Below, one piece after another: positions 1 to 64,000 of a stretch of 64,000 bases of DNA. Numbering within the stretch: the first letter of the stretch is position 1; each line of letters begins with the position of its first letter. The notes under the pieces were generated by a model. That model did no database searches and was not told the DNA's origin. It worked only from the letters and a program-made list of their open reading frames with translations. The stretch comes from an uncultured virus (IMG/VR IMGVR_UViG_3300020530_000425). Taxonomy: Duplodnaviria; Heunggongvirae; Uroviricota; Caudoviricetes. The position numbers and the translations under genes are program-made. The stretch lies in the IMG/VR virus record IMGVR_UViG_3300020530_000425; one strand, written 5' to 3'.

Positions 1-3000
1 CTTATGAACTTTACCACCACTAACTGCCTGTGCTTCTTGTAGGTTTGTTTTTTCAGCTAAACCCAACTTATCAGTAACATACGTTACTTCTTTATATCCA
101 TAGTTTTGTAATTGTTTAACTACATCGTTTCTATCTGCTTTAGGGTCATTACAAACAATTGCTCCAATCTTTTTTCTAACAAATGAACCTGCGTTATCCC
201 ATATTTGCATAATTGCTTTGAAGTGCCAATCATTTGGACCAACTTCTTTTAAAGATTTTGCAGGTTCATATCCTCTATCTTCAGTATCTTTTTTATCTAT
301 TTGGTGTCCTACCTGCTTTGTAGTATCATCAAAATCATAAGTATCTAATTCTGAACTATACCCCATATCAGGTGTGTAGTTGCCGGTTTTATGATGTTGT
401 AAAAAATTCTTTTCAGCATCAGATTTTGCGTGTTTTAGATGAGTTCTTACTCCTATAGATTCTCCTCTTGGTATTCTGAATGTTGTTGCCTTTTTACCAT
501 TTATTGTTGGCATTCCGTGGTCATCAGTTCCAATATCTTTAACGGTAACTTTTTTATTTTTAAACTTACCCATTAAAACTTCATCACCCTTATCAACATC
601 TAAATTAATATCTTCTTTAACAAAATCAGTTTCTACATATTCTACATTTGGTAAATTTTTTATAGTATACTTTATAGTTCTTTCTTCCGCTTCATCATCT
701 CCAAATATAGCATCTGCTTTTGGAAATTCAGTTTGTGTGTATCCACCATTTTTGTACCAAGCTTCACCTTTATCGGTATCTAATGCTCTCTTCTTGCCTT
801 TCTTTATAAATGCGCCATCTGGAACATCTGCGGTGTTTGCAGTTTGAACATTACTAACTTCGTTATATATTTGTTTATTTATTCTTCCATACTCTCTCAT
901 CAGAATTCCAGCTACGGCATGTGCTTGGTTTTCTATAGGAGAACCATCTGCCCCATCTTTTTCTGCATTTCTAACTAATCCCAACTCATCTTGCTTTCTA
1001 TGAACCATTTCATGTGCAAGTGTACGAAGTATATCCGCTGTCAATCTACCCTCTGTTGCTACATATATTGATTTATCATCTGGATTATACCCACCCAAAG
1101 ATGTTTTTACTTCAGCAAATTCTCTACCACCAACTAATGTTACATTTGGAGATTCTTTTAACTTCAATCTTTTAGTTGCAAACTCTACAAAGTTCTGAAT
1201 AGATTGATGTTTTGATTCAGATAAATCCTCTTTCATCAAATCCGAAGCGTTAGCCATCGATTGGTTTTTAGTTCCTTCTTTTTTATATCGAGCAATCGTT
1301 TGTATCAATTGTTCATCGGATAGTTTATAGTTTTGCATTATTTCTAATGTTTTTTCTATAAACTTTGGCACAAACTTTTTCGTATCAAATTCTTCTTCAC
1401 CCTCTTTATTTTCAAATATTTTAGCTACCCCTAATGCAATACCTCCTAATGAAGCTTGTGCTTGATTAGCTCCCAATGATTCAAACGCAGAGTGTTTTAT
1501 TATATCTTTAACTATATACGCCCCCAAATTCCCTCCTCCAAATTTGGTTGCTATTCCTGCACCAGCTCCTTGTATAACACCACTAATACCCGCTCCTTTA
1601 GATGCGGCCGCAATACCTCCTATCAATCCTCCGGTAACTGCGATTGAACCCATAATTATTGCGGTAGTTTTTACTAAACCTCCAACGGCCTTTTTTTGTC
1701 TTTTACTTTCTTTCCAAGACTTTTCCGCTAATTCTCTTTGTTCCGGTGTTAAATCTTCTCTAAATACGGGTTCTTTTGTTGTTTTTGGCTTTCCTAACCA
1801 ATTTTTTTCTTGTACCTTATTTCCATCCGCATCCACTACATCATGACCATGTTTATCTTTTTTATAAACAGGAACTTCTTTCATTTTAGGTTTGCGATTT
1901 CCAAAAGCATTTAACTTACTTGTAGTTGAATCAGGTTCTGTAAAATCATCCCAATGTTTAGTTTTACCCTCTGAATCCTTAACACCTCCCCATCGTCCAG
2001 TGGTTGCCAATGATTTTATAGCACTACCTGTTCCCACCAGCATTTCTTTGTTATGCTGATATGTATGCATAATGCCATGCCCAATCTTTGATGCTGCTTT
2101 TTTTAGTACACTCATAGCCCCTTTTCTTTCTTCCGATTGTGGGCTATTTACTTTATCAATTGATTCGTTATCTTCTTTTGATAATCCTTTTCTAGCATTA
2201 TTTAAATTTTCTGTTGTTTTCGCGTCTTTCTTTTCTTTATCAGATTTTTCGGCAGACGATTTTAACTCACCTCCACTTAATTTTTGAGATGGTGGTGGCG
2301 GTGGTGGTGGCGGTGGTGGTTTTGGTACGCCCTGTTTTGGTTTCGTTGCATCCACCTTACCTTGTGCAGTTGCCCCCTTATTTACAGGTTGCCCTGGTTG
2401 TGGCGGTGGAGGTGGTGGAGGTGGAGGTGGTTTTGGTATTCCACCACTTTGTTTTTTCTTAACTGCATCAGCTTCGGCAGGAGTTAGGGTTCTAATTTTA
2501 CCATCGTCAGATTTGTGACTCGCAGGTCCTTTAGCATCTTTACCATAGTATCCACCACCCAAATGTTTTAATCCCATTTTTTCGGCTTCACTTTCTTCGT
2601 TAAAATATGTTCTGGTAAATTCTTCGAACATTTCTTCCATTGCAACTCTACCAAGTATTTCTGCAATTGGGTTATATAACTCATTCGTTGGATGTTCGGT
2701 TTCATGCCGTGTAGGATGTGGTTCGGGTCTCATTTCATACGATGGCTTTGTATTATTGCTCTCATCCGTTGAACCCGTTGGTGCACCATTAATGTATCCT
2801 CCTGGAAGATTTAATCCAGTTCCTATACCACCTGGAAAACCATTTTCATTTAATTTACCTGTTATCATACCGAATACCTCTTTATCAAATTTTGGATATG
2901 CTTTTAAAAATCCCTTTTTCTTTTCATCATCACTCCCTTTACCCAACCAATTACGAACATCTGTTCCACTAATTGGATTTGGTTCAGCAGGAACGGCGTA

Positions 3001-3411
3001 TACATATCCAATTTCCTCGTATCCGTATCCAGCTTTTTCTTTATATGGTTTAAAATATTTACCTGCTAATCTATCTGCATCCTTTTCTCCAACTGCCGCA
3101 ACATACGCAGTAGTTTTACCATCAAATTGAGATAATATTTCTTTTGGAGCATACGGATTACGAACTTGAACTATCTTATTCGATGGTATTCCAAACATTG
3201 TAGTAATTATTTTTACCTTCTCATTAAAATTAAAAGGAGATTTTGGTCCTGATGTATCATTGGAGGTTCCAATATATACATTTGATTTTCCAAATTTTTG
3301 AGCAAGTTTTAAATAAGAAACATAATGCCCCTTATGGAATGGTTGGAAACGGCCGGAGTATACTACTACGGTTTTTTTTACTACTGGTTTATCTTTTTCG
3401 TTTAAATTCAT
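1..3411 (-). CDS. Large multidomain protein, truncated at window edge (>1137 aa): HIGH-family nucleotidyltransferase domain, two Pro10 tracts, Gly-rich hydrophobic segment, HExxH zincin-like metallopeptidase domain and further small domains
   Basis: Absent from the ORF track because it has no stop in the window. Manual translation from ATG at 3411 gives MNLNEKDKPVVKKTVVVYSGRFQPFHKGH...ISGTDVR; LAHEMVHRKQ (HEMVH at 1000-1014) followed by ENQA; the frame stays open to base 1. Confidence 0.9.
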   Translation of the reverse strand, partial: MNLNEKDKPVVKKTVVVYSGRFQPFHKGHYVSYLKLAQKFGKSNVYIGTSNDTSGPKSPFNFNEKVKIITTMFGIPSNKIVQVRNPYAPKEILSQFDGKTTAYVAAVGEKDADRLAGKYFKPYKEKAGYGYEEIGYVYAVPAEPNPISGTDVRNWLGKGSDDEKKKGFLKAYPKFDKEVFGMITGKLNENGFPGGIGTGLNLPGGYINGAPTGSTDESNNTKPSYEMRPEPHPTRHETEHPTNELYNPIAEILGRVAMEEMFEEFTRTYFNEESEAEKMGLKHLGGGYYGKDAKGPASHKSDDGKIRTLTPAEADAVKKKQSGGIPKPPPPPPPPPPQPGQPVNKGATAQGKVDATKPKQGVPKPPPPPPPPPPSQKLSGGELKSSAEKSDKEKKDAKTTENLNNARKGLSKEDNESIDKVNSPQSEERKGAMSVLKKAASKIGHGIMHTYQHNKEMLVGTGSAIKSLATTGRWGGVKDSEGKTKHWDDFTEPDSTTSKLNAFGNRKPKMKEVPVYKKDKHGHDVVDADGNKVQEKNWLGKPKTTKEPVFREDLTPEQRELAEKSWKESKRQKKAVGGLVKTTAIIMGSIAVTGGLIGGIAAASKGAGISGVIQGAGAGIATKFGGGNLGAYIVKDIIKHSAFESLGANQAQASLGGIALGVAKIFENKEGEEEFDTKKFVPKFIEKTLEIMQNYKLSDEQLIQTIARYKKEGTKNQSMANASDLMKEDLSESKHQSIQNFVEFATKRLKLKESPNVTLVGGREFAEVKTSLGGYNPDDKSIYVATEGRLTADILRTLAHEMVHRKQDELGLVRNAEKDGADGSPIENQAHAVAGILMREYGRINKQIYNEVSNVQTANTADVPDGAFIKKGKKRALDTDKGEAWYKNGGYTQTEFPKADAIFGDDEAEERTIKYTIKNLPNVEYVETDFVKEDINLDVDKGDEVLMGKFKNKKVTVKDIGTDDHGMPTINGKKATTFRIPRGESIGVRTHLKHAKSDAEKNFLQHHKTGNYTPDMGYSSELDTYDFDDTTKQVGHQIDKKDTEDRGYEPAKSLKEVGPNDWHFKAIMQIWDNAGSFVRKKIGAIVCNDPKADRNDVVKQLQNYGYKEVTYVTDKLGLAEKTNLQEAQAVSGGKVHK
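2290..2430 (-). repeat. Two in-frame CCN tracts each encoding 10 prolines (2401-2430 and 2290-2319)
   Basis: GIPK-P10 and GVPK-P10 read directly from the minus strand. Confidence 0.95.
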
Positions 3412-3414
3412 ACA

Positions 3415-3422
3415 TATAAATA
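3415..3422 (-). promoter_or_regulatory. Candidate late promoter TATTTATA
   Basis: Sense-strand TATTTATA 3 nt before the ATG at 3411; recurs in most intergenic gaps. Confidence 0.55.
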
Positions 3423-3425
3423 TAA

Positions 3426-4865
3426 CTAAATAAGAGTCTTATTAAAATCTAACAAAAAATTTATTACTAATTGCATTTCTTTGTTAGATTCTATATTTTT
3501 ATAAGAGTGTTTCCCATAGTTAAAAAATAGTTTTTGATTATCTATACATATTTCTTTTACATTATTTAAAAACTCATCCTTTTCCTCTTTTGTTTTGTTT
3601 GAAAATTTAGTAATTTCATCTTGAATTAGTCGCAATCTAGCAAAATCATCACATTCCATATCATAACTCTCATCAATATACGGATGAAATGTTTTAAATC
3701 CAAATCTGTTTCTTAAATATTCCAATGATTTAGCAGGTCCTGCTAATATAAATGGTTGGCAATGTCCGATTGGTTTCCATATTTTTTCTGAAAGATATCC
3801 TGTTGGGAAATTTACAAATACATCATCAGCACCTTTTGATTGAAAAAAAACAGATTCAGTTACAATACTTACATAAGAATTTAAATAAATATTTTTATCT
3901 TCAAATCCAAATCCAGCTATTTTAGTTAAATCATCTATATCTAATACCGAAGATGTTTCTTCAATTAATTTACCGAATTCTTCATTTCTATCGTGACGAT
4001 ACATTTCTTCCACTATGTTTTTTGAATAAAATCTTTTATCCCAAGATACTAAATTTTTATCTAAACCTAATTTATGCAAATGACTCAATAATAATAATCT
4101 ATGCAATTTCCAATGCCTGGACAACAATAAAAAATCTTTTTTATCTTTTCCAATACTTTCTTCAAATTCTGTATGAGTTGCAACGGTGGATACTCCAGAT
4201 TTAATGGCTCCTACCTGTGGTTCGTTTGAATTCTCACCCCAATAACGAAAATCTGGATTATTTATTATATTATTAAATTCTTGAGATTTAGCAACCATAT
4301 TTAAGGCATAATCGGCTACTTTATATTTTAATCCCAATTTTTTAAGATTCTTTTTTAATTTAAAATCTGCAAATAAAAAATAAACTTTTTCTTCAGGTAT
4401 TTCTTTATCACGAATATTTTTAATTAATCTTTCAAAATTTTCTATTTCAATACCTTCACCTCCATCTATTGTATAATGTAAAAATAATTTACCATTACCA
4501 TTTTTTATTTCATCAATTGCTACTTTTGACATGAAATTTAAAGCAAATTCATGTATTGGATGGTTTCCAAAAAATTGATTTAAATTGCCAAATGGTTCTA
4601 CAATATAAAACCAATCGTAATTAACACCATTTTTTCTATCTTCTTTTATTTGATAAATTGATTTTTTTACAGCATATTTTTCAAAATAATTACTATTATA
4701 TACCGCCCAATCACAATTCCATCTTTTAGAAAAAAATGCACCTGAATTTGAAAAATCAAAATCAGATGCATTATGTATTGTGTTTATGTATTTTGGATTC
4801 ATACAATTCGGCAATTCACCATTGTATGTTATTATATCATACCCAAAAATTAATTTACTATTCAT
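3426..4865 (-). CDS. GT10 (fucosyltransferase)-like putative glycosyltransferase, paralog 1
   Basis: C-terminal SIVTESVF...YLSEKIWKPI..QPFILAG...GFKTFHPYIDESYD resembles the GT10 motif (FENS..DYITEK); shared with three paralogs here. Confidence 0.55.
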   Translation of the reverse strand: MNSKLIFGYDIITYNGELPNCMNPKYINTIHNASDFDFSNSGAFFSKRWNCDWAVYNSNYFEKYAVKKSIYQIKEDRKNGVNYDWFYIVEPFGNLNQFFGNHPIHEFALNFMSKVAIDEIKNGNGKLFLHYTIDGGEGIEIENFERLIKNIRDKEIPEEKVYFLFADFKLKKNLKKLGLKYKVADYALNMVAKSQEFNNIINNPDFRYWGENSNEPQVGAIKSGVSTVATHTEFEESIGKDKKDFLLLSRHWKLHRLLLLSHLHKLGLDKNLVSWDKRFYSKNIVEEMYRHDRNEEFGKLIEETSSVLDIDDLTKIAGFGFEDKNIYLNSYVSIVTESVFFQSKGADDVFVNFPTGYLSEKIWKPIGHCQPFILAGPAKSLEYLRNRFGFKTFHPYIDESYDMECDDFARLRLIQDEITKFSNKTKEEKDEFLNNVKEICIDNQKLFFNYGKHSYKNIESNKEMQLVINFLLDFNKTLI

Positions 4866-4888
4866 ATAGATGTTTTGTTTTTAATATC

Positions 4889-5014
4889 TTAAAATGATTT
4901 GTAAACGAATGGGTCTCTTTTTTTAAGTTCTTCTAATTTTTTTTTAATTTTTTTCTTTGTTTGATATGCTTGATACCACTTTACAAAGAATGAGATAATA
5001 GGTAAATTTTTCAT
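4889..5014 (-). CDS. 41-aa basic small protein ending RDPFVYKSF
   Basis: Below the ORF-track cutoff. MKNLPIISFFVKWYQAYQTKKKIKKKLEELKKRDPFVYKSF* fills the gap between co-oriented genes. Confidence 0.75.
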   Translation of the reverse strand: MKNLPIISFFVKWYQAYQTKKKIKKKLEELKKRDPFVYKSF

Positions 5015-5019
5015 ATTAG

Positions 5020-5562
5020 TTAGTTTTCGTAGTATAATGCAGGCCATTCAACAATAATATGAACGCCACCTTCATTGTATGCATCTGTATATATCTTATA
5101 AATATCATTTGGATTTTTTAATTCCCAAATTTTTGTAAATTGTAATATGGATTTGAATTCTTGTGTATAATCGTTTCTATGTTGAATACCTGGGTCTAAT
5201 GGATTTGTACTACCAACACCAACTCTAATTATGATGTTTGCTTTTTTACCCGTCATATTCTCAAACTTATCAGCATGATTTATTAACTGATTTGCAGCCG
5301 ATACTAAAAAATCCCAACGTGGATAAAATGATATAACGGTTTTTCCTGTGATAGCTAATCCTAAACTCATACCCATTTGAGTTTCTTCCATAACAGGTAA
5401 TTCAATCATTTTTTCTTTTGGAACTTCACCCAGTGTTGTACTCATAGGGTTTCCCGCATAGACAATTTGTTGCCCAACAAAGATTGTATCTTCTTTTTGA
5501 GCAAGAAATGTCATTGCTTTAGTAAGTTCATCTTTATATGGTGATAGTTGTGGTGTACTCAT
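5020..5562 (-). CDS. Transketolase/E1-beta pyrimidine-binding domain protein (no C-terminal domain)
   Basis: ELPVMEETQMGMSLGLAITG, DFLVSAANQLIN, PGIQH motifs; only 180 aa. Confidence 0.85.
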   Translation of the reverse strand: MSTPQLSPYKDELTKAMTFLAQKEDTIFVGQQIVYAGNPMSTTLGEVPKEKMIELPVMEETQMGMSLGLAITGKTVISFYPRWDFLVSAANQLINHADKFENMTGKKANIIIRVGVGSTNPLDPGIQHRNDYTQEFKSILQFTKIWELKNPNDIYKIYTDAYNEGGVHIIVEWPALYYEN

Positions 5563-5563
5563 A

Positions 5564-6679
5564 TTATATGTTTAAATTTAAATGATGAAAATTGTGATTT
5601 ACAAATTTGTTATTATTTATTTTATTTATTTCTTTTAAAAAATCATCAAACAATTCATGTTCTTCATTAAATACTTGCAACTCTTTTAAAGTTTCATCTG
5701 TATATGTTCCCCAATCTACTATTTGTCTATATTGTATCCATAAATCAAATGTTGAATCTTTAAATATATTAGTCATTATCTCATAAAACAAATGCATTTC
5801 TTTATAGTTGTGTTTACTAACTACCATAGAGCATATAAATTGGTTTATTGTTTTTTGTTTTGATAAAAATTTTAAATTGGTTATTAATCTATCCCAATTA
5901 CTATTTAATCTAGTCTTATTTTCGTATGTATCTTTTGTTGCAGCGTCAATACTAACTTCTATTGTTTTAATGTAAGGACTTGCTTTCATTTGATTCCAAA
6001 GCTTTTCATCCAATAAATTACCATTGGTAATTATTTGCAATTGTTCTAACTTTGGATATTTTGTTATATCAAAGTTTATCAAATAATCTCTATAAATCTT
6101 TGAGTAAAACGGGTCACCACTTCCTGTTACCATTATACATTTTAATCCACTTGCAAAGTTATCTTCAATGGATTTTAATAAATGCAACTTTGCTTTATGT
6201 TGAGGAGATTGTAAATCATCATTTGGAATTAAATTAACTCTACACGATGGACATTTTAAATTACAACTTCTATCAAACCCAAATAAAATTTCTTGAGGAG
6301 GTAATTTAAAATTAATTACATCTTCTTCGGTATGTATATTATACACTTCTTTAAACTCTTCTATTTCTCTAAAAAAACAGGGCTTTCTACCTGTATTTAT
6401 TAACTCATTTAATCTTGGGCATACCGTGTGATTGCAATATGTGTAAGTCCCATCTAAAACTGATTTACGAATGTTTTTAGCGGGAGTAGATGTCCAATTT
6501 CTCATTACATCATCGGTTTCATTTATTGGAAACCAACTTTCATTTCCGTTCTCATCTACTCTGATACTTTGCGGTGCCCAAGAAGGACAGCATACGAATT
6601 GAGATATCGATTGTACATCACTATACATAAACGGCATCTCACAAACGTATTTTTTAAGTATGTCCTCTTTTTTATCCAT
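5564..6679 (-). CDS. Radical SAM protein with N-terminal twitch/SPASM-like Cys cluster
   Basis: CNLKCPSC, GSGDPF, ITNG, VSIDA; N-terminal CEMPF..CCPSW..YCNHTVCP. Confidence 0.9.
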   Translation of the reverse strand: MDKKEDILKKYVCEMPFMYSDVQSISQFVCCPSWAPQSIRVDENGNESWFPINETDDVMRNWTSTPAKNIRKSVLDGTYTYCNHTVCPRLNELINTGRKPCFFREIEEFKEVYNIHTEEDVINFKLPPQEILFGFDRSCNLKCPSCRVNLIPNDDLQSPQHKAKLHLLKSIEDNFASGLKCIMVTGSGDPFYSKIYRDYLINFDITKYPKLEQLQIITNGNLLDEKLWNQMKASPYIKTIEVSIDAATKDTYENKTRLNSNWDRLITNLKFLSKQKTINQFICSMVVSKHNYKEMHLFYEIMTNIFKDSTFDLWIQYRQIVDWGTYTDETLKELQVFNEEHELFDDFLKEINKINNNKFVNHNFHHLNLNI

Positions 6680-7671
6680 TAAGGTTTTGAATTTGGGTTA
6701 TATTGGTGTTTGTTAGCTTTATACCACTCAATAGTTTCTTTAAGAGCTTGTTTCAAATCTCTTTTTGGTTTCCATCCTAAATCATTAATCTTTTTAGAAG
6801 ATAGTAATCTAATAGGAATCATTGGTGCTTTGTTATTAACATATTCAATTGGATTAGTGTTGTTATCCAATTCTTTAATTGTTGTAAGTGTTTCGTTTAC
6901 CGTAAATCCTTCACCATAACATACATTAAAGATATCGTATGTATCGTTGTTTTCTGCTACAAAGATAAAACCATCTGCCATATCTTCAACGTGTAGTAAA
7001 TCTCTTACTTCAGTACCATCACCCCAAACTGGGATTGGGTTTAACCCATCTGCAACTTTACGAATGTTTGCTGGAGTAACGTGACACTTTTCAAAATCAA
7101 ACTTATCATTAGGTCCAAATGCATTTGAAGGTCTGACAATCAAACACTGCATTGGTTCGTGAATCTGATTTGAGAAAAAATCACATAACATTTCACCATA
7201 TCTCTTCATACCACCAACTGCTTTATAAACAGGCAACATTGGAGTTGCGTGAACATTTATATCTTCAGTACAAAATTCAGTACCCATATCTGGATAAGTT
7301 GTATTTGATGAAATAAACAAAAACTTACGAACTTTGTTTTTCCAACTCTGTTCCATAAGATTTACATTCATCTCCACATTTGGAGTAACGTGTAATAGTG
7401 GATTGAATTTAGTATCCAATGCGTTTGATGTGTTCGCTGCACAATGAAAAACTACATCTACATCTTTACTGATTAACTCACAAAACTCTGCATTTTGTAA
7501 ATCTCCTTTGATATGTTCTACTTCGGATGTTCCTTCGAAATCATTTCTCAAATCTCTGCTAAATGATGTTGACCGAAGGTTTCTGTAACCCTTTTCATGT
7601 AATAACCTTAATAAATGTGAACCTATAAATCCACTTGCTCCTGTAACTAAAACTTTGTCTGTTTTTTTCAT
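6679..7671 (-). CDS. NAD-dependent epimerase/reductase (extended SDR, GDP-fucose-synthase-like)
   Basis: TGASGFIG, RPSNAFGPND, WGDGTEVRDLLHVEDMA; the YxxxK position reads VGGMK. Confidence 0.88.
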   Translation of the reverse strand: MKKTDKVLVTGASGFIGSHLLRLLHEKGYRNLRSTSFSRDLRNDFEGTSEVEHIKGDLQNAEFCELISKDVDVVFHCAANTSNALDTKFNPLLHVTPNVEMNVNLMEQSWKNKVRKFLFISSNTTYPDMGTEFCTEDINVHATPMLPVYKAVGGMKRYGEMLCDFFSNQIHEPMQCLIVRPSNAFGPNDKFDFEKCHVTPANIRKVADGLNPIPVWGDGTEVRDLLHVEDMADGFIFVAENNDTYDIFNVCYGEGFTVNETLTTIKELDNNTNPIEYVNNKAPMIPIRLLSSKKINDLGWKPKRDLKQALKETIEWYKANKHQYNPNSKP

Positions 7672-7676
7672 TTTGT

Positions 7677-8720
7677 TTAATTAAAAATTTTCCAATTTAA
7701 TACTACATCGTTTACAAATTTATGAGTTAATATGGATGATGTGTGCCCATACCAACTTTTTTCTAAATATTTCTTTTGCTCATCAATACTCATACCGTTC
7801 ATTTCTCTCCACAAAACTTTTGGTAGATTATCAGTTTCTAATTCTAAATTAAAGTTTCTAATACTCCATTCTATTATTCCTCCGTATAAAGATACTAAAT
7901 TTTCTTCAAAAAACCAAAAATATTTACTAAAATCTATCTTATCTGCATAAGTTTTTACATACGCGTTATCAAATTCTAATTCTTTTTGTTCCCAAGTGTT
8001 GCAAATATCTTTATTTTGAATTATACATTCGTAAACTGACTTATCTGTTGGTGTATGATAATATGGTGGTGTTCTACCTTCTCTTAAATAATTTTTAGAA
8101 AAGTTGTTATTCATATTAAAAAACTTTATTTTTGTAATTCCATTTACTTCTAAAAAGTTAAGCAATAATAAAATATATTCAAACCATTCAAAATATCTTT
8201 CATCATACGTCATAACTTTATCTAACCATGCAAATGTAACAGGGTCAATATTTATAGGATTATTAGTTGGATTAAATCCACCAGTTAAATGAAAATATCC
8301 ATGCTCGTATGGTGTTGTTTTTTCTTTACCATTTATTAGATAATCATTACTATGTACCCAACTGTTGTTGTGTTTAATATAACTAATTGCAGGGTTTTTA
8401 TTATTATCATATTTTTCTGGTGAAATAAAAAATGAATTTCTAGTCAAAGTTGTCCATTGTGCAATTACTGATATATCATTTGGGTCTACCCCTTGTTTTA
8501 GTAAATCAGAAACTTTATAAATAATAGAACGAGCAATTGTTTTATTATCATTAGTTATAGTTCCATAATTATGTAATTCATGAGTTTCTTTTAGATTTTC
8601 TTGTAACCAATGAGCCCAAGTCCAATTTTCAATTGGGTCTCTTTCCCATCGTTTTTCATCTTCTAAATTACATCTATAATTGTTAGTAAAAGAACAGCCA
8701 GATACTACTATATGTTTCAT
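7677..8720 (-). CDS. SGNH/GDSL-like protein (GCSFT family), paralog 1
   Basis: SGCSFT at the N-terminus, AQWT block, C-terminal GH. Start moved to MKHIVV (8720), which forms an ATGA overlap with the upstream stop. Confidence 0.65.
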   Translation of the reverse strand: MKHIVVSGCSFTNNYRCNLEDEKRWERDPIENWTWAHWLQENLKETHELHNYGTITNDNKTIARSIIYKVSDLLKQGVDPNDISVIAQWTTLTRNSFFISPEKYDNNKNPAISYIKHNNSWVHSNDYLINGKEKTTPYEHGYFHLTGGFNPTNNPINIDPVTFAWLDKVMTYDERYFEWFEYILLLLNFLEVNGITKIKFFNMNNNFSKNYLREGRTPPYYHTPTDKSVYECIIQNKDICNTWEQKELEFDNAYVKTYADKIDFSKYFWFFEENLVSLYGGIIEWSIRNFNLELETDNLPKVLWREMNGMSIDEQKKYLEKSWYGHTSSILTHKFVNDVVLNWKIFN

Positions 8721-9433
8721 ATATAATTTAATGTTTGTAATTTGTTTGATAAAACATTTGCCCACATTTCATGTCCTTCTTTATTAGGATGGTCATTTTT
8801 AATTGTTTTAGTATACCCGCCAAATGTTTCCTTTAAGAAATTTGGATAATTTAGTATTTCATTATCTGAAATTATGCAACTATCCCACCCAAAAAAATGC
8901 AAATGTTTATAACCATTTAGCTCTAAATACGCATACAATGATTTTATATAATTTTTCGTTTTATTTATTTGATATTTTGTATTTAAAAAATATCCTATAA
9001 ATCTCTGCAAATCATTATTGTGTAATTCTAATAATTTTTTTGTGGTTTCATCCGTTTTATTATAATCTGAATTTTTATTTACTACATGTTTAGAAAATAT
9101 TCCATAAAAATTTACGTCTTTTAATACTTTATCTGATACTGGAATTAATGCGTTTGGTATTGTAAAATACCATTCTCTATTATCGTATGTTGTAGGAAGT
9201 TCCATACGGGTATAATGTGTCCATTGAATTATTAATACATCTTCTTTATTAAATCCTTCATTTAAAATATAAAAAGCTTTTCTAAAAATATAATCGTTGG
9301 ATGCCCCACAATTTCCAAAATTATGACAATCTACTTTATGTTTTTCAGAAAGCAATTTTGTATAATTTTCTATTTGAAAATTTTCTAAACCCTGACCTTC
9401 TGTAAAAGAGCATCCAACCGAATATAATTTCAT
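8717..9433 (-). CDS. SGNH/GDSL-like protein (GCSFT family), paralog 2
   Basis: VGCSFTEG, GASNDYIFR, IQWT, DHPNKEGHEMWA. Confidence 0.75.
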   Translation of the reverse strand: MKLYSVGCSFTEGQGLENFQIENYTKLLSEKHKVDCHNFGNCGASNDYIFRKAFYILNEGFNKEDVLIIQWTHYTRMELPTTYDNREWYFTIPNALIPVSDKVLKDVNFYGIFSKHVVNKNSDYNKTDETTKKLLELHNNDLQRFIGYFLNTKYQINKTKNYIKSLYAYLELNGYKHLHFFGWDSCIISDNEILNYPNFLKETFGGYTKTIKNDHPNKEGHEMWANVLSNKLQTLNYI

Positions 9434-10431
9434 TACAGTCTACTTTTGTATTCTAAAATTGATTTTGTTAATCCTTCTTTTAAAGATGTTTGTGGTAGGA
9501 TTCCGTATTGTTTTTGTTTTTTAGAACCTAAACATCTAATAGGGTCTCCGTTTGTTTTTGTAGAATCCCAAACTATGTTTTTAGTTTTACCCGTAATTTC
9601 AGTATAACATTCAACAATGGTTTCAATTGTATCTTTAATAGATACTGCTTCTGCACATCCAAAGTTGATAATATCTCTAACTTCTTTCTTAACTACATCA
9701 ATAGATGCCTGTGCTACATCATCTCCAAATACAAAATCTCTTTTTGATGAACCATCACCCCAACATACCATTTCCTCACCTTCTACATTAAATAATTTCC
9801 AAATGTTAGAGGATATTACCGTTGCATCTTGCGCAAAATTATCGTTTGTTCCATAGATGTTAGAAGGTCTAATTACAGTCCAATTATCCCAACCATACTG
9901 AACTCTTAATGAATCCAATGTAAGTTCTCCCATTCTCTTTGTCCAACCTGGATGCCAATCTAAACGAGATGGGGTTGATGCCCAAGTTTCTTCTTGATTC
10001 CAAGTATCTTCTTCATTCATTACATCTGCTGGCTTATAAACTCCAACCGATGAAAGATAAACGAACCAATCAACCTTTGCATCAAACGATGCTTTAATCA
10101 TATTGGTATTAAACATCAACATTGGGAATAGATAATCAGCAGGACAAGTTGATGACCTTGCTGGTGAGCCTTTTACTCCTGCTATATGTAATACAATATT
10201 AATATCATCTAACTTAAACAAATCCTCACAATGTGAAAGATATGTTAAATCGGTTTTTACCAATTCCAATCTATCTTGATATTGTCCCTTTAAGAAATTT
10301 AAATTTTCACTAAATCTTAAATCTACTGCATATACTTTTGCAGCATCTTCTTCTAAACATTTTTTAACTGCTGGTAATCCTACCAATCCATTTGCTCCCG
10401 TAACCAGAACGGTTTTTCCTTTTAATTCCAT
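9433..10431 (-). CDS. NAD-dependent epimerase/reductase (extended SDR)
   Basis: TGANGLVG, LSSVGVY, RPSNIYG, WGDGSSKRDFVF; the YxxxK position reads PGWTK. Confidence 0.88.
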   Translation of the reverse strand: MELKGKTVLVTGANGLVGLPAVKKCLEEDAAKVYAVDLRFSENLNFLKGQYQDRLELVKTDLTYLSHCEDLFKLDDINIVLHIAGVKGSPARSSTCPADYLFPMLMFNTNMIKASFDAKVDWFVYLSSVGVYKPADVMNEEDTWNQEETWASTPSRLDWHPGWTKRMGELTLDSLRVQYGWDNWTVIRPSNIYGTNDNFAQDATVISSNIWKLFNVEGEEMVCWGDGSSKRDFVFGDDVAQASIDVVKKEVRDIINFGCAEAVSIKDTIETIVECYTEITGKTKNIVWDSTKTNGDPIRCLGSKKQKQYGILPQTSLKEGLTKSILEYKSRL

Positions 10432-10438
10432 TTTATTT

Positions 10439-11842
10439 TTATTTTGTTGTGTAATCTATTTTTATTTTTTCAAATATCTCATCAAAACACTCATAGTTTT
10501 CAAATGAGTATATATGCTTTTGGTTATATAATAATATATCAATTATTGAATAATACCAATTATGTAATTCCTCAATTGGTATATTTTTTAATTTAAGTAA
10601 TTCTTTTTCTAAAAGTAATATTCTTTTTTTAGGGTCTATTTCTGAATCGTAACTCTCATCTATAAATGGTTCAAATGTTTTAAAGCCCAGCCTCTTTAAT
10701 TCTGCTAATGTTAGATAATCACCAAACACCAAAAATGGTTGTAGATTTGAAATTGGTTTAAATATTTTTTCTGAAAGGAAAACATTTGGTCCAAAAAATG
10801 TTTCAGTTACTAAATGAAAATATGAATCCGCATACCATTCTTTTTTATTATTTCTAACTCCAAATGCCTGTTTCTTATCAGATGGAACTTCTTTTGTATC
10901 ATCTTCATACGGTAATAATGATTCTAATTGTGTTGTATATTTTTCAATATTTTCAAAGGTGTCATCATATACATTTGTTACGATACTTTTTAATTTATCT
11001 TTTTCTAATTGTTGTATAAATGTAAATAACCCATCTTTTAACAAATCATATTTTAATGCAAAATACCCCATCATAGTTCTTTGTGGTTTTTGCATTGTTC
11101 TATTTGGGGATAAAAATTTATGTTTTCTAATTTTAGTAGAATCCAAATCTTTTTCTTCAAATAATTCACACAAATACCCCAAATTACCAATCATTGGAAA
11201 TGAATTTATTTCATCTGCGTATCCTCTTATAAATAAGTGTCCATTGTATATTTTTATTTTACTATCAGAATACATTTGATAATATTCAGAAAATTTACTT
11301 CCTCCTAAAATTATAATATTGGAACTATCAACTCCTAACTCATTTAATTGAAGTTCAAATTTTCGTATATTATTTGAATCATATAACGGGTCGTGTATCA
11401 TATTTACCAATATCTTCACTTTACCCAATTTAATTAAATCAAATAATTCAGGTTTTATAATATCTTTTAAAAACCAACTATATTTTGTATCATTTAGTAA
11501 AAAATTGTTTTCACAATGTAGTGCAGAAAGTGTATCTTTTATTTCCAATGGATACACATATACAAAATCATCATCTTTAATTTGATTAAATGATACTATA
11601 TTTTTAGGAAAATTTCTAGAAAAATAATTAAACAATTCCGAATGGTCAAATTTAATACTCTTTTCTTCCGATTGATATTGGAGCACCTGATACCAATCTA
11701 GTTTTAAATTATTTTTTAAAATATGTTGAATAAATTCCATAATAACAGGATGCATCCCATTACCAAATGGTTTTAATTGTCCTTGTTCAATATACCAATC
11801 GGTATATATTATTTTAAAATTTGAACCATGTATTGCATTCAT
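10439..11842 (-). CDS. GT10-like putative glycosyltransferase, paralog 2
   Basis: LVTETFF..FLSEKIFKPI..QPFLVFG...GFKTFEPFIDESYD. Start moved to MNAIHG (11842), 1 nt after the upstream stop. Confidence 0.55.
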   Translation of the reverse strand: MNAIHGSNFKIIYTDWYIEQGQLKPFGNGMHPVIMEFIQHILKNNLKLDWYQVLQYQSEEKSIKFDHSELFNYFSRNFPKNIVSFNQIKDDDFVYVYPLEIKDTLSALHCENNFLLNDTKYSWFLKDIIKPELFDLIKLGKVKILVNMIHDPLYDSNNIRKFELQLNELGVDSSNIIILGGSKFSEYYQMYSDSKIKIYNGHLFIRGYADEINSFPMIGNLGYLCELFEEKDLDSTKIRKHKFLSPNRTMQKPQRTMMGYFALKYDLLKDGLFTFIQQLEKDKLKSIVTNVYDDTFENIEKYTTQLESLLPYEDDTKEVPSDKKQAFGVRNNKKEWYADSYFHLVTETFFGPNVFLSEKIFKPISNLQPFLVFGDYLTLAELKRLGFKTFEPFIDESYDSEIDPKKRILLLEKELLKLKNIPIEELHNWYYSIIDILLYNQKHIYSFENYECFDEIFEKIKIDYTTK

Positions 11843-11843
11843 A

Positions 11844-12803
11844 TTAATATCTGTATATTTTTTTAACACTATTCCCTACATAATTGTTATCGTGAAAGAA
11901 ACTTTCAAATAACAATTCATTTTTTATATAATCTTTAGTACACATTAAATTAAAAATATTATCTGAACTTTCTGGTGATATATTGTAATTTATATCGTTA
12001 TTTATCATATCATTTACAAAATTTTTAATTCCATCTACTATTTTTATTTTATCACTAAAATATTTCTGATTGTGTGTATCTGCTTCGTTTACAAACTCAT
12101 CATTAACAATATCGATATATGTTCCAACTTTATCTGTAAATACTGATTCAAAAAATATAATATTGTTTTTAAAATTACATTTTTCAAAATCATAAAAACC
12201 TTTTGTATTTTTCAAATCTATATTTCCTTTATAAGTCATATATCTACCTTTTAAATCTAAATCAAATGTTTTTTGTAAATAGTATTGAGTAGTTCCCTGA
12301 TACCCACTATCAATCATATATACATTTTTACATTCTCCAATCGTATTATTAATATATTTTTTATATGAATCTCTTAATAGTTTGGCTTTGCCTAATATAT
12401 CCGGAATACATAAATTTAAATTTGGTAATCTATTTAAAGTATCAATTTGAATATTAGTTTCTGTAACATAATTTAATCCAAATCTATCTTTAATCAATTC
12501 AGATAAAGTGCCTTGATATCTATGTAAATTAAATGATTCGTAGATATCATCTTCAGATACAAATGAAGATAGTGATGATAATTTTCTTGATGTTTTAAAA
12601 TAAATTGAATTTGGTAAATTATATTTTATTTTAAAATCTTGATATAATTGATTAAGAAAATATCCTTCTCGTGAGTTAAATAAAATCAAATCACCATCTT
12701 TTATTTCATCTTTCAACCAATTAAAATAGTTAAATAATAATGGTCCAAAAAAGATGTAACCAAGTTCTTCTAATGATTCTGGATTTTTAACAATATGACC
12801 CAT
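11844..12803 (-). CDS. Protein resembling the C-terminal part of HAD-superfamily proteins found in polysaccharide loci
   Basis: LGYIFFGPLL, FNSREGYFL, TSRK, IDSGYQGTTQ motifs; no DxD HAD motif of its own. Confidence 0.6.
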   Translation of the reverse strand: MGHIVKNPESLEELGYIFFGPLLFNYFNWLKDEIKDGDLILFNSREGYFLNQLYQDFKIKYNLPNSIYFKTSRKLSSLSSFVSEDDIYESFNLHRYQGTLSELIKDRFGLNYVTETNIQIDTLNRLPNLNLCIPDILGKAKLLRDSYKKYINNTIGECKNVYMIDSGYQGTTQYYLQKTFDLDLKGRYMTYKGNIDLKNTKGFYDFEKCNFKNNIIFFESVFTDKVGTYIDIVNDEFVNEADTHNQKYFSDKIKIVDGIKNFVNDMINNDINYNISPESSDNIFNLMCTKDYIKNELLFESFFHDNNYVGNSVKKIYRY

Positions 12804-13234
12804 TATAAGTAAACTTTAAATGAAGGTATGCCAAGTGAAATCCACAAATCAATTATTTCTTGTTTATCATCAAACGCACAATACACATCATCTTTGATAA
12901 AATCATTGTACATTTTTCGTTTTAACTCTACATCTTTAATATAATGATTTTCTTCACCTCGCATGAACAATCCATCATATTTAACTCCATGCATTTCTAA
13001 CCAATCCTGTGTAGAATTAAGTATCATTCGTGGTCTACTAGTTAGTATATAAATTCCATAATCATTATATAGGTGATTTATAATATCAATCATAGGTAAG
13101 TTAGGCCTATCTGATATTACATTTTTATAATCATATAAAACATCCCAATCGATACTATTATCAGATTTGGTTGCAAGTGCATACCTTTTTTTATTTATTG
13201 AAAGAGTATTATCTATATCGACTATAACAATCAT
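12803..13234 (-). CDS. HAD-family phosphatase (T4 PseT phosphatase-domain-like)
   Basis: VDIDNTL, LTSRP, LFMR..D..LK, FDD motifs. Confidence 0.85.
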   Translation of the reverse strand: MIVIVDIDNTLSINKKRYALATKSDNSIDWDVLYDYKNVISDRPNLPMIDIINHLYNDYGIYILTSRPRMILNSTQDWLEMHGVKYDGLFMRGEENHYIKDVELKRKMYNDFIKDDVYCAFDDKQEIIDLWISLGIPSFKVYL

Positions 13235-14433
13235 TTTCGTAAACCTTGTTCTTCATAACTTACAGGTACTTTTATTCCTGTATTACACCCATTACAATTA
13301 TCGCAAAATGTGATATATCCTAAATTTGTATATCCCAAATCGAATTTTATAAAATCTTCTTTTGATATTGTTTTTAAATCGACATAATCATTTTCATTTA
13401 ATGGAAATAATTTTGTAAGTACTGCTGATGTATTCAAATGACAATAATAAAACTTACCATCGTTTAAACCTCTAAATGGTGCCGTACAACTATCAAAATG
13501 TTTAATTAATTCATCCGTTGGTAAATTGTTTTTAATTCTTAAATCACCAAAATCATACCATTCAATTTCAGTTCTAACATAGTGATTTATATCCCATTCT
13601 TTTAAAGTATTAATAACTCTTAATACTTTCTTTTGAATATTTTCTAATTTATCAGTATAATCACTAACACTTAAAATAACATCATTATTTTTTAATAACT
13701 CTAATGTGCTTTCTTTAGGTGAAATTGTACCATTTGTTGTAATTATAAATTTATCTATTTTATCTATATGTTTAGATAAAACATGCTTTATAATATCCTC
13801 AATTTGTGGATGTAAAAATGGTTCACCACCAACTAAATGAAACACACTAATATAATCAGTAATATTAAAAAATAAATCTATATCAGATTTAATTATTTCA
13901 ATATCTCTGTGATTTGGTGAAACATAATGTGGCATAAACATATTACAATATGAGCATGCTAATGTACATTTTTCGGTAACTAAAACATCCGTTTGAAATA
14001 TATGAACCATATTCTTATACTGTAATGGCCATATAGATGCAATGTGTTTATATGTAGTATAATCTACTTTGTTTTCTTCCAAATAATTTTTATAGTAATT
14101 TTTATAAACATCAGATGTTATAATTACTTTTTCATTTTTATTTAAATCAAAATCATCAATGTGAATTAATGGAATACCGCTTCTATCTATTTTAATATTT
14201 TTTGATTTTCTAAAAAACTTACTTATTTCATCAATATTATTTAATATAAATTTATCTTTAATATTATGGTCTACAATATATTTTATTTTTAATCTATCAT
14301 TCCCCAATAAAAAATCCATAGTTCTAATGAATTGGACACACTCTTTACTTGCACCAAATAGTACATATTCCTTTTCAGTATCCCATTCAGATATGAAGTT
14401 ATTAAAATCGTGTAAATTAGGATTGTATAACAT
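13231..14433 (-). CDS. Radical SAM protein with N-terminal Rossmann-like domain
   Basis: CTLACSYC, GGEPFLHP, TTNGT; C-terminal C..YYCH..CDNC; N-terminal YVLFGAS..YIVD. Confidence 0.9.
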   Translation of the reverse strand: MLYNPNLHDFNNFISEWDTEKEYVLFGASKECVQFIRTMDFLLGNDRLKIKYIVDHNIKDKFILNNIDEISKFFRKSKNIKIDRSGIPLIHIDDFDLNKNEKVIITSDVYKNYYKNYLEENKVDYTTYKHIASIWPLQYKNMVHIFQTDVLVTEKCTLACSYCNMFMPHYVSPNHRDIEIIKSDIDLFFNITDYISVFHLVGGEPFLHPQIEDIIKHVLSKHIDKIDKFIITTNGTISPKESTLELLKNNDVILSVSDYTDKLENIQKKVLRVINTLKEWDINHYVRTEIEWYDFGDLRIKNNLPTDELIKHFDSCTAPFRGLNDGKFYYCHLNTSAVLTKLFPLNENDYVDLKTISKEDFIKFDLGYTNLGYITFCDNCNGCNTGIKVPVSYEEQGLRK

Positions 14434-14434
14434 A

Positions 14435-15070
14435 TTAAAATACTACCCATTTACCACTTCCGTAGTGTGGATATTTTGATTTATATTCATAATGAATTAC
14501 ATCGGATGGAATATCTTTCTTTGTATTCCAAGTTGCTTCCGTTGGAGTGTAGGTTGAAACCGCATTATCTTCTACTATAAAATATACGGGTAAATCAAAG
14601 TTTCTAGCATATTTATGAACTTCATAAAATATACCACTTTCAAAACTCATATCTCCAACAAATACCCAAACCTTTTCATCACCACCTTTTTCTTTGATTC
14701 CCATCGCTACACCTAACGCAATCGATAAAGTACCTCCAACAATAGCAGATGCATAAAATTTCTCATCTATTTTACATAAAGTAATTGATTTACCATTCAA
14801 TATTTCATTTTTAATCCATTCAGGTGAAATACCATGTAATAGTGCGTGATAGTGAGACCTCCAAGTTGAAAATACCCAATCATTAGCAGATATTCTTTTA
14901 AATATTTCTATGAGTTGTTCTTCATTACCATTTGATAGATGTATAGGTCCTCTGATTTTACCGTTTTCCCACTCTTCCACTATATCATTTTCAAAGTCAA
15001 TTAAATCCTGTGGTGTGAGTGTAGTATCTACCTCATTTAAAGTTTTATATTGTTCTAAATTTTGTATCAT
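14435..15070 (-). CDS. ThDP-binding E1-alpha-like subunit (short)
   Basis: GPIHLSNG, STWRSHYHAL, SAIVGG, VGDMSFESG...VEDN (ThDP-binding motif). Confidence 0.88.
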   Translation of the reverse strand: MIQNLEQYKTLNEVDTTLTPQDLIDFENDIVEEWENGKIRGPIHLSNGNEEQLIEIFKRISANDWVFSTWRSHYHALLHGISPEWIKNEILNGKSITLCKIDEKFYASAIVGGTLSIALGVAMGIKEKGGDEKVWVFVGDMSFESGIFYEVHKYARNFDLPVYFIVEDNAVSTYTPTEATWNTKKDIPSDVIHYEYKSKYPHYGSGKWVVF

Positions 15071-15606
15071 TATCTATCTCTTTTTTGTAATATTGGATTA
15101 TTTGTTGGCCATTCCATCTGATATTCGGGGTCGTTCCATTTAACAACACCTTGTTCGTCAGCATCGACATAACCGTCTTTATAAAATAAATTATAGTGAA
15201 ACATACAATCGGTTAATGCATAATGACCATTTGCAAAACCTGGTGGAACTAATACTTGATTTCGCAATCTTTCTGAAATAATATACGATTCCCAATCTCC
15301 ATAAGTAGGTGAATCTTTTCTCATATCTAATACAACTAAATAGATATCACCAACTGCTGCTTGAACTAATTTCCAAGTCTTATTATCCCAATGCAATCCT
15401 CTCAATACTCCTTTATAAGAACGAGAAAATCTTCCATGTACTTCACATTTACTATCGATATAATCGACTATTGGGTGTTCAATTGAATGAAATGTTGTCC
15501 ATATTTCACCTCTATATTCTCTAAATACAGATGGTTGGAATGTTGGAACTTCATAACCAAATTTTTTCGATGGAGTAATTTGAAACTCATCCCATTTACT
15601 ACTCAT
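15070..15606 (-). CDS. rmlC: dTDP-4-dehydrorhamnose 3,5-epimerase family protein
   Basis: SYKGVLRGLH, KLV..AVGDIYLVVLDMRKDSPTYG, VPPGFANG, WNDP. Confidence 0.9.
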   Translation of the reverse strand: MSSKWDEFQITPSKKFGYEVPTFQPSVFREYRGEIWTTFHSIEHPIVDYIDSKCEVHGRFSRSYKGVLRGLHWDNKTWKLVQAAVGDIYLVVLDMRKDSPTYGDWESYIISERLRNQVLVPPGFANGHYALTDCMFHYNLFYKDGYVDADEQGVVKWNDPEYQMEWPTNNPILQKRDR

Positions 15607-15607
15607 A

Positions 15608-16573
15608 TTATGTATTGTTTGCGTACCCTAATGGAAACCCATTTCTAAACTCTGCTCCCATTTTTGGAACAATCATTTGATATGCTTGAATTAATTCTTC
15701 AATACCTCTATCCAACCCCCACTCTGGCACCCATCCAGTTTCCTCTAGCTTTGCGTTAGAAACTATGTAATCTCTCTTATCGGGGTCTTCGTAATAATCG
15801 TTGTATGCTACGGCAAAATCCTTTACGTGGGATTGAATCTTTTCTAATAATTCTTGCTTTGAAAGATTAGCATTACTCAACCCTACATTAAATACTTGAC
15901 CTTTATATTTTTCGTAGTTTATAATCATAAATAAAAATGTAAATGCAACATCTTGAATGTGAATAAAATTTCTCTTAAAGTTTTTTTCAAATACTACGAT
16001 ATATTTATCTGTAATTGCTTTATAAACAAAATCGTTTACCAATAAATCGGTTCTCATTCTAGGTGATACACCAAATACAGTTGCCAATCGGAAAGTGATT
16101 GCCGATGTGGTTGCTCTTAAAAAAGTTTCAGCATCACACTTTGTTTGCCCATACACTGATATAGGTGTTAGTGGTGAATCTTCCGTACATTCAGTTTGCC
16201 CAACCCCAACACCGTAACCACTATTTGTGTTTGGATATAAAATCTTTTTATCCTTTGCAAATTTTACTATGTTACAAATTTGGTCAAAATTGATTTCCCT
16301 TGCCAGCTTTGGGTCTGCTGCACACGCAGGAAACCCAACAATTGCAGCTAATGGGATTATCACATCGGCTTCATTACACAATTTTTGTAAAAGAAATTCA
16401 TTACGAACATCTCCATATATAAATTTGAATTTAGGATTTGAAGTATATTGTAATAATGACGTTTGGTTAAATAATAGTTTATCCAATACCACTACCTCAT
16501 AGTTTTGTTCCAATAACATATTAACTAATACAGTACCTAAATAACCTGCACCACCTGTAACTAATATTTTCAT
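15608..16573 (-). CDS. NAD-dependent epimerase/dehydratase (extended SDR)
   Basis: TGGAGYLG, LAAIVG, canonical YGQTK, RLATVFGVSPRMR. Confidence 0.9.
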   Translation of the reverse strand: MKILVTGGAGYLGTVLVNMLLEQNYEVVVLDKLLFNQTSLLQYTSNPKFKFIYGDVRNEFLLQKLCNEADVIIPLAAIVGFPACAADPKLAREINFDQICNIVKFAKDKKILYPNTNSGYGVGVGQTECTEDSPLTPISVYGQTKCDAETFLRATTSAITFRLATVFGVSPRMRTDLLVNDFVYKAITDKYIVVFEKNFKRNFIHIQDVAFTFLFMIINYEKYKGQVFNVGLSNANLSKQELLEKIQSHVKDFAVAYNDYYEDPDKRDYIVSNAKLEETGWVPEWGLDRGIEELIQAYQMIVPKMGAEFRNGFPLGYANNT

Positions 16574-16577
16574 AATT

Positions 16578-17342
16578 TTAGAAATAAATGTTCTTTTCTA
16601 TATAAAATTGAGGATAATTTCCACTAAAACTAACATCCCACACTTTATATCTATTGTAATGATTAAAATCACATAAAAATGCAAAATTATTTCTATATGG
16701 ATAATCGTAATTTAATTTTCGTAAATCATTATAAACTATATGTGAATAATCCGTTGCGTAGTTATCGATAAAATCTTGAATTTCTTCAATTTTTAATTTT
16801 TTGTTTAACACAAATGCCATTTCAAACTCAAAATCTCCAATACATTGATGTTCTTCTGGACCAATCATACTCCCACACCCAAACCAATAGAAAGAATGTT
16901 CGTATTTCATCTTTTCACCATCTTCAAATGCAATAGTTCCTACTAATTTTCCATTTTTATAACATTTGATAGTTCTTTCCAAAAAATGGTCACAAATCAT
17001 AGCGTACTCATTGAATTCGTTAATTTCTTCTGGTAATAATCCAGTAAAAATTTGTTTTGCGTACATTTCAGTTCTGCCATCTTCAGTTTTTTTTGAAAAC
17101 CAATATGTAAATCCAATCGAAATAACTCCCAAATTATCTTTATAAGCAGAAATACCTGAATGCATTCCATTTCTGGCAATTGCAAATGATTCTTTATTTG
17201 TAATTACGGTATCAGGAAATACTTTAAACTTTACGAATAAAGAAAAATCCTCATCCATATCTTTATCAATTCTTCTTGACACCGCATATCTACTTTCCGG
17301 CAAAACGAAAAATATACTATCTTTGTTTACTCTTAAACTCAT
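16578..17342 (-). CDS. Stand-alone LamG/concanavalin-A-like domain protein
   Basis: FSLFVKFK, CYKNGKLV, LCDFN pattern parallels the inserts in the adjacent GT7 proteins. Start moved to MSLRV (ATGA overlap at 17339-17342). Confidence 0.55.
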   Translation of the reverse strand: MSLRVNKDSIFFVLPESRYAVSRRIDKDMDEDFSLFVKFKVFPDTVITNKESFAIARNGMHSGISAYKDNLGVISIGFTYWFSKKTEDGRTEMYAKQIFTGLLPEEINEFNEYAMICDHFLERTIKCYKNGKLVGTIAFEDGEKMKYEHSFYWFGCGSMIGPEEHQCIGDFEFEMAFVLNKKLKIEEIQDFIDNYATDYSHIVYNDLRKLNYDYPYRNNFAFLCDFNHYNRYKVWDVSFSGNYPQFYIEKNIYF

Positions 17343-18754
17343 ATTTTTATTGTTGAACAAAAGTGATAAAATTCTTCTAATTCAGGGAATGTTTTACAAA
17401 AATCAGTTCCTCTACGTTTATCATGATTTGAGAAATATTGATAAAAACTATATCTATTTTTCATTTGTTGTGTTGCATCCTGCGGAGAAACCATCCAATC
17501 ATAAATTCTTTTTACTTTTTGAACCTCAACATCAGAATATCCAATATGTTTTGGGTCAAATGATGGTGCCGCATAATATGTAATTAGTTTGGCTTGGTCC
17601 GTAATATGTTTAGCGTAATCAAAAGGAAGTACCTGAACCGTCTGATGTAGCGGGTATCGTAAATATGATGAATCTAAAAACACTGCAGAATTCCAATATC
17701 TATCGGTAGATGCGTATACATCTTTTAATGTGTAAATATTATGAATTAATTGTTCATAATTAAAAACACTTAACGCATTGTATGTAGACATGAATGTTAT
17801 AATAGTTCTTGGACATTGTGTAAGAATTTTATTTACGTTATCCCAAAATTTATTGAATTCTAATCCAGTACGAATGTATTCTGCTTGCTCACCCCACGTA
17901 TCCGTAGATGTAAATATTACAATTTCTTTTACCCTACCTTCATCCTCTATTTTTTTTATTTTTTCAATTAGTTTATCTATTAATTTATCAGGAACTCCTA
18001 AATTTGAATTAATTGCTAATTTTAATTCAGTATTTGGGTTTGGATGATTTAGAATGTAATCTAATACACCCCAAGTATCCTTTGACATTAACGGTTCACC
18101 ACCAGTAATTCTAAAAGTGTGTAAATCTTTGTATAAATCAGGCCACCATTTCCAAAATGCTTCAACATAAGGATTATATTCTTTGTTTGGGATGGGTAAT
18201 TTATCTTCATTTTTCATCCAATCAACTGAATTGAAATTGTCTAATGTTGGATACGCTCCAAATTCTTCAATTTCTTCCATCCATTTTGAACTGTATGCAG
18301 GACCACAATAGGAACATTTAAAATTACACGCATTTGAGAATGCAACTTCTACATACTTTGGATTAAAATCTTCTCTCCAATCAGATTGGATGATATCATT
18401 TATAAATGGATAAGACCAACTTTCACCTGATTTAAAAACTCTATCCGAAAAACGGTCTGAATTATCTTCCACTTTCCAACAATAATCACATTCGGTTGGT
18501 CTTGCTCCTTGTAACATTTCTTTTCTACGAAGTTTTTTGTATCTCGTATTGTGAAGTGCAGATGGATTTCGTGCAATTTCCGTTTCTGAAATTTTATGTG
18601 TTTGAGGGTGGTGACATGAGTGGTTATGCCCACTTTGTAATTGCAATGTTACCTGCGTCCATTTAGCGGCACACATACCTGGACCAACTGCATCTAACTC
18701 ATCTTTAACTCTTAAATATATCGGATTTTCCGAATAACTTTTATCTTCTGCCAT
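17339..18754 (-). CDS. Radical SAM protein with N-terminal twitch-like domain
   Basis: CNFKCSYC, TGGEPL, INSNL; N-terminal CAAKW..SCHHP..CDYCW. Confidence 0.9.
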   Translation of the reverse strand: MAEDKSYSENPIYLRVKDELDAVGPGMCAAKWTQVTLQLQSGHNHSCHHPQTHKISETEIARNPSALHNTRYKKLRRKEMLQGARPTECDYCWKVEDNSDRFSDRVFKSGESWSYPFINDIIQSDWREDFNPKYVEVAFSNACNFKCSYCGPAYSSKWMEEIEEFGAYPTLDNFNSVDWMKNEDKLPIPNKEYNPYVEAFWKWWPDLYKDLHTFRITGGEPLMSKDTWGVLDYILNHPNPNTELKLAINSNLGVPDKLIDKLIEKIKKIEDEGRVKEIVIFTSTDTWGEQAEYIRTGLEFNKFWDNVNKILTQCPRTIITFMSTYNALSVFNYEQLIHNIYTLKDVYASTDRYWNSAVFLDSSYLRYPLHQTVQVLPFDYAKHITDQAKLITYYAAPSFDPKHIGYSDVEVQKVKRIYDWMVSPQDATQQMKNRYSFYQYFSNHDKRRGTDFCKTFPELEEFYHFCSTIKI

Positions 18755-18758
18755 ATTT

Positions 18759-20225
18759 TTATTTTAAACAATGAACATTTATTAATTTATGTTTATCGGA
18801 AATGATTTTAGTGCTAATATGTTTATACTTCATATTATTTATACCATCTTTTTTATAATCAATCTTACCCTGTTGCATTTCTAATACATATCTTCTTTCA
18901 TTTCTAGCCGTTGTTTCTCCTTTAGCCCATTTATCAACACCTCCAACTTTAATTAACCCCTCGGTTTCATGTGGTAGACAGAAAAATTTACCATCTCTTC
19001 TATGCGGTAATATTACATGAGGTATTTGTATTTCTCTTTCCTCAATACTAACATTATACATTACACCATCATTTACTTCAGCCTGGTCTATTACAAATTT
19101 ACCATCAGTTATTTCATCAAAATTATAATGTAATATTAAACCATCCGTTGAATATTCTTTATGTAATTTTGAAACATCTTCACTTGATAATGCTCTATTC
19201 CATAATTTAATATCGGCAATTTCACCTTTAAAAAAGGCGTGTGGTTCAAATGGTTCTACGGTAGATGTGTGTCCTATGTAAAATGGCTCTGTACCATATC
19301 TTTTTAAATTATAGTTGTATTCAACTGGAGATTGTGTGCCAGTTCCGTTTCTAGCATCACTTTCATTTCCATTCAAATAAAAATGCATTTTCTTTTCTAA
19401 ATCATCAACTACCATTGTTACCCAAGTCCACTCACCTTCATAACGCTTGAACCATTGATATATGTGTTCTCTGTGTGAGTTCCACATCATACCAGTATAT
19501 GCTCTACTGTTATTAAAGGATAATCCCCAATCATAACCTGGTTTTCTGAATATAGGATATTCAACAAATTTTCTTTCAGTATCACCAATTAACCAAATAG
19601 GAACTTTTTCTATTTGTTGTTCTGCTTTTACTAATACTGAAATCGTATGTGAATTAGATATTGCCATTCTAGTTTGTTCTGTGGATGGTATTTTAATATA
19701 AGATTGCTTACCATCAAATAGTGCCACATTTTTTACTTTAGCAAAATCAATAGTTTGTTTATCCACATATCCTTCCATAACACATCTCCAAAAAAGGTCA
19801 TCATCTTCCATACCCCAATCCCAATAGTCATTTGAATAACCATTAGTTGCTAAAACTTGTTCTTTTGTAAAAACAACCGCACCACCAAAGTATTCCTGAT
19901 ATTTTAATTGATAATCAGATTGTGAAATACGAACTGCAATGTGTTGTGGATTTTCTTCTGGATATGAATAATCACAACTATCATCTTCAGGCACCATATC
20001 AATATCATGCCAAACAATATAATCACATCCATCATCAATTGCGTGCTTTGCAGCAATATTTTTCATCAATCCTCTGTTGAATAAATATTCATCACATTGA
20101 TGTGCAATATAAATGGTATGGTCAATTCCTTTCTTTGTTAAGAAATTAGTAACCCAAGGAACAAATTTATTCATGTGTTCCTCTCTGTTTCTATATGGTA
20201 CGCAAACACCTAACTTATGTCCCAT
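18759..20225 (-). CDS. GT7 beta-1,4-galactosyltransferase-like protein with inserted LamG-like domain, copy 1
   Basis: VPYRNR, FNRG, HDID, YFGG, NGYSNDYWDWGMEDDD; insert with FYLNG, FKGEIADIKLWNRALS; GT7 tail LPH...DGINNMKY. Confidence 0.88.
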   Translation of the reverse strand: MGHKLGVCVPYRNREEHMNKFVPWVTNFLTKKGIDHTIYIAHQCDEYLFNRGLMKNIAAKHAIDDGCDYIVWHDIDMVPEDDSCDYSYPEENPQHIAVRISQSDYQLKYQEYFGGAVVFTKEQVLATNGYSNDYWDWGMEDDDLFWRCVMEGYVDKQTIDFAKVKNVALFDGKQSYIKIPSTEQTRMAISNSHTISVLVKAEQQIEKVPIWLIGDTERKFVEYPIFRKPGYDWGLSFNNSRAYTGMMWNSHREHIYQWFKRYEGEWTWVTMVVDDLEKKMHFYLNGNESDARNGTGTQSPVEYNYNLKRYGTEPFYIGHTSTVEPFEPHAFFKGEIADIKLWNRALSSEDVSKLHKEYSTDGLILHYNFDEITDGKFVIDQAEVNDGVMYNVSIEEREIQIPHVILPHRRDGKFFCLPHETEGLIKVGGVDKWAKGETTARNERRYVLEMQQGKIDYKKDGINNMKYKHISTKIISDKHKLINVHCLK

Positions 20226-20226
20226 T

Positions 20227-21657
20227 CTACAATAATACCGATAGATGATGATAGTTATTCATTGTTACATCATTTAATACTTGATATAAACAACTATTTA
20301 AACCATCTTTATCTGTGTTATATAATTTAGTTTTAACTTGATTTAAAAATCTTAATTGGTTTATACGAGTTTCTCTGTGAACCCAGTTTTTCTCATTCCA
20401 ACTATTTGTTTTATGAGATAATAATTTAAATAAAGATTTTCTTCTATATGGAACTGCCATTTCTCTACCCAATGATTCATGTGATTTTATGAAATGGCAA
20501 TTGTGTATTTCTCCGTTATTATTATTAAATGATAAATCTAATAAAGTATCTTCTTTATAGAATTTAAAATCATAATATAATTGTAAATGTTGTGCGGATT
20601 TATAACCTCTAAAATTTTCTAATAAAGAATTTTCTAAAACATTGTCAGATAATATTTCAATTTCTTTATCTTTTAATTTACAATCATATATTGCAAATTC
20701 GGAAATCATTCCATAAAAAAAGTTTTGATTAGAATCTCTTTCTGGTGAACCAACTCCTAAATAAAAATATTCTTCATTTGAATAATCTTTAGGTGCATGT
20801 TTTACTTTTTCAGTATTAACTAACGTACCATCTTTATAAAAAGAAATTTGGTTTTTTTCATAATCAAAAGTTAAACAGATTTGAGTAAAATGATTAGTTA
20901 ATATTTCTGAATTAATAGAAGTGCAGTTATCAGTATTATCCCAAAAATCTATTTTATATCTTCTAAATGAATTATAACTTATATTTGTATCATAACCAGG
21001 TATAGAAAATACAGTATACTCATCATAATCATTATTTGGGTTAGATGTTATTTCATCTGGCTTAAATGTTATTAATATTGTAGTATCCTTTTCAAAATCT
21101 AATAATTCTTTTTTTGGTATTTTTATATAAGAATCGTTTCCACTAAATGATAATCCGTATAATTTTTTGGTTTCATTTTTACCAATTATTTTAGAATCTA
21201 ATGGAATTTTTTTCTGATTTACTCTAAATAAAAGGTCGTCATCTTCAAATCCCCATCCCCAATATAAATTGGAATACCCGTTTATTCGTTCAAATGTATC
21301 GGAACTAAACATAGTTACACCACCAAAATAGTCATCAAATGATAAGTTTTTAGATTTATCATATTCTAATTCAAAATTAGTTGCAAGATGCATAGGTAAT
21401 TCAGAATAAGAATAATCAACCTCAATTGGTAACATATCCACATCATGAAATACAACATAACCACATCCTAATTCTTTTGCTTTAATATATCCAATATTTA
21501 ATAACTTTCCTCTATTAAACGGTTTATCATCAGTTTGTTCAACTACAATAATTTCGTGTTTAATTTTTTTGGATTTTAAATATGAAGATGTTATTTCACC
21601 GAATCGGGTGAGATGTGATTCTCTATCTCTATATGGTACAATTATTCCTAATTTCAT
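20227..21657 (-). CDS. GT7 galactosyltransferase-like protein with inserted LamG-like domain, copy 2
   Basis: VPYRDR, FNRGKLLNIG, HDVDMLP, YFGGV, NGYSNLYWGWGFEDDD; insert FYKDG, FYGMISEFAIY; tail LSH...DGLNSCLY. Confidence 0.88.
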   Translation of the reverse strand: MKLGIIVPYRDRESHLTRFGEITSSYLKSKKIKHEIIVVEQTDDKPFNRGKLLNIGYIKAKELGCGYVVFHDVDMLPIEVDYSYSELPMHLATNFELEYDKSKNLSFDDYFGGVTMFSSDTFERINGYSNLYWGWGFEDDDLLFRVNQKKIPLDSKIIGKNETKKLYGLSFSGNDSYIKIPKKELLDFEKDTTILITFKPDEITSNPNNDYDEYTVFSIPGYDTNISYNSFRRYKIDFWDNTDNCTSINSEILTNHFTQICLTFDYEKNQISFYKDGTLVNTEKVKHAPKDYSNEEYFYLGVGSPERDSNQNFFYGMISEFAIYDCKLKDKEIEILSDNVLENSLLENFRGYKSAQHLQLYYDFKFYKEDTLLDLSFNNNNGEIHNCHFIKSHESLGREMAVPYRRKSLFKLLSHKTNSWNEKNWVHRETRINQLRFLNQVKTKLYNTDKDGLNSCLYQVLNDVTMNNYHHLSVLL

Positions 21658-21662
21658 TTAGA

Positions 21663-22004
21663 TTATACTTTTTCGATATCTTTTTTAGGTCTTGCTCTAC
21701 GAGGTGGTGGTAATTCTGCCCCTTCTTCGGTTTGGGCAGGTTCTGTTGGAACATTTCCAGCAAAAGGTTTTTCTGAATTTGATGATGCACCATTTTCTTT
21801 TGCAATATTATAGAATTCATACAGATAATACGCAACTCTATCACTCCACTCTGATTTGTTAATTTCTTCAAACCAAATAGTAAGTGCATCTAATGAGTTT
21901 GCAATTTTTTCTAATGCTTTTACTTTTCTAGTTTCTAACACAACTGATTCTAAATTTTCGTTTGTAGAAGGTGTTGTATCAGACTGTAACTTAATTTTTG
22001 CCAT
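21663..22004 (-). CDS. Hypothetical protein
   Basis: 113-aa ORF tightly packed between GT7 genes; helical core, low-complexity tail. Confidence 0.7.
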   Translation of the reverse strand: MAKIKLQSDTTPSTNENLESVVLETRKVKALEKIANSLDALTIWFEEINKSEWSDRVAYYLYEFYNIAKENGASSNSEKPFAGNVPTEPAQTEEGAELPPPRRARPKKDIEKV

Positions 22005-22011
22005 TTTATTT

Positions 22012-23469
22012 TTATATTTTAATTTGATGCTTATAAACTCCTGTTTTAATTTCTTCGGTTGATATTAAATCGTATGATAATGTATTCAAACCAAATTTAT
22101 CAGTATCTAATATATCAGTTGCAATTTCATAAAAGAAAATATTTTCATTTTCTTCAAATATTTCATTTTTTTCTGTCCAATTATAGTTCTCTAATTTAGT
22201 AAATTTTTTTGAATTTTCCAAGATTTGAAACCGTCCATTTGATTGTTCTGGCATATCAAATTCATAAGATAAATTCAATTCTTCGGAATATGTTTCCTGA
22301 TGTATTCCAGTTGATACTATTCTTGGATTTGAAAATGTTTTAGAATCATCTACATAAAAATCTCCAAATTTTTTATCAAATGGTACATTTATAACCGCTT
22401 CAAAATTTGTAGTTATTGTATTGTTTGTTGTTTTGTATCCGTCTGTATATAATTTTATTATTTCAGAATCTGCTAACGCGTAATCAAATAATAATAAGTT
22501 GGATATTTTGCCACTAAATGAATTTTTAAATGCTAAACTACCAATCCATAAATCTTTTCCTTTAAAATCCATTAAATGTTTTGGTAATTTATCTAATGTT
22601 TGCACAATTTTACCATCAACATATAAACTGGCTTTTTTCTTATCCATATCAACCTTTAATGATAGGTTTATCCATTGATTGGCATGAGATTTATGTGGAT
22701 ACCACATTTGATGTAAATTATTATCATCACTCCACAATTGAACTACAATTGCTTCATTTTTCATAATAAAAATTCCCATATCATATCCTTGTTTTCCAAT
22801 AATACACCCATTATTTGATTGGTTGTTATTGATAAAAACATTCATTGATATTGTAAATGAATCTTCAAAAATATAATCGGTTGTTTTATTTGCTCTTACA
22901 AATACACAATTATTTTCATTTGATTCAAACGGATATATTGTTTTTTTAATGTATTTATTTACCTCTTTTACATCTGTTAAAACATGCGGTTTATATATAT
23001 TTTTAGTAAAAAATCTTTTTGCAGATAATAATTTGTGTTTTTTTAATCTATACAAAAAATCTATCCAATGAAAAGAACCTCCCCAATAATCATTACTAAA
23101 TCCGTTTGCTTCGAAGAAATTTTCTTTTGTAATTTTAAAAGCACCACCTACCCAATGTGGATATGGTTTTAAATTTGGACAAAGGTGAGTTGGATAGTAT
23201 TCAAAATCGTAATTGCACGATTCCTGTTTAGGTAAAATATCTATATCATGGAATACATAATAATCTGAACGATTTTGTGTTATGGATGCACCAATATTGC
23301 ATAACTTTCCATAATTGAAATAAACATCTGCATCAATTTGTTCTATGAAATGAATTTCGTAATCCGTTTTATCTTTTAAAAAGTATTCCATGTGACCCAC
23401 AAAGGTATATAGGTCTTGTAAACGATTGGAGTACGGTACTATAATTGATAACTTTTTATTGTTCATCAT
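22012..23469 (-). CDS. Degenerate GT7-like protein with inserted LamG-like domain, copy 3
   Basis: IIVPY, FNYGKLCNIG, HDIDILP, WVGG, NGFSNDYWG retained, but WGxEDDD is replaced by GSFHWID; insert LYVDG, FSGKISNL; tail FGLNTLSY. Confidence 0.8.
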   Translation of the reverse strand: MMNNKKLSIIVPYSNRLQDLYTFVGHMEYFLKDKTDYEIHFIEQIDADVYFNYGKLCNIGASITQNRSDYYVFHDIDILPKQESCNYDFEYYPTHLCPNLKPYPHWVGGAFKITKENFFEANGFSNDYWGGSFHWIDFLYRLKKHKLLSAKRFFTKNIYKPHVLTDVKEVNKYIKKTIYPFESNENNCVFVRANKTTDYIFEDSFTISMNVFINNNQSNNGCIIGKQGYDMGIFIMKNEAIVVQLWSDDNNLHQMWYPHKSHANQWINLSLKVDMDKKKASLYVDGKIVQTLDKLPKHLMDFKGKDLWIGSLAFKNSFSGKISNLLLFDYALADSEIIKLYTDGYKTTNNTITTNFEAVINVPFDKKFGDFYVDDSKTFSNPRIVSTGIHQETYSEELNLSYEFDMPEQSNGRFQILENSKKFTKLENYNWTEKNEIFEENENIFFYEIATDILDTDKFGLNTLSYDLISTEEIKTGVYKHQIKI

Positions 23470-23483
23470 TTTAATAACCTATT

Positions 23484-24335
23484 TTATATAGATATAATTT
23501 TTTTAAATAATTTATCCCAATTTTTATAATTTTCATAGTTCGCAGTTGGGCAATATTCAAACATATATGTTACATCATCATCAATTGGCATTTGAAAGTT
23601 TTCTCTCCGAAGTGCTTGGTACATTTTTAAATATTCATCTGAAAATGCATAATCTTTTCTAATATCTGCTACTGATTTAATTCTATCTATACAAGTAGAA
23701 TCCCATTTAAAATGATGAACCTGAACATTATACTCATCAACGGGTGCAATTAATGGGTGATTCCATCCCATCCATTTCCAAGTTGTTTGTCCATCAATTT
23801 TAGCATAATGTTGTCCTGATGTTAATTCAATATTTCCTTTTACTATACAAATTTTGTTTGGACATGCTCCACTCATTGGGTATCTGAAAAATCCAGCATA
23901 CGGAAATTGCTCAAATATATTATCAGTTTGATTTATTTTACTAAATTCACCATCTTCCCCAATTCTATCTATAAATCCACCTCTTACTAATTCCCACCCG
24001 TTATTATTACAATCCGCTATTATTTCTGATAATGGTTTTGAATATAAATGAAACTCATCATCATCCGATATTACCCACCAATCATTAGGATATTTTGATT
24101 TTTCTTCGTTGTATAATTTGGTAACTAATTCCCAATTATATTTTTCTCCAATTGCTCTTCTTACTATTTTCGCATTTGAAAATTGTGAAACAATATCGGA
24201 TACATCATTGTATGTACTAACACCTTCCCATTCATATACAACCACCCACATCTCATCTACTAAATCGGCATAATGCTTTAGCATGTGATATAAAGTGTTT
24301 GTTCTACTACCTGTTACTGTAACTAATCTAATCAT
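23484..24335 (-). CDS. GT-A fold glycosyltransferase (GT2-like)
   Basis: WWVISDDDEF (DxD), K.....GQH, HHFKW motifs. Confidence 0.75.
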   Translation of the reverse strand: MIRLVTVTGSRTNTLYHMLKHYADLVDEMWVVVYEWEGVSTYNDVSDIVSQFSNAKIVRRAIGEKYNWELVTKLYNEEKSKYPNDWWVISDDDEFHLYSKPLSEIIADCNNNGWELVRGGFIDRIGEDGEFSKINQTDNIFEQFPYAGFFRYPMSGACPNKICIVKGNIELTSGQHYAKIDGQTTWKWMGWNHPLIAPVDEYNVQVHHFKWDSTCIDRIKSVADIRKDYAFSDEYLKMYQALRRENFQMPIDDDVTYMFEYCPTANYENYKNWDKLFKKIISI

Positions 24336-25090
24336 TTTCTTTTAACTAATGTTAATCCAGTTGATGCTGGTTTATTTTTTTGAATACCAAAATTAAAAAG
24401 GTCAAATACTTCCCAATTTGGATTATCCTTTAATTCTTTTGCAAATACAATTGGTCCGTGCCAATCATCAAAATCACCTCTATCTTTTACTTCGTTTGTA
24501 ACGATGTAACTATCTGCATAGTTAGGGTCGGTATCGTGGATTGAAATGATTCCATTTGGAGAAAGTAATTGTGAGTATAACTCAAAATCTTCTTTAACAT
24601 TTTCATAACTATGCCCTGCATCAATATGCAAATAATCTATCTGAATATCATTGAGAACAAAATAATTATGAAATGCTTCTTCTGTTGTTTTATTAATAAT
24701 TCGTGGATGAAATGTTCTTCTAAAAAAAGATTCTTCTCTGAACCAATTTACATTACCCCCAATACCATTCATCGCATCAACTACATAAGTAACTCCAATA
24801 TCTCCCCAATTTAAATCAGGATTTCCTTCAAATATTTTCTGATTATATAAATCATATCTAGCCTGTGTCATTAATCTTGGAATAAATCCACCACCACTTC
24901 CCAAACATACACAAGTTTTTGCTCTCATATACTGGATGATGGAATACACAATTAATCCATCACCTAAATGTAAATCAGTTGCACCATGAGACCATCTATA
25001 AGGAACTGGAGAATCTTCTTGTTCCTGATACTCATTGAATTCGATATTATTTGTTATAGTATTTTTTATGTATTGTAAATCTTGTAGCAT
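24332..25090 (-). CDS. Class I SAM-dependent methyltransferase
   Basis: CLGSGGG, IDYLHIDAGHSYENVKEDF, GIISIHD. Confidence 0.88.
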   Translation of the reverse strand: MLQDLQYIKNTITNNIEFNEYQEQEDSPVPYRWSHGATDLHLGDGLIVYSIIQYMRAKTCVCLGSGGGFIPRLMTQARYDLYNQKIFEGNPDLNWGDIGVTYVVDAMNGIGGNVNWFREESFFRRTFHPRIINKTTEEAFHNYFVLNDIQIDYLHIDAGHSYENVKEDFELYSQLLSPNGIISIHDTDPNYADSYIVTNEVKDRGDFDDWHGPIVFAKELKDNPNWEVFDLFNFGIQKNKPASTGLTLVKRK

Positions 25091-25117
25091 TAGATTAGTT
25101 GATAAAGTAAAGTGATT

Positions 25118-25149
25118 ACAATATACTAAAAAAAATTCACATTTACAAA
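25118..25149 (-). promoter_or_regulatory. Bacteroidota-type sigma-A promoter (-33/-7)
   Basis: Minus strand TTTG-N20-TATATTGT upstream of the methyltransferase gene. Confidence 0.6.
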
Positions 25150-25152
25150 ACT

Positions 25153-26040
25153 TTATTCAGTTATTTTAGTATAATATTTTTCAACTTCATCTTTAATTTT
25201 TGGCCATAGAAAATTTGTAAAGAAATCGATTGATTGTTCTTTTGATGGATGATTTTTACCACCCAACATTGGTTCGTTTTTGTTGACAAAGTATTCTAGC
25301 ATACCACCACCAAATCCATTTACCCTAACATCATCTGTAAATATAAATTTACTAAAATCAATTTTTTCTAATAGTTCTGATATTATATTTGCTTCGAACC
25401 ATGAATCGTCAAATGGTTCTAATTTATCAAACAAACTTTCTGTTTTTAGTATAGAATAATTTCCTGCGTCTGAATCTGTTTTTTTTTGAAGAATCTGTAA
25501 CTTGTTTACTGCAACATCCATTTGAAATAAATTACCTATACAAAACATTTTATATGGTATATTTTTTTCTTTAAAATACTGTTGAGTATGATATATACTT
25601 TCTAATGTTTGCAATATAGCACCATGTATTGAATAATATTTTTCAAAGAATTCTTTTCCATATCCTGATATATCAGTTCCGTTTAACATATAGTTTATTT
25701 TACCAATTCTTTCAGGATGCATATTCATTCTTGGAAAGTTTTTTGCTCTATCCTCATCTACAAATACAGGATAATCCCATCTATCGATTGTAGACCATTG
25801 AACTATTGCATAATCCACTTTCCAATGTGGTTTTAGTGCGTTATTATACTGTAATGAATTTAAAAACTTAAATACTTTTCTCCTCATTATGTCATTTCCA
25901 GAACCACCACAACCTGCATTATATACATCAAATGGTTCCGCTGATTTTTTATTATCAAATAAAGAATATCCTTCCGTTTCAAACCCAATAGGCCAGTTTT
26001 CATCTCCAGCAGAAAACGAGCATCCGTTTATTAATATCAT
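25153..26040 (-). CDS. SGNH/GDSL-like protein (GCSF family), paralog 3
   Basis: INGCSFS, GGSGNDIMRR, VQWS, NHPS. Confidence 0.7.
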   Translation of the reverse strand: MILINGCSFSAGDENWPIGFETEGYSLFDNKKSAEPFDVYNAGCGGSGNDIMRRKVFKFLNSLQYNNALKPHWKVDYAIVQWSTIDRWDYPVFVDEDRAKNFPRMNMHPERIGKINYMLNGTDISGYGKEFFEKYYSIHGAILQTLESIYHTQQYFKEKNIPYKMFCIGNLFQMDVAVNKLQILQKKTDSDAGNYSILKTESLFDKLEPFDDSWFEANIISELLEKIDFSKFIFTDDVRVNGFGGGMLEYFVNKNEPMLGGKNHPSKEQSIDFFTNFLWPKIKDEVEKYYTKITE

Positions 26041-27359
26041 AATAATTTATTTATATTATTCATTATATTGCAATAATGTGTTATCAATTTTTGTTTATTT
26101 TCTTTTAATATAGGTGTTTTTTGAATAAATGTATTTTTAGCATCGTTTATATTTTTATTTTTTAAAAAATCTACTATCATATCAATTTGTTCTAATTCAT
26201 TTTTTGTTTGAATTCCTTGTAAACCAAAATCATCTAAAAACAAATCTATACCAATTCTTTTATATTCACTATATACTTTATTGGAACCAAATATCAATGG
26301 AAGTTTTTCCGATAATATTGGTTTTATAGATTTTTCTGTAAAAAATCCATATTTTAAATTAAAAATACAATGTGTTTCACCAACTACTTCAAAATATGAT
26401 AAATCGTATTCTTTTTCTCTAAAATAATAAAGTAAATGGTCAAACTCAAATGGAGCATTCAAAGGTGTAATATTTATTTCATTTCTTATAGATTGTAATT
26501 TATTAAAATTTTCTTTTGTAAAATATTTTATATGATTATCGGTATGCGTGTTAGTATGGTCTGTATATATGTATCCTTCTCTAACTGCTTGTAAATATTC
26601 TATTAAAAATTTTTCATTTATACAATTTAAACCTGTTTTTAATATATCCGATTCTTTTGCTTTTAATAAAAACTGAACTCTATGAAATCTTGGTTTTAAT
26701 GCCTGACTACTATACACATATAGTTTTTCAGTATTATGTGATATATTTAGATTTTTAAATATATTATAAAAATTATCATTATATGCTAATTTACCAGTAG
26801 TATGATTTGGAAATAAAAAATTTGTAAATTGTCCTTCGGCCATCAAATGAAACATACAATAGAATGAATCGTAGTGAAAGTTTTTATCTCCATCAAACAA
26901 TTCATAATCTGTCATTTTAATATGATTAAATTTAAAATCATATCTAAAATATTGTTCATCTTTTTCGTACTCAACTGCTTCTAAAAATGCAAAATTAAAT
27001 AAAACTTTTGCATTACGTTCAACATACAGCTGTTCCAATTTATTAAATTCAATTGGATTTTTTTTCATTAATGGTAAATAAAATTCACTCCATATTTTTC
27101 TATCAATAACAATTATTAAATTATCAATTGGGTTTGAATACATTAAATCAAAAGTTGTTATACCATCAAATGATTTTAATTTATTTAATACATTATATGG
27201 GTTTTGTATATAGTGATGTATTTTAATTTTTTCACCAGCATTATCTATAACAATTTCATGATGTTTTTCTATTTTTATTGGGGTTACGGAAATCAAATTT
27301 GCTTCTGGAAACAAATTCTGTAACTCATTATATGTTGCTAATATATTTAATGACCTCAT
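26037..27359 (-). CDS. GT10-like putative glycosyltransferase, paralog 3
   Basis: VVGETH...FFTEKSIKPIL..PLIFG. Confidence 0.5.
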   Translation of the reverse strand: MRSLNILATYNELQNLFPEANLISVTPIKIEKHHEIVIDNAGEKIKIHHYIQNPYNVLNKLKSFDGITTFDLMYSNPIDNLIIVIDRKIWSEFYLPLMKKNPIEFNKLEQLYVERNAKVLFNFAFLEAVEYEKDEQYFRYDFKFNHIKMTDYELFDGDKNFHYDSFYCMFHLMAEGQFTNFLFPNHTTGKLAYNDNFYNIFKNLNISHNTEKLYVYSSQALKPRFHRVQFLLKAKESDILKTGLNCINEKFLIEYLQAVREGYIYTDHTNTHTDNHIKYFTKENFNKLQSIRNEINITPLNAPFEFDHLLYYFREKEYDLSYFEVVGETHCIFNLKYGFFTEKSIKPILSEKLPLIFGSNKVYSEYKRIGIDLFLDDFGLQGIQTKNELEQIDMIVDFLKNKNINDAKNTFIQKTPILKENKQKLITHYCNIMNNINKLL

Positions 27360-28311
27360 TTATCCAATTTTGTTTGTTTGTATAGAAATATAATCTTGTT
27401 GATAGTTTATGAAATTCAGCATTAACTATATCCATATCATTTTCTAAAATTTCTAAATATTTTTGATGAAATTCTCCTTTACTACTTGCTCTATATTTGT
27501 AATCAATATGTGGCATCCAATCGGTATGTATAATTGGAATTTTACCATTATCAATTGCATCAAAAATTGCGTATCCAAACGGTTCTTTAGTATAACATCC
27601 GTGAAATATTTGAAAATTACTTTCAAAAAACTTTTGATGGAACCGATAATCAAATTCTATAAATCTATGGTATTCGGAATTTATTTTAGAACCTTCCAAC
27701 ATTCGTTTGTAATCATATTTGTTTGAAAATATAATTGATGGAATGTAATCTAAATAATGTGCGTTTTTTCGGGTTTCACATCTAGCAGCATACCCAATTT
27801 TGTTAGATATAACTCCTGTAAATGGTTTTTTATTTTTCCATTCGTAATAATTTGTGATTGTAATAGTATTTGGATACATTTTATGTATAGTATCAGATTC
27901 ATATCCAATCCAAACTATATTATCAGAGTTATCTAATATTTCTTTTTGCCATTCCCAATCAATACGAGTCATTAGATTTTCGTACTCATCGTTTAATCCC
28001 AACATATCAGGAATAAATGCATGAACAAAGGTTGTGTGGGTTTTGTGAAGATATTTTTTGATTATAAGATTTGGTTTGTATGAGTGGTGGAGAAAAATTA
28101 TTTTATCACACTCATCTAATATCTTATCTATTTCCTCATCGTTTTGGAAAGTGTAAATTGCACCTTCTTCTGGTAACAAAGGTCTACCATCAACTACAAT
28201 TTTGTAATCGTCTTTTACTAATGGTAATATATTTTCGAAAAAGTTATTACACCATAAATCAGCTCCGCCAATAACATTTTTTCCATAACCTGTTGTGATA
28301 AATACTATCAT
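27328..28311 (-). CDS. GT-B fold glycosyltransferase (GT4-like)
   Basis: N-terminal GGAD, RKN, EPFGYAIFDAIDNGKIPI. Confidence 0.75.
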   Translation of the reverse strand: MIVFITTGYGKNVIGGADLWCNNFFENILPLVKDDYKIVVDGRPLLPEEGAIYTFQNDEEIDKILDECDKIIFLHHSYKPNLIIKKYLHKTHTTFVHAFIPDMLGLNDEYENLMTRIDWEWQKEILDNSDNIVWIGYESDTIHKMYPNTITITNYYEWKNKKPFTGVISNKIGYAARCETRKNAHYLDYIPSIIFSNKYDYKRMLEGSKINSEYHRFIEFDYRFHQKFFESNFQIFHGCYTKEPFGYAIFDAIDNGKIPIIHTDWMPHIDYKYRASSKGEFHQKYLEILENDMDIVNAEFHKLSTRLYFYTNKQNWINEVIKYISNI

Positions 28312-28370
28312 ATAGAACCACTAATCAATAACTTATTTATTTTAAACTTATAGATGCCTACCTTATATGA

Positions 28371-28553
28371 TTATTCGGCAGATTCTACAGGAATTAAAAT
28401 GTATTTTTGCGTATCACCACACTCATTTGGCTCATCGGTATAAATTTCTTGATTTGTACCAAGCCATTCCATTGCTTGTTCAATAGTTAATGATTCACAT
28501 CCTTCAACTGCTGTATCTGTGCCAGATATTACTATTTTCCAAATTTGTTCCAT
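28371..28553 (-). CDS. Hypothetical 60-aa acidic protein
   Basis: ORF with its own upstream TATTTATA motif. Confidence 0.65.
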   Translation of the reverse strand: MEQIWKIVISGTDTAVEGCESLTIEQAMEWLGTNQEIYTDEPNECGDTQKYILIPVESAE

Positions 28554-28572
28554 AATTGTGAGGTTTATTTAC

Positions 28573-28580
28573 TATAAATA
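28573..28580 (-). promoter_or_regulatory. Candidate late promoter TATTTATA
   Basis: 19 nt upstream of ATG 28553, in an intergenic gap. Confidence 0.55.
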
Positions 28581-28602
28581 TAATATTTTTAACAAAACAG
28601 TA

Positions 28603-29700
28603 TTAGTTTAATAGTTTTTGAAATATGGTTTCCATTTCTGAATAATCATTTAAGTATTCCATCAGTTTATATCTATTTTGTATAGATTTTTCTAAAGATT
28701 TATTATATTGTTCTTCTATTTCATTATCAGATGTATTATATAACCATTCTGAAAATAAATTTATACTTTTTTCCACATCTTCAAATGTATTTATATTTTC
28801 TATAAAATCAAAATTTAATAAATAAAATCCCATATTTTTAAGTTCATTTAATGTATCAGAACAAGCTACCAATAATATAGGTTTACCAAAAAACAATCCT
28901 TTAAATGTTTTCTCCGTAATAAATCTTTCACTATTATTTCTATAATCTAATGTTTCAAATATTAAATTGTAATTACAATAAAGATAATCGTTTATTGCTT
29001 CAAAGTGTTTATATTTGGGATACAATAAATCGTATGCATCATTAGCAGAATCCTTTGGATTTAACATTTTTTGAATTAAAGGATTTGAATTTAATAATTC
29101 AGTTCTCCAACTTCCAGTTTTATATGCTCTTACATAAGAAAATAATTTTGATTTAGATGTATCATATTTGGGTAATGGCATATTATTTATTAACTCTTCC
29201 AAGTAATAATATCCTATATAGTATTTAAAATACCTAAATGGAAATAGTAAATCAAAATAAAAATTAGGTTCTTTTTCTAATAAAGGTCTTTTGGAACCTG
29301 AAAGTATTAAATCATATTCAATTTCTTGTATTTTTTTCACAAACTCCATCTCAAACACCTCACCATAATGCCATATAAATACCTTTTTTATATTGGGGCA
29401 ATCTATGTTTAATTGAAATATTTTATCATCAATCAATTTACTTTCTAAATTTTCTACAAATATCACACATCTGTTAAAACTTTTAAAAAATTGATTTGAT
29501 TCTTTTAAAAAATCAGTCATGCGATTGTAAAAATATATTTTACTATTTAATCCTCTATGATAATATATTTGTTTATCGGAATTGTCAAACTCTTTTGCAT
29601 CAAATTCAGATAAATATTCTAAATTTTCTTTACCAAACATACCAAGCATTATTGGTATTTGATTTGAGTAATGTATAAATACTATTAGATTTTCCTTCAT
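28603..29700 (-). CDS. GT10-like putative glycosyltransferase, paralog 4
   Basis: LIFETL...FITEKTFKGLFFGKPILL...MGF. Confidence 0.5.
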   Translation of the reverse strand: MKENLIVFIHYSNQIPIMLGMFGKENLEYLSEFDAKEFDNSDKQIYYHRGLNSKIYFYNRMTDFLKESNQFFKSFNRCVIFVENLESKLIDDKIFQLNIDCPNIKKVFIWHYGEVFEMEFVKKIQEIEYDLILSGSKRPLLEKEPNFYFDLLFPFRYFKYYIGYYYLEELINNMPLPKYDTSKSKLFSYVRAYKTGSWRTELLNSNPLIQKMLNPKDSANDAYDLLYPKYKHFEAINDYLYCNYNLIFETLDYRNNSERFITEKTFKGLFFGKPILLVACSDTLNELKNMGFYLLNFDFIENINTFEDVEKSINLFSEWLYNTSDNEIEEQYNKSLEKSIQNRYKLMEYLNDYSEMETIFQKLLN

Positions 29701-30428
29701 TATATTCCTCCGCCTCCTCCCGAATCCGCTTCAATAAAATGTACAAATATCGCTTGTACATTATTAATATCGTTCCAAGGTATAGTTATTGTTAAATCAG
29801 AAACAGTTCCACCATCGGAAAAATAAGTATTAAAACTATTAACCGGGGTTCCATCTGGTCCGTTTCCATTGATACTACAATTTTCTATTGTTGGAGATAC
29901 ACCACATTGGTCGGATATTCCTCTATATCTTCCACTAGATTTACTATTAACTACAATTTCAAAACCACTTGAATAATTATTTAGGTAATCCCAATAGATA
30001 TCAAACCTACCACATCCTCCCAATCCAGTATTACCAAGAACCCCTGCTAACGAACGAGGATTGAATGAACCACAATTGGAAACATAAATTGATGTGTAAT
30101 TGTTATGAATTTTACTTCTTGGGATTTTTATTTCACCATAAGTATAAGCAAGACTGTCTACCATAAAAGCCTGAATTCCACCTGCTAATCCAATATTGGT
30201 TTCAAAATCAAAAAATAAAGAATCACCAAATCCACTTACATTTTGTGTTTGGTCATTTGAACCACCCAAAGTTAAATCAGGAATATATTGATTTTCTGCT
30301 ATATTAGGCCAACGAATTTCAATTGGAAAAAACGCGTAAGGAGTTGATGAGCCAGCTAAAACGGCACCAGTGCCTGATAAGTGATTACCCAATGCTATTT
30401 TTGAAGTTGGTATTGTTATAATTGACAT
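29700..30428 (-). CDS. Hypothetical protein, possibly tail-fibre-associated
   Basis: Gly/Ser/Asn-rich, beta-strand-like; starts 1 nt after the fibre gene stop. Confidence 0.55.
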   Translation of the reverse strand: MSIITIPTSKIALGNHLSGTGAVLAGSSTPYAFFPIEIRWPNIAENQYIPDLTLGGSNDQTQNVSGFGDSLFFDFETNIGLAGGIQAFMVDSLAYTYGEIKIPRSKIHNNYTSIYVSNCGSFNPRSLAGVLGNTGLGGCGRFDIYWDYLNNYSSGFEIVVNSKSSGRYRGISDQCGVSPTIENCSINGNGPDGTPVNSFNTYFSDGGTVSDLTITIPWNDINNVQAIFVHFIEADSGGGGGI

Positions 30429-30429
30429 A

Positions 30430-33400
30430 CTACTTATTTAATAACTTTTTAATTGATGTTATTTCATTTTTTAATTCAGTAATTTCACCATTTTGTTCTT
30501 TTATTCCTTCAATCAATAAGGCAATTATCTTTTCGTAATCAACTCCTAAATATCCATCACCCTTTTCCTTTACAACTTCTGGTAATACTTCTTGAATTTC
30601 TTGTGCTAAAACTCCTACTTCTTGAACATTTTTTGGTTTGTTAGAAATACCGTTCCAATTAAATGTATATCCTCCAATTTTTTTAATTTTATCCATTGGA
30701 TTTGAAATAGGAATAATATTTTCTTTTAATCTCTTATCGGAACTAGCTAATGCGTAAACATCACCAGTTGCTCTTATATCACCATTTATAGTTAGAACAC
30801 CACTAGATACTGAAAATTCACCAACTGATAAATTTGTTATTGAACCATTGGTTGCACTTAAAGTAGAAAATGTACTTAATCCAGAAAAGTTTGATGAACC
30901 CTTTACGGTTAAAAAATTAGTGGCAGATAAACTTGTATCAACTTTAAATTGATTTGAACCATATAGTGATTGTAATCCTGCTTGGCAAATTTCAACACTT
31001 CTAGGTGCACTACCAACTACGGCATTTACCCCACTAAAATTTGGAGTTTTTAAAGTAATACTTTCACCACCAACTAAATAATTTACTCCAATTTGATGTT
31101 TTATTCTAACATTATATGTTCCACCTGAAGGTATTACTATAGAACCACCTCCAGTAGATGTTATACCTCGTTCATAATTAGGAGCATTATAAAATACATA
31201 ACCCGATGCAATAAGTGCTTCGCCCACTCCCACAACTTCTAAACTTACCCAATGGTAAGTTTGAACATAAGTTGCAGTAGATATTTGCATCCAATATGAA
31301 GTACCTGCCGAATTGGAAATCATTGATGCTATCTCCGCATCTGTTATTGAAACCTCTGTTCCAGCTGCAACAACACCCGTTGATACATTGTTTGAATAGA
31401 ATGTAGTACTTGCTTCAGACTGTAAGTTTTGTCCAAAAATTGCACCATTTCTTACTACTGAATCTGTACCACTAAAATCAGATAAAGCGGATGTAGAACT
31501 TCCTATTCTAAATGAAGTATCATCCGTCATAATTACTGCATTTCTAGAACCATCTTTTATAAAGAATCCTAAATCATTTGAGTTAATTTCTATTGTACCA
31601 GTACTCGTTTTACTTATTTTATCGGTAGAAATTGACCAACCTCCAATTGTAGCACCTAACGCGGATAATTCACTTACTGTTATTTTATCTGCCGTTACAG
31701 AACCAGCTGCAATCTTACCCGCAGTTATGGCATTTGTAGCAATTTTATCTGCAACTATTGCGTTCGCTGCTATTTTATCGGCAATTATTGCATTCGCTGC
31801 TATTTTACCAGAAGTAACTGCATCTGTTGCAATATTTCCCGCTTGTACTGCATTAGCAGCTAATTCTGTATTTGTTACGGTACTTAATGTTGCCAAACCA
31901 CCCAATCCTGTAACTTGTCCAGTTGATACGGTGTTTTGAGTTGCCAAAGTCCCCAATCCTGTAACTTGTCCAGTTGATACGGTGTTTTGAGTTGCAAGGC
32001 CTCCTAATCCTGTAACTTGTCCAGTTGATACGGTGTTTTGAGTTGCAAGGCCTCCCAATCCACTCACCGTTCCAACTGGAACACTACTACCAACAGCTAT
32101 GTTACCAACTATATTTAGAGTAGTTCCATCCCATGTTAATGAATTTGATGCAGATTTTAAAGATAACCTTCCAGTTGTTCCATTACTACCTATAAATGCA
32201 CCAATTTGGTCATATCCTTTCGTTGCTTGTCCAATTGAAATAAACGGAGATGTTGTGCCACCTGCAATTGTAATATTAGCATTACCTGATGAATTTGTTC
32301 CAACATTTATTGTGTTTTGTACAAATGATTCTTTAGATATAAACATTTCAGCAGCTACAAAAAATGAATCTGTTCCGAGTGATTGCCAAAATGTGGTTTG
32401 AGTATCCGGTTGTTTATTTAAATTTGCAGATGCATTTGTTTTTGTAGCATAATAAGTTCCACTATACAACACCACATCTTTACGTGTTGGGTCTTGACTA
32501 ACACTATTGTAAGTTGTAGTAGAATTCCAAGGACCTCTAAACACTACACCTGGCCCGTCTCCCCCAGTCGCTCCGGGTGCACCATCTGCTCCGTTCGTTC
32601 CATTGGTTCCGTTCGTTCCATTGGTTCCATTAGCCCCTGCTGCTCCAGTAGGAACTTTTGTTGCTCTAACAATTATCGTTTGAGTTTGTCCAGTCGTACC
32701 TTCACTATCAGTATGTGTTACTGTTAATGTTACCGATGCTTCTGCTGCATTCATTACCGCAGATGTCATTGTTAATGTTGCACTACTAACAGTTGGTGGA
32801 GTTGAGAATCCTGAAGTAGATGCAATGGTCATAGAAGTAAATCTACTAGTTGTTCCTTCTAATGCACTTATAGTTACATTTGATAAAGTTCCAGTTTGCG
32901 TTCCTGCTGCATTAGCCAATACAGATTGCGCTTGAGGTGAAGCAGAAATTAATACCAATGGAACTGCTTTTTTAACTTTTGATAAACTTAATGTATCGGT
33001 TACAGTTCTACTTGTTCCTTCAGAATCAGTTACAATTGCACTTATATTTACAGTTGTGGAATTTATTCCATCCGCTAAAGTTTGATTACTCAAAGTTACT
33101 ACTCCAGTTGTATTATTTACTGTTAAACTCCCACCAGTATCTACTCTAGTTGCAGTTAATGTTGCTGGTAAAGTGATAGTAGAACCATTGTAAGTTTCTT
33201 TTACAACTATCGTTGAATCTAAAAATGAATCAATTTGTGCACCTGTTGATTTAGCAGTTACACTTTGGTCTTTTGGTGTTGATGATATAGCTAAAACAGG
33301 TGCTGCTTTTTTATTTTTAGTATAAGTTACGTTTTTTATAATAGAAGTTGTATCACCTGCTCCATCCTTATAACTAATTGTTATATCCAATGAACCCGAA

Positions 33401-35691
33401 TCTTGAGTAAGATTTGTAATACTGTATGAGTTTGTTGTTGGATTACTATTATTTCCACCATTTGGAGTACATCCAATTCCACTTAAATTTGTTATAGCAA
33501 ACGTATTATTTGCTCTAATACTATCATTATCATCATCAAATGAAATACTCTCATTACCCACTTTAACAGTCACCGAACCACTTGTCAATATGAATGAACC
33601 ACTTGCTATAAATCCATTTGAAAGTGATGGAAGTGATGCGTTATCATTTGTGAGAGTTGCGGATAATCCATCTAATATTTTTACAGGAGTTATTTTTATT
33701 GCATCAGAAAATTGATTACCAAATTGGTCTGAACCTGAAATGAAGTATGTAGTCTCTCCCGTTCCAAAGGAATAATCAGTTCCAGCTATTGTATAGGTAT
33801 CTACGCCGTTTGTTGAGTTAGTAGATACCAATGTCAATGGTGGTTTACCACTTCCTGAATTTACAGTTAATGGAGTTGTTGCCGATGCTAAATTCTTACG
33901 TTTAGCTTCGATTGTTATTGTTTGACCCGATGGGTTTATTGATAAATCTGTTGCTTTATAAATAAATTGATTTGTATTAGATGTTACAAAAACACCAGGT
34001 GCATTATCACCATCTTCAAATCTGTATACAGTTTCAAATTGTTCTAATCCTTCACACGATGCAGTATATGTAATTGAACCAACTAATACAGATGCTACAC
34101 TACCAGTAAAATTTGCAATAGTTAATGTTGCACCCGCATCACTTACATTTGTTAATGTTCCAGGATAAGTTCCTGCATAGGATGCGGGTACTATATAATT
34201 ACCGCCAATATCAAATGCAGATGATGCGTATGTAACTGAACCTGTTAAATTTGATTTTGAAACTTTAAATCCTAATTGTTGAAATGCAGGATTACCAAAT
34301 GAACCAGTAGAAAATCTAAATGCAGTTCTATCTGAATCAAATGTTAACAATTTAGTGGCTACTCCACTTGTCCCACCCGTAAAATTTGCACTCTGTGTTA
34401 CTGCAACTGGAACAAAATTGTTATTTACATCATAAAATTCAAATTTAAAATTATAAGTTTCATTACCAATGACTGTGGGCATTGTAGTAATAAAGGAGAT
34501 TTCATCAGGTGAAAATGCCGTATCTTCGGAAAGTCTTAAACTTATATTTCCAACATGCCATTCACCTTGCGATTGTGAAAAATATAAAGAACCACTTTGA
34601 AAATCGGAATCTAATTTAAATGGAATAACCGTATCTGATAGATTTTTTGTGGGGGTTATTCCATTTAATGTACCAATTAAAACATCACCACCATCCGAGC
34701 CACTTATGTATATTCCTAAATTACTTGCGGTAGATGATGAGTAAAACGCATCTAAATTTAACTCATACGTGTTTGATGCTTTTATGTCCAACGATTGTGA
34801 GTAAGTTAATAATCCACTTCCGTTTAATTTTAATCCACTTTCAACTCTACTAGATGTTAATTGGGCAGTTAATGAACCAGTATTCCAAAATAAAGGTAAT
34901 ACTTCCGATGTAAATGTTCCAGTATTTCCTATAACACTTCCTGTTAATTGGGTAGTTGTTAATAATTCTTTTGATTCTACTAATATATCTTGTATTAAAT
35001 TAAAATCAGAAATATCTCCTTCAGAAGTTCTGAATACTTTTACTCGTTTTACATCACCTGCAAATGTTTCTAATTGTGAAAGTTTAATTTCTGCAAAAGA
35101 TTGATTTATACCAGAATCAACCTTTGAACCACTTTCTATTCTGTATATTGGGGATAGTATTTCTGTAATAGTAGCAGTTGGTCTACGATAAAAACGAATT
35201 TTAGTAGTATTTGCCAATGTAGGATTTACATTAACACTTCTCTGCCACTTTACATTGTAAGTACCTTGCCAATCAATTGGTATTGGTGTTAATAAACCAT
35301 TACCATCATAGTATGAGCTTAATTCACCTAATATTGTAATTGTACACGGACCATACGCAGTTGTATCTGGATAAACATATACCGCTACAACTTTTGATAC
35401 CCCTTCATAGTATTCACTAATAAACGATTCTCCGTTTATAGATGACGATACTATACCTTCACCAGGTTCATGATATATAGTATTTCCTGCAGCATCTTTA
35501 ATTTCAATTTTAACTAAAGTATCGGCTACTAATTCCTTTGAACCTGCTATTAAAAATGCGTTCTTACCACCAGTAAATGCATCTGGTATTTCTGTTACAT
35601 TGAAGTAGGTACTATTTGGAGCAGTATCTACTACAAATGTATTATACTTATCTAAATTTTCAGCAAAAAGCGTTTTCTTTATTACGGCCAT
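30430..35691 (-). CDS. Large tail-fibre/baseplate-attached protein with collagen-like segment and C-terminal S74-type intramolecular chaperone
   Basis: SSDKRLKENI...GVLAQE...VDYEKIIALLIEGIKE plus coiled coil; GAAGANGTNGTNGTNGTNGADGAPGATG; ADKIAAN repeats; Ser/Thr-rich beta domains. Confidence 0.88.
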   Translation of the reverse strand: MAVIKKTLFAENLDKYNTFVVDTAPNSTYFNVTEIPDAFTGGKNAFLIAGSKELVADTLVKIEIKDAAGNTIYHEPGEGIVSSSINGESFISEYYEGVSKVVAVYVYPDTTAYGPCTITILGELSSYYDGNGLLTPIPIDWQGTYNVKWQRSVNVNPTLANTTKIRFYRRPTATITEILSPIYRIESGSKVDSGINQSFAEIKLSQLETFAGDVKRVKVFRTSEGDISDFNLIQDILVESKELLTTTQLTGSVIGNTGTFTSEVLPLFWNTGSLTAQLTSSRVESGLKLNGSGLLTYSQSLDIKASNTYELNLDAFYSSSTASNLGIYISGSDGGDVLIGTLNGITPTKNLSDTVIPFKLDSDFQSGSLYFSQSQGEWHVGNISLRLSEDTAFSPDEISFITTMPTVIGNETYNFKFEFYDVNNNFVPVAVTQSANFTGGTSGVATKLLTFDSDRTAFRFSTGSFGNPAFQQLGFKVSKSNLTGSVTYASSAFDIGGNYIVPASYAGTYPGTLTNVSDAGATLTIANFTGSVASVLVGSITYTASCEGLEQFETVYRFEDGDNAPGVFVTSNTNQFIYKATDLSINPSGQTITIEAKRKNLASATTPLTVNSGSGKPPLTLVSTNSTNGVDTYTIAGTDYSFGTGETTYFISGSDQFGNQFSDAIKITPVKILDGLSATLTNDNASLPSLSNGFIASGSFILTSGSVTVKVGNESISFDDDNDSIRANNTFAITNLSGIGCTPNGGNNSNPTTNSYSITNLTQDSGSLDITISYKDGAGDTTSIIKNVTYTKNKKAAPVLAISSTPKDQSVTAKSTGAQIDSFLDSTIVVKETYNGSTITLPATLTATRVDTGGSLTVNNTTGVVTLSNQTLADGINSTTVNISAIVTDSEGTSRTVTDTLSLSKVKKAVPLVLISASPQAQSVLANAAGTQTGTLSNVTISALEGTTSRFTSMTIASTSGFSTPPTVSSATLTMTSAVMNAAEASVTLTVTHTDSEGTTGQTQTIIVRATKVPTGAAGANGTNGTNGTNGTNGADGAPGATGGDGPGVVFRGPWNSTTTYNSVSQDPTRKDVVLYSGTYYATKTNASANLNKQPDTQTTFWQSLGTDSFFVAAEMFISKESFVQNTINVGTNSSGNANITIAGGTTSPFISIGQATKGYDQIGAFIGSNGTTGRLSLKSASNSLTWDGTTLNIVGNIAVGSSVPVGTVSGLGGLATQNTVSTGQVTGLGGLATQNTVSTGQVTGLGTLATQNTVSTGQVTGLGGLATLSTVTNTELAANAVQAGNIATDAVTSGKIAANAIIADKIAANAIVADKIATNAITAGKIAAGSVTADKITVSELSALGATIGGWSISTDKISKTSTGTIEINSNDLGFFIKDGSRNAVIMTDDTSFRIGSSTSALSDFSGTDSVVRNGAIFGQNLQSEASTTFYSNNVSTGVVAAGTEVSITDAEIASMISNSAGTSYWMQISTATYVQTYHWVSLEVVGVGEALIASGYVFYNAPNYERGITSTGGGSIVIPSGGTYNVRIKHQIGVNYLVGGESITLKTPNFSGVNAVVGSAPRSVEICQAGLQSLYGSNQFKVDTSLSATNFLTVKGSSNFSGLSTFSTLSATNGSITNLSVGEFSVSSGVLTINGDIRATGDVYALASSDKRLKENIIPISNPMDKIKKIGGYTFNWNGISNKPKNVQEVGVLAQEIQEVLPEVVKEKGDGYLGVDYEKIIALLIEGIKEQNGEITELKNEITSIKKLLNK
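31889..32061 (-). repeat. 51-bp in-frame tandem repeat (~3.4 copies) encoding GLGGLATQNTVSTGQVT
   Basis: The unit beginning aatcc recurs at 31904, 31955, 32006 and 32057; near-identical at DNA level. Confidence 0.95.
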
Positions 35692-35707
35692 TATAAAATA
35701 TCTTTAC

Positions 35708-35715
35708 TATAAATA
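35708..35715 (-). promoter_or_regulatory. Candidate late promoter TATTTATA for the fibre gene
   Basis: 16 nt upstream of ATG 35691. Confidence 0.55.
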
Positions 35716-35737
35716 TTCTTAAAAAATAAATCTAACA

Positions 35738-35745
35738 TATTTATA
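35738..35745 (+). promoter_or_regulatory. Candidate promoter TATTTATA for the plus-strand RHH gene
   Basis: Same motif in the opposite orientation, upstream of ATG 35795. Confidence 0.5.
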
Positions 35746-35750
35746 TAAAG

Positions 35751-35790
35751 AAAACTAATAAATACTTTATTAAACTAAAGATAACTAAAG
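35751..35790 (+). promoter_or_regulatory. Phased direct repeats (AACTAA), candidate RHH operator
   Basis: AACTAA at 35753, 35773 and 35783, with a degenerate unit at 35763 (10-bp phasing). Confidence 0.45.
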
Positions 35791-35794
35791 AGTT

Positions 35795-35968
35795 ATGAAA
35801 TACGCGATGTTACAAATAAAAAAAGAAACCCACGAACTTCTCAAAAATTATTGTGAAGAACATGGGTTTAAAATGGGAAGTTTAGTAGAAAACTTAATTA
35901 AAAAACATATTGGAGTTCCTAAAATTCAAAACGGTGTGTTAAAAGCAGATAAAATTAAATCTTTCTAA
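35795..35968 (+). CDS. 57-aa ribbon-helix-helix-like DNA-binding protein
   Basis: Below the ORF-track cutoff. MKYAMLQIKKETHELLKNYCEEHGFKMGSLVENLIKKHIG...; strand-helix-G-helix pattern; the only supported plus-strand gene. Confidence 0.75.
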   Translation: MKYAMLQIKKETHELLKNYCEEHGFKMGSLVENLIKKHIGVPKIQNGVLKADKIKSF

Positions 35969-36678
35969 TCTTCATGTGAGTAGAATGATACTATATTATA
36001 TTTAATATCATTCTGTACTTTTTCAACTTCATGAAATAAATTTTTATCAGAATCCAATACTACAAAATTAGGAAAAATTGGATTTACTTTAATATCATTT
36101 CCATTTAAATCATGTAATATCAAATGTCCACCATTTGATTCACTCCATTCGTTATTTAAAAAATATAAAAATACACATATTCTGTTATGAGGTTTTCCAT
36201 CATCATGTAATTTTATCTCACATCCATTATCGTAAAATTGTAATTTTGTATTTCCAGTAAATTTATTAAATAATTTTTCAGGATAATATTTTCTTACAAA
36301 GTTTTTTTGAAAATCTCTTAATACTTCATTGTTTATTCTATTAGTTATTTCAGAATCCATAGAAGTACCAAATACCCAAGTTGGATAGAATCCACATTCT
36401 TCAATTTTTTTCAATTGATATTGGTGTGCTTTATTATAAACATAATCGGCAGTATCTAAATCGTTATCTCTTGCTAAATAATTATCATAAACCAATTCTT
36501 CCATATAAGATTGGTCATTATATTTAAACCAATAATCATATCTAGAATATCTTACAAAATTTGTATTATCTATATAATTTTTTATTTGTTTAAAACCATC
36601 TAAATCAATTAGTTCGGAATAATCTTCCAACTTACCGTAAATGTATCCACTATTTCTGTAATTTTCTATACTTTCCAT
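35965..36678 (-). CDS. 2OG-Fe(II) oxygenase (prolyl-hydroxylase-like fold)
   Basis: LHDD, FLYFLNNEW...GGHL, FHEVEKV. Confidence 0.85.
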   Translation of the reverse strand: MESIENYRNSGYIYGKLEDYSELIDLDGFKQIKNYIDNTNFVRYSRYDYWFKYNDQSYMEELVYDNYLARDNDLDTADYVYNKAHQYQLKKIEECGFYPTWVFGTSMDSEITNRINNEVLRDFQKNFVRKYYPEKLFNKFTGNTKLQFYDNGCEIKLHDDGKPHNRICVFLYFLNNEWSESNGGHLILHDLNGNDIKVNPIFPNFVVLDSDKNLFHEVEKVQNDIKYNIVSFYSHED

Positions 36679-39600
36679 TAAAAATTAATTTTACTATATC
36701 CATTTTCTTTTTTAATTTCTATTAATCCATCTACTATATCTCTCATTTGTTCTAAATGTGAAATTATCCATATAAAATCAAATTGAGTTTTAAGATACTG
36801 CATCATCATAAATAGGGATGATAAGTTATCCGAATCCAATGTACCAAATCCTTCATCTATTACTAAAAAGTTTGGACGAGGTAAGTTACATACATTAATG
36901 AGTGCTACTCTAATTGCTAATCCACTAACAAATTTTTCCATACCACTACACATTTCTAGTCCCCACTCCTGGTCATCATATACAATTTTAGCATTAATTG
37001 ATTTACCATCCATCTCCATCGTAACTCCAAAATCAACTACTTGTGCTAAAATATTATTTACTTCGTTTTCTATTACTGGCAATGCCTTTGAAATTAATTC
37101 ATAAGGTATTCCATCTCTCTTCACTGCATCCAAATAATAGGTGTACAGGCGGTTCTTTTCTTCCAATACCTTAACATCATTCATCTTCTGTTTTATGTCC
37201 TCTATAAACGAAGATATGGATGAAATAGAACCATTTAAATTTGTTATATCTTTATTTAATTTATTAATTTCAATTCCAATATTATTTTTTGTTTTATTTA
37301 GTTCAGAAATTACACTTTCTATTTGTTTATTTTTAGAAATTGTATCTTCATTTTCATAATACTTATTTATATTTTCATTAATAGTATTTAATTGGTTTTC
37401 TAATAATTGTTCTTTAGTTTTTAAAGCATCTAATTCAACTTCTGTTTTTTCTAAAACAATTTTACTTTTAGAATATGTGTTTTTTAATTCATTATACTCA
37501 CTATATTGTGTATCTACACCATCTAATGTATTTAATTTAAATTGAATAGAATTAACAATATTTTTGGAGGTATTTAATTTGTTTTTTAAAATTACCAACT
37601 CATCTTTTGCGTTAATTGCATCTTTTACAAAAACATTATCACAACAAAATTCACAATTAGGGTCATATTTATGTTCTTCTAAATGTAAAATCTTTTCATT
37701 CAATGTTTCTTCTATATATTTTAGTTTTTGATAAGAATTTTCCGCTTCTAAAACTTCATTTTTAATACTAATATACTTTGAGTAGACAGTTTCGATATCA
37801 ACATCAACTTCTTCTACTTTAAAAGTTTTATTGTTTACCAAAGAATGTGAAACTTCGGTTAGAATTGTACTACATTCTATAATTTTATTTTCTTTCGTAT
37901 TGTATTCTTTATATAAATTTTCTATTTGAGTTTTTAAATTCGTTTTACTTAATTCTAACTTTGGCAAATCTAAATTGGAATCTATAGGAGTTAATTCTCT
38001 GCTTAATCCAACAATTTTATCATTCAAATCAGTTACTTCTATATTTTTATTGTTTAGTAATGTTTCTAATGATTTTAATTGTGATTTTTTTTCAATTAAT
38101 TCCTTACCTTTTTCGGCAAGTTCGGTTGTAAAATCCGTTTTCTTAAAGTTTTTAATCAATACTGAAACTTCTCTAATATCTTCGGTTGCAGTATCATACA
38201 ATTTATCAAAAATAGTTAACCCCATAAATTGAGCAAGAAGGTCTTTCCTTTCCGATTGTGATTTATCAATGAATAGAGCGTTATTACCTTGCAGTGATAG
38301 TGCAGTTAGTACAAAATCTTCATATTTTCCAACATATTGTTCAATAATTTGGTTTGTATCTCTTCTTTCGGTTCCATTTAATGAGGTTTTAGTATCACCA
38401 TCTTGTCTCCAAAATTGAACATCTACTTTTACATTTTTACCTTTGTTAATTGTTTTAGCAGTTCTCTGAATACCATAATCTACACCATCTATTTGAAAAT
38501 ATAATGTACAATCAAATTCTGTTTTACGATTATTTAAAATATTAGATGCTTTATATGCTCTACTGCTTTTATCATATAAACAAAATGATACCGCATCAAA
38601 TAAAGAAGATTTACCTGCCGCGTTTGGAGCAAATAATCCAACTAATCCGTTTAATTTTGTAAAATCAATTTTATTCTTTTCACCATAACTAAACATATTT
38701 GAAAATTCAAAACGAATTGGTTTCCATTGTATATTACGTTGGATATCATCTTGAACTATTCTACTATTTATATCTCTATTAATCAGTTCTAGCCCTTTCA
38801 AATCTTCAGGAACTACAAATGGCATCATTCTTTCAATATACTCATTTATAAGTGAGTTTTGATAATTGATATCCGAAATATCTTCAAAGTCTAATTTATT
38901 TAATCTATCACCTGTTTTAGATTTAGAAAGAGAATCGGTTCTGATAATTGTGAAATCCTCAATACCATACCTCATCTTAATTTCAGCCATTACTTTTTTA
39001 GTATCGGCAGAATCGGTATTAGATAAACGAACTCTTAAACGAGGTTTTTTTGGCATATCCGTTACAATAGGAACTTTACCATTATCAACATCCATAGTAT
39101 AATATCCATAATCATTTTGAATATCAACTTCTTCGTATTTCATACTATCTAAATCCCAAACAAGGAATCCGTGCTTATCCAGCGTTTCACCGAAGTTTTG
39201 TTGAATCAATGAACCCGCATAAACTATCTTACATCCACTTGGTGAAATCATAGTTTGTCTTTTATGAATATCACCTAATAGAGCTAAATCGTATCCATCA
39301 AACATTTCGGTTGTGAAATGACGAGATGAAACTGTGTATCCAATATCCGTTTGAGAGTTATCCACTGGCCCGTGAAATAGAGCAATCTTTTTATTAGAAG
39401 ATAATGTATTTCCTTTTGGCCAATTTTCTTTTCTATCAAAAATACTAAATACTCCAAAATCTACCCCACCAATTCCATACACTTGAGTATCTTTGAGATA
39501 TGTGAAGTTTGGTAAATTTAGAGCCTCTACAATTGGTGTAAGTACATCCAATCTATCAGAATTATTCATATTACAATCGTGATTACCTGTAATAAGAATT

Positions 39601-39836
39601 GTTTCACAATGTTTAGAACATTCGGTAAATAACCAACTTATTTCTCTAACCAATTCAGGAGATAATTCCAATTTAGCATGAGCAATATCTCCTGCTAAAT
39701 AAATGATTGAATCTTCCGTACCTCTTTTACGAATCTCCTCAAACATTTTTTCAAACACTTGCCGATACTCATTGTGTCTTTTCACATTACGGATGTGTAT
39801 ATCTGCAATATGATAAATCTTTTTTAATCTACTCAT
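36678..39836 (-). CDS. Fused SbcD/Mre11 nuclease and SbcC/Rad50 ATPase (gp47-gp46-like)
   Basis: ADIH, AGDI, GNHD, LGDIH; Walker A NAAGKSS; coiled coil with CEFC hook; CSGME signature; VIDEG. Confidence 0.93.
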   Translation of the reverse strand: MSRLKKIYHIADIHIRNVKRHNEYRQVFEKMFEEIRKRGTEDSIIYLAGDIAHAKLELSPELVREISWLFTECSKHCETILITGNHDCNMNNSDRLDVLTPIVEALNLPNFTYLKDTQVYGIGGVDFGVFSIFDRKENWPKGNTLSSNKKIALFHGPVDNSQTDIGYTVSSRHFTTEMFDGYDLALLGDIHKRQTMISPSGCKIVYAGSLIQQNFGETLDKHGFLVWDLDSMKYEEVDIQNDYGYYTMDVDNGKVPIVTDMPKKPRLRVRLSNTDSADTKKVMAEIKMRYGIEDFTIIRTDSLSKSKTGDRLNKLDFEDISDINYQNSLINEYIERMMPFVVPEDLKGLELINRDINSRIVQDDIQRNIQWKPIRFEFSNMFSYGEKNKIDFTKLNGLVGLFAPNAAGKSSLFDAVSFCLYDKSSRAYKASNILNNRKTEFDCTLYFQIDGVDYGIQRTAKTINKGKNVKVDVQFWRQDGDTKTSLNGTERRDTNQIIEQYVGKYEDFVLTALSLQGNNALFIDKSQSERKDLLAQFMGLTIFDKLYDTATEDIREVSVLIKNFKKTDFTTELAEKGKELIEKKSQLKSLETLLNNKNIEVTDLNDKIVGLSRELTPIDSNLDLPKLELSKTNLKTQIENLYKEYNTKENKIIECSTILTEVSHSLVNNKTFKVEEVDVDIETVYSKYISIKNEVLEAENSYQKLKYIEETLNEKILHLEEHKYDPNCEFCCDNVFVKDAINAKDELVILKNKLNTSKNIVNSIQFKLNTLDGVDTQYSEYNELKNTYSKSKIVLEKTEVELDALKTKEQLLENQLNTINENINKYYENEDTISKNKQIESVISELNKTKNNIGIEINKLNKDITNLNGSISSISSFIEDIKQKMNDVKVLEEKNRLYTYYLDAVKRDGIPYELISKALPVIENEVNNILAQVVDFGVTMEMDGKSINAKIVYDDQEWGLEMCSGMEKFVSGLAIRVALINVCNLPRPNFLVIDEGFGTLDSDNLSSLFMMMQYLKTQFDFIWIISHLEQMRDIVDGLIEIKKENGYSKINF

Positions 39837-40774
39837 AAACTATTTATTTTATTTAATAGTAATTCTTCCGAAGTAAATTCTTTAGTTTTATTTAGTTCTT
39901 CGTAGAATTTTTCATACCCCATATCTGCGGCATCTTTATCTTTCAAATACATCATTTTAACTTGAATCCCATTTTTTCTAAAGTATTCTGCAGCTTTTAA
40001 TGCGTCAGTCATTGCATCGTTATCTAATGATATAATAATGTTGCTTACTCCACTCATAAAGATTTTTTCAACCAATTGTTTTGATGGAAACTTACCTAAA
40101 AGTGGAATTGCATTTCTTTTAATTGTAATTGCATCAAATACACCTTCACATAATATAATTGGCTCATCCCAATTTATCTGTGATTCTAAACAAATTATAT
40201 TTTTACTGATTGGTGGGTTTTTATATTTCATCTTCTCATCTGTATAATAAGAACGAGAAACAAAATAGTTTAGTGAACCTTCTAAACTATAAGATGGTAT
40301 AATTATTCTTCTACTATACAATCCATCTTTACAATAACCAATATTGTATTTAACAATTTCCTTCATACCAATTCCTCTTTGAGAAAGATAGAACATAGCA
40401 TGTTTATATTCTGGATTGAATCCTTTTGGTTCTTCTGCTAATGAAATAAATTCTTTTGGAAGTTGTATAAATACTCGAGTTTCTGCATCTTCTTGTTGTG
40501 GTGTCCAATTACTATCTCCGTATATTTCTCTAATTATTGATATGGTTTTTCTATCCACATCCAATTTACGAAGTAATGATGTTAATTTTTTACCACCACT
40601 ATTACAAGTCCAACAATGCCACTTTTGAGTTTCAGTATTTACTTGTAATTTGGGTTTATGGTGGTTACAAAAAGGGCAATAAAAGGCCAATTCATTACCT
40701 TTCAAATAATTATATGTACCCAACACATTCGATAGTGTGGTTGTAACGAGATTTTTATCAGTTTGATTCAACAC
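39833..40774 (-). CDS. DNA primase (Zn finger plus TOPRIM)
   Basis: CPFC..H..CWTC, CEGVFDA, LDND; GTG start. Confidence 0.92.
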   Translation of the reverse strand: MLNQTDKNLVTTTLSNVLGTYNYLKGNELAFYCPFCNHHKPKLQVNTETQKWHCWTCNSGGKKLTSLLRKLDVDRKTISIIREIYGDSNWTPQQEDAETRVFIQLPKEFISLAEEPKGFNPEYKHAMFYLSQRGIGMKEIVKYNIGYCKDGLYSRRIIIPSYSLEGSLNYFVSRSYYTDEKMKYKNPPISKNIICLESQINWDEPIILCEGVFDAITIKRNAIPLLGKFPSKQLVEKIFMSGVSNIIISLDNDAMTDALKAAEYFRKNGIQVKMMYLKDKDAADMGYEKFYEELNKTKEFTSEELLLNKINSL

Positions 40775-40778
40775 AAAT

Positions 40779-40809
40779 CAAAGATAGTATAAATATTTTA
40801 TATTTCCAA
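40779..40809 (-). promoter_or_regulatory. Bacteroidota-type sigma-A promoter with TATTTATA in its spacer
   Basis: TTG-N20-TATCTTTG (exact TAnnTTTG), 4 nt before the GTG; TATTTATA at 40788-40795. Confidence 0.7.
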
Positions 40810-40814
40810 GTCTT

Positions 40815-41219
40815 TTAAAACCAATCTTCTGGAATGATTTTATCCGCGTATTTGTACCCATTTTTTACACACCAATCTGCGTATGTAGTTTTAGAGTTTT
40901 TTGTGATTTTGTTATTTGAGTTGGAAAATACGAATCTTATATCCAAATTTGGATTTTGAGCCTTAACTAATAGATGTTTTTTCCTATCAGCTGCAACAAA
41001 TCTACCTTTAGTTTCTACAAAAATGCCATTAGGTAATTTGAAATCAGGATTATAAGTGTGGTTTGAAGCGGGTACGATGTAAGGAATCTTTTCAGATTCA
41101 TATTTAACATCGATACCCTTTTCTTTAATTTGACTTGAAATAGTTTCTTCAAGACCAGATTTAAATCCGTGTTTTCTACCAACCCAACTTTTAGATTTTT
41201 TTATAACTTTTTTAGCCAT
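40815..41219 (-). CDS. T7 endonuclease I-like Holliday junction resolvase
   Basis: FKSGLE, YNPDF, VETKGRF, DIRFVF, TYADWC. Confidence 0.92.
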   Translation of the reverse strand: MAKKVIKKSKSWVGRKHGFKSGLEETISSQIKEKGIDVKYESEKIPYIVPASNHTYNPDFKLPNGIFVETKGRFVAADRKKHLLVKAQNPNLDIRFVFSNSNNKITKNSKTTYADWCVKNGYKYADKIIPEDWF

Positions 41220-41225
41220 TAAAAA

Positions 41226-41435
41226 TTATCGTTTTACTGAATCCGAATACTTTGCAAAGGTTTTTTCACCACCTCTACCTGTTTTGAATTTTGCAGCAGT
41301 TAAAACTTGCTCATCTGCTTTTTGCAAATCATTTGTAGAATATGGAGTGTTTGCAGCCTTTCCAGCTTCAAATGAAATTTTATCAACACCTAGTGCCGAT
41401 TGTTGGGTTTTGTATAATTCTTCTAATGTTGCCAT
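41226..41435 (-). CDS. Hypothetical 69-aa protein
   Basis: ORF with TATTTATA 17 nt upstream. Confidence 0.7.
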   Translation of the reverse strand: MATLEELYKTQQSALGVDKISFEAGKAANTPYSTNDLQKADEQVLTAAKFKTGRGGEKTFAKYSDSVKR

Positions 41436-41452
41436 TTGTTTTGTATTTTAAG

Positions 41453-41460
41453 TATAAATA
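41453..41460 (-). promoter_or_regulatory. Candidate late promoter TATTTATA
   Basis: Intergenic, upstream of ATG 41435. Confidence 0.55.
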
Positions 41461-41465
41461 TAAGA

Positions 41466-42632
41466 TTATGTGTCAAATCGTATAATAAAGTTTACAGGAA
41501 TATCTCTTTCCGATTTAATTGGTTGAGGAAGTTTAGCTACCGCAACTAAATCACAATTATCATCGTATAAACCAATTGTTGTGATGAATGGTGTTAAGAA
41601 AGAACCAGTTGAATCGATAGAACTACTTAAATCATAATGTTCAAATCCTGCAAAGTGAGTAGAAGAACTTACAGATGATGTATAACGATAATCCAAAGTA
41701 TTTCCATTTTCTAATATAGATTTTTTACGAATGTACTTAACAGGTTGTTTAGAGTATACTCTATGTGTATTTCCAGAAGAATCTACAAATGATGTATATT
41801 CACCACCTTCCGTTACAACGGCGGATGGGTTTTGTGAAACATTAAATTCATCTTCATTAACAATCAATAGATATTCGTGCTCATAAATTGTTTTGGTGGA
41901 TTTGAATGATAAGTCCCAATTAGATATCAATACATCATTGAGTGCTCGGGTGATTACAATCAACCCTTGGGTATAGAATATATTACCAATTGAATTTGTT
42001 CCTGCTGCGCCTGATAAAAATGGTATATTTTCTACTATCATTACACCACTTTCAATATTAAAACTAACAATATTCATATCATAACTTATACCGTTATATG
42101 TTAGATTAAATATACTGTCTTCTATATCAAACCCCATAAATTGAAAAGAAGCAGTATACGCAGCAGATGCTAAATCTGTAAATATAATTTCATTATCTTG
42201 AATATCTATAGATACTACAGTAATAGTATCTCCCGCAGAATCTATTAAATTTCCAAAGGTATCATCTATATATGTTTTACCATTATCTAATAAATTGATT
42301 GAACCTTTTTTGATTCCTTCTCCAACATATATTTGTGGAATAGATATTACTTTTGCGGAACCACTTAAAAATCTATCTCTACCCGAATTAGAGATTTCGT
42401 ATGTATTATTTTTGGAGCCAAATCTTAAAAATGGGTTATCTTCATTTCCATTATAAAATTGTGCTCTTAATTGACCGTATATAGAATTTTGTGGATATAA
42501 TCCAGATAATGTAGATGAATTTTCATTAGCTTCTAATAAATCTATTTCATTAGAACCACTAGAAAAGTTCCATTCTTTGTAGGCTTTGAAAGGCCTAATA
42601 CTAATATCGGATTTGGGTATTCTTTTTAACAT
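41466..42632 (-). CDS. Putative baseplate/tail structural protein
   Basis: C-terminal PFITTIGLYDD..LVAVAKLPQPIK shared with 42717-43952. Start moved to MLKRIP because the track start lies inside the terminator. Confidence 0.7.
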   Translation of the reverse strand: MLKRIPKSDISIRPFKAYKEWNFSSGSNEIDLLEANENSSTLSGLYPQNSIYGQLRAQFYNGNEDNPFLRFGSKNNTYEISNSGRDRFLSGSAKVISIPQIYVGEGIKKGSINLLDNGKTYIDDTFGNLIDSAGDTITVVSIDIQDNEIIFTDLASAAYTASFQFMGFDIEDSIFNLTYNGISYDMNIVSFNIESGVMIVENIPFLSGAAGTNSIGNIFYTQGLIVITRALNDVLISNWDLSFKSTKTIYEHEYLLIVNEDEFNVSQNPSAVVTEGGEYTSFVDSSGNTHRVYSKQPVKYIRKKSILENGNTLDYRYTSSVSSSTHFAGFEHYDLSSSIDSTGSFLTPFITTIGLYDDNCDLVAVAKLPQPIKSERDIPVNFIIRFDT

Positions 42633-42638
42633 ATCATA

Positions 42639-42646
42639 TATAAATA
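42639..42646 (-). promoter_or_regulatory. Candidate late promoter TATTTATA
   Basis: Between the terminator and ATG 42632. Confidence 0.55.
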
Positions 42647-42655
42647 TAAAGAAAT

Positions 42656-42684
42656 AAAAAACCCCCACCATTTCTGACGGGGGT
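42656..42684 (-). terminator. Rho-independent terminator
   Basis: Minus strand ACCCCCGTCA-GAAA-TGGTGGGGGT then TTTTT; stem with two G-U pairs and a GNRA loop. Confidence 0.85.
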
Positions 42685-42716
42685 GTCCTTCGGTAGCATC
42701 CGTAAGGAATATGTTA

Positions 42717-43952
42717 TTAGAAATCAAGTTTTACTTTTATAGCTACTTCTTTATCAAATGATTTAGCAATTGGTTTAGAAGTTTTAGCTACCGCTAATAA
42801 TTCGTTTGCGTCATTGTACAAACCAACAGTTGTAATATACACATGCGGGTCTCTTTCGAACAACGGTTGTACAAATGCACCTACTGAACCAGTTACGAAT
42901 GTTGGGTTGTTAGAGAAGTTAAATTCTCTATTGTTTGCTCTTACAAAGTAATGCGATGTAGAAACATTTTCAGTTCTACGAGCTTGGAAATCACCACCTC
43001 TTTTTAGTGCATCGTACAATTTCAATGAACCAGATACCGAACCTGATTGATGATATTTTAATGTAGTTGAACCAGCAGCTGCTGATAATTCACCACCAAC
43101 TGATGCTGAAAGTGCAGTTGGGTTTAATAAGATAATACCCATATCAGGATAGAATAAACCATATCCTTGTTGTGTGTAAGTATCTGATACTTGTGCTACT
43201 GATGCAGTTAAGGATGTTCCAATATTCAATGCACCACTAACCATATTATAAACTCTACCAGCAGTTGTTACATTTTCGCCAGTTCCACCTGAATCATCAA
43301 TTAATGAAATATATCCAGCTGAACCTGATAGTGCGATTTGTATATTTCCTGGATCTAATTTTTCTTTATATCTAGCTCTATTAATGTTAAGTACATAGAA
43401 TGATGATAAATCATGTCCTCCTGCGGTTGACCCAGTGTAAACACTAAAATATGCATCAGCTGCATCCAATAATACATTTTTAAATTGATTATAAACTGCA
43501 GTAGTTTGCAAATTGGAATCATCATCTTGAGATAATGTAGGTGCTCCGTTTCCGTTTACATCTCCATACGCGATGGAAAATTGAACCTCTGCAGAAGTTG
43601 ATGAGGTTGCAACATTATATACATCCAAATAATACTTACCACTTACAGAGTTCAACTGTGTAGATGATGTGAAAAAATTAGTCAATGAACCTTCATCACC
43701 ACTCCATATTCCAGAAGTTACAATTTCTGTTCTGTTTGTTACTTTATCAATTGCTCCAAATTTCTTATATATACCATTTGTAATAGTGGTTATATCCGAA
43801 CTAATTTGCTCACCCTGTCCTAAAAATTGGTTTACAATACTAACTAATTCATTTGTATCGATAGGAGTACCTGCTACATTTGATTGTCCTGCCAAGTATT
43901 GAGCTATATTACTTGCTAAAAGGGCTCCTCTATTGTCTCTAATTAATGCCAT
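42717..43952 (-). CDS. Putative baseplate/tail structural protein
   Basis: EFNFSNNPTF, YITTVGLYND..LLAVAKTSKPI; lies in the baseplate cluster. Confidence 0.7.
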   Translation of the reverse strand: MALIRDNRGALLASNIAQYLAGQSNVAGTPIDTNELVSIVNQFLGQGEQISSDITTITNGIYKKFGAIDKVTNRTEIVTSGIWSGDEGSLTNFFTSSTQLNSVSGKYYLDVYNVATSSTSAEVQFSIAYGDVNGNGAPTLSQDDDSNLQTTAVYNQFKNVLLDAADAYFSVYTGSTAGGHDLSSFYVLNINRARYKEKLDPGNIQIALSGSAGYISLIDDSGGTGENVTTAGRVYNMVSGALNIGTSLTASVAQVSDTYTQQGYGLFYPDMGIILLNPTALSASVGGELSAAAGSTTLKYHQSGSVSGSLKLYDALKRGGDFQARRTENVSTSHYFVRANNREFNFSNNPTFVTGSVGAFVQPLFERDPHVYITTVGLYNDANELLAVAKTSKPIAKSFDKEVAIKVKLDF

Positions 43953-43960
43953 AGTTTATT

Positions 43961-44584
43961 TTATTGAACGTAAGTTATCGTTACAGGTATTGTTTGTGAA
44001 CCACCAGTTTCGTTACCATAAACCGTAATTGTAGTTTTGATAGTTGAAGTTAAAGATGGGTTTGGAATAAATTTAAATGTTAATCCTTTAGCAATTGCTG
44101 CGGTTGCAGATATATCATCACCAATAAAAATAGGCACTGAACCTACATCAGATGTTACTCCTTCTCCTACAATATCACCTGCGTTTTTGTTTGATAATAC
44201 AATTGTGTATCCCAAACTTCTATTTCCAGCTGGAGATGTTGTTGGTGATAATGAAACTTCACCACTTCTTTGATTAACTGAAATGGTTGGTATACCAAAT
44301 TCTACAACAGGAATACGAGTTGTATTTTTAGGTAGTGTTACCAATTTATATTTCATTACTTGCGTTTCATCAGGATTGGCTTCCAATACTGGCATATTCT
44401 TAATTGCCGCATCATAATATGCAGAACCAAGTGGATGTGCCGGTTCGTAAAGTGTGTAATCAATCTCATCATCTGCTAACGCAAATTGAGTAATGTTTAA
44501 TCCTTGTCCTGATGCTAATTTTTCTCTACCTTTTTTAGTAAGAATTGCATCAACAGTTAATTCACTATTACTTAAATATCCCAT
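43961..44584 (-). CDS. Putative baseplate/tail structural protein
   Basis: DAILTKKGREKLA...ITQFALADDEIDY resembles the N-terminus of tail-collar fibre domains. Confidence 0.65.
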   Translation of the reverse strand: MGYLSNSELTVDAILTKKGREKLASGQGLNITQFALADDEIDYTLYEPAHPLGSAYYDAAIKNMPVLEANPDETQVMKYKLVTLPKNTTRIPVVEFGIPTISVNQRSGEVSLSPTTSPAGNRSLGYTIVLSNKNAGDIVGEGVTSDVGSVPIFIGDDISATAAIAKGLTFKFIPNPSLTSTIKTTITVYGNETGGSQTIPVTITYVQ

Positions 44585-44606
44585 AATATTTTTATTATTC
44601 TTTGTT

Positions 44607-44614
44607 TATAAATA
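44607..44614 (-). promoter_or_regulatory. Candidate late promoter TATTTATA
   Basis: 22 nt upstream of ATG 44584. Confidence 0.55.
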
Positions 44615-44633
44615 TAATAATTTTTAAATTTCG

Positions 44634-47600
44634 TTATTCTACTTCCAAAATAGGTTCGGAAGAATCTCTACCAGTTTTATTTACTTTTAATGTATTCGGA
44701 TTAGATATAAATGTTTCAATCGGAGAACTACCATCTAGTGTAGTTGCCGCAGTATTTTTAGAACCCTTAAAGAAACTATTTTGTAATCCCCTAGTTAAAT
44801 CGGAAGTAAATTTATTATGCGTTGGTAAATATCCATTTACATTTGTTACTTCTATTACATTGCCCCCAACTGTTGGACTATTTGGTGCACCGAATGGTTG
44901 AATATTTAATCGTGTTTCAGTATAAGTTTGAATATCCGAAACATATCCACCACGTGGGTCTCCCAATCCGTTTGCAGATGCGGTAATTGCAAATTTTTGT
45001 ATAATTCTTTCTTTTTCTTCCGTAACTAATTGTACTTTAATTCGTTCTTTAACAACTCTATTATCTTTATTAAAATAAGTTCTAATCGCGGAACCGTTTT
45101 GTGCGTATATACCAAACCCAATTGTTTCAAATTCAGTTTGTCCTATAACTTGATTGGAATTTATAATATCAATTTCAGTTACAATTGTAGGGGTTCCTAA
45201 ATCTGCATCTATAGTTATTTCTTTTTGATAATAATCCGAATTAAAAACAAAATTAGAATTCATATCAATAGTAGAATCCTGTTGATAATTTTCAGCCAAT
45301 AAATTATTTACCGATGCAGTTGAAATCAATGCTTCATACTGATTGTTTTCTACCGTTAAATTTTCTGATAAATTGGCATCTATTAATGTTTCTTTTTGAA
45401 TATTTTCAAATGAAATAACACTAGTATCAGATAATTTTATTTCAGTTTCTTTCTGATAATCATCTGCAGTAGGTTTTTTGTGAACAACTTTACTTCTTTC
45501 TAAAAAGTGTGGTTCTATTAATAAACCAGTAGTTGCTTTAACCCTCGCAGGCAACATCTTTTTTAAATCTTCAAACATAGATTTCTCATATAGTTTGATT
45601 AGATTTATGTAAGCATATATATCTCTATTATCAAATCTTTGGAAATAATAATTTCTTAAATTATCCAATGATTTATAATTTGGTTTATAATCATCCGATG
45701 GGTCACCAATGTAGTTATCAATATTTAACCCACCAAAAGTTTTAGCAATATCCATATTCAACTCTTTTGTAGGAGAGAAGAATAAACCAACTCTGTTAGA
45801 ATCAGTTGGAGATTGGTCAAATGCTTTTTTAGTTGCTCTACTTTTTGAAGATAAATCTACACCAACACTTCCAGATATTTTTTGATTAGTTAAAGTATAT
45901 TGGTCTTCGAATCTAACTTTATTAGTTGAAAATCTACTCGCTCCACCATCTGGATAATCCATTACAATTGTTCTATCGATTACTTCAAATTGAAATGGAT
46001 ATTCACTTATAGATGGGAAATTAAATGCCGATGCTGATAATAATGGTGTAGTGTTTACCGAATACAATGAAGCAGTAGTTCCATTTTCATAATCATTTCT
46101 AGTCAATCCATTTTCAAAATAAATGTTAGTATCAACATTTATTAACGAAGATGTTTGTGCTAAATTTTTAGGATATTCAAAATCTAAACGGAAATATAAA
46201 TCATCGGTTGAAGATGAAACACTATTTCCATTAATCATTTCAGGAAATGAAACGTGTTCATAAAATCTTTCAGTATCCAATACTTCAGACCATAAACGGA
46301 ATTCATCCACACTACCAATATAGTTTCCACCCAATCTAATTGTAGAACCATTATTCCAATTTGTATAATTAGAAGATGATATTGATTCTTGGAATATAGT
46401 TCTTTCTTTATCGGCTTGTCTTACATCCAATTTTAATCCAGCAGAACCACTACTTACAGATATACCAAAAAATTTACCATTAAATATTGGTAATGTTGAG
46501 GTTTCTATTGATAGTGACCCACTATAATTAAATTTAACTTTACCATAATCACTATTTGTAGAACCACTTAAATTTACATTCCAGCCACTACCACTTATTA
46601 AAGTATATTGGGATGATTCTAATGGTTTTACAAATAATTCAATCGTATTTGGTTTAAGACTAGAAGTATTATTTGTTTGTTTCCACTCCATCTGTATTGA
46701 TGAAGTTAATGCCATGTTAAGACCCGTAGTAATATTATCTATTACCAACTTACTTTTAGATGTATCGTTTATTTCAGGACCTCCAAATTCTAAAATTGAA
46801 AGATTAGATGATGGAATACCATAACATGCCATCAATGCGTGAATACCTCTCCTAGTACCTTTATGTTTTAGTAGATATGGTAAGTTATTTACAATTCTTC
46901 TCCAAACTTCGTTAGTTCTTTGTTTGGCCGGATTTGATTCTTTATCATTACCTTCTTTATCCTTGCCAAATACATAACTCCACAAATCGGCATCAGCTGC
47001 TAAATTTTTAGCATCCCAACTAAATGATTTTAATGTATCAAAAAGTAATTTGTCAGAAATGCCATCTTTTGCTTTATATCCTAAACCTCTACTTTTTTCA
47101 ATTGATTTTGTATGGAAATAGATATTATCAAAATGATGTCCAATCATTGAGAAGAATAATAATAAACTTTCGTTTTCATCATTATTAACAATGAATTGAG
47201 GTATATTGTTTAATACATAATTTGAATTATTGGCATCATATATATTTGCAAGTTCTTCTATATTATTGTACCAATTTTTAACTTCGTTAGATGTACTCAA
47301 TCTTCGATTAGCACCATTGTAGGGCCAACTTAAAGAAGATGATGTGTATAAGAATTTTTCAAATCCATCAAATCCGTTTATTAATTGATTTTTCTTTAAT
47401 TGTTGTCTTTCTGCTTCTTGTATAGATGGTAACGAACCACTATGTGCCTGTGATGCGTTAGCTGCTGATAGAGCAGTTTCATATAATTCAATTAGTTGTA
47501 TTTTATATACAAAGTTATCAATACGTTCATTTGCAGAACTGAAATGAACAAAATTCTCCCATAAATAAGTAGAACCAGACGAGTATTCGATATTTAATTC

Positions 47601-49610
47601 ATCCGTAGTTATTAACGATGAACTTAAATATAGTGATACTAACTCATTAGAAGATGTGGAACCACTTAATATTATATTATCTAATGATTCGTAATTAGTA
47701 GATTGTCCTTTTACAAAGTCTACATCAATTGTAAAATTTGGTCCTTTTATTGGTGGACAACTTACATCATTATTTTCTGTTAATACAACCGTTTCAATTA
47801 AAGGATTACTCATTAATTTTGTAATCCAGAATGTTGAATTATTCTGTATATTAGCAGGTAATGGTGAATATAGTTTTAATATAATTGAATTAACAACATC
47901 ATTTGGAGCAACAAATGTATTACCTAAATTATCTGTAGACTTTTTAGATAATGTAAAATCATCAGTTTCCCAAGATGAAATTATAATTTGCTCATCGTTT
48001 CCAAAATTAGCAAGGTGTGTTAGATACTTACTTTCTTTTGAAGGTTCATCGATTTTTAATTTTTCAGAAAAAGCATTAAATAAAGCGTTAGTAATTATAT
48101 CTTCATTTAATGAAAGTGTTGGTAGTGTTAATTTTGTCAACACTTCGTATTCATTACCAATTAACTCCTCTGCTCCACTTCGATTATATGGTTTTAGTAT
48201 TAATGTTATATTAGTACTACCAACCCAGTTAGGATAATTTTCTCTTAATTTTTTAAGATTAATTTTTATAGAACCGTTTGGTGGTTGATTACTTAATAAT
48301 CCAATTTTACTACCATCTTTTTGTTTTAACCAAACATCAACTGATGAAACTGCAAAAGAGGAATATGAAACTTCATAATCAATATTATAATCAGAAAACG
48401 ATGGTACATCGATTGATTCTGCATATATGACTTCCGTAATAGCAGGGAAATCATTTATAGCAGTAAATGTTAAAATCACCTCAACTCTAGTTCCTGTTCC
48501 AAATTTTTTACTGGTTGGAACAAAAAATATTTTTTTAGAACCGTAAACCTCATTAAAATCTTTTTGAAAGAATATAGTTACTTCTTTGTCACTAGCTGGA
48601 ATTTCTAAAACTTTATCAGCCGAAAGATATACTAAAACGGAATCTGCGAATTCAGTATTAAATGGAATTACTATACTTTTTTCTGTATCCGAATCTTTTA
48701 CATTAACATTATATTGTATTTGATTTAATACTACTGTAGGTGATTCGGATTTAATTTCTCTTTCAGCTTCAATTACAACACCTAAACCTGAATTTAATAA
48801 TGATGCTGGTACTCTAAATGCATAATTTTGTTTTGTTAACCTATCGTAGTTAACAGAATCTGAACCAAATTGTTGAGCAATTCCAGAATATATGTTTTTG
48901 ATAAAAATACCATCTGGTACATTACCTTTAATTTCAAAGTTAACAAACCCCCCATCTAAAATATTTTTGGGTATTGTAGAAATTCTGTTATCATATAATT
49001 GCAATTCTCCATCTACAACTATATTATCTTCAAATACAATTTGATATTTTAAACTTAAAGTAGTTAATTCCTTTATATTAGAATTAAACAAAACTTCATA
49101 ACCAACCATTGGATTATCAACGGTTACCACGTCTGCAGGTGGTGTTGGAAGTGTTTGAGTTCGTTGTAATACCTCTGTTTTAAATCTTAAAGTTATTGTT
49201 CCGAAATTGAAGTTTTGGGTTTGTTGTTCTTCCCATACATCATCTATTAATGAATATTCTGTAACACCGATTCCCTCAACTATTTCATTCGCAAATTGTA
49301 GTTGTTTAGTATTAATTATAAATTTTGATAATACTTTTCCATTATCTAAATTTGCAGTATAAGTTTTAGGACCATTAAATTGTAAAGATGAATTATATAC
49401 AATATCAACGGATTTACCATATCCAGCAGATACACCTTCTTCAAAAAATTCTAAATCATTAGTTTCACTTACTAAATAAATTTTTAACGAAGATGGTGGG
49501 TTAGTTGGTCTATACGTGGGGGCATTGTAAGGACCAGTTTGACCTGTATTCCTAGTACTTCCGTTATTATTAAAATCCGGATAAGCGTAAAGGCTTTCTT
49601 GTTCTGCCAT
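44634..49610 (-). CDS. Large baseplate wedge protein (gp7/P2 gpI-like core) with LamG-like domain
   Basis: NNLPYLLKHKGTRRGIHALMACYG (KGT motif); GSVDEFRLW; near gp6 and gp25. Confidence 0.7.
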   Translation of the reverse strand: MAEQESLYAYPDFNNNGSTRNTGQTGPYNAPTYRPTNPPSSLKIYLVSETNDLEFFEEGVSAGYGKSVDIVYNSSLQFNGPKTYTANLDNGKVLSKFIINTKQLQFANEIVEGIGVTEYSLIDDVWEEQQTQNFNFGTITLRFKTEVLQRTQTLPTPPADVVTVDNPMVGYEVLFNSNIKELTTLSLKYQIVFEDNIVVDGELQLYDNRISTIPKNILDGGFVNFEIKGNVPDGIFIKNIYSGIAQQFGSDSVNYDRLTKQNYAFRVPASLLNSGLGVVIEAEREIKSESPTVVLNQIQYNVNVKDSDTEKSIVIPFNTEFADSVLVYLSADKVLEIPASDKEVTIFFQKDFNEVYGSKKIFFVPTSKKFGTGTRVEVILTFTAINDFPAITEVIYAESIDVPSFSDYNIDYEVSYSSFAVSSVDVWLKQKDGSKIGLLSNQPPNGSIKINLKKLRENYPNWVGSTNITLILKPYNRSGAEELIGNEYEVLTKLTLPTLSLNEDIITNALFNAFSEKLKIDEPSKESKYLTHLANFGNDEQIIISSWETDDFTLSKKSTDNLGNTFVAPNDVVNSIILKLYSPLPANIQNNSTFWITKLMSNPLIETVVLTENNDVSCPPIKGPNFTIDVDFVKGQSTNYESLDNIILSGSTSSNELVSLYLSSSLITTDELNIEYSSGSTYLWENFVHFSSANERIDNFVYKIQLIELYETALSAANASQAHSGSLPSIQEAERQQLKKNQLINGFDGFEKFLYTSSSLSWPYNGANRRLSTSNEVKNWYNNIEELANIYDANNSNYVLNNIPQFIVNNDENESLLLFFSMIGHHFDNIYFHTKSIEKSRGLGYKAKDGISDKLLFDTLKSFSWDAKNLAADADLWSYVFGKDKEGNDKESNPAKQRTNEVWRRIVNNLPYLLKHKGTRRGIHALMACYGIPSSNLSILEFGGPEINDTSKSKLVIDNITTGLNMALTSSIQMEWKQTNNTSSLKPNTIELFVKPLESSQYTLISGSGWNVNLSGSTNSDYGKVKFNYSGSLSIETSTLPIFNGKFFGISVSSGSAGLKLDVRQADKERTIFQESISSSNYTNWNNGSTIRLGGNYIGSVDEFRLWSEVLDTERFYEHVSFPEMINGNSVSSSTDDLYFRLDFEYPKNLAQTSSLINVDTNIYFENGLTRNDYENGTTASLYSVNTTPLLSASAFNFPSISEYPFQFEVIDRTIVMDYPDGGASRFSTNKVRFEDQYTLTNQKISGSVGVDLSSKSRATKKAFDQSPTDSNRVGLFFSPTKELNMDIAKTFGGLNIDNYIGDPSDDYKPNYKSLDNLRNYYFQRFDNRDIYAYINLIKLYEKSMFEDLKKMLPARVKATTGLLIEPHFLERSKVVHKKPTADDYQKETEIKLSDTSVISFENIQKETLIDANLSENLTVENNQYEALISTASVNNLLAENYQQDSTIDMNSNFVFNSDYYQKEITIDADLGTPTIVTEIDIINSNQVIGQTEFETIGFGIYAQNGSAIRTYFNKDNRVVKERIKVQLVTEEKERIIQKFAITASANGLGDPRGGYVSDIQTYTETRLNIQPFGAPNSPTVGGNVIEVTNVNGYLPTHNKFTSDLTRGLQNSFFKGSKNTAATTLDGSSPIETFISNPNTLKVNKTGRDSSEPILEVE

Positions 49611-49627
49611 TATTTGTTTTTATTTTA

Positions 49628-49635
49628 TATAAATA
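49628..49635 (-). promoter_or_regulatory. Candidate late promoter TATTTATA
   Basis: 17 nt upstream of ATG 49610. Confidence 0.55.
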
Positions 49636-49648
49636 CTTTAATATTATT

Positions 49649-50950
49649 TTATTTGATTGCACCTCTTGGTCTCGGTGTAGGAGAAATTCCAGGATTAAAT
49701 TGTCCAGTTTGTCCTCTAGTATCTTCAACTAAACCTGTTTCAGATGGTATAGTTTGTTCACCAGTTCCTCCTCCTGTTGAAGTTGGAGTAGTATCCGTTG
49801 GTGGATTATATTCTGGTACTGTTACAGGAGCCTTCTCTTCTACTACAGGTATTTTTGGAGGAGGTTGTAATGCAGGTGGTTGTGGTGGTATAACTTCAAC
49901 TGGAGTAGGTGGAGTTACATTTGGAATACCTTCAAATGATACTGCCACTAATTCTGGAGAATACACATTTCTTACAATTTCTACTTTAGTATCGTACGCT
50001 TGAACTAAATTTTCAATCTGTTTTTTAACTTCCTCTACCCCAAATTCAACAGGTAACTTTTCATATTTTACAACTCTTCTATTTAATGTTTTTATATTAA
50101 ATGTTATAGAATTATTTAAAATGTTTTTTATTTCATTTAATAAATAATTAAAATCATATTGGTCACAATCATCAAATCTTTTTTCAGATGGAGACCCGAA
50201 TGTGGATTGAGCAATATCATAGTTTTTATTGTTTAACCAATATACAACACTATCTCTAAAATCTGTAAATATTTTAGTCTTAAATGCATTAAAATTACTT
50301 AATCCAAAATCTTTTTTAAGAACTGATTGAAAATCATTTCCAAATTTTGCTACCAATGCATCATCTATAGATTGTAAAGATGTTCTTTCAAACGCATCCA
50401 ACCCATCTAATATATTTTTTTTATAATATTTAAAATCTCTATTTAGATTGTTTAAGTTTAAAAATTGTTTAGTATTAGTTGCGTTTATTTCAGAACTATT
50501 GGTTTTTAATGGTATAATACGAACCTCTTCTCTTGATGGAGATATTTCATGTATCCAAACTCTTTCTAATTCATTTTCACTACCAACTCTACTACGAACG
50601 AAATTAATATTAACTTTAAGAATACCGTTTGTAAACCCTAAATCATTTAATAATTTTTCAATATTAATAGCAAGTTCTTTTTTCCCCAATGTATTAGTAA
50701 GTGAATACATATATGAACCTATGCTATTTTTTTTTATGTATGCAACATTTTTTCCTGATTTTTGGGGTAAAAGTATATTATTAATATCGTATACAGATAC
50801 TTCCATCACATCATACTTACACTCACCAAATTCGGTTTCTTGTTTTTCGTTTTTTGTAACAATAAACAAATCTTCTGCAAGGAGAAACTGCCCTTCATTG
50901 GTTGAATTTGAATTTATGCTATCAAAATTTGTATATTTTCTAATACTCAT
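49649..50950 (-). CDS. Hypothetical virion-associated protein with Pro/Thr-rich tail
   Basis: In the baseplate operon; IHEISPSREEVRI; low-complexity C-terminus. Confidence 0.6.
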   Translation of the reverse strand: MSIRKYTNFDSINSNSTNEGQFLLAEDLFIVTKNEKQETEFGECKYDVMEVSVYDINNILLPQKSGKNVAYIKKNSIGSYMYSLTNTLGKKELAINIEKLLNDLGFTNGILKVNINFVRSRVGSENELERVWIHEISPSREEVRIIPLKTNSSEINATNTKQFLNLNNLNRDFKYYKKNILDGLDAFERTSLQSIDDALVAKFGNDFQSVLKKDFGLSNFNAFKTKIFTDFRDSVVYWLNNKNYDIAQSTFGSPSEKRFDDCDQYDFNYLLNEIKNILNNSITFNIKTLNRRVVKYEKLPVEFGVEEVKKQIENLVQAYDTKVEIVRNVYSPELVAVSFEGIPNVTPPTPVEVIPPQPPALQPPPKIPVVEEKAPVTVPEYNPPTDTTPTSTGGGTGEQTIPSETGLVEDTRGQTGQFNPGISPTPRPRGAIK

Positions 50951-50961
50951 AGTTTAATATA

Positions 50962-52113
50962 TTAATATGAACCTGGATTTGCTTTTACAATATTACATGG
51001 ATATTCTTTAAATTCAGTTGTACCATCTTTTTTAGTTGCAATAACTTTTATAGTTCCTTTATATTCCGTTGTATTACCCCATCCCCATGGCCATTTTTCT
51101 TCTGATTCAGCCCTTTTTGGTACTGCGTTTGCATTTATTTTAAAGTCAATAGTTTCATTTCCACCACCAGCTAAATCAAAATTATTCTTCGGCACGGTTA
51201 CCCAATTCCAATTATTGGCTAATTTAAGTTGAAATGTTATATTTACAGGTTGAGTATCGTTGTTTGTTATAGCCAACTGACCACCTGCCTCCCATTTGGT
51301 TGAGTTATAATCCTTCGCATTAATTTTACCAGCCAATCCTTTTGTTATATCGGTTCTAGTTGTTGCACCTGACCACTTAATGATTGTGGTTTTAACTAAA
51401 ATATCACCACCACTTGCTAACGCAGTATTAGATGCCGATTGTTGAATAGCCTGTTGTTGTTGAACTGCGCCTAATTGAGATTGTAAACCTTCTATAATTG
51501 AATTTAATGAATCAATCTGTTTAATCAATGCTTCAATTTGTGCTTTAAATCCTGCGTTTTGAGATTGTAAAGATGCTCTTAAAATAGATTCATCTACTGA
51601 TTTTTGCACTGCAGATTGTATCTGTGTTGCAAATTGCTCAATCACTTTTGATAACGCATCCAGTTGATTAGCCAATACATCATTGGTTTGCTCTATTGAT
51701 AATCGTTTATTAGTTTCAGATAGTACTTTAGATGTTAACGTATTGATTTCAGAATTTAAAACTTCAATATCTGTTGTTAATTTTTCGACTTGTTTTCTTA
51801 AATCTCTATTAGCAACAACCTCATCATCATATAGTGGTTTAGGTACTAAATTAAGGTTTACTTCAGGAATATTTGGCTTTAATTCCTTAACTTCAGTATC
51901 AATTGCTTTTAAAAGTTCAACATTATCTAGTTTGGATATAACTAAAGGTTTAAACACTAAAGATGATGCTACATTATCTTCATTAACTACGGTTACACCA
52001 TATTCATTTTTAGAAACTGCGGCAGAACCTGATACTTTTAGAATATTTTCTAAATCAGTATTTCTTTTTTCTTCCAATTTTAATGCAATTGCTTCTAATG
52101 ATGTTAATGCCAT
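50962..52113 (-). CDS. Hypothetical protein: coiled coil plus C-terminal Ig-like domain
   Basis: Long heptad region followed by a beta-rich domain. Confidence 0.6.
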   Translation of the reverse strand: MALTSLEAIALKLEEKRNTDLENILKVSGSAAVSKNEYGVTVVNEDNVASSLVFKPLVISKLDNVELLKAIDTEVKELKPNIPEVNLNLVPKPLYDDEVVANRDLRKQVEKLTTDIEVLNSEINTLTSKVLSETNKRLSIEQTNDVLANQLDALSKVIEQFATQIQSAVQKSVDESILRASLQSQNAGFKAQIEALIKQIDSLNSIIEGLQSQLGAVQQQQAIQQSASNTALASGGDILVKTTIIKWSGATTRTDITKGLAGKINAKDYNSTKWEAGGQLAITNNDTQPVNITFQLKLANNWNWVTVPKNNFDLAGGGNETIDFKINANAVPKRAESEEKWPWGWGNTTEYKGTIKVIATKKDGTTEFKEYPCNIVKANPGSY

Positions 52114-52115
52114 TA

Positions 52116-53177
52116 TTATACTATTTGAAATGTTAATTTATCATCAATTATAGTAGATATTTCACCATCAATTATTTTTAATTTTAATCTATATGTTCTA
52201 TACAATGGTAGTGTATTTAAATCTAAAATAAAATAATTGGATGTATTATCACATGAAATTTTAGTATATTCTCCAAATGGATATATAACATCATCTGTTA
52301 CATAATCTTCCAATTGATAATATGATGTTGTAGGTAAATATTTTGATTGGTCATATTCAAATGTTGTTGAAAATGACTTTAAAGGAAACATATCTCTACC
52401 TTTAATTCTAATTTTTATCTTACTATCTTTACTATATTCCGTTTTTAAATTGGTAATAATTACTTTATAATCATCTTGAGCAGAACCAGTAACTGGTAAT
52501 AAACTGCCTGTTACAAATGATACATCATTCCAAACTACTTCTAATTTTGGCTCATATATAGTAGTAGTTTCTTTAGAAAAGAATTTCAATACACCATAAT
52601 CTAATGCATTTTCTTCGTTTTCTAATCCATGATGTACAATAAATCCATTATTTGGTATAGAACCACTTAACCAGCTATTAACTATACCTGTCACATTAAT
52701 TCTGATATCAGCATCTTCATAGTTATAAGATTGAGATGCTTGAGATGCAGTATACCACGTTCCCCCTTCCGCGTTTGCAGAACCAGTTGTTCCTGGCGTA
52801 AATACCGCAGTTCCTGCAGTAACATTATCTTGCCAAGTATCAACACCATTTCGGTATTTCCAACTTACACCATCCGATGTAATATTATCAAATTTAGTAC
52901 CCGTTCCCATTGTCCAACTTTGCGAAACTGCGTTCGCGTGTATTGTATATTCTAAAGGAATTTCTTCTGCTTGAGAAGATTTTAGATTTAAATAAACAAT
53001 AGAACCACTTGGGATTCCCATATTAGCTACATCAAATTTTATTAAGGTTCTAGCTATATCTTTAGCGGAACCATAATATAATTTACCAACCTCTAATATC
53101 TCATCTCTACCTGCATTTTGGTCTGGTTGTTGTAAGTAGATACTGGCATCGAACGATGATGTGAATAATTTATGCAT
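52116..53177 (-). CDS. Virion protein with DNRLRE-like domain
   Basis: DASIY..PDQNAG...RTLIKFDV...WLSGSIPNNGFI...PKLEV pattern. Confidence 0.55.
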   Translation of the reverse strand: MHKLFTSSFDASIYLQQPDQNAGRDEILEVGKLYYGSAKDIARTLIKFDVANMGIPSGSIVYLNLKSSQAEEIPLEYTIHANAVSQSWTMGTGTKFDNITSDGVSWKYRNGVDTWQDNVTAGTAVFTPGTTGSANAEGGTWYTASQASQSYNYEDADIRINVTGIVNSWLSGSIPNNGFIVHHGLENEENALDYGVLKFFSKETTTIYEPKLEVVWNDVSFVTGSLLPVTGSAQDDYKVIITNLKTEYSKDSKIKIRIKGRDMFPLKSFSTTFEYDQSKYLPTTSYYQLEDYVTDDVIYPFGEYTKISCDNTSNYFILDLNTLPLYRTYRLKLKIIDGEISTIIDDKLTFQIV

Positions 53178-53178
53178 A

Positions 53179-55209
53179 TTATAAAGCTCTTCCTTTTATA
53201 TCTTTGTTAGGGTATTTTACTTCGAAAATGCAAGGGTCTAAAGATGGATATACTATCTTACCTCGAGTTGCTTCATCGATGTTGTATTTATTTGGTGAAT
53301 AATTTCCATCTCCACCACATAAATTTGATATCTTTACGGATGGTACACTCATTACTCCTTCCACGTTTGCAAGTATTAACTCTAATTCAGAAATGTTTAT
53401 TGGTTTATTAAATGTCCAATTATCAATGTTAAAATAATCTTGCACTTTAACTAAACAATTGGTAACAACTTCTCTTTTATTGTAGTTTGAATAACATATT
53501 ACATCAAAGTCAACACCTATATTTACAACAAATCCATCAATCATATTCACCGCATCTGTAATCATTCGATACTCTCCTAAATATGTTTTTAGGTTCTGTT
53601 TAACTGCCTGATTTATTGGAGTTAAATGTTTATTAACATCATACCCTAAAACATACATATTAATTGCAAATGGGTTATTTACTTCATTTAATGATGATTT
53701 TTTAGTTGAAAGATACTTAATCAATTCACCTTGGATGTCCGATTTACTCATACCTTTAAATCCATCTACTAAATTAGTAAATTCTGCAATAGATGCCGGA
53801 CTAGATAAAATTGAAGCAGGTGAATTATTATCTATCTCTCCATCTTGAGATACATATACTTTCGCAACTGAACCATATCTTTCTGGTAGTGATAATGCCC
53901 TTACTATATAATCCTGTTTAGTTACTGCTCTGTTTTGTGAACCAAATGTTGCTAAAGCATTTTGTCTAATTTCTTCAATAGATTCGGCTCCTCTACCACC
54001 TATTGCAGGTTCTAAATTTTCTACTGCAATCGATGATTTAAATGAATTATACATTCCAACAATTCCAGTTGGTATGGCCAATAAATCATCATCAAATTCA
54101 ATTTTTTGAATTTTCGTTAAATCACCAACATTCACATTTGATGCAATTCCACCACCTGTTAAATATTTTATAGTTAATACTTGTCCAGCAGGAGCTATAC
54201 CAAATGTATTTGTTTTTAAAAAATTGGATGGGTCAATTCCTTGATTTAATCTATTAATAGAATTTGCCAAACCTAATCCTATATTTTTTGTATTAGGTAA
54301 AATTTGCTCATCTCTTAAATTAACATCACCACTACCAAATTGTATTTCGGTTGTATTATCTGAATTAATTTTTACAGAAAATCTACGAGGTACTTTTTGT
54401 ACTTCTAAAATATATGGTACTGAACCAGAATAATATGATAATTCATTCACATTAGGTTGTTCTACAAATATACTTTCTTGAGCCAAATATGGAACTTCGT
54501 AATATTTGTTATTATTAGAATCTGCTATTGATACTATTTGTATAATGTTAGTTTCGGATAATTGGATAGTTGGATAATCCGTATCACTACCCAATGTAAT
54601 ACCAGTAGTATTTTCTCTAGCTGATATGGCTTTAATTTTTTTAGATACTAAATATTGAGTAGGAGTACCTGTTATAGCATCCCTTTCATATACTTCAATT
54701 GTCCTATCAGTTGGGTTTGCAAAATCAATTGCATCAGTTGTTATAAACGATACATTACTATTTGTGGATGATTGTACCTCAAATCCAGCTTTTATTTTAA
54801 AGTAGAATCTAGAATCAGCTTCATAATTTGTACCACTGTTATTTTGTGCATTATACACCGATGGTATTAATTGATAAACGGTTAATGTAGTTATAGCAGG
54901 TGAAGTTACTTTGGGCTTATACCCCATAGATTGTGCCAATGATACCACATTTTTACGTTCCGTAGCGTGTGATAACATTGATTCTTTTAATTGAGTATCT
55001 TGGTAAAATGAAAGAACATCTCCAATTGCTGCAGCTTGTTCAATAAACACCATACCAGGTGATGCTTCATTAAAATCTGAATATGTATTTGGGAAATAGG
55101 TTTTAGTAAAATCTATCAAATTTTGCTTAAACGTAGCAAAATCTTTACCAATGTAATTGATGTTTTTTGTATCACTACCCCAACTTGTATTTGATGGATT
55201 AATTGCCAT
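53179..55209 (-). CDS. Baseplate wedge subunit (T4 gp6/baseplate J-like)
   Basis: DFNEASPGMVFIE..A..GDVLSFY, GGRGAESIEEIR, QNRAVTKQDY. Confidence 0.9.
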   Translation of the reverse strand: MAINPSNTSWGSDTKNINYIGKDFATFKQNLIDFTKTYFPNTYSDFNEASPGMVFIEQAAAIGDVLSFYQDTQLKESMLSHATERKNVVSLAQSMGYKPKVTSPAITTLTVYQLIPSVYNAQNNSGTNYEADSRFYFKIKAGFEVQSSTNSNVSFITTDAIDFANPTDRTIEVYERDAITGTPTQYLVSKKIKAISARENTTGITLGSDTDYPTIQLSETNIIQIVSIADSNNNKYYEVPYLAQESIFVEQPNVNELSYYSGSVPYILEVQKVPRRFSVKINSDNTTEIQFGSGDVNLRDEQILPNTKNIGLGLANSINRLNQGIDPSNFLKTNTFGIAPAGQVLTIKYLTGGGIASNVNVGDLTKIQKIEFDDDLLAIPTGIVGMYNSFKSSIAVENLEPAIGGRGAESIEEIRQNALATFGSQNRAVTKQDYIVRALSLPERYGSVAKVYVSQDGEIDNNSPASILSSPASIAEFTNLVDGFKGMSKSDIQGELIKYLSTKKSSLNEVNNPFAINMYVLGYDVNKHLTPINQAVKQNLKTYLGEYRMITDAVNMIDGFVVNIGVDFDVICYSNYNKREVVTNCLVKVQDYFNIDNWTFNKPINISELELILANVEGVMSVPSVKISNLCGGDGNYSPNKYNIDEATRGKIVYPSLDPCIFEVKYPNKDIKGRAL

Positions 55210-55211
55210 TA

Positions 55212-55649
55212 CTAATTATTTATATTTATTTGTACTGATTCTGTTAAATTTGGATTTGATGCTAACGCAAATTGAATGTCTAACGATATTCTGTTTGTAT
55301 CAATATCATTATCATCGTAATCAAATACTATTGAAGTTAAACTTAAATATGGTAACCAAGTATCAACTGCATCTACAATAGATGTTTCAATTCTTGATTC
55401 AATTGTAGCACCATCCATCTGTTCAAATAACACCAACCAAACATCACACCCAAATTCAGGATTCATTAATCTTTCTCCCTTTTTTGTTAGTATTAGGTTT
55501 TTTAAATTATCTTTTGCTTGAGTTAGAGTAGTGTAGTTTGTAGAAAATACGCCATTAGAATTTGAAGATTTATTTATCCCAATTCCTAATATTTTATAAT
55601 CATTTTCCGCTAAATCTGCTACTTTTACGTTACCTAACTCTATTGCCAT
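55212..55649 (-). CDS. Baseplate gp25/GPW-family protein
   Basis: NLKNLILTKKGERLMNPEFGC..LFE. Confidence 0.93.
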   Translation of the reverse strand: MAIELGNVKVADLAENDYKILGIGINKSSNSNGVFSTNYTTLTQAKDNLKNLILTKKGERLMNPEFGCDVWLVLFEQMDGATIESRIETSIVDAVDTWLPYLSLTSIVFDYDDNDIDTNRISLDIQFALASNPNLTESVQININN

Positions 55650-56176
55650 TATTTAAATCGTTTTACTAATTCTGAATAATCTCTTGTTAATGCTTTTATT
55701 GTAGCATCCTGTAATCCATCACCAGTTGATTCCAATTGTTGTGGAATGTTTTGAGGAATATTTGATTCTCTAAAATCCATAGTTTCCCAATCACTTTCAT
55801 CAACCCTTAATTCTGGTTTAATCATATCTAATACACTTCCAACTGATTGGGCTCCCTCTTTACGTTGCTCTGCTGAAAATGGTTGAGTCATATTAAGAAT
55901 CTCATTAATCATCGGGTCTTTGGAAAATTCCTTTTTGATTTGAGGTTTTGGTTGAGGTTGCACTACTTTTCTACTTTGTTGTAACGCGGAAGTTGCAGCC
56001 TCAAATGGGTCTACCGATTTAATTGCTTCCTTTAGAGTAGGAGCGGTTGATTTTTTTGGTAAATTTAAAGTAACCGCACCAGATTTGATAAGTTTAGCAA
56101 CTTCTTCTTTCACTTGTGCTTTTACTTCATTCTTAACCACTTCTTTAATTAGTGATAATAAAATGTCTGATTTCAT
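55649..56176 (-). CDS. Hypothetical protein
   Basis: 175 aa, overlaps the gp25 start; TATTTATT variant upstream (56199-56206). Confidence 0.7.
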   Translation of the reverse strand: MKSDILLSLIKEVVKNEVKAQVKEEVAKLIKSGAVTLNLPKKSTAPTLKEAIKSVDPFEAATSALQQSRKVVQPQPKPQIKKEFSKDPMINEILNMTQPFSAEQRKEGAQSVGSVLDMIKPELRVDESDWETMDFRESNIPQNIPQQLESTGDGLQDATIKALTRDYSELVKRFK

Positions 56177-56230
56177 AAAAATTATTGTTCTATTTGTTAA
56201 TAAATATAATAAGTTAAAATTTACACCGAT

Positions 56231-57214
56231 TTATCTTGAGGCAAGTAGTGTAGATGATTCTATTAATTCGGCTTCATCACCATATATTATAGATTTTATA
56301 GCTGCTGCAATTTCTGGTTCCTGTGTTTGTTCTCCCTCTATAAATCCTTTAGCTATAGCTGCTCCAACTGCAGAAACTACGTCATTTTGATTTTCAGTTT
56401 GAGTTATTTCACTAGAAACACCGACTAACGCATCTACACCAACTATTGCTATACCACCCGCAAGTGATACCATATCCTTAAAATCTAAAGAACTCAATGG
56501 ACTTCCACTAAATGGTTTAACAAAATAACCCGCCCAAGGTAATACTCCAGGTGCAGGCGGTGCTGGTGGGGGATATGTGCAATTACAGGTAAATAATCCA
56601 CCTACAGTTAGCAAATGTACTGATGCGGATATTATAAAATTTAATAAAAATGGAGAAATACTTGCCATTGGTGGTACAACAATTGGTGTCCATATTCCAG
56701 GAGATAAATTCAATCCAACATTTGTTGTTAAATTTGCAACTGCACCAATACATGGTATATTTGGGACGGGTATTTTAGCTGATGTAGCCCCCAACCAATA
56801 TGCCTGAATTGCTGGTCCGATATCCCTTAATAAATCTCCTGTTTTACTTAATGTGGTTGTATTTAAAATTAAAAGTAAAGTTGCTTCCATTAATGAGGTA
56901 TTTCCTTCAAATGGAACACCTCCTATCAATGTTTTACCACCTCTTATAGCTTTATCATATTCTTCGGTTAAAGATTGAGCAAACGAGTAATTGTTTGCTA
57001 TATTTGCCAAATCTTGTTCAGGAAAAAAATCTCCAATAACACCAGTATCTCCCAATACAGAAGTACCTCCCACAACTGAAGCTCCTACTCCTGCTATTTT
57101 AGATTTAGCAACATTTTCTGCCATTTCTAATGACATATTTAAATAAAAATCCGTCCAACTATTTGAAATTCCTCCCTTAAAAAGTTGTTTCGCTGCATTT
57201 AAATTTATAGCCAT
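56231..57214 (-). CDS. Hypothetical protein next to the hub/spike gene
   Basis: 327 aa, hydrophobic and Pro-rich segment (YPPPAPPAPG..WAGY). Confidence 0.65.
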   Translation of the reverse strand: MAINLNAAKQLFKGGISNSWTDFYLNMSLEMAENVAKSKIAGVGASVVGGTSVLGDTGVIGDFFPEQDLANIANNYSFAQSLTEEYDKAIRGGKTLIGGVPFEGNTSLMEATLLLILNTTTLSKTGDLLRDIGPAIQAYWLGATSAKIPVPNIPCIGAVANLTTNVGLNLSPGIWTPIVVPPMASISPFLLNFIISASVHLLTVGGLFTCNCTYPPPAPPAPGVLPWAGYFVKPFSGSPLSSLDFKDMVSLAGGIAIVGVDALVGVSSEITQTENQNDVVSAVGAAIAKGFIEGEQTQEPEIAAAIKSIIYGDEAELIESSTLLASR

Positions 57215-58458
57215 TAGGTTTTACTTAAATAATTATTAGCAGATAATATAGTTTTTAATTGGTTGTTTATTGATTGAAATGTAGCTGCGTTTTCAGGACC
57301 CAATTTACTAGGACCAGATGGGGTTAGATAATTTTGATTTAAAATTGCAAGTATCAAATCTTGTAATATTGCAACCAACTCTCCACCTAATACCATTTGT
57401 TGTACATCTGCTCCATCTTGTCCAATACCTGTATTCTTTCCTAAAAATATTTTACCACTATCTGAATTAAGGAATATTTGATTAGAACCTTTTGAGTGTA
57501 TTGTTATATTTTTATTGTTGTGAACATATACTTCTTTTTCTGCATCAATTGTAAAATTACCATCAGTTAATATACCCGTATTTCCTTTACCAAATATAAT
57601 AAATTCACTTGCTTTTGAAGAAAGAATTATTCTATCAGAATTTATAAATAATTGGTCACCCTTTAAAGAATCGGATGATGGATATTCTTTGAATGCAGTT
57701 TTAGTTTTGACTACGGTTTCTTTAAATGGTACTTTAACTTTACCGGAAGTTATATAAATCGATGTACCATCTTTATTAATATCCTCATCTACTAATTCAC
57801 CTATTTTTTTTGAATCTAATTCTGGATTCTGTTTATTACGAATAAAAATAGATGGAGATGATGTTTTACTATCTTCAGTTAAAAAAAACTCACTAAAACG
57901 AATTGTATTACCAACTCTACCACTTATAATAGTATCACCGTTTGATGGTTTTAAAAATTTAATTTTTTCATTTACTACATATTCGTTTTTATCTTTAGTT
58001 TTAGTTTTTGCATTTGTTTTACCACCAGTAGCGGCAGTATTAGCCATAGAACCACCACCCTGTTTTCCAGCAGGCACTTCTACATCTTCCTCTAACGTAG
58101 CATAATAAGTTGTATAATCTCTCCTATAATTTGAGTAAGGAGTGGTTGTATATGGTAAATAAAACGATTGATTATGTAGTTTTACTATAACTACTGTTTC
58201 ACCTTTAATTGGAAATGTAAAATTATTTTTATCAAATGGAAATGCGTAATCATCTACTTTAATACTACTTTCTTTTCGATAAGTGATAGCACCATACATC
58301 CTAGCATCTTTATCCGAAAATGTTTTATTATCGTTGTATACTGGAATAGCATCAAGTCCTGCTTCACCTGGTTCTTTGGTTAACAATTCAGTTGTTGTAC
58401 CGTATACATTATCTACGGTTGCTAAAAAGCCAAATATATTACTTTGAGTATCTGCCAT
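57214..58458 (-). CDS. Baseplate hub/central spike protein (gp5-like, no lysozyme domain seen)
   Basis: FPIKGETVVI (OB-fold-like), GDTIISGRVGNTIRF, INSDRIILSSK beta repeats, MVLGGEL...TPSGPS. Confidence 0.7.
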   Translation of the reverse strand: MADTQSNIFGFLATVDNVYGTTTELLTKEPGEAGLDAIPVYNDNKTFSDKDARMYGAITYRKESSIKVDDYAFPFDKNNFTFPIKGETVVIVKLHNQSFYLPYTTTPYSNYRRDYTTYYATLEEDVEVPAGKQGGGSMANTAATGGKTNAKTKTKDKNEYVVNEKIKFLKPSNGDTIISGRVGNTIRFSEFFLTEDSKTSSPSIFIRNKQNPELDSKKIGELVDEDINKDGTSIYITSGKVKVPFKETVVKTKTAFKEYPSSDSLKGDQLFINSDRIILSSKASEFIIFGKGNTGILTDGNFTIDAEKEVYVHNNKNITIHSKGSNQIFLNSDSGKIFLGKNTGIGQDGADVQQMVLGGELVAILQDLILAILNQNYLTPSGPSKLGPENAATFQSINNQLKTILSANNYLSKT

Positions 58459-58862
58459 TATATTTTAGTTTTTATCTCTTCGATTTCAACTTGAATATCT
58501 AATAACTTTTCATCTGATTTTTTTTCTACTTCATTTATAGTATCTTCTAATTCGTTTAGTAATTGTGCTTTTTCAGTTTCACTTAACCAACCATCTTCAC
58601 CAATTCCTTTAGCTTCAGCTTGAGCCAATCGTTGTGCAATTGTAGCCAACTTAATTAAATGGTCATCATTCTTAATCGATGAATCAATTAAGTCTCTAAT
58701 AATAGGGGCTATGACAGTTGCTTCTCCTACACTCTTAATTAATTTACGAAGTGATTCAATCATTTCTGAAATGTTCTTCTTCTTTACTTGCTGATTATCG
58801 TAAATATCTTTAAATAATGATGATAAATTTTTACCATCAAACAATTGAAATTCTGTGCTCAT
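58458..58862 (-). CDS. Hypothetical helical protein
   Basis: 134 aa, TAATG overlap with the next gene. Confidence 0.7.
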   Translation of the reverse strand: MSTEFQLFDGKNLSSLFKDIYDNQQVKKKNISEMIESLRKLIKSVGEATVIAPIIRDLIDSSIKNDDHLIKLATIAQRLAQAEAKGIGEDGWLSETEKAQLLNELEDTINEVEKKSDEKLLDIQVEIEEIKTKI

Positions 58863-58894
58863 AATATGTTATTCTTTACTATATAATTATCTAG

Positions 58895-60595
58895 TTATGA
58901 TATTTTACTTACTATATAATTTCCAATAACTAAATAATCCATATCACAATTTTTAAATGTAGTAACCGCAATGTATGGGTCATTAACCATTGTTTGTCCT
59001 CTTAAATTAAAAGATGTATTCAATAGTATAGGTGTTCCACTTACTTTTTCAAATTCTTTTAATAAACTATAATATAAAGGATTTTGTTCATTGGTTACTG
59101 TTTGGATTCTTGCACTATTATCGACATGAGTTACTGATGGAATTGGAGTTTCTGAAATAACCTGAACTACTTGATTCATATATGGAACATCCTCTTCTGA
59201 TTTAAAATACTGTTGATAATCTTCGTGAGTTACCGATGGAGCAAATGGTCTAAACATTTCTCTCTTTTTGACAACCTTATTAATTCTATCTCTTACATCT
59301 GGTAAATGTGGATTAGCTAATATAGAACGATTACCCAATGCTCTTGCACCAAATTCAGTTCTACCTTGAAACCAACCTATAATATTACCTTCCTTAATTA
59401 ATTCGGCAGTTTTACTTAATAATGTATCGGTATTTTTATAGTATTTAAAAGATATATCTCCTATCCTATCTATAATATCTAATACATATTCTTTACTAAA
59501 TTCGGGTCCTAAATATGGAGATTGATTATCACCACCTTTTATTTTGTTGTTTCCAATTACATCATGCCATACATATAAACAGGCTCCAATTGCAGAACCT
59601 GCATCAGATGGTGCGTAGGGAATCCATACATTCTTAATACCACAATGTTTTTTGATTTTGCCATTAGCAGTTCCATTATATGCACATCCTCCACCTAACA
59701 CTAAATTTGAATTACCAGAATAACTAGATGAATTATTAATGATGTAATATAAACACCTCTCATACCATCTCTGTAAAGAAGCTGCTAAATCCATGTGGTG
59801 TTGTTCTAATTTGGATTCAGGTTCACGTGGTTTAAATCCTATCAGTTTAACCAAATCCAATGTAAACATATCCGTATTAGAATATTCCCATGTAAAATAC
59901 TTCTGATTTATATTAACTAAATTAACCGTATCCAACGATGCTAATGTATCAAATAATTCGTTATATTTTGAAGAATCTCCGTATGGAGCCAATCCCATTA
60001 CTTTATACTCACCACTATTTGGTTTAAATCCTAAATATGAAGTTATAGTTGAATACACTAACCCCAATGAATTTGGGAATTTTACGTTTTTAATTTCAAT
60101 AATACCATTTGAATTACATTCCGCAATTGAGATAGTATCCCATTCACCAACACCATCAATTGAAATTCCAATAGCTTCATCAAACGGTGATGTGTAAAAA
60201 GATAACGCTAAATGAGATAAATGATGTTTTGTAAATGTAATTACACCATCATACCCAATAGCATCTTTTATATATTTTTTTAAATTTCCCTCTGTTGCTT
60301 TAAATTCTTTTTTAAACTTATTCCAAGTTTTGAAATATTTAATCCATCTTTTTCCTAATGTTTTACTAACTCTATCATATTTGATATTTGGTACTTCATA
60401 CCAACAAAGGATATCTACTTTATCTATTGTAATTTGCGCGTAAGATAAGCATGCTTCTATAGCTTTTAATGGAAAAGAGTTGTCATGCTTTATGCCTGAC
60501 AACTTCTCTTCTTCTATTGCAAATATTACCTTACCATCTATAAGCAATGCAGCTGCTGAATCGTGATAAAATGCGGATATTCCTAATTGAATCAT
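58895..60595 (-). CDS. O-carbamoyltransferase (NodU/CmcH family)
   Basis: GISAFYHDSAA, HHLSH, IDGVGE, EYKVMGLAPYG, SDAGSAIGA, EFGARALGNRSILA, RPFAP, LLNTSFN. Confidence 0.95.
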   Translation of the reverse strand: MIQLGISAFYHDSAAALLIDGKVIFAIEEEKLSGIKHDNSFPLKAIEACLSYAQITIDKVDILCWYEVPNIKYDRVSKTLGKRWIKYFKTWNKFKKEFKATEGNLKKYIKDAIGYDGVITFTKHHLSHLALSFYTSPFDEAIGISIDGVGEWDTISIAECNSNGIIEIKNVKFPNSLGLVYSTITSYLGFKPNSGEYKVMGLAPYGDSSKYNELFDTLASLDTVNLVNINQKYFTWEYSNTDMFTLDLVKLIGFKPREPESKLEQHHMDLAASLQRWYERCLYYIINNSSSYSGNSNLVLGGGCAYNGTANGKIKKHCGIKNVWIPYAPSDAGSAIGACLYVWHDVIGNNKIKGGDNQSPYLGPEFSKEYVLDIIDRIGDISFKYYKNTDTLLSKTAELIKEGNIIGWFQGRTEFGARALGNRSILANPHLPDVRDRINKVVKKREMFRPFAPSVTHEDYQQYFKSEEDVPYMNQVVQVISETPIPSVTHVDNSARIQTVTNEQNPLYYSLLKEFEKVSGTPILLNTSFNLRGQTMVNDPYIAVTTFKNCDMDYLVIGNYIVSKIS

Positions 60596-60599
60596 AATA

Positions 60600-61289
60600 T
60601 TAAATTTTTATGTCACCATCTCTTTCGAACTCATTATATAGTTCCATTTGTCTTTCTCTCATCTTATTAACAACTTTAGTAATATAATGAGTTGGGTGAC
60701 CAGTCATCTCTCTAATAAGTAGATAAAGAGATTTTTTATTGAAATTTTCTATGTATTCTGCTCTTCTAAATAATTCTAAAACTGAATCTGCTATTTGTAA
60801 ATCTCGTTTTTTAGGAAAGAAATTTTCTAAATGTTTATCCCAATAATTCAACATTACTACATTAAAAGTTCTATGGTCATCATTACGGACTTCTTCTGTA
60901 AAATTGTTTTCAGTATCCCAATGGTCTGGCATTGCAGACATTATATCCGTATCTTTATATCTTTTATAATTTGCGTTGTTATTTAAAATCAAATAGTTTC
61001 TCGCAACAATTGTGAAATAAGAAAAGGCTTTACCTTTTCCATTTTTATACATGTGAATTTTTTCAATCATAAAAGCAACAACTTCACACATCACATCTTG
61101 TGGGTCATCATCAAAATATGAAAACTTCCATTTGTTGTAAACTATTTCTGCTAGTTTATCAAATGCAGGCTTAATTCTATCCCTATATAATAAATCTTTA
61201 ATACGTTGATTATCCGATAGGTTGTATTCTATAATTGCATCTTCAGTATCTTTTGTGAAGTATTGTTTGCTTTTTGCTTTTCTTGGCAT
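60600..61289 (-). CDS. Phage sigma-like factor (T4 gp55-like, putative late transcription)
   Basis: N-terminal YFT..TE.AI.EY and KGKAFSYFTIVARNYL, resembling sigma region 2 of gp55-like proteins. Confidence 0.6.
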   Translation of the reverse strand: MPRKAKSKQYFTKDTEDAIIEYNLSDNQRIKDLLYRDRIKPAFDKLAEIVYNKWKFSYFDDDPQDVMCEVVAFMIEKIHMYKNGKGKAFSYFTIVARNYLILNNNANYKRYKDTDIMSAMPDHWDTENNFTEEVRNDDHRTFNVVMLNYWDKHLENFFPKKRDLQIADSVLELFRRAEYIENFNKKSLYLLIREMTGHPTHYITKVVNKMRERQMELYNEFERDGDIKI

Positions 61290-61290
61290 T

Positions 61291-61533
61291 TTAATTGAAT
61301 TGTTTGAATCTTTCGATAGTTTCTTTTATTTGATAAAATATAGAACCTACTTCATCATCCTTCTCAAACATTTCACGAGAATCTATTTCTCTTAATGCCT
61401 CCAGTAATGCTTGGTTTCTTTGAGTTTCTCTTTCTATAAACTCTTCGTATTTTTCTAATTTTGTTAAAAGATTCCTAACTATATATAATGCAGTTAAGAA
61501 TAGTACAATTATTATTCCTAATAAAATTTCCAT
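61291..61533 (-). CDS. Small membrane-anchored protein
   Basis: N-terminal hydrophobic helix followed by a charged helical region. Confidence 0.7.
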   Translation of the reverse strand: MEILLGIIIVLFLTALYIVRNLLTKLEKYEEFIERETQRNQALLEALREIDSREMFEKDDEVGSIFYQIKETIERFKQFN

Positions 61534-61534
61534 A

Positions 61535-62182
61535 TTAAACTATTTCGTATCCTTTTAAAAAATAATCATTTGCTTTTTTGTATTTAACCTCAACTAATTC
61601 ACCTGTTGGTGATTTCATTACAATTTTGTCATTTCTACCATAATTGTTTTTCTTTGTGATAGTTGTAGAATAAATTCTATCTTTAATAGTTATCCCATCT
61701 AAATGGTCAATTTCATGTTGTACAATAACTGTCATCATTGTTTCCATTGAAACTCTTTCATCTACTTTATCTCCTTCTGGATTAATTTCAAATTCTAATT
61801 CTCCCAAATTATCAGTTTGAACTTTAATTTTACAAGACCTGATAGTTTTCAGTGGTTTTTCAATTGTTTTTGGAATAGATAGACATCCTTCATAAAAAAG
61901 AAATCCTTCTTTAGACCTTTCTGTAATAACTGGATTTAAAAGAAATAGTTCTCTACCAGTTTCTTCGTCACCAAATTTAATATAACAGGCTCTTTTCTTA
62001 ATACCTAATTGAGTTGCCGAAATACCTAAACCTGGATACTGATGTAATCCTGCTTTAAGTGTTTCTTCTAATTCATTTGCTTCAATAGCAGTAAATTCTG
62101 TTTTGGGAACGCGTGTTAACAAAAACTCGCTAAATTCGTTAGATTGTAATCCGTTTGATGCTTTGTCTGTAATTAATTTCAT
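61535..62182 (-). CDS. def: Peptide deformylase with C-terminal extension
   Basis: GLGISATQLG, EGCLSIP, QHEIDHLDG. Confidence 0.95.
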   Translation of the reverse strand: MKLITDKASNGLQSNEFSEFLLTRVPKTEFTAIEANELEETLKAGLHQYPGLGISATQLGIKKRACYIKFGDEETGRELFLLNPVITERSKEGFLFYEGCLSIPKTIEKPLKTIRSCKIKVQTDNLGELEFEINPEGDKVDERVSMETMMTVIVQHEIDHLDGITIKDRIYSTTITKKNNYGRNDKIVMKSPTGELVEVKYKKANDYFLKGYEIV

Positions 62183-62190
62183 ATTTTTAT

Positions 62191-62400
62191 TTATTTTTTT
62201 AATCCGTATTTTATAAATTTATACCATATTCTTTCATGAATATAATATTGAACTGGTTTATACACTAATTCTACAACTCCAAATGCAGCCCCTATCTGAA
62301 TTGAACCACTTATCCACCACATTATTAAAAACCCTATGAGGGTACTTAAAATACGATATGAGATGGTTTTAGCAATATGTCTCTTACGTTGTACTACCAT
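62191..62400 (-). CDS. DUF2061-like small membrane protein
   Basis: RHIAKTISYR...YYIHERIW. Start moved to MVVQ (62400). Confidence 0.75.
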   Translation of the reverse strand: MVVQRKRHIAKTISYRILSTLIGFLIMWWISGSIQIGAAFGVVELVYKPVQYYIHERIWYKFIKYGLKK

Positions 62401-62743
62401 TTGAATATATTTCTCCTTTTCTAATTTTAGTACCACTTATTTCAGCAATTTCTGTTGGTGGTTCATGATATATTACATCATATCCTACACCTCTACCATA
62501 GTTTACTGATTCAATATCAGGAATAATAGATATATGAATTTGATTCCAATTTTCTTGAAAGAATGGTTCTTTTGTTAATTCAATCATTACCTGTTGGGCA
62601 GTTTTGGGGTTGTTTTCATCTACATCCACATCTCTAATTGCCACCCAAACATTCTTTCCCTTTTCAAGTTGTTGATTGATTAACCATTCATGTCCTTTGT
62701 GCCAATTCTGCCATCTTCCGATGTATAGTGCGTACTTTTTCAT
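62384..62743 (-). CDS. Small HIGH-family nucleotidyltransferase-like protein
   Basis: IGRWQNWHKGH, YGRGVGY, ISGTKIR. Confidence 0.8.
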   Translation of the reverse strand: MKKYALYIGRWQNWHKGHEWLINQQLEKGKNVWVAIRDVDVDENNPKTAQQVMIELTKEPFFQENWNQIHISIIPDIESVNYGRGVGYDVIYHEPPTEIAEISGTKIRKGEIYSNGSTT

Positions 62744-63639
62744 AACATTGTTTTTATAAATGGTAATATTGCTAATTCTTTTCCTTTTGCTTCAACCATA
62801 ATGTCCACATCCAACTCGTATGTATTGGGGAGGGCATTAATATACACCGAATGGGCTTGTGGTTTTTCTTTTGGATTATTTTCATGTAATGCTTTTGATT
62901 CTGAATAATGAACTTCTTGTATAATACCTTTTGGCCAAGTTGTGGCAGCAAGTTTAAGAGCTTCTTCTTCGGTTAACCCACCCGTACAAAATTGGTGATG
63001 ATGGTAATCAAATACAATAGGAATACCTGTTCGTTCGTAGATATACATCAAATCTTTTACGGAATACATAGAAGCCTTATCATCATTCTCCAATGTCAAT
63101 CGTTTTTGTACGCTTGGAGAGAGTCTTTTGAAATTTGTAATCAATCTATCCATCGCAGATTGTTTATCTCCGTATACCCCATTACAATGGATATTAATAT
63201 TGTTGTAATGGGTTTTAGATAACCCCATAAGGTCAAATATCTTACCATGTAATTCTAAATCAGCAAAAGTTTTCTGAATAACTTCTTCGTTGGGTGAAGG
63301 GAGCACATTGAATGGGCCAGGATGAGAATTAATACGGATATTATGAAATTTGGCAAAATCACCTGCTTTCTTTAACTCCGATTTAATTTCTTTGTAATCT
63401 TTTAGTTGGGTTAAATCCAAACCATCACCCCACGGAATAATAGTGGATGATAAACGAAAAAAATTGATATTATGGATACGATTCCATTCTAATATCTTAA
63501 TAATATCTTTGGCATTTGCTAACGCCAACTCCGAAACGTAATCCAAGCCTTTGGCATTGAATGTTTTCTTCACCATTGAACGATTTGTGGTAACCTTGTT
63601 ACCCATCGACATATTAATACACGCATATCCTATATTCAT
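62740..63639 (-). CDS. uvsE: UV-damage endonuclease
   Basis: IGYACIN, FFRLSS, HPGPF, LENDD, FDYHHH, HYSE, MVEAKGKE. Confidence 0.95.
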   Translation of the reverse strand: MNIGYACINMSMGNKVTTNRSMVKKTFNAKGLDYVSELALANAKDIIKILEWNRIHNINFFRLSSTIIPWGDGLDLTQLKDYKEIKSELKKAGDFAKFHNIRINSHPGPFNVLPSPNEEVIQKTFADLELHGKIFDLMGLSKTHYNNINIHCNGVYGDKQSAMDRLITNFKRLSPSVQKRLTLENDDKASMYSVKDLMYIYERTGIPIVFDYHHHQFCTGGLTEEEALKLAATTWPKGIIQEVHYSESKALHENNPKEKPQAHSVYINALPNTYELDVDIMVEAKGKELAILPFIKTML

Positions 63640-63643
63640 ACTT

Positions 63644-63674
63644 TAAATATAAGAAAAATATTTCGTATTTACAA
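63644..63674 (-). promoter_or_regulatory. Bacteroidota-type sigma-A promoter
   Basis: TTG-N20-TATATTTA, 4 nt before the uvsE ATG. Confidence 0.6.
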
Positions 63675-63678
63675 GCGG

Positions 63679-64000
63679 TTAGTAAGTTTTGATGTTTTCT
63701 TCTTCGTTACGGAATTTAGCCAAATCCCTAACACTTCCTTTTTTGGTGTTTAACCAATAATTTACAGCTTTTGGATTATTTATCCACAATTTACGATTAT
63801 TCCATGGAAATTCTGGATGCATGTATTCTTCCCATTTTAAATTTGAAGTTTCTTCTTCCTCTTCTTGAATTTTTTCAATGTTAGAAGCAGTTTCGTCAAC
63901 TACATCCTCTGTTTTATCACCATAAATTTCATATAACCCCAATTTTTCATCATTTTCTATCATTTCAACTAATTTTTCTTTTTGTTGGAGTTTTTTGTTA
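63679..64000 (-). CDS. C-terminal part of a hypothetical protein starting beyond the window
   Basis: The frame is open upstream of the track start (63963) to the window edge (NKKLQQKEKLVE...). Confidence 0.65.
   Translation of the reverse strand, partial: NKKLQQKEKLVEMIENDEKLGLYEIYGDKTEDVVDETASNIEKIQEEEEETSNLKWEEYMHPEFPWNNRKLWINNPKAVNYWLNTKKGSVRDLAKFRNEEENIKTY

Follow-up and report, generated by a model that had tools for sequence, protein, structure and literature searches.

Three minus-strand ORFs from an uncultured T4-like aquatic phage (p1, p2 and p3; Table 1) lie in the window, the whole 64,000-nucleotide stretch of DNA that was analysed, and their products exceed the Pfam gathering scores for each of Glyco_transf_7N (27 bits), Glyco_transf_7C (23 bits) and Laminin_G_3 (27.6 bits). 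The matches are clear for Glyco_transf_7N (p1, 66.9; p2, 67.6; p3, 51.2 bits; E = 1e-13 to 1e-18) and for Laminin_G_3 (52.4, 59.5 and 45.6 bits; E = 1e-11 to 6e-16), and for Glyco_transf_7C they fall from 65.8 and 63.1 bits in p1 and p2 to 23.3 bits in p3, barely above the cut-off, with the profile covered only to position 43-60 of 78. The p2 and p3 proteins share 26-29% identity with p1. The GT7 motifs listed in the initial annotation (VPY, FNxG, HDxD, GG and NGxSNxYW) occur in all three proteins, but the EDDD motif and tail His that it also ascribed to each are confined to p1 and p2, with FHWID and ILENS at these places in p3. Its description of a tandem triplet holds for the three ORFs but not for strict contiguity, as a conserved 113-aa ORF separates p2 from p3.

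Table 1. Coordinates of the GT7-LamG genes, the parts of p1 and the neighbouring genes within the window
Feature	Position	Strand	Remarks
Free-standing LamG-like protein, 260 aa, related to the insert	16578..17360	-	hhalign; 21/80 loci
Twitch-domain radical SAM protein, immediately downstream of p1	17339..18754	-	NCBIfam NF033640, E = 5e-104
p1, GT7-LamG glycosyltransferase, 488 aa	18759..20225	-	full set of catalytic residues
p1 C-terminal GT7 half, residues 407-488	18762..19007	-	Cys416/His419 strand, lid, DGxN...Y end
p1 nested LamG/ConA-like domain, residues 154-406	19008..19766	-	
p1 N-terminal GT7 half, residues 1-153	19767..20225	-	nucleotide-sugar site, DxD, acceptor-loop Trp, EDDD helix
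p2, GT7-LamG glycosyltransferase, 476 aa	20227..21657	-	Pfam; catalytic residues present
Small conserved protein, 113 aa	21663..22004	-	60-113 aa in relatives
p3, GT7-LamG paralogue, 485 aa	22012..23469	-	Pfam; DxD kept, other catalytic residues lost
GT-A-fold protein, 283 aa, probable glycosyltransferase	23484..24335	-	homologue in 75/80 loci
Class I SAM methyltransferase (Methyltransf_24)	24332..25090	-	Pfam E = 8e-12; homologue in 69/80 loci

Position and distribution of the nested LamG domain

The LamG-like insert recognised earlier is present in p1, p2 and p3, though at about 250 aa (residues 154-406 of p1) rather than about 230, and it enters beside the flexible lid where it had been placed, its position being 12 residues N-terminal of the lid histidine. 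The N-terminal half of p1 aligns with chain positions 64-214 of beta4GalT1 (Foldseek E = 1e-13, 152-155 columns), and the structural alignment of the C-terminal half reaches beta4GalT1 residue 400; in sequence, profile positions 421-465 are collinear with chain positions 235-278, a weak match of 6 bits. The P-x4-G-x3-C-x2-H spacing of p1 (P407-H419) is that of the beta4GalT1 segment SRPNAVIGK(T)R(H)I, in which the C and H positions presumably correspond to M344 and H347. In the AF2 model of p1 (pLDDT 93.8, pTM 0.88), the predicted GT-A fold superposes on beta4GalT1, C-terminal lid and end strands included, and the insert is predicted to form a two-sheet beta-sandwich, in agreement with the earlier proposals of a ConA/LamG sandwich and of a GT7 fold completed by the C-terminal tail. 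The complete sandwich occupies a surface turn that leads from the helix following E-D-D-D to the strand with the metal-binding His of the lid.

The GT7-LamG design is real and frequent in uncultured phages, with at least 648 confirmed loci in IMG/VR. Across metagenomes the architecture was found in 1659 clusters, all of them named 'hypothetical protein' or unnamed, so that with respect to sequence databases it is already common, an outcome the initial annotation had held would count against it. A search of 50,697 deposited phage records did not find it. The annotation knew of no description of such a layout, and no paper describing it was found. Its statement that GT7 is mainly eukaryotic needs to be qualified, since scanning the genomes of bacteria and archaea gave 197 confirmed GT7-like stretches, and among the 77 loci retained, 67 were insert-less bacterial genes.

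The insert-less GT7-like proteins of bacteria and viruses (about 210-350 aa; e.g. L094-L160, from Chlamydiae, Steroidobacteraceae and Verrucomicrobia genomes and MAGs) lack LamG, have contiguous N and C halves and share with the phage enzymes the same compact core starting at the VPYR strand. HMMs made from the two GT7 halves of the phage enzymes match closely successive segments in 39 of these proteins, with the halves 0-6 residues apart in the best-matched examples and the C match 20-50 residues later in others; in the 218-aa relative L094, positions 1-77 of the 78 in Glyco_transf_7C were matched. In a tree of the N-terminal half, the p1 and p2 clades, which hold 223 of the 252 insert-bearing sequences, stood apart from 113 of the 114 insert-less ones at a support of only 0.67, and p3 was placed outside.

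Catalytic residues, the degenerate copy and the insert

The catalytic Asp, acceptor-loop Trp and lid His are kept in p1 (WGMEDDD...CLPH) and p2 (WGFEDDD...LLSH), and the DxD motif reads HDID in p1 and p3 and HDVD in p2. Within the p1 class, the DxD, W137, E140, D141, D143 and H419 are retained in 81-83 of 83 sequences. Of the 78 p2-class sequences, 77-78 retain the DxD, W137, E140, D141 and H419 (p1 numbering), and 70 retain D143; in p2 numbering, D72, D74, E138, D139 and the His occur in 77-78 of 78. Both Asp residues of the DxD (D74 and D76) are invariant (83/83 p1-class, 78/78 p2-class). From the alignment and its numbering, we take the Trp, Glu, Asp and lid His of p1 to be W314, E317, D318 and H347 of beta4GalT1. 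The p1 and p2 proteins are putative GT7 (GT-A) enzymes of the beta-1,4-galactosyltransferase type, which would act in the cytoplasm as soluble, metal-dependent glycosyltransferases with an inverting mechanism. A Tyr before FGG (Y112; 82/83 p1-class, 77/78 p2-class), which from work on beta4GalT1 we assume to disfavour HexNAc donors, is the sole residue that hints at a hexose donor.

The p3 protein lacks the catalytic Asp, lid His, acceptor-loop Trp and Arg409 equivalent, reading GGSFHWIDF and ILENS, and has a Glyco_transf_7C match of E = 5e-5 only (Glyco_transf_7N, E = 1e-13; LamG, E = 1e-11). A p3-class gene occurs in 22 of the 80 related IMG/VR loci that served for comparison of the cassette. 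The same losses are seen in 10 of 21 p3-class sequences, and the remaining 11 have the catalytic Asp (10/11) and lid His (11/11). Judged by these residues, p3 is a GT7 homologue that is probably inactive as a GT7 enzyme, a degenerate paralogue that has probably kept nucleotide or glycan binding and would have lost transfer by the GT7 mechanism.

The insert is less conserved than the catalytic halves, with an identity of 46% compared to 73% in the p1 class and 32% compared to 58% in the p2 class. Even so, 28 columns of the p1-class insert are at least 95% conserved, including W266, W268, Y256, N238, N239, R227, E222 and K260, and the insert of this class appears to be under selection. In the p2 class only 8 columns reach 95%, mainly Gly, Pro and Asp, a pattern that fits a structural as well as a binding role. 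The insert profile matches the CBM40 lectin modules of sialidases (E = 3e-10), and the free-standing LamG-like protein aligns with columns 190-380 of the GT7-LamG alignment (hhalign probability 92%, E = 6e-7). A LamG domain nested at the hinge of the lid, which forms the acceptor site, would most likely provide built-in acceptor recognition, acting in cis much as alpha-lactalbumin does in trans for beta4GalT1. The initial annotation had suggested that such a module could select acceptors or confer processivity, both of them putative roles. It is quite unlikely that the insert is instead a structural or assembly element, with acceptor choice residing in the GT7 core and the insert mediating p1-p2(-p3) oligomerisation or docking with either the small helical protein or a virion assembly intermediate; the nearly exclusive Gly, Pro and Asp conservation in the p2 class, the faster divergence of the insert, the tight pairing of p2 with p1, the small protein that adjoins p2 and the retention of a catalytically dead p3 in one subclade all fit that role, and against it the aromatic and polar set of the p1 class resembles sugar-binding sites.

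The cassette and its probable acceptor

Six genes form the cassette, encoding the methyltransferase, the GT-A protein, the small helical protein, p2, p1 and the twitch radical-SAM enzyme. The p2 gene immediately precedes p1 in 79 of the 80 loci (gap ≤10 nt in 68). A homologue of the small protein was counted in 69 loci in the comparison of cassette genes and, in the count of adjoining genes, ≤60 nt upstream of p2 in 70; one of the radical-SAM enzyme occurs in 77. The small protein had no match in Pfam, PHROG, NCBIfam or PDB. Most flanking genes have homologues in just 1-49 of the 80 loci, such that the flanks vary around a p1 that is 46-92% identical. The surrounding island also encodes nucleotide-sugar enzymes (three epimerase/dehydratases, an RmlC-like epimerase, a cytidylyltransferase and a carbamoyltransferase) and is positioned between tail-fibre and baseplate genes on one side and terminase, portal and capsid genes on the other. 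The cassette, in which p1 and p2 would work as a conserved pair, may make and tailor a short glycan from UDP-hexose donors.

A crude hydropathy scan of the island (window positions 1-30 kb) gave no evident signal peptide and no polytopic membrane protein. The fibre proteins are rich in Ser and Thr (25-32% S+T compared to 15% genome-wide), including a 1753-aa fibre that adjoins the island; the fibre proteins of many phages are Ser/Thr-rich yet unglycosylated. The soluble island, its setting among fibre and head genes and the Ser/Thr-rich fibres suggest a phage-intrinsic cytoplasmic target. A phage protein is the most likely target; it would probably belong to the virion, for instance as a Ser/Thr-rich fibre, and be glycosylated in the cytoplasm prior to assembly. 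The full reading, in which p1 and p2 are cytoplasmic GT7-type enzymes, LamG is their acceptor module, the cassette places its glycan on a phage protein and p3 is degenerate, is tentative, with a probability of about 0.42. A more specific reading is unlikely, in which GT7s whose acceptor specificity is set by their lectin domains act together with the small protein, GT-A protein, methyltransferase and radical-SAM enzyme to place a conserved, tailored glycan on virion fibres in the cytoplasm, with a dead p3 as a scaffold that binds glycan or nucleotide.

Alternatively, the cassette could act on the infected host by remodelling its O-antigen, capsule or S-layer glycan, for instance as a block to superinfection, with the LamG domains holding a growing lipid-linked polysaccharide. 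This is how the available text of PMC7029224 interprets the glycosyltransferase-rich 'host recognition clusters' of pelagimyophages, namely as host O-antigen modification, and the many nucleotide-sugar enzymes of the island and the resemblance of the insert profile to glycan-binding CBM40 modules are in keeping with it. In addition, the LamG-bearing relative L088 adjoins a GT2 gene and an ABC transporter on a cellular-looking contig, which hints at polysaccharide export in that case. In the hydropathy scan of the island (window positions 1-30 kb), no polytopic membrane protein of a lipid-carrier polysaccharide pathway (initiating phosphoglycosyltransferase, flippase or ABC transporter, or polymerase) was found encoded with the transferases, nor any other polytopic one; this carries little weight, since the phage could rely on flippases and lipid-carrier enzymes of its host. 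The core cassette is conserved while its flanks vary. Binning grouped the cassette-bearing contigs with MAGs that carry the labels Pelagibacterales, Flavobacteriales and others, which sits badly with host-specific acceptors, although a bin is a weak guide to the host. Overall, a host-envelope target is somewhat unlikely.

Glycosylation of hypermodified bases in the phage DNA, as protection against restriction, is highly improbable. The available text of bioRxiv 10.1101/2023.12.21.572611 describes glycosyltransferases of phages by which 5hmC is given di- and tri-saccharides, and the cassette methyltransferase has a weak match to the PHROG 'DNA methyltransferase' (E = 1e-6, 58 residues). However, in that text the DNA pathways cluster with thymidylate-synthase-like genes or with 5mYOX and C5-methyltransferase genes, and the enzymes are JGT/TarP-like GT-A or T4 BGT-like GT-B proteins, with GT7 and LamG unmentioned. 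The 145-kb IMG/VR record had no match to Thymidylat_synt or DNA_methylase (C5), and the record is only 77% complete, so that absent genes may lie elsewhere; further, the island sits among structural rather than replication genes. The missing thymidylate synthase and C5-methylase genes were also counted for a phage-protein target.

Comparison with known systems

GT7 enzymes are textbook enzymes of the animal Golgi. Virion glycosylation in mycobacteriophages has reportedly been described by Freeman et al. in 2023. Among the GT7 enzymes, B4GALT1 (PDB 1tvy, 1nf5, 1o0r, 2ae7) matches p1 at E = 5.6e-32 and the family profile at E = 3.5e-54, and has in common with the phage enzymes the DxD, acceptor-loop Trp, E-D-D-D helix, Tyr before FGG, lid His and DGLN...Y end. 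Unlike B4GALT1, the phage enzymes are cytoplasmic and phage-encoded, lack the membrane anchor, the stem and some 50 residues at the start of the catalytic domain, have an invariant His ahead of the DxD, and, 12 residues N-terminal of the lid His, carry a 250-residue LamG where B4GALT1 has a turn of four residues; the Met344 position is Cys in p1 and variable in p2. B4GALT7 (xylosylprotein GalT; PDB 4irq, 4irp, 3lw6), which the initial annotation had likened to the N-terminal part, differs from the phage enzymes in the same manner, and the data give no ground for preferring it as the nearest relative.

The pelagimyophage islands of PMC7029224 are a similar variable block of glycosyltransferase, sugar-nucleotide and radical-SAM genes among tail-fibre and structural genes, with GT8 named as the main family. 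The words 'galactosyl' and 'laminin' do not occur in the available text of that paper, where concanavalin A domains are noted for structural proteins alone, and the GT7-LamG cassette itself is absent from its description. In this widespread lineage of aquatic phages, all of them uncultured, the compact soluble GT7-LamG enzymes rank with the best-conserved parts of a glycan island that is otherwise hypervariable, and the question of what these phages glycosylate bears on phage-host recognition and on the 'LPS genes' of marine phage genomes. Should LamG steer acceptor choice, it would offer a handle on what aquatic phages glycosylate and a natural case of re-targeting a glycosyltransferase by domain insertion.

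In lactose synthase, alpha-lactalbumin beside the closed lid of beta4GalT1 redefines the acceptor. The likeness to this complex (PDB 1nf5, 1yro, 4l41, which appear as fold matches) is a functional analogy only, as the phage module is covalently nested and has a LamG rather than a lysozyme-like fold, with a putative contact to the acceptor site. If this analogy is true, GT7s with a lectin in the lid hinge would be the covalent counterpart of the alpha-lactalbumin 'specifier' principle.

Domain architecture and point of insertion

In the HMM scan proposed by the initial annotation (Glyco_transf_7N, Glyco_transf_7C, and Laminin_G_3), all three domains were found above the curated Pfam cut-offs in each of the three neighbouring GT7-LamG proteins of the window (p1–p3; residue numbers refer to p1). 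Relative to p1, p2 and p3 share 29% and 26% identity, respectively, in collinear, full-length alignments. The Glyco_transf_7C match in p1–p3 extends only to position 43–60 of 78 and is directly followed by the LamG match. PHROGs returned no match for p1, only weak partial matches for p3, and weak partial matches for p2 to a tail terminator (on the LamG stretch, E = 7.5e-7) and a ‘galactosyl transferase’ (E = 1.4e-4).

Bovine and human β4GalT1 match p1 residues 3–153 (E = 5.6e-32; B4GALT7, E = 7.9e-31), and a 64-member family profile improves the β4GalT1 match (E = 3.5e-54) while adding, at profile positions 421–465, a second collinear but weak stretch (6 bits) at the DKKNEPNPQRF...DGLNSLTYQVL end. 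Because the spacing P407-x4-G412-x3-C416-x2-H419 of p1 equals that of the SRPNAVIGK.R.I segment of β4GalT1, where we take the equivalents to be P335, G340, M344, and H347, the LamG domain (residues 154–406) replaces a four-residue turn. Within the C half, the GT7 part downstream of the insert, confidence in the p1 model was lowest in the lid region (residues 421–440; pLDDT 81–88). A circularly permuted LamG was considered since the ‘L.YDF...D.S..N.G’ strands come last, but was set aside, as pentraxin chains (5–204) were collinear with the model (164..400).

Separate HMMs for the N half, insert, and C half of the phage enzymes were used to probe insert-less proteins, 39 of which matched closely following N and C segments (gap of 0–6 residues in the best-matched examples), and Pfam 7C was matched over positions 1–77 of 78 in one insert-less relative (L094, 218 aa). 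At the level of sequence, this result independently supports a real insertion. The nesting of LamG within the GT7 fold, as initially annotated, is thus borne out by Pfam, the half HMMs, and the β4GalT1 alignment.

Catalytic residues, origin, and distribution

The comparison covered 182 GT7-LamG ORFs (≥420 aa) from 80 related IMG/VR loci and the window. In the p1 class (n = 83), the DxD motif, W137, E140, D141, D143, R409, H419, and G461 are kept in 81–83 sequences, and the p2 class (n = 78) keeps the same set in 75–78, except for D143 (70/78). The p3 class (n = 21) is split: 11 sequences retain the lid His, 10 of them also the Asp, and the other 10, including the p3 of the window, have GG.F(H/E)(W/Y).D and ILENS and lack the loop Trp, catalytic Asp, R409, and lid His, with HD(I/V)(D/N) kept. 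Given these losses, the p3 of the window is a GT7 homologue that should not perform transfer by the family mechanism. The initial annotation of three tandem GT7 enzymes is confirmed with corrections: three GT7-LamG proteins are present, with LamG nested at the lid hinge and p1 and p2 complete in their catalytic residues, but p3 is a degenerate copy and a 113-aa ORF lies between p2 and p3.

A tree of the GT7 N half, covering insert-bearing and insert-less sequences, recovered a p1 clade (support 0.98) and a p2 clade (0.87), with p3 placed outside at weak support (0.36). All insert-bearing enzymes may still form one clade, but a single insertion event would rest on the shared insertion point and homologous insert rather than on this tree. 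The sole insert-less sequence on the p1+p2 side (P0159, 450 aa) is a tandem of two GT7 units that both lack the insert.

A word-indexed search recovered 1659 clusters (E ≤ 1e-3); among the 120 listed, 116 carried all three Pfam domains, the remaining four were shorter (339–436 aa) and lacked 7N or both GT7 domains, and all 120 were unnamed or ‘hypothetical protein’. An exhaustive search returned 5648 representatives at E 1e-3 (137 at E 1e-30), with about 52 full-length single-stretch matches (430–520 aa) among the best 150. At least 657 stretches (at least 648 confirmed) occurred in IMG/VR and at least 606 (at least 197 confirmed) in bacterial and archaeal genomes; 77 bacterial or archaeal loci were kept, 67 insert-less and 10 with the LamG architecture. 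All 10 of the latter are in MAGs, and five (L084–L087, L092) carry the phage cassette, including a 23-kb contig labelled Pelagibacterales (L084) that is collinear with the window. A tblastn search with p1 and p2 found no match in deposited phage records, a collection that may omit entries closely resembling the window. Outside the phage cassette, one LamG-bearing GT7 (L088:5941-7431) lies on a 66-kb MAG contig beside a GT2 gene, an ABC transporter, an SNF2 helicase, and an LRR-kinase, and a Spirochaetales-labelled MAG contig (L091) has two LamG-bearing GT7 genes with an FkbM-radical-SAM fusion, a carbamoyltransferase, and a polysaccharide deacetylase.

The conserved cassette and its genomic setting

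The window corresponds to the reverse strand of a linear, 145-kb virus record in IMG/VR between positions 16787 and 80786 (estimated completeness of the record, 77%), with 31% GC and nearly all genes on one strand. The glycan gene island (about 1–30 kb of the window) is flanked by tail-fibre and baseplate genes and by terminase, portal, protease, and gp23-type capsid genes. The phage is a myovirus distantly related to T4; its baseplate protein is 40–43% identical to counterparts in Microcystis phage Mel-JY01 and a Flavobacterium phage. No tRNA gene giving a hint of the host was found in the window. Elsewhere in the record, T4-type gp20, gp23, gp19, and gp32 occur, plus PhoH, Hsp20, and Cpn10, as do ribosomal protein S21 (L162:17300-17488), a 735-aa protein with Hint/intein-type domains (L161:7443-9650), and a match to a family A DNA polymerase fragment (L164:18621-19886). 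A single ORF of the window matches SbcD-like (residues 5–337) and SbcC-like (324–1051) proteins, an apparent fusion of the two nuclease subunits.

Features of the window, with homologues among the 80 related loci
Feature	Coordinates	Strand	Length	Loci with homologues
Methyltransferase	24332-25090	-		69/80
283-aa protein	23484-24335	-	283 aa	75/80
p3	22012-23469	-	485 aa	
Small ORF between p2 and p3	21663-22004	-	113 aa	69/80
p2	20227-21657	-	476 aa	80/80
p1	18759-20225	-	488 aa	80/80
Radical-SAM gene (twitch)	17339-18754	-		77/80
LamG-like protein	16578-17360	-	260 aa	21/80
Island group: split transketolase/E1-like, RmlC-like epimerase, further radical-SAM/SPASM-like enzymes	5020-5562, 14435-15070, 15070-15606, 5564-6679, 13231-14433	-		
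Paralogue 1	3426-4865	-	~478 aa	46/80
Paralogue 2	10439-11869	-	~478 aa	49/80
SbcD/SbcC-like ORF	36678-39836	-	1052 aa	

A p2-class gene precedes a p1-class gene in 79 of the 80 related loci, with a gap of ≤10 nt in 68 (from first-start ORF calls, which may overstate overlaps), and 22 of the loci have three GT7-LamG copies, 56 have two, and two have a single copy. The methyltransferase, 283-aa protein, small ORF, p2, p1, and twitch radical-SAM gene have homologues in most of the loci (69 to 80), and most other island genes in only 1–49. The small protein directly upstream of p2 adjoins it in 70/80 loci (two tandem copies in L030 and L036) and is 60–113 aa in relatives, with a conserved core of ~45 residues and variable tails that end PKDPTING-like (11/67) or RPxKDxER-like (20/67). 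It falls in no known family: Pfam, PHROG, NCBIfam, and PDB searches were all without a match (best PDB rows, designed coiled coils and the BAG domain, E 0.1–2), and in the Atlas only unnamed viral clusters were recovered (0.81–0.83). Position 37 is S, T, or C in 63/67 and A or N in four, with a 7-residue insertion just after it in two relatives. As a remark only, a glycocin-like substrate peptide (helix-loop-helix with a loop Ser) was considered and rejected, given the loop A/N and the absence of Cys pairs.

The 283-aa protein, with no Pfam, PHROG, or NCBIfam match, has a GT-A glycosyltransferase fold (nearest structures GalS1 [GT92] and the peptide S-glycosyltransferase SunS) and a conserved DDDE motif. 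Among deposited phages, the only relative of the twitch radical-SAM protein is a protein of the Ralstonia jumbo phage RsoM2USA that is annotated as hypothetical (38% identity, 96% of query). The free-standing 260-aa protein has no Pfam match of its own and is related to the GT7 LamG insert (hhalign 92%, E = 6e-7), with its homologues at the same relative position. The island also encodes a cytidylyltransferase, three NAD-dependent epimerase/dehydratases, an RmlC-like epimerase, split E1/transketolase-like proteins, a HAD phosphatase, and two more radical-SAM proteins; the transketolase/E1-like, RmlC-like, and radical-SAM/SPASM-like genes suggest that the product is an unusual sugar, branched or deoxy. 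Two paralogues with no family or PDB match share 36% identity over their last 177 residues (E = 2e-18), and by eye their ‘...LSEKI.KPI....PF...G’ stretch may resemble the fucosyltransferase (GT10) motif.

Proposed function and relation to known enzymes

The p1 and p2 proteins would be inverting, metal-dependent transferases with a UDP-hexose donor, as the Tyr before FGG is kept, a residue that we assume to indicate a hexose donor. The LamG domain may serve as a built-in module for recognising the acceptor: in the p1 class, 28 columns of the insert reach ≥95% conservation, among them W266, W268, Y256, N238, N239, R227, E222, and K260, and the insert profile matches the CBM40 lectin modules of sialidases (E = 3e-10). 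Counting against this role, few residues other than structural ones are conserved in the p2-class insert. The interpretation offered with the initial annotation is supported in part.

The acceptor would most likely be a phage protein, because the island lacks membrane machinery (no polytopic membrane protein in a hydropathy scan) and the cassette keeps its core while the flanks vary. Nearby fibres rich in Ser/Thr (25–32% S+T compared to 15% genome-wide) and the failure to find DNA-hypermodification partners in the 77% complete record are consistent with this reading. Candidate acceptors are a 1753-aa fibre (30430–35691 of the window), Ser/Thr-rich fibres at 101.8–116.2 kb of the record, and the small protein. 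The setting of the cassette is soluble and lies among structural genes. Counting against a phage protein, modification of host O-antigen is the reading favoured for similar islands in the literature, and one LamG-bearing relative (L088) neighbours an ABC transporter.

The available text of PMC7029224 describes glycosyltransferases, chiefly of GT8, together with radical-SAM cassettes in the host recognition cluster, and has neither ‘galactosyl’ nor ‘laminin’. The available parts of PMC12619734 and PMC12801897 make no mention of GT7, galactosyltransferase, or LamG, nor do those of bioRxiv 10.1101/2023.12.21.572611 mention GT7 or LamG. Neither a GT7 that carries a nested LamG nor any GT7 of a phage turned up in full-text searches of main texts, in line with the initial annotation, which knew of no such description. 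The GT7-LamG proteins are a widespread, unstudied variant of a known enzyme kind and, compared to β4GalT1, the LamG of p1 comes after the helix that follows E-D-D-D and before the strand bearing the metal ligands of the lid.

Follow-up and report, generated by a model that had tools for sequence, protein, structure and literature searches.

[ST]GS in the outer virion proteins of aquatic T4-like phages: a putative O-glycosylation acceptor motif

Introduction

The 64,000-nt stretch of DNA analysed here (the window) derives from an uncultured virus of the Caudoviricetes (IMG/VR record IMGVR_UViG_3300020530_000425), and encodes an island of glycosyltransferases (GTs) as well as fibre and baseplate proteins in which the tripeptide Ser/Thr-Gly-Ser ([ST]GS) recurs. 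This raises the question of whether the tripeptide is a tag on which phage-encoded enzymes glycosylate the virion, as an earlier note on this DNA had proposed. The virus belongs to a large group of aquatic T4-like myoviruses, among which Mel-JY01 and immuto are cultured members, with hosts in different phyla (Microcystis and Flavobacterium). Relatives were found using the gp6-like protein (53179..55209) as anchor, and four complete motif-rich genomes were compared with one complete motif-poor relative, LR756508. The contig of the window is truncated, and a complete genome sharing 95 % identity served, by synteny, as reference for the missing part.

Results and discussion

Enrichment of [ST]GS in the virion proteins of the window

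The motif-bearing proteins and the genes lying among them are as follows, with expected numbers of [ST]GS sites where these bear on the individual protein:

30430..35691, minus strand: tail fibre, 1753 aa, with a C-terminal Peptidase_S74 chaperone (Pfam PF13884, aa 1651-1708); 13 sites (aa 187, 250, 271, 330, 366, 462, 483, 529, 612, 652, 697, 704, 765)
35965-36678: 2OG-Fe(II) oxygenase gene, adjoining the fibre gene
36678-39836: SbcCD; no site
41466..42671, minus strand: virion protein, 401 aa, its C-terminal part common to fibre and baseplate paralogues, homologous to module ORFs of the relatives; three sites (aa 38, 103, 355; 0.58 expected, p 0.017)
42717..43952, minus strand: virion protein of a paralogous family (p411), 411 aa; five sites (aa 173, 209, 303, 307, 354; 0.80 expected, p 0.0015)
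44634..49610, minus strand: baseplate wedge-type protein, 1658 aa; eight sites (aa 649, 678, 724, 1006, 1015, 1030, 1054, 1246; 1.75 expected, reached in 0/2000 shuffles)
50962..52113, minus strand: coiled-coil-like baseplate protein, 383 aa, with weak coiled-coil Pfam matches; one site (aa 28; 0.20 expected)
52116..53177, minus strand: baseplate protein downstream of gp6, 353 aa; five sites (aa 57, 131, 171, 223, 230; 0.41 expected, reached in 0/2000 shuffles)
53179..55209, minus strand: gp6-like baseplate wedge protein, 676 aa; one site (aa 261)

When the nine virion ORFs of this range were pooled, 36 [ST]GS sites were observed against about 10.5 expected. Local shuffles within 20, 40 and 100 aa gave expectations of 10.2-11.0, with 36 sites reached in 0/3000 of them, and the first-order Markov expectation from dipeptides sums to ~19.6. 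The enrichment put forward in the earlier note thus holds against shuffling, and its seven per-protein counts (13, 8, 5, 5, 3, 1 and 1) were reproduced exactly, as was the zero count in SbcCD. The contrast drawn within the fibre also stands, with 13 sites in aa 1-770 (1.94 expected) and none in the C-terminal 983 aa (aa 771-1753; 3.24 expected, p 0.04). PHROG fibre families match this protein only at aa 642-1753, mostly past aa 948. By contrast, SbcCD is uninformative as the control it was taken for, as only 0.41 sites are expected there, and gp6 and 50962..52113, at one site each, show no individual enrichment (p 0.44 and 0.19, respectively). The recurrence of related words that had been remarked upon is not above chance with 8000 words tested (TAS, 8 vs 3.8 expected; SAS, 5 vs 4.0; SQS, 4 vs 2.2; SSS, 8 vs 6.8).

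Among the 8000 tripeptides SGS ranks first (25 vs 5.07 expected; Poisson p 2e-10, about 2e-6 after Bonferroni correction) and TGS thirty-sixth (11 vs 4.83; p 0.011), with SGT, TGT, AGS, SGA, NGS, DGS, GGS and SGG at or under expectation in the virion proteins of the window. These values bear on the possibility that the excess is an artefact of composition, of a motif picked after viewing the data, or of a DNA-level signal. The proteins are indeed S/T/G-rich, the motif was chosen after looking, and its codons are skewed. However, the excess survives the Bonferroni correction, exceeds both the local shuffles and the Markov expectation, and is replicated in 81 modules of independent sequence and 120 fibre homologues. 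The 36 sites are encoded by 22 different 9-mers, and the excess does not stem from repeated DNA. Codon context and the avoidance of GATC account for the skewed codons: ahead of any Gly, Ser is usually encoded by AGT, and GATC, which GGA followed by TCN would create, occurs only twice in the genome, where about 489 would be expected. No codon skew occurs at the motif in immuto. An artefact, rejected by the shuffles, the tripeptide rank, the replication in the family and the codon analysis, is therefore extremely improbable; the [ST]GS excess is real, and its signal lies at the protein level.

A structural explanation requires more weight. On this view, the beta-rich trimeric folds of the fibres and outer baseplate would favour [ST]GS for their tight turns or corners; the tripeptide would have been inherited and re-invented inside the family and be left unmodified, with the GTs serving something else. 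The motif has hydrophobic neighbours on either side, as this would predict (hydrophobic fractions: position -2, 0.64; -1, 0.58; +1, 0.72; background, 0.39), the commonest being V, L, A, F and I; such flanks are expected of a strand-turn-strand rather than of a flexible exposed loop, and speak against a glycan acceptor. Against the structural explanation, the other turn-formers NG, DG, GN, GD and GG, like SGT, are not enriched, and the last 983 aa of the fibre are free of sites. Furthermore, the flanks of the window's sites share no homology (similarity -15.83 vs control -16.39, sd 0.66), which indicates dispersed sites rather than copies of a repeat; taken together, the 36 are not in register within homologous repeats.

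Family-wide distribution and turnover of the sites

All of the related baseplate modules (81/81) are enriched in the motif, with ratios of 2.1-8.4, and among the 120 fibre homologues SGS stands at 8.6x and TGS at 3.0x, with SGT at 0.86x and SGG at 0.08x. The motif density is 6.7x in Mel-JY01, 4.4x in immuto and 6.4 in G042, a genome of a fourth lineage. The excess is concentrated in the virion: twelve virion ORFs of the genome G001 hold 131 [ST]GS (26.6 expected), against 45 (33.5 expected) in its other 196 ORFs, and Mel-JY01 and immuto display the same virion-limited pattern. The motif carriers are fibres, peripheral baseplate proteins and the variable loops of a capsid protein. Eleven S/T/G-rich fibre proteins of the cyanophages ACG-2014f and S-CAM9 and the T-even phage RB18 gave ratios of 0-2.2, none at p<0.05. 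The excess is thus specific to this family, and not generic to S/T/G-rich fibres among the phages compared, which counts against a purely structural origin.

Individual sites turn over. Across nine clade relatives, 134 site comparisons yielded 68 kept and 66 lost sites, with 76 gained, and at 40 % identity most sites are unshared between orthologues, with the density still at 4-7x. In the alignment of the wedge protein (44634..49610), none of the eight sites is common to Mel-JY01, immuto or LR756508, and clade relatives keep three to five of seven or eight aligned sites and carry four to ten new ones. Some sites are more stable: the aa 354 site of 42717..43952 (column 450) is shared with 2/4 aligned relatives, and the aa 223 site of 52116..53177 is common to Mel-JY01 and immuto. 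The p411 columns 147 and 270, where the window protein has NGA or SGA, are conserved sites in the relatives and among the few kept even in motif-poor LR756508. The capsid protein (538 aa) has four sites in the clade of the window, at aa 67, 123, 191 and 228, against 0.62 expected; these fall in its variable N-terminal third.

The loss and replacement of half of the sites inside the clade, and the gain of sites in variable loops of a non-fibrous capsid protein, are at odds with the structural explanation. In its favour are the few sites kept even in LR756508, and the fact that the trait follows phylogeny, clustering on the gp6 tree.

Periodic repeats in fibres outside the window

Seven fibre genes outside the window, two of whose products also have the C-terminal Peptidase_S74 chaperone, contribute a further 101 [ST]GS sites, which lie within strict repeats of 14, 21 and 28 residues with the consensus G-[VI]-[VI]-S-G-S-S-Q-[IV]. 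Flank homology is significant here (-7.82 vs control -10.58, sd 0.52), runs spaced by six residues occur (for example, TGS-NTF-SGS-QIF-SGS), and S327-G328-S329-Q331 is invariant in a fibre family of 32 sequences with 32 % mean column identity. The strict repeats and the invariant copy look structural, and speak against an acceptor function. No solved structure contains the fibre repeat region. A low-confidence model of 52116..53177 (pLDDT 53.9) has two sites at strand or helix boundaries, which agrees with a turn, and three in coil at pLDDT <50; a second structure model is also of low confidence (pLDDT 44.9). Taken with the evidence above, an unmodified structural turn is a serious contender, though one we would still not call probable.

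The GT7 island and the proteoglycan-linker reading

The earlier note had likened the motif to the Ser-Gly acceptor of animal proteoglycans and assigned its glycosylation to the island of the window, which includes three radical-SAM enzymes and the following ORFs, 7-11 kb away from the fibre gene:

18759..23469, minus strand: three paralogous fusions of a GT7 (beta-4-galactosyltransferase-like) domain to a concanavalin-A-like lectin (Pfam PF13733, PF02709, PF13385), at 18759-20225, 20227-21657 and 22012-23469, the second and third separated by a 113-aa ORF

The proximity of these fusions to the fibre gene, the presence of GT7 in 6/6 searchable clade genomes (G000-G004 and G007) and the confinement of the extra capsid sites to this GT7-bearing clade would suit a proteoglycan-type sequon served by a B4GALT7-like island. 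However, GT7 is absent from Mel-JY01, immuto, LR756508 and G038, and Mel-JY01 and immuto have no GT in common with the island; the expected co-occurrence of motif and island thus breaks down in these two, which, like G042-type relatives, show equal or higher motif density. The initiating GT14 xylosyltransferase (Pfam Branch, PF02485) was found in 0/5 genomes at E<=0.01 (G000, G001, G007, Mel-JY01 and immuto), and the flanks of the motif are hydrophobic, not acidic as at proteoglycan-linker Ser-Gly acceptors. Nor is the likeness to B4GALT7 specific, as the GT7 domains match B4GALT1 equally well in the PDB (5.6e-32, vs 7.9e-31 for B4GALT7). GT7 enzymes act on sugars and are not known to act on peptide, and B4GALT7 extends a xylose already on the serine and is not known to read a Ser-Gly sequon. 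The relatives largely refute this reading, which is accordingly very improbable, and the GT7-lectin enzymes of the window are, on this evidence, at most lineage-specific elaborating enzymes. The broader proposal, a dispersed tag on virion proteins that phage-encoded GTs would read, is strengthened: the sites of the window are dispersed, their density is maintained through turnover, the trait is specific to the family, and a conserved GT pair, unlike the GT7 island, is co-distributed with the motif. The glycan-coated baseplate envisaged in the note is hypothetical.

A conserved GT-B/GT-A pair as candidate primers

Mel-JY01 and immuto, but not LR756508, share four of the 208 ORFs of G001. These include an adjacent, virus-only pair of a GT-B (about 422 aa, GT4-like) and a GT-A (about 208 aa, GT2-like), next to a PD-(D/E)XK nuclease gene; the others are a 277-aa chitinase-like and a 134-aa baseplate-module protein. 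The chance of two GTs among the four is about 0.008 (hand arithmetic, from 8 GT-like ORFs/208). The pair is present in 4/4 complete motif-rich genomes, and the single complete motif-poor relative lacks it. In G042 (100 % complete) it shows 51-52 % identity, against a gp6 identity of 42 %, and among 50,697 cultured phage records the GT-B occurs in Mel-JY01 and four immuto records only. The pair is not on the contig of the window; in this phage it would lie past the truncated end. Digested immuto DNA yielded dA, dC, dT and fdPreQ1, with no sugar-bearing base reported in PMC10516641, the main text of which never uses the word 'glycosyl'. Together with the absence of a ThyA-family enzyme from G001 and Mel-JY01, this argues against DNA as the substrate, and the hosts in different phyla of the cultured members favour a substrate intrinsic to the phage. 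The pair may thus be considered the best candidate for priming virion O-glycans.

The specificity of the motif, its restriction to virion proteins, its turnover at maintained density and the co-distribution of the GT pair support a glycosylation acceptor. We tentatively favour this explanation, at somewhat short of an even chance: [ST]GS would be a short motif of outer virion proteins under protein-level selection, its serine a putative O-glycosylation acceptor. The tripeptide would link one beta-strand to the next by a tight turn and be modified in the host cytoplasm by soluble, phage-encoded GTs. The family-conserved pair would prime the glycan, on which lineage-specific islands (in the window, the three GT7-lectin enzymes and sugar-tailoring genes) would build different structures. 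The attached sugar, its carrier residue and its writing enzyme are what we infer, and we know of no GT that reads S-G-S.

Several observations run counter to an acceptor. The co-distribution of the pair is a single contrast (LR756508) and could reflect shared ancestry, since the motif trait clusters on the gp6 tree. A second clade of low motif density is represented by fragmentary contigs. The LR756508 module retains a 2.1x excess without the pair (3 vs 0.34 in one protein). The pair is also located among replication genes, beside the DNA polymerase and clamp loader.

Alternatively, the motif may be a non-sugar tag, for docking of an assembly chaperone or decoration protein, for phosphorylation or another modification of serine, or for the chemistry of radical-SAM or 2OG-oxygenase enzymes encoded nearby. 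Such a tag would leave the same signs of density selection; a 2OG-Fe(II) oxygenase is encoded right beside the fibre gene and another ends the island of G001, radical-SAM enzymes are encoded in that of the window, and 2/4 ORFs with the distribution of the motif are not GTs. The tests run linked no such enzyme or partner to the motif, and a non-sugar tag is considered improbable.

The acceptor reading can be extended to a family-wide virion 'glyco-code', in which the pair primes the [ST]GS sequon, the islands diversify the glycan and the receptor-binding fibre tip remains free of sites. As a whole this is unlikely, though worth stating; if true, one acceptor sequon would serve fibres, outer baseplate and capsid loops across hosts of different phyla.

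Comparison with known systems

In the animal proteoglycan linker, XYLT (GT14) and then B4GALT7 (GT7) act on Ser-Gly. The window shares a Ser-Gly-containing motif and GT7-family catalytic domains with this system, but GT14 is lacking from the five genomes searched, the flanks are hydrophobic, and the motif does not follow GT7 across relatives. Trimeric viral fibres (triple beta-spiral, beta-helix shafts, T4 fibre repeats) carry short Gly-containing motifs at fixed periods, which the seven fibres outside the window resemble, as does the window fibre in its Peptidase_S74 chaperone. Here, however, the same tripeptide is also found outside any repeat, in baseplate and capsid proteins, and turns over between orthologues, and the T-even and cyanophage fibres tested do not show its excess.

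The soluble cytoplasmic heptosyltransferases TibC and AAH O-glycosylate serines in short inter-strand turns of TibA and AIDA-I, repetitive beta-helical surface proteins. The hydrophobic flanks of [ST]GS and its repeat arrays would fit such turns; both structure models are of low confidence. Unlike TibC/AAH, the conserved pair is GT4-like and GT2-like, and the putative acceptors are virion proteins, not adhesins; the GT9/TibC-like domains PF01075 and PF21129 match only Mel-JY01 among eight genomes, the latter under cut-off, with no match in G000, G001 or G042.

Mycobacteriophage virions are O-glycosylated by phage-encoded GTs (Freeman et al. 2023, as cited in PMC10877033 and PMC12619734). PMC12619734 places the glycans on capsid and tail-tube subunits, at their C-termini. 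In contrast, the capsid sites here lie in the N-terminal third, the candidate tripeptide is dispersed over fibres, baseplate and capsid loops, and the candidate enzymes are a virus-only GT-B/GT-A pair and GT7-lectin fusions. As in the mycobacteriophages, GTs are encoded by the phage (three GT7 fusions in the window, and five GT-like ORFs besides these fusions in G001), and would modify the structural proteins of that phage inside the cytoplasm, ahead of assembly or in its course.

Gene content of the baseplate and fibre module

The large ORFs of the window, which has a G+C content of approximately 30 %, all lie on the minus strand, and the virus record that contains it (G000) comprises 145,144 bases with an estimated completeness of 77 %. 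On the basis of PHROG and Pfam matches, 33391..55209 represents a T4-like baseplate and fibre module, incorporating gp25-like and gp6-like proteins, a wedge-type protein of 1658 aa, several proteins without a family match, and a fibre of 1753 aa whose C-terminal part carries a Peptidase_S74 chaperone domain. Replication genes, for a primase, an endonuclease and a nuclease in which SbcD and SbcC are fused, interrupt the module. A sugar island on its low-coordinate side encodes three radical-SAM enzymes, three SDR epimerase/dehydratases, an RmlC-like epimerase, a TPP enzyme, methyltransferases and three GT7 glycosyltransferases, the catalytic domain of each of the latter being fused to a concanavalin-A-like lectin domain.

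Features of the window
5564-28311 and 58895-60595, minus strand: sugar-tailoring genes, also including a TPP-dependent E1-like protein, a HAD phosphatase and, further on, a NodU/CmcH-type carbamoyltransferase
18759..23469, minus strand: three GT7-lectin fusions
30430-35691, minus strand: fibre
35965-36678, minus strand: 2OG-Fe(II) oxygenase gene, directly beyond the fibre gene
36678-39836, minus strand: SbcCD, a single 1052-aa ORF with an SbcD-like nuclease (aa 5-337) and an SbcC-like ATPase (aa 324-1051)
44634-49610, minus strand: wedge-type protein
52116-53177, minus strand: 353-aa protein (p353)
53179-55209, minus strand: gp6-like protein

The sugar-tailoring set is unusually rich, and no nucleotidyltransferase was recognised in it by family matches. 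The T4 counterparts of the two SbcCD parts are separate genes, gp47 and gp46. An annotated prolyl 4-hydroxylase also occurs near the module of Microcystis phage Mel-JY01, and four such oxygenases are encoded beside the fibres of cyanophage S-CAM9; oxygenases in this position may point to hydroxylation of fibre proteins. Beside the tail sheath gene, a 575-aa protein (G000 117241-118968; L003:8941-10668) carries a PF13385 lectin domain, the same domain as is fused to the three GT7 enzymes.

Enrichment and specificity of the [ST]GS tripeptide

Every count of SGS and TGS in the earlier note was reproduced, and the enrichment it proposed is confirmed and extended. The nine virion ORFs of the module, pooled, contain thirty-six [ST]GS sites, against 10.2-11.0 expected from shuffles confined to stretches of 20, 40 or 100 residues, and none of the 3,000 shuffles reached this number. 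The dipeptide-based Markov expectation of approximately 19.6 is likewise exceeded. Since the motif had been picked after looking at the data, all 8,000 tripeptides were ranked, with SGS taking rank 1 (25 vs 5.07 expected; p 2e-10) and TGS rank 36 (11 vs 4.83 expected), while SGT, TGT, AGS, SGA, NGS, DGS, GGS and SGG were all at expectation in these ORFs. The recurrence of related words was not borne out, with SAS, SQS and SSS at expectation and TAS marginal (8 vs 3.8). The two parts of the fibre differ as had been described, its first 770 residues containing thirteen sites (1.94 expected) and its last 983 none (3.24 expected), but SbcCD, offered as a control, carries no meaning, as merely 0.41 sites are expected there.

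A DNA signal can be ruled out as the cause. The thirty-six sites are spelled by twenty-two different 9-mers, the common ones of which do not recur out of frame. The use of AGT at the first serine of the motif corresponds to a general codon choice for serine before glycine (20/39 and 20/42 non-motif [ST]G contexts), while the skew towards GGT at the glycine avoids GGA followed by TCN, which spells GATC. The codon skew is thus accounted for by codon context and GATC avoidance, and is not seen at the motif in the Flavobacterium immuto phages. GATC occurs twice in the 145 kb of G000 (approximately 489 expected under a Markov model). CATG (161 vs 454), CTAG (136 vs 292) and GTAC (289 vs 465) are also depleted, and together these values suggest strong restriction-site avoidance.

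The residues around the motif are predominantly hydrophobic (share of 0.64 at -2, 0.58 at -1 and 0.72 at +1; background 0.39). Such flanks favour the alternative that [ST]GS is a purely structural turn or repeat element. AlphaFold2 models bear little on this, as p353 was predicted with a pLDDT of 53.9, too low for claims on exposure (alignment of 29 of the 120 homologues listed, all 76-100 % identical), and a 513-aa fibre, modelled as a single chain from 32 of 120 listed homologues, with a useless pLDDT of 44.9. A PDB sequence search with the fibres matched the chaperone domain only. A weak match (E 0.067) between p353 (aa 54-96) and antibody light-chain framework 3, which also contains S-G-S, may hint at an Ig-like sandwich or be due to chance.

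Sites beyond the module

Across the 128 ORFs of the G000 contig, 168 [ST]GS sites were counted (50 expected). Sites are densest outside the window, in a stretch bounded by the capsid and sheath genes, where seven fibre-type proteins contain 15, 17, 8, 11, 24, 10 and 16 sites, a total of 101 against approximately 19 expected. In these fibres the tripeptide recurs with a period of 14, 21 or 28 residues, within longer conserved units. Homologues of one of them show a 3.4-8.3-fold excess in 120/120 of the matches listed (of 3,140 with E<=1e-5), with the consensus G-[VI]-[VI]-S-G-S-S-Q-[IV], and one motif copy is invariant across 32 aligned fibre sequences with a mean column identity of 32 %. The flanks of these outer sites are alike (similarity -7.82; control -10.58, sd 0.52), whereas those of the thirty-six sites in the module are not (-15.83; control -16.39, sd 0.66). 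The latter are thus truly dispersed, as the earlier note had held, while the outer fibres look like classical structural repeats, and their strict periodicity is a further point in favour of a structural turn. The capsid protein, which is not fibrous, contains four sites in G000 and its relative G001 (0.62 expected) and three in the related genome G003, all in a gapped, variable N-terminal third outside the core aligned with T4 gp23. The capsid proteins of Mel-JY01, immuto and LR756508 contain one [ST]GS each.

Distribution among relatives and turnover of sites

On the basis of gp6 (approximately 40 % identity), the nearest cultured relatives are Mel-JY01 and the immuto phages, joined by the uncultured LR756508 (484 kb). 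The syntenic modules of the former two are enriched (45 vs 6.7 and 62 vs 14.2 expected, respectively), with that of LR756508 hardly so (6 vs 3.2). Genome-wide, the excess is confined to between nine and twelve ORFs per genome, the remaining ORFs being at 1.2-1.35 times expectation; the whole proteome of LR756508 stands at 1.44 times, and this residual excess is again in keeping with a structural element. The module ratio ranged from 2.1 to 8.4, mostly 4-8, in 81 IMG/VR and reference loci, namely those among 213 gp6-bearing loci in which the ORFs downstream of gp6 add up to 1,500 residues or more. Motif density was clustered in a FastTree phylogeny of 69 distinct gp6 sequences, which gave long-branch warnings and was used solely for clustering, with two separate low-density groups, one formed by LR756508 and two near-copies, the other by a clade around L344, L321 and L325. 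In cyanophages ACG-2014f and S-CAM9 and T-even phage RB18, eleven fibre proteins rich in S, T and G had ratios of 0-2.2, none of them significant. The excess therefore characterises this phage family and not fibres generally. The p353 and fibre families are large, with 1,918 and 3,140 homologues, respectively. A megablast of the module against phages gave no match, and the tblastn hits of the fibre were confined to its C-terminal domain.

Few sites are held in common at 40 % identity, and those of the relatives lie elsewhere, although exceptions such as the TGS at aa 223 of p353 (3/4 sequences) occur. Within the clade of the window's phage (nine of ten loci at 72-76 % gp6 identity, with L067 left out; the nine are mutually related), [ST]GS was kept in 68/134 site comparisons, ordinary tripeptides having 31 % identity. 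Sixty-six of the 134 sites were lost and seventy-six gained, so that density is maintained while positions shift.

Candidate glycosyltransferases

The earlier note had proposed that the neighbouring GT7 island serves the motif. GT7 enzymes are found only in the window's clade (G000-G004 and G007), and are absent from Mel-JY01, immuto, LR756508 and G038, two of which, Mel-JY01 and immuto, are motif-rich, and the co-occurrence of motif and island across relatives thus breaks down. The motif predates the GT7 island, which can therefore not be its reader. No glycosyltransferase common to this island and those of Mel-JY01 and immuto was found, and tblastn of one GT7 fusion against phages gave no match. 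The proposed likeness to B4GALT7 fares no better, as B4GALT1 is as good a match to the GT7 domains as B4GALT7 is. Moreover, what B4GALT7 extends is a xylose already present on serine; it is not a reader of the peptide. The animal Ser-Gly sequon has acidic flanks, in contrast to the hydrophobic flanks of the phage motif (0.58-0.72 vs 0.39 background), and a GT14 enzyme is absent from 5/5 genomes. Together with the GT7 distribution, these differences mean that the analogy with the proteoglycan linker fails.

A different candidate emerges from G001, a complete genome (100 %; 201,940 bases; gp6 identity 95 %). When its 208 ORFs were compared with Mel-JY01, immuto and LR756508, only four were present in both motif-rich relatives and missing from LR756508, and two of these lie side by side and encode glycosyltransferases, one GT-B-like (422 aa) and the other a GT2 (GT-A) protein (208 aa).

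Second glycan island of G001
Gene order: DNA polymerase, clamp loader, PD-(D/E)XK nuclease, GT4-like (460 aa), GT-B (422 aa), two small ORFs, GT2 (208 aa), then transferases, an epimerase and methyltransferases
G001:32001-50000 (L220), after the nuclease: GT4-like (match to PF20706, 'conflict system'), GT-B (422 aa), two GT2s, Glyco_trans_1_2, epimerase, two methyltransferases, 2OG oxygenase

This island is syntenic with those behind the same nuclease in immuto and Mel-JY01, and LR756508 has kept the nuclease and, at 31 % identity, the GT4-like gene, but not the pair. The GT4-like gene, a single ORF in G001 (460 aa) and immuto (480 aa), is divided in Mel-JY01 (83441-84932) into ORFs of 190 and 302 aa. 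A fourth lineage (G042; 100 % complete, 181,588 bases, gp6 42 % identical, ratio 6.4) has the pair at 51-52 % identity. Positions of the gp6, GT7 and capsid genes in G000 and G001 sum to approximately 207 kb each, and by that reckoning the island falls beyond the end of G000, so that the absence of the pair from G000 and four other partial contigs is uninformative. In a case-control design, contigs carrying motif-rich S74 fibres and contigs carrying motif-poor ones were compared for GT2 (36 loci searched of 71; contigs of about 19 kb or more). All but one of the motif-rich contigs were 10-34 % fragments, and absence there means nothing. The pair is present in 4/4 complete motif-rich genomes and missing from the one complete motif-poor genome (1/1). 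This co-distribution is one phylogenetic contrast and not proof, which again leaves room for a structural turn.

The GT-B protein falls in virus-only clusters of GT4/RfaG-like proteins, occurs among 50,697 phage records only in Mel-JY01 and four immuto records, and resembles no solved structure by PDB sequence search. The best solved relatives of the 208-aa GT2 are an unnamed glycosyltransferase (5e-5) and GmaR (1.8e-4), a flagellin O-GlcNAc transferase; judged by sequence similarity, this is a weak lead only.

An obvious alternative is that the transferases act on DNA. The known hydroxy-pyrimidine DNA routes require a ThyA-family enzyme, and none was found in G001 or Mel-JY01. Phage glycosyltransferase islands are known for DNA glycosylation (PMC13326640; PMC12619734), and the study of glycosylated 5-hydroxycytosine does not mention the lineage of the window's phage in its abstract or at the terms searched (PMC13326640). 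LC-UV-MS/MS of digested immuto virion DNA yielded dA, dC, dT and, in place of dG, one new nucleoside only, fdPreQ1, and the word 'glycosyl' does not occur in the main text of that report (PMC10516641), which argues against a DNA substrate. Remodelling of the host envelope fits poorly, as the core pair is kept at approximately 50 % identity among phages whose hosts are a cyanobacterium and a flavobacterium.

Mel-JY01 encodes a further candidate protein glycosyltransferase of a cultured phage, by its domain content, in a 1,227-aa protein (4750-8430; L166/L370) with a GT4-type domain, an annotated FkbM methyltransferase, a GT9 domain above the cut-off and a weak, sub-threshold TibC N-terminal domain. 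Its gene adjoins that of a motif-rich 'structural protein' (13 vs 2.5). Enzymes with the GT9 and TibC N-domain architecture heptosylate serines of beta-helical adhesins in the cytoplasm. As a family-wide writer this architecture was rejected, being found in Mel-JY01 only (1/8 genomes). An 805-aa ORF at Mel-JY01 635-3052 (plus strand; L166) has a strong collagen-repeat match (1e-53), and the strand of the minus-strand CDS annotated at 739-2298 may be wrong.

Significance of the motif

It is possible, at somewhat under an even chance, that [ST]GS serves phage-encoded O-glycosylation as an acceptor site. This reading draws on an excess that is specific for S-G-S, limited to outer virion proteins and peculiar to this phage family, on sites that are dispersed without flank homology and turn over at constant density, on a fibre tip free of the motif, and on the conserved glycosyltransferase pair distributed along with it. 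The chance of a purely structural turn or repeat element is likewise short of even, and the two readings stand nearly level. Our literature search, with most subscription journals outside its range, turned up neither an SGS motif described for phage fibres nor glycosylated virions reported for this phage family.

Were [ST]GS an acceptor rule, glycosylation sites would be readable from sequence in thousands of uncultured aquatic phages, and a substrate could be assigned to a conserved enzyme pair. Such a rule would further point to a sugar coat on phage surfaces in nature, which would bear on adsorption and grazing as well as on aggregation and stability. If purely structural, the motif still defines an undescribed and very abundant fibre repeat family without a solved structure. 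With Microcystis phage Mel-JY01 and the Flavobacterium immuto phages, the family has two members in culture that allow a direct test of the question. To our knowledge, mycobacteriophages are so far the only phages in which self-glycosylation of the particle has been demonstrated, and we know of no acceptor rule. The acceptor and structural readings are not exclusive, since adhesin heptosyltransferases use exactly the serine of a strand-turn-strand element.
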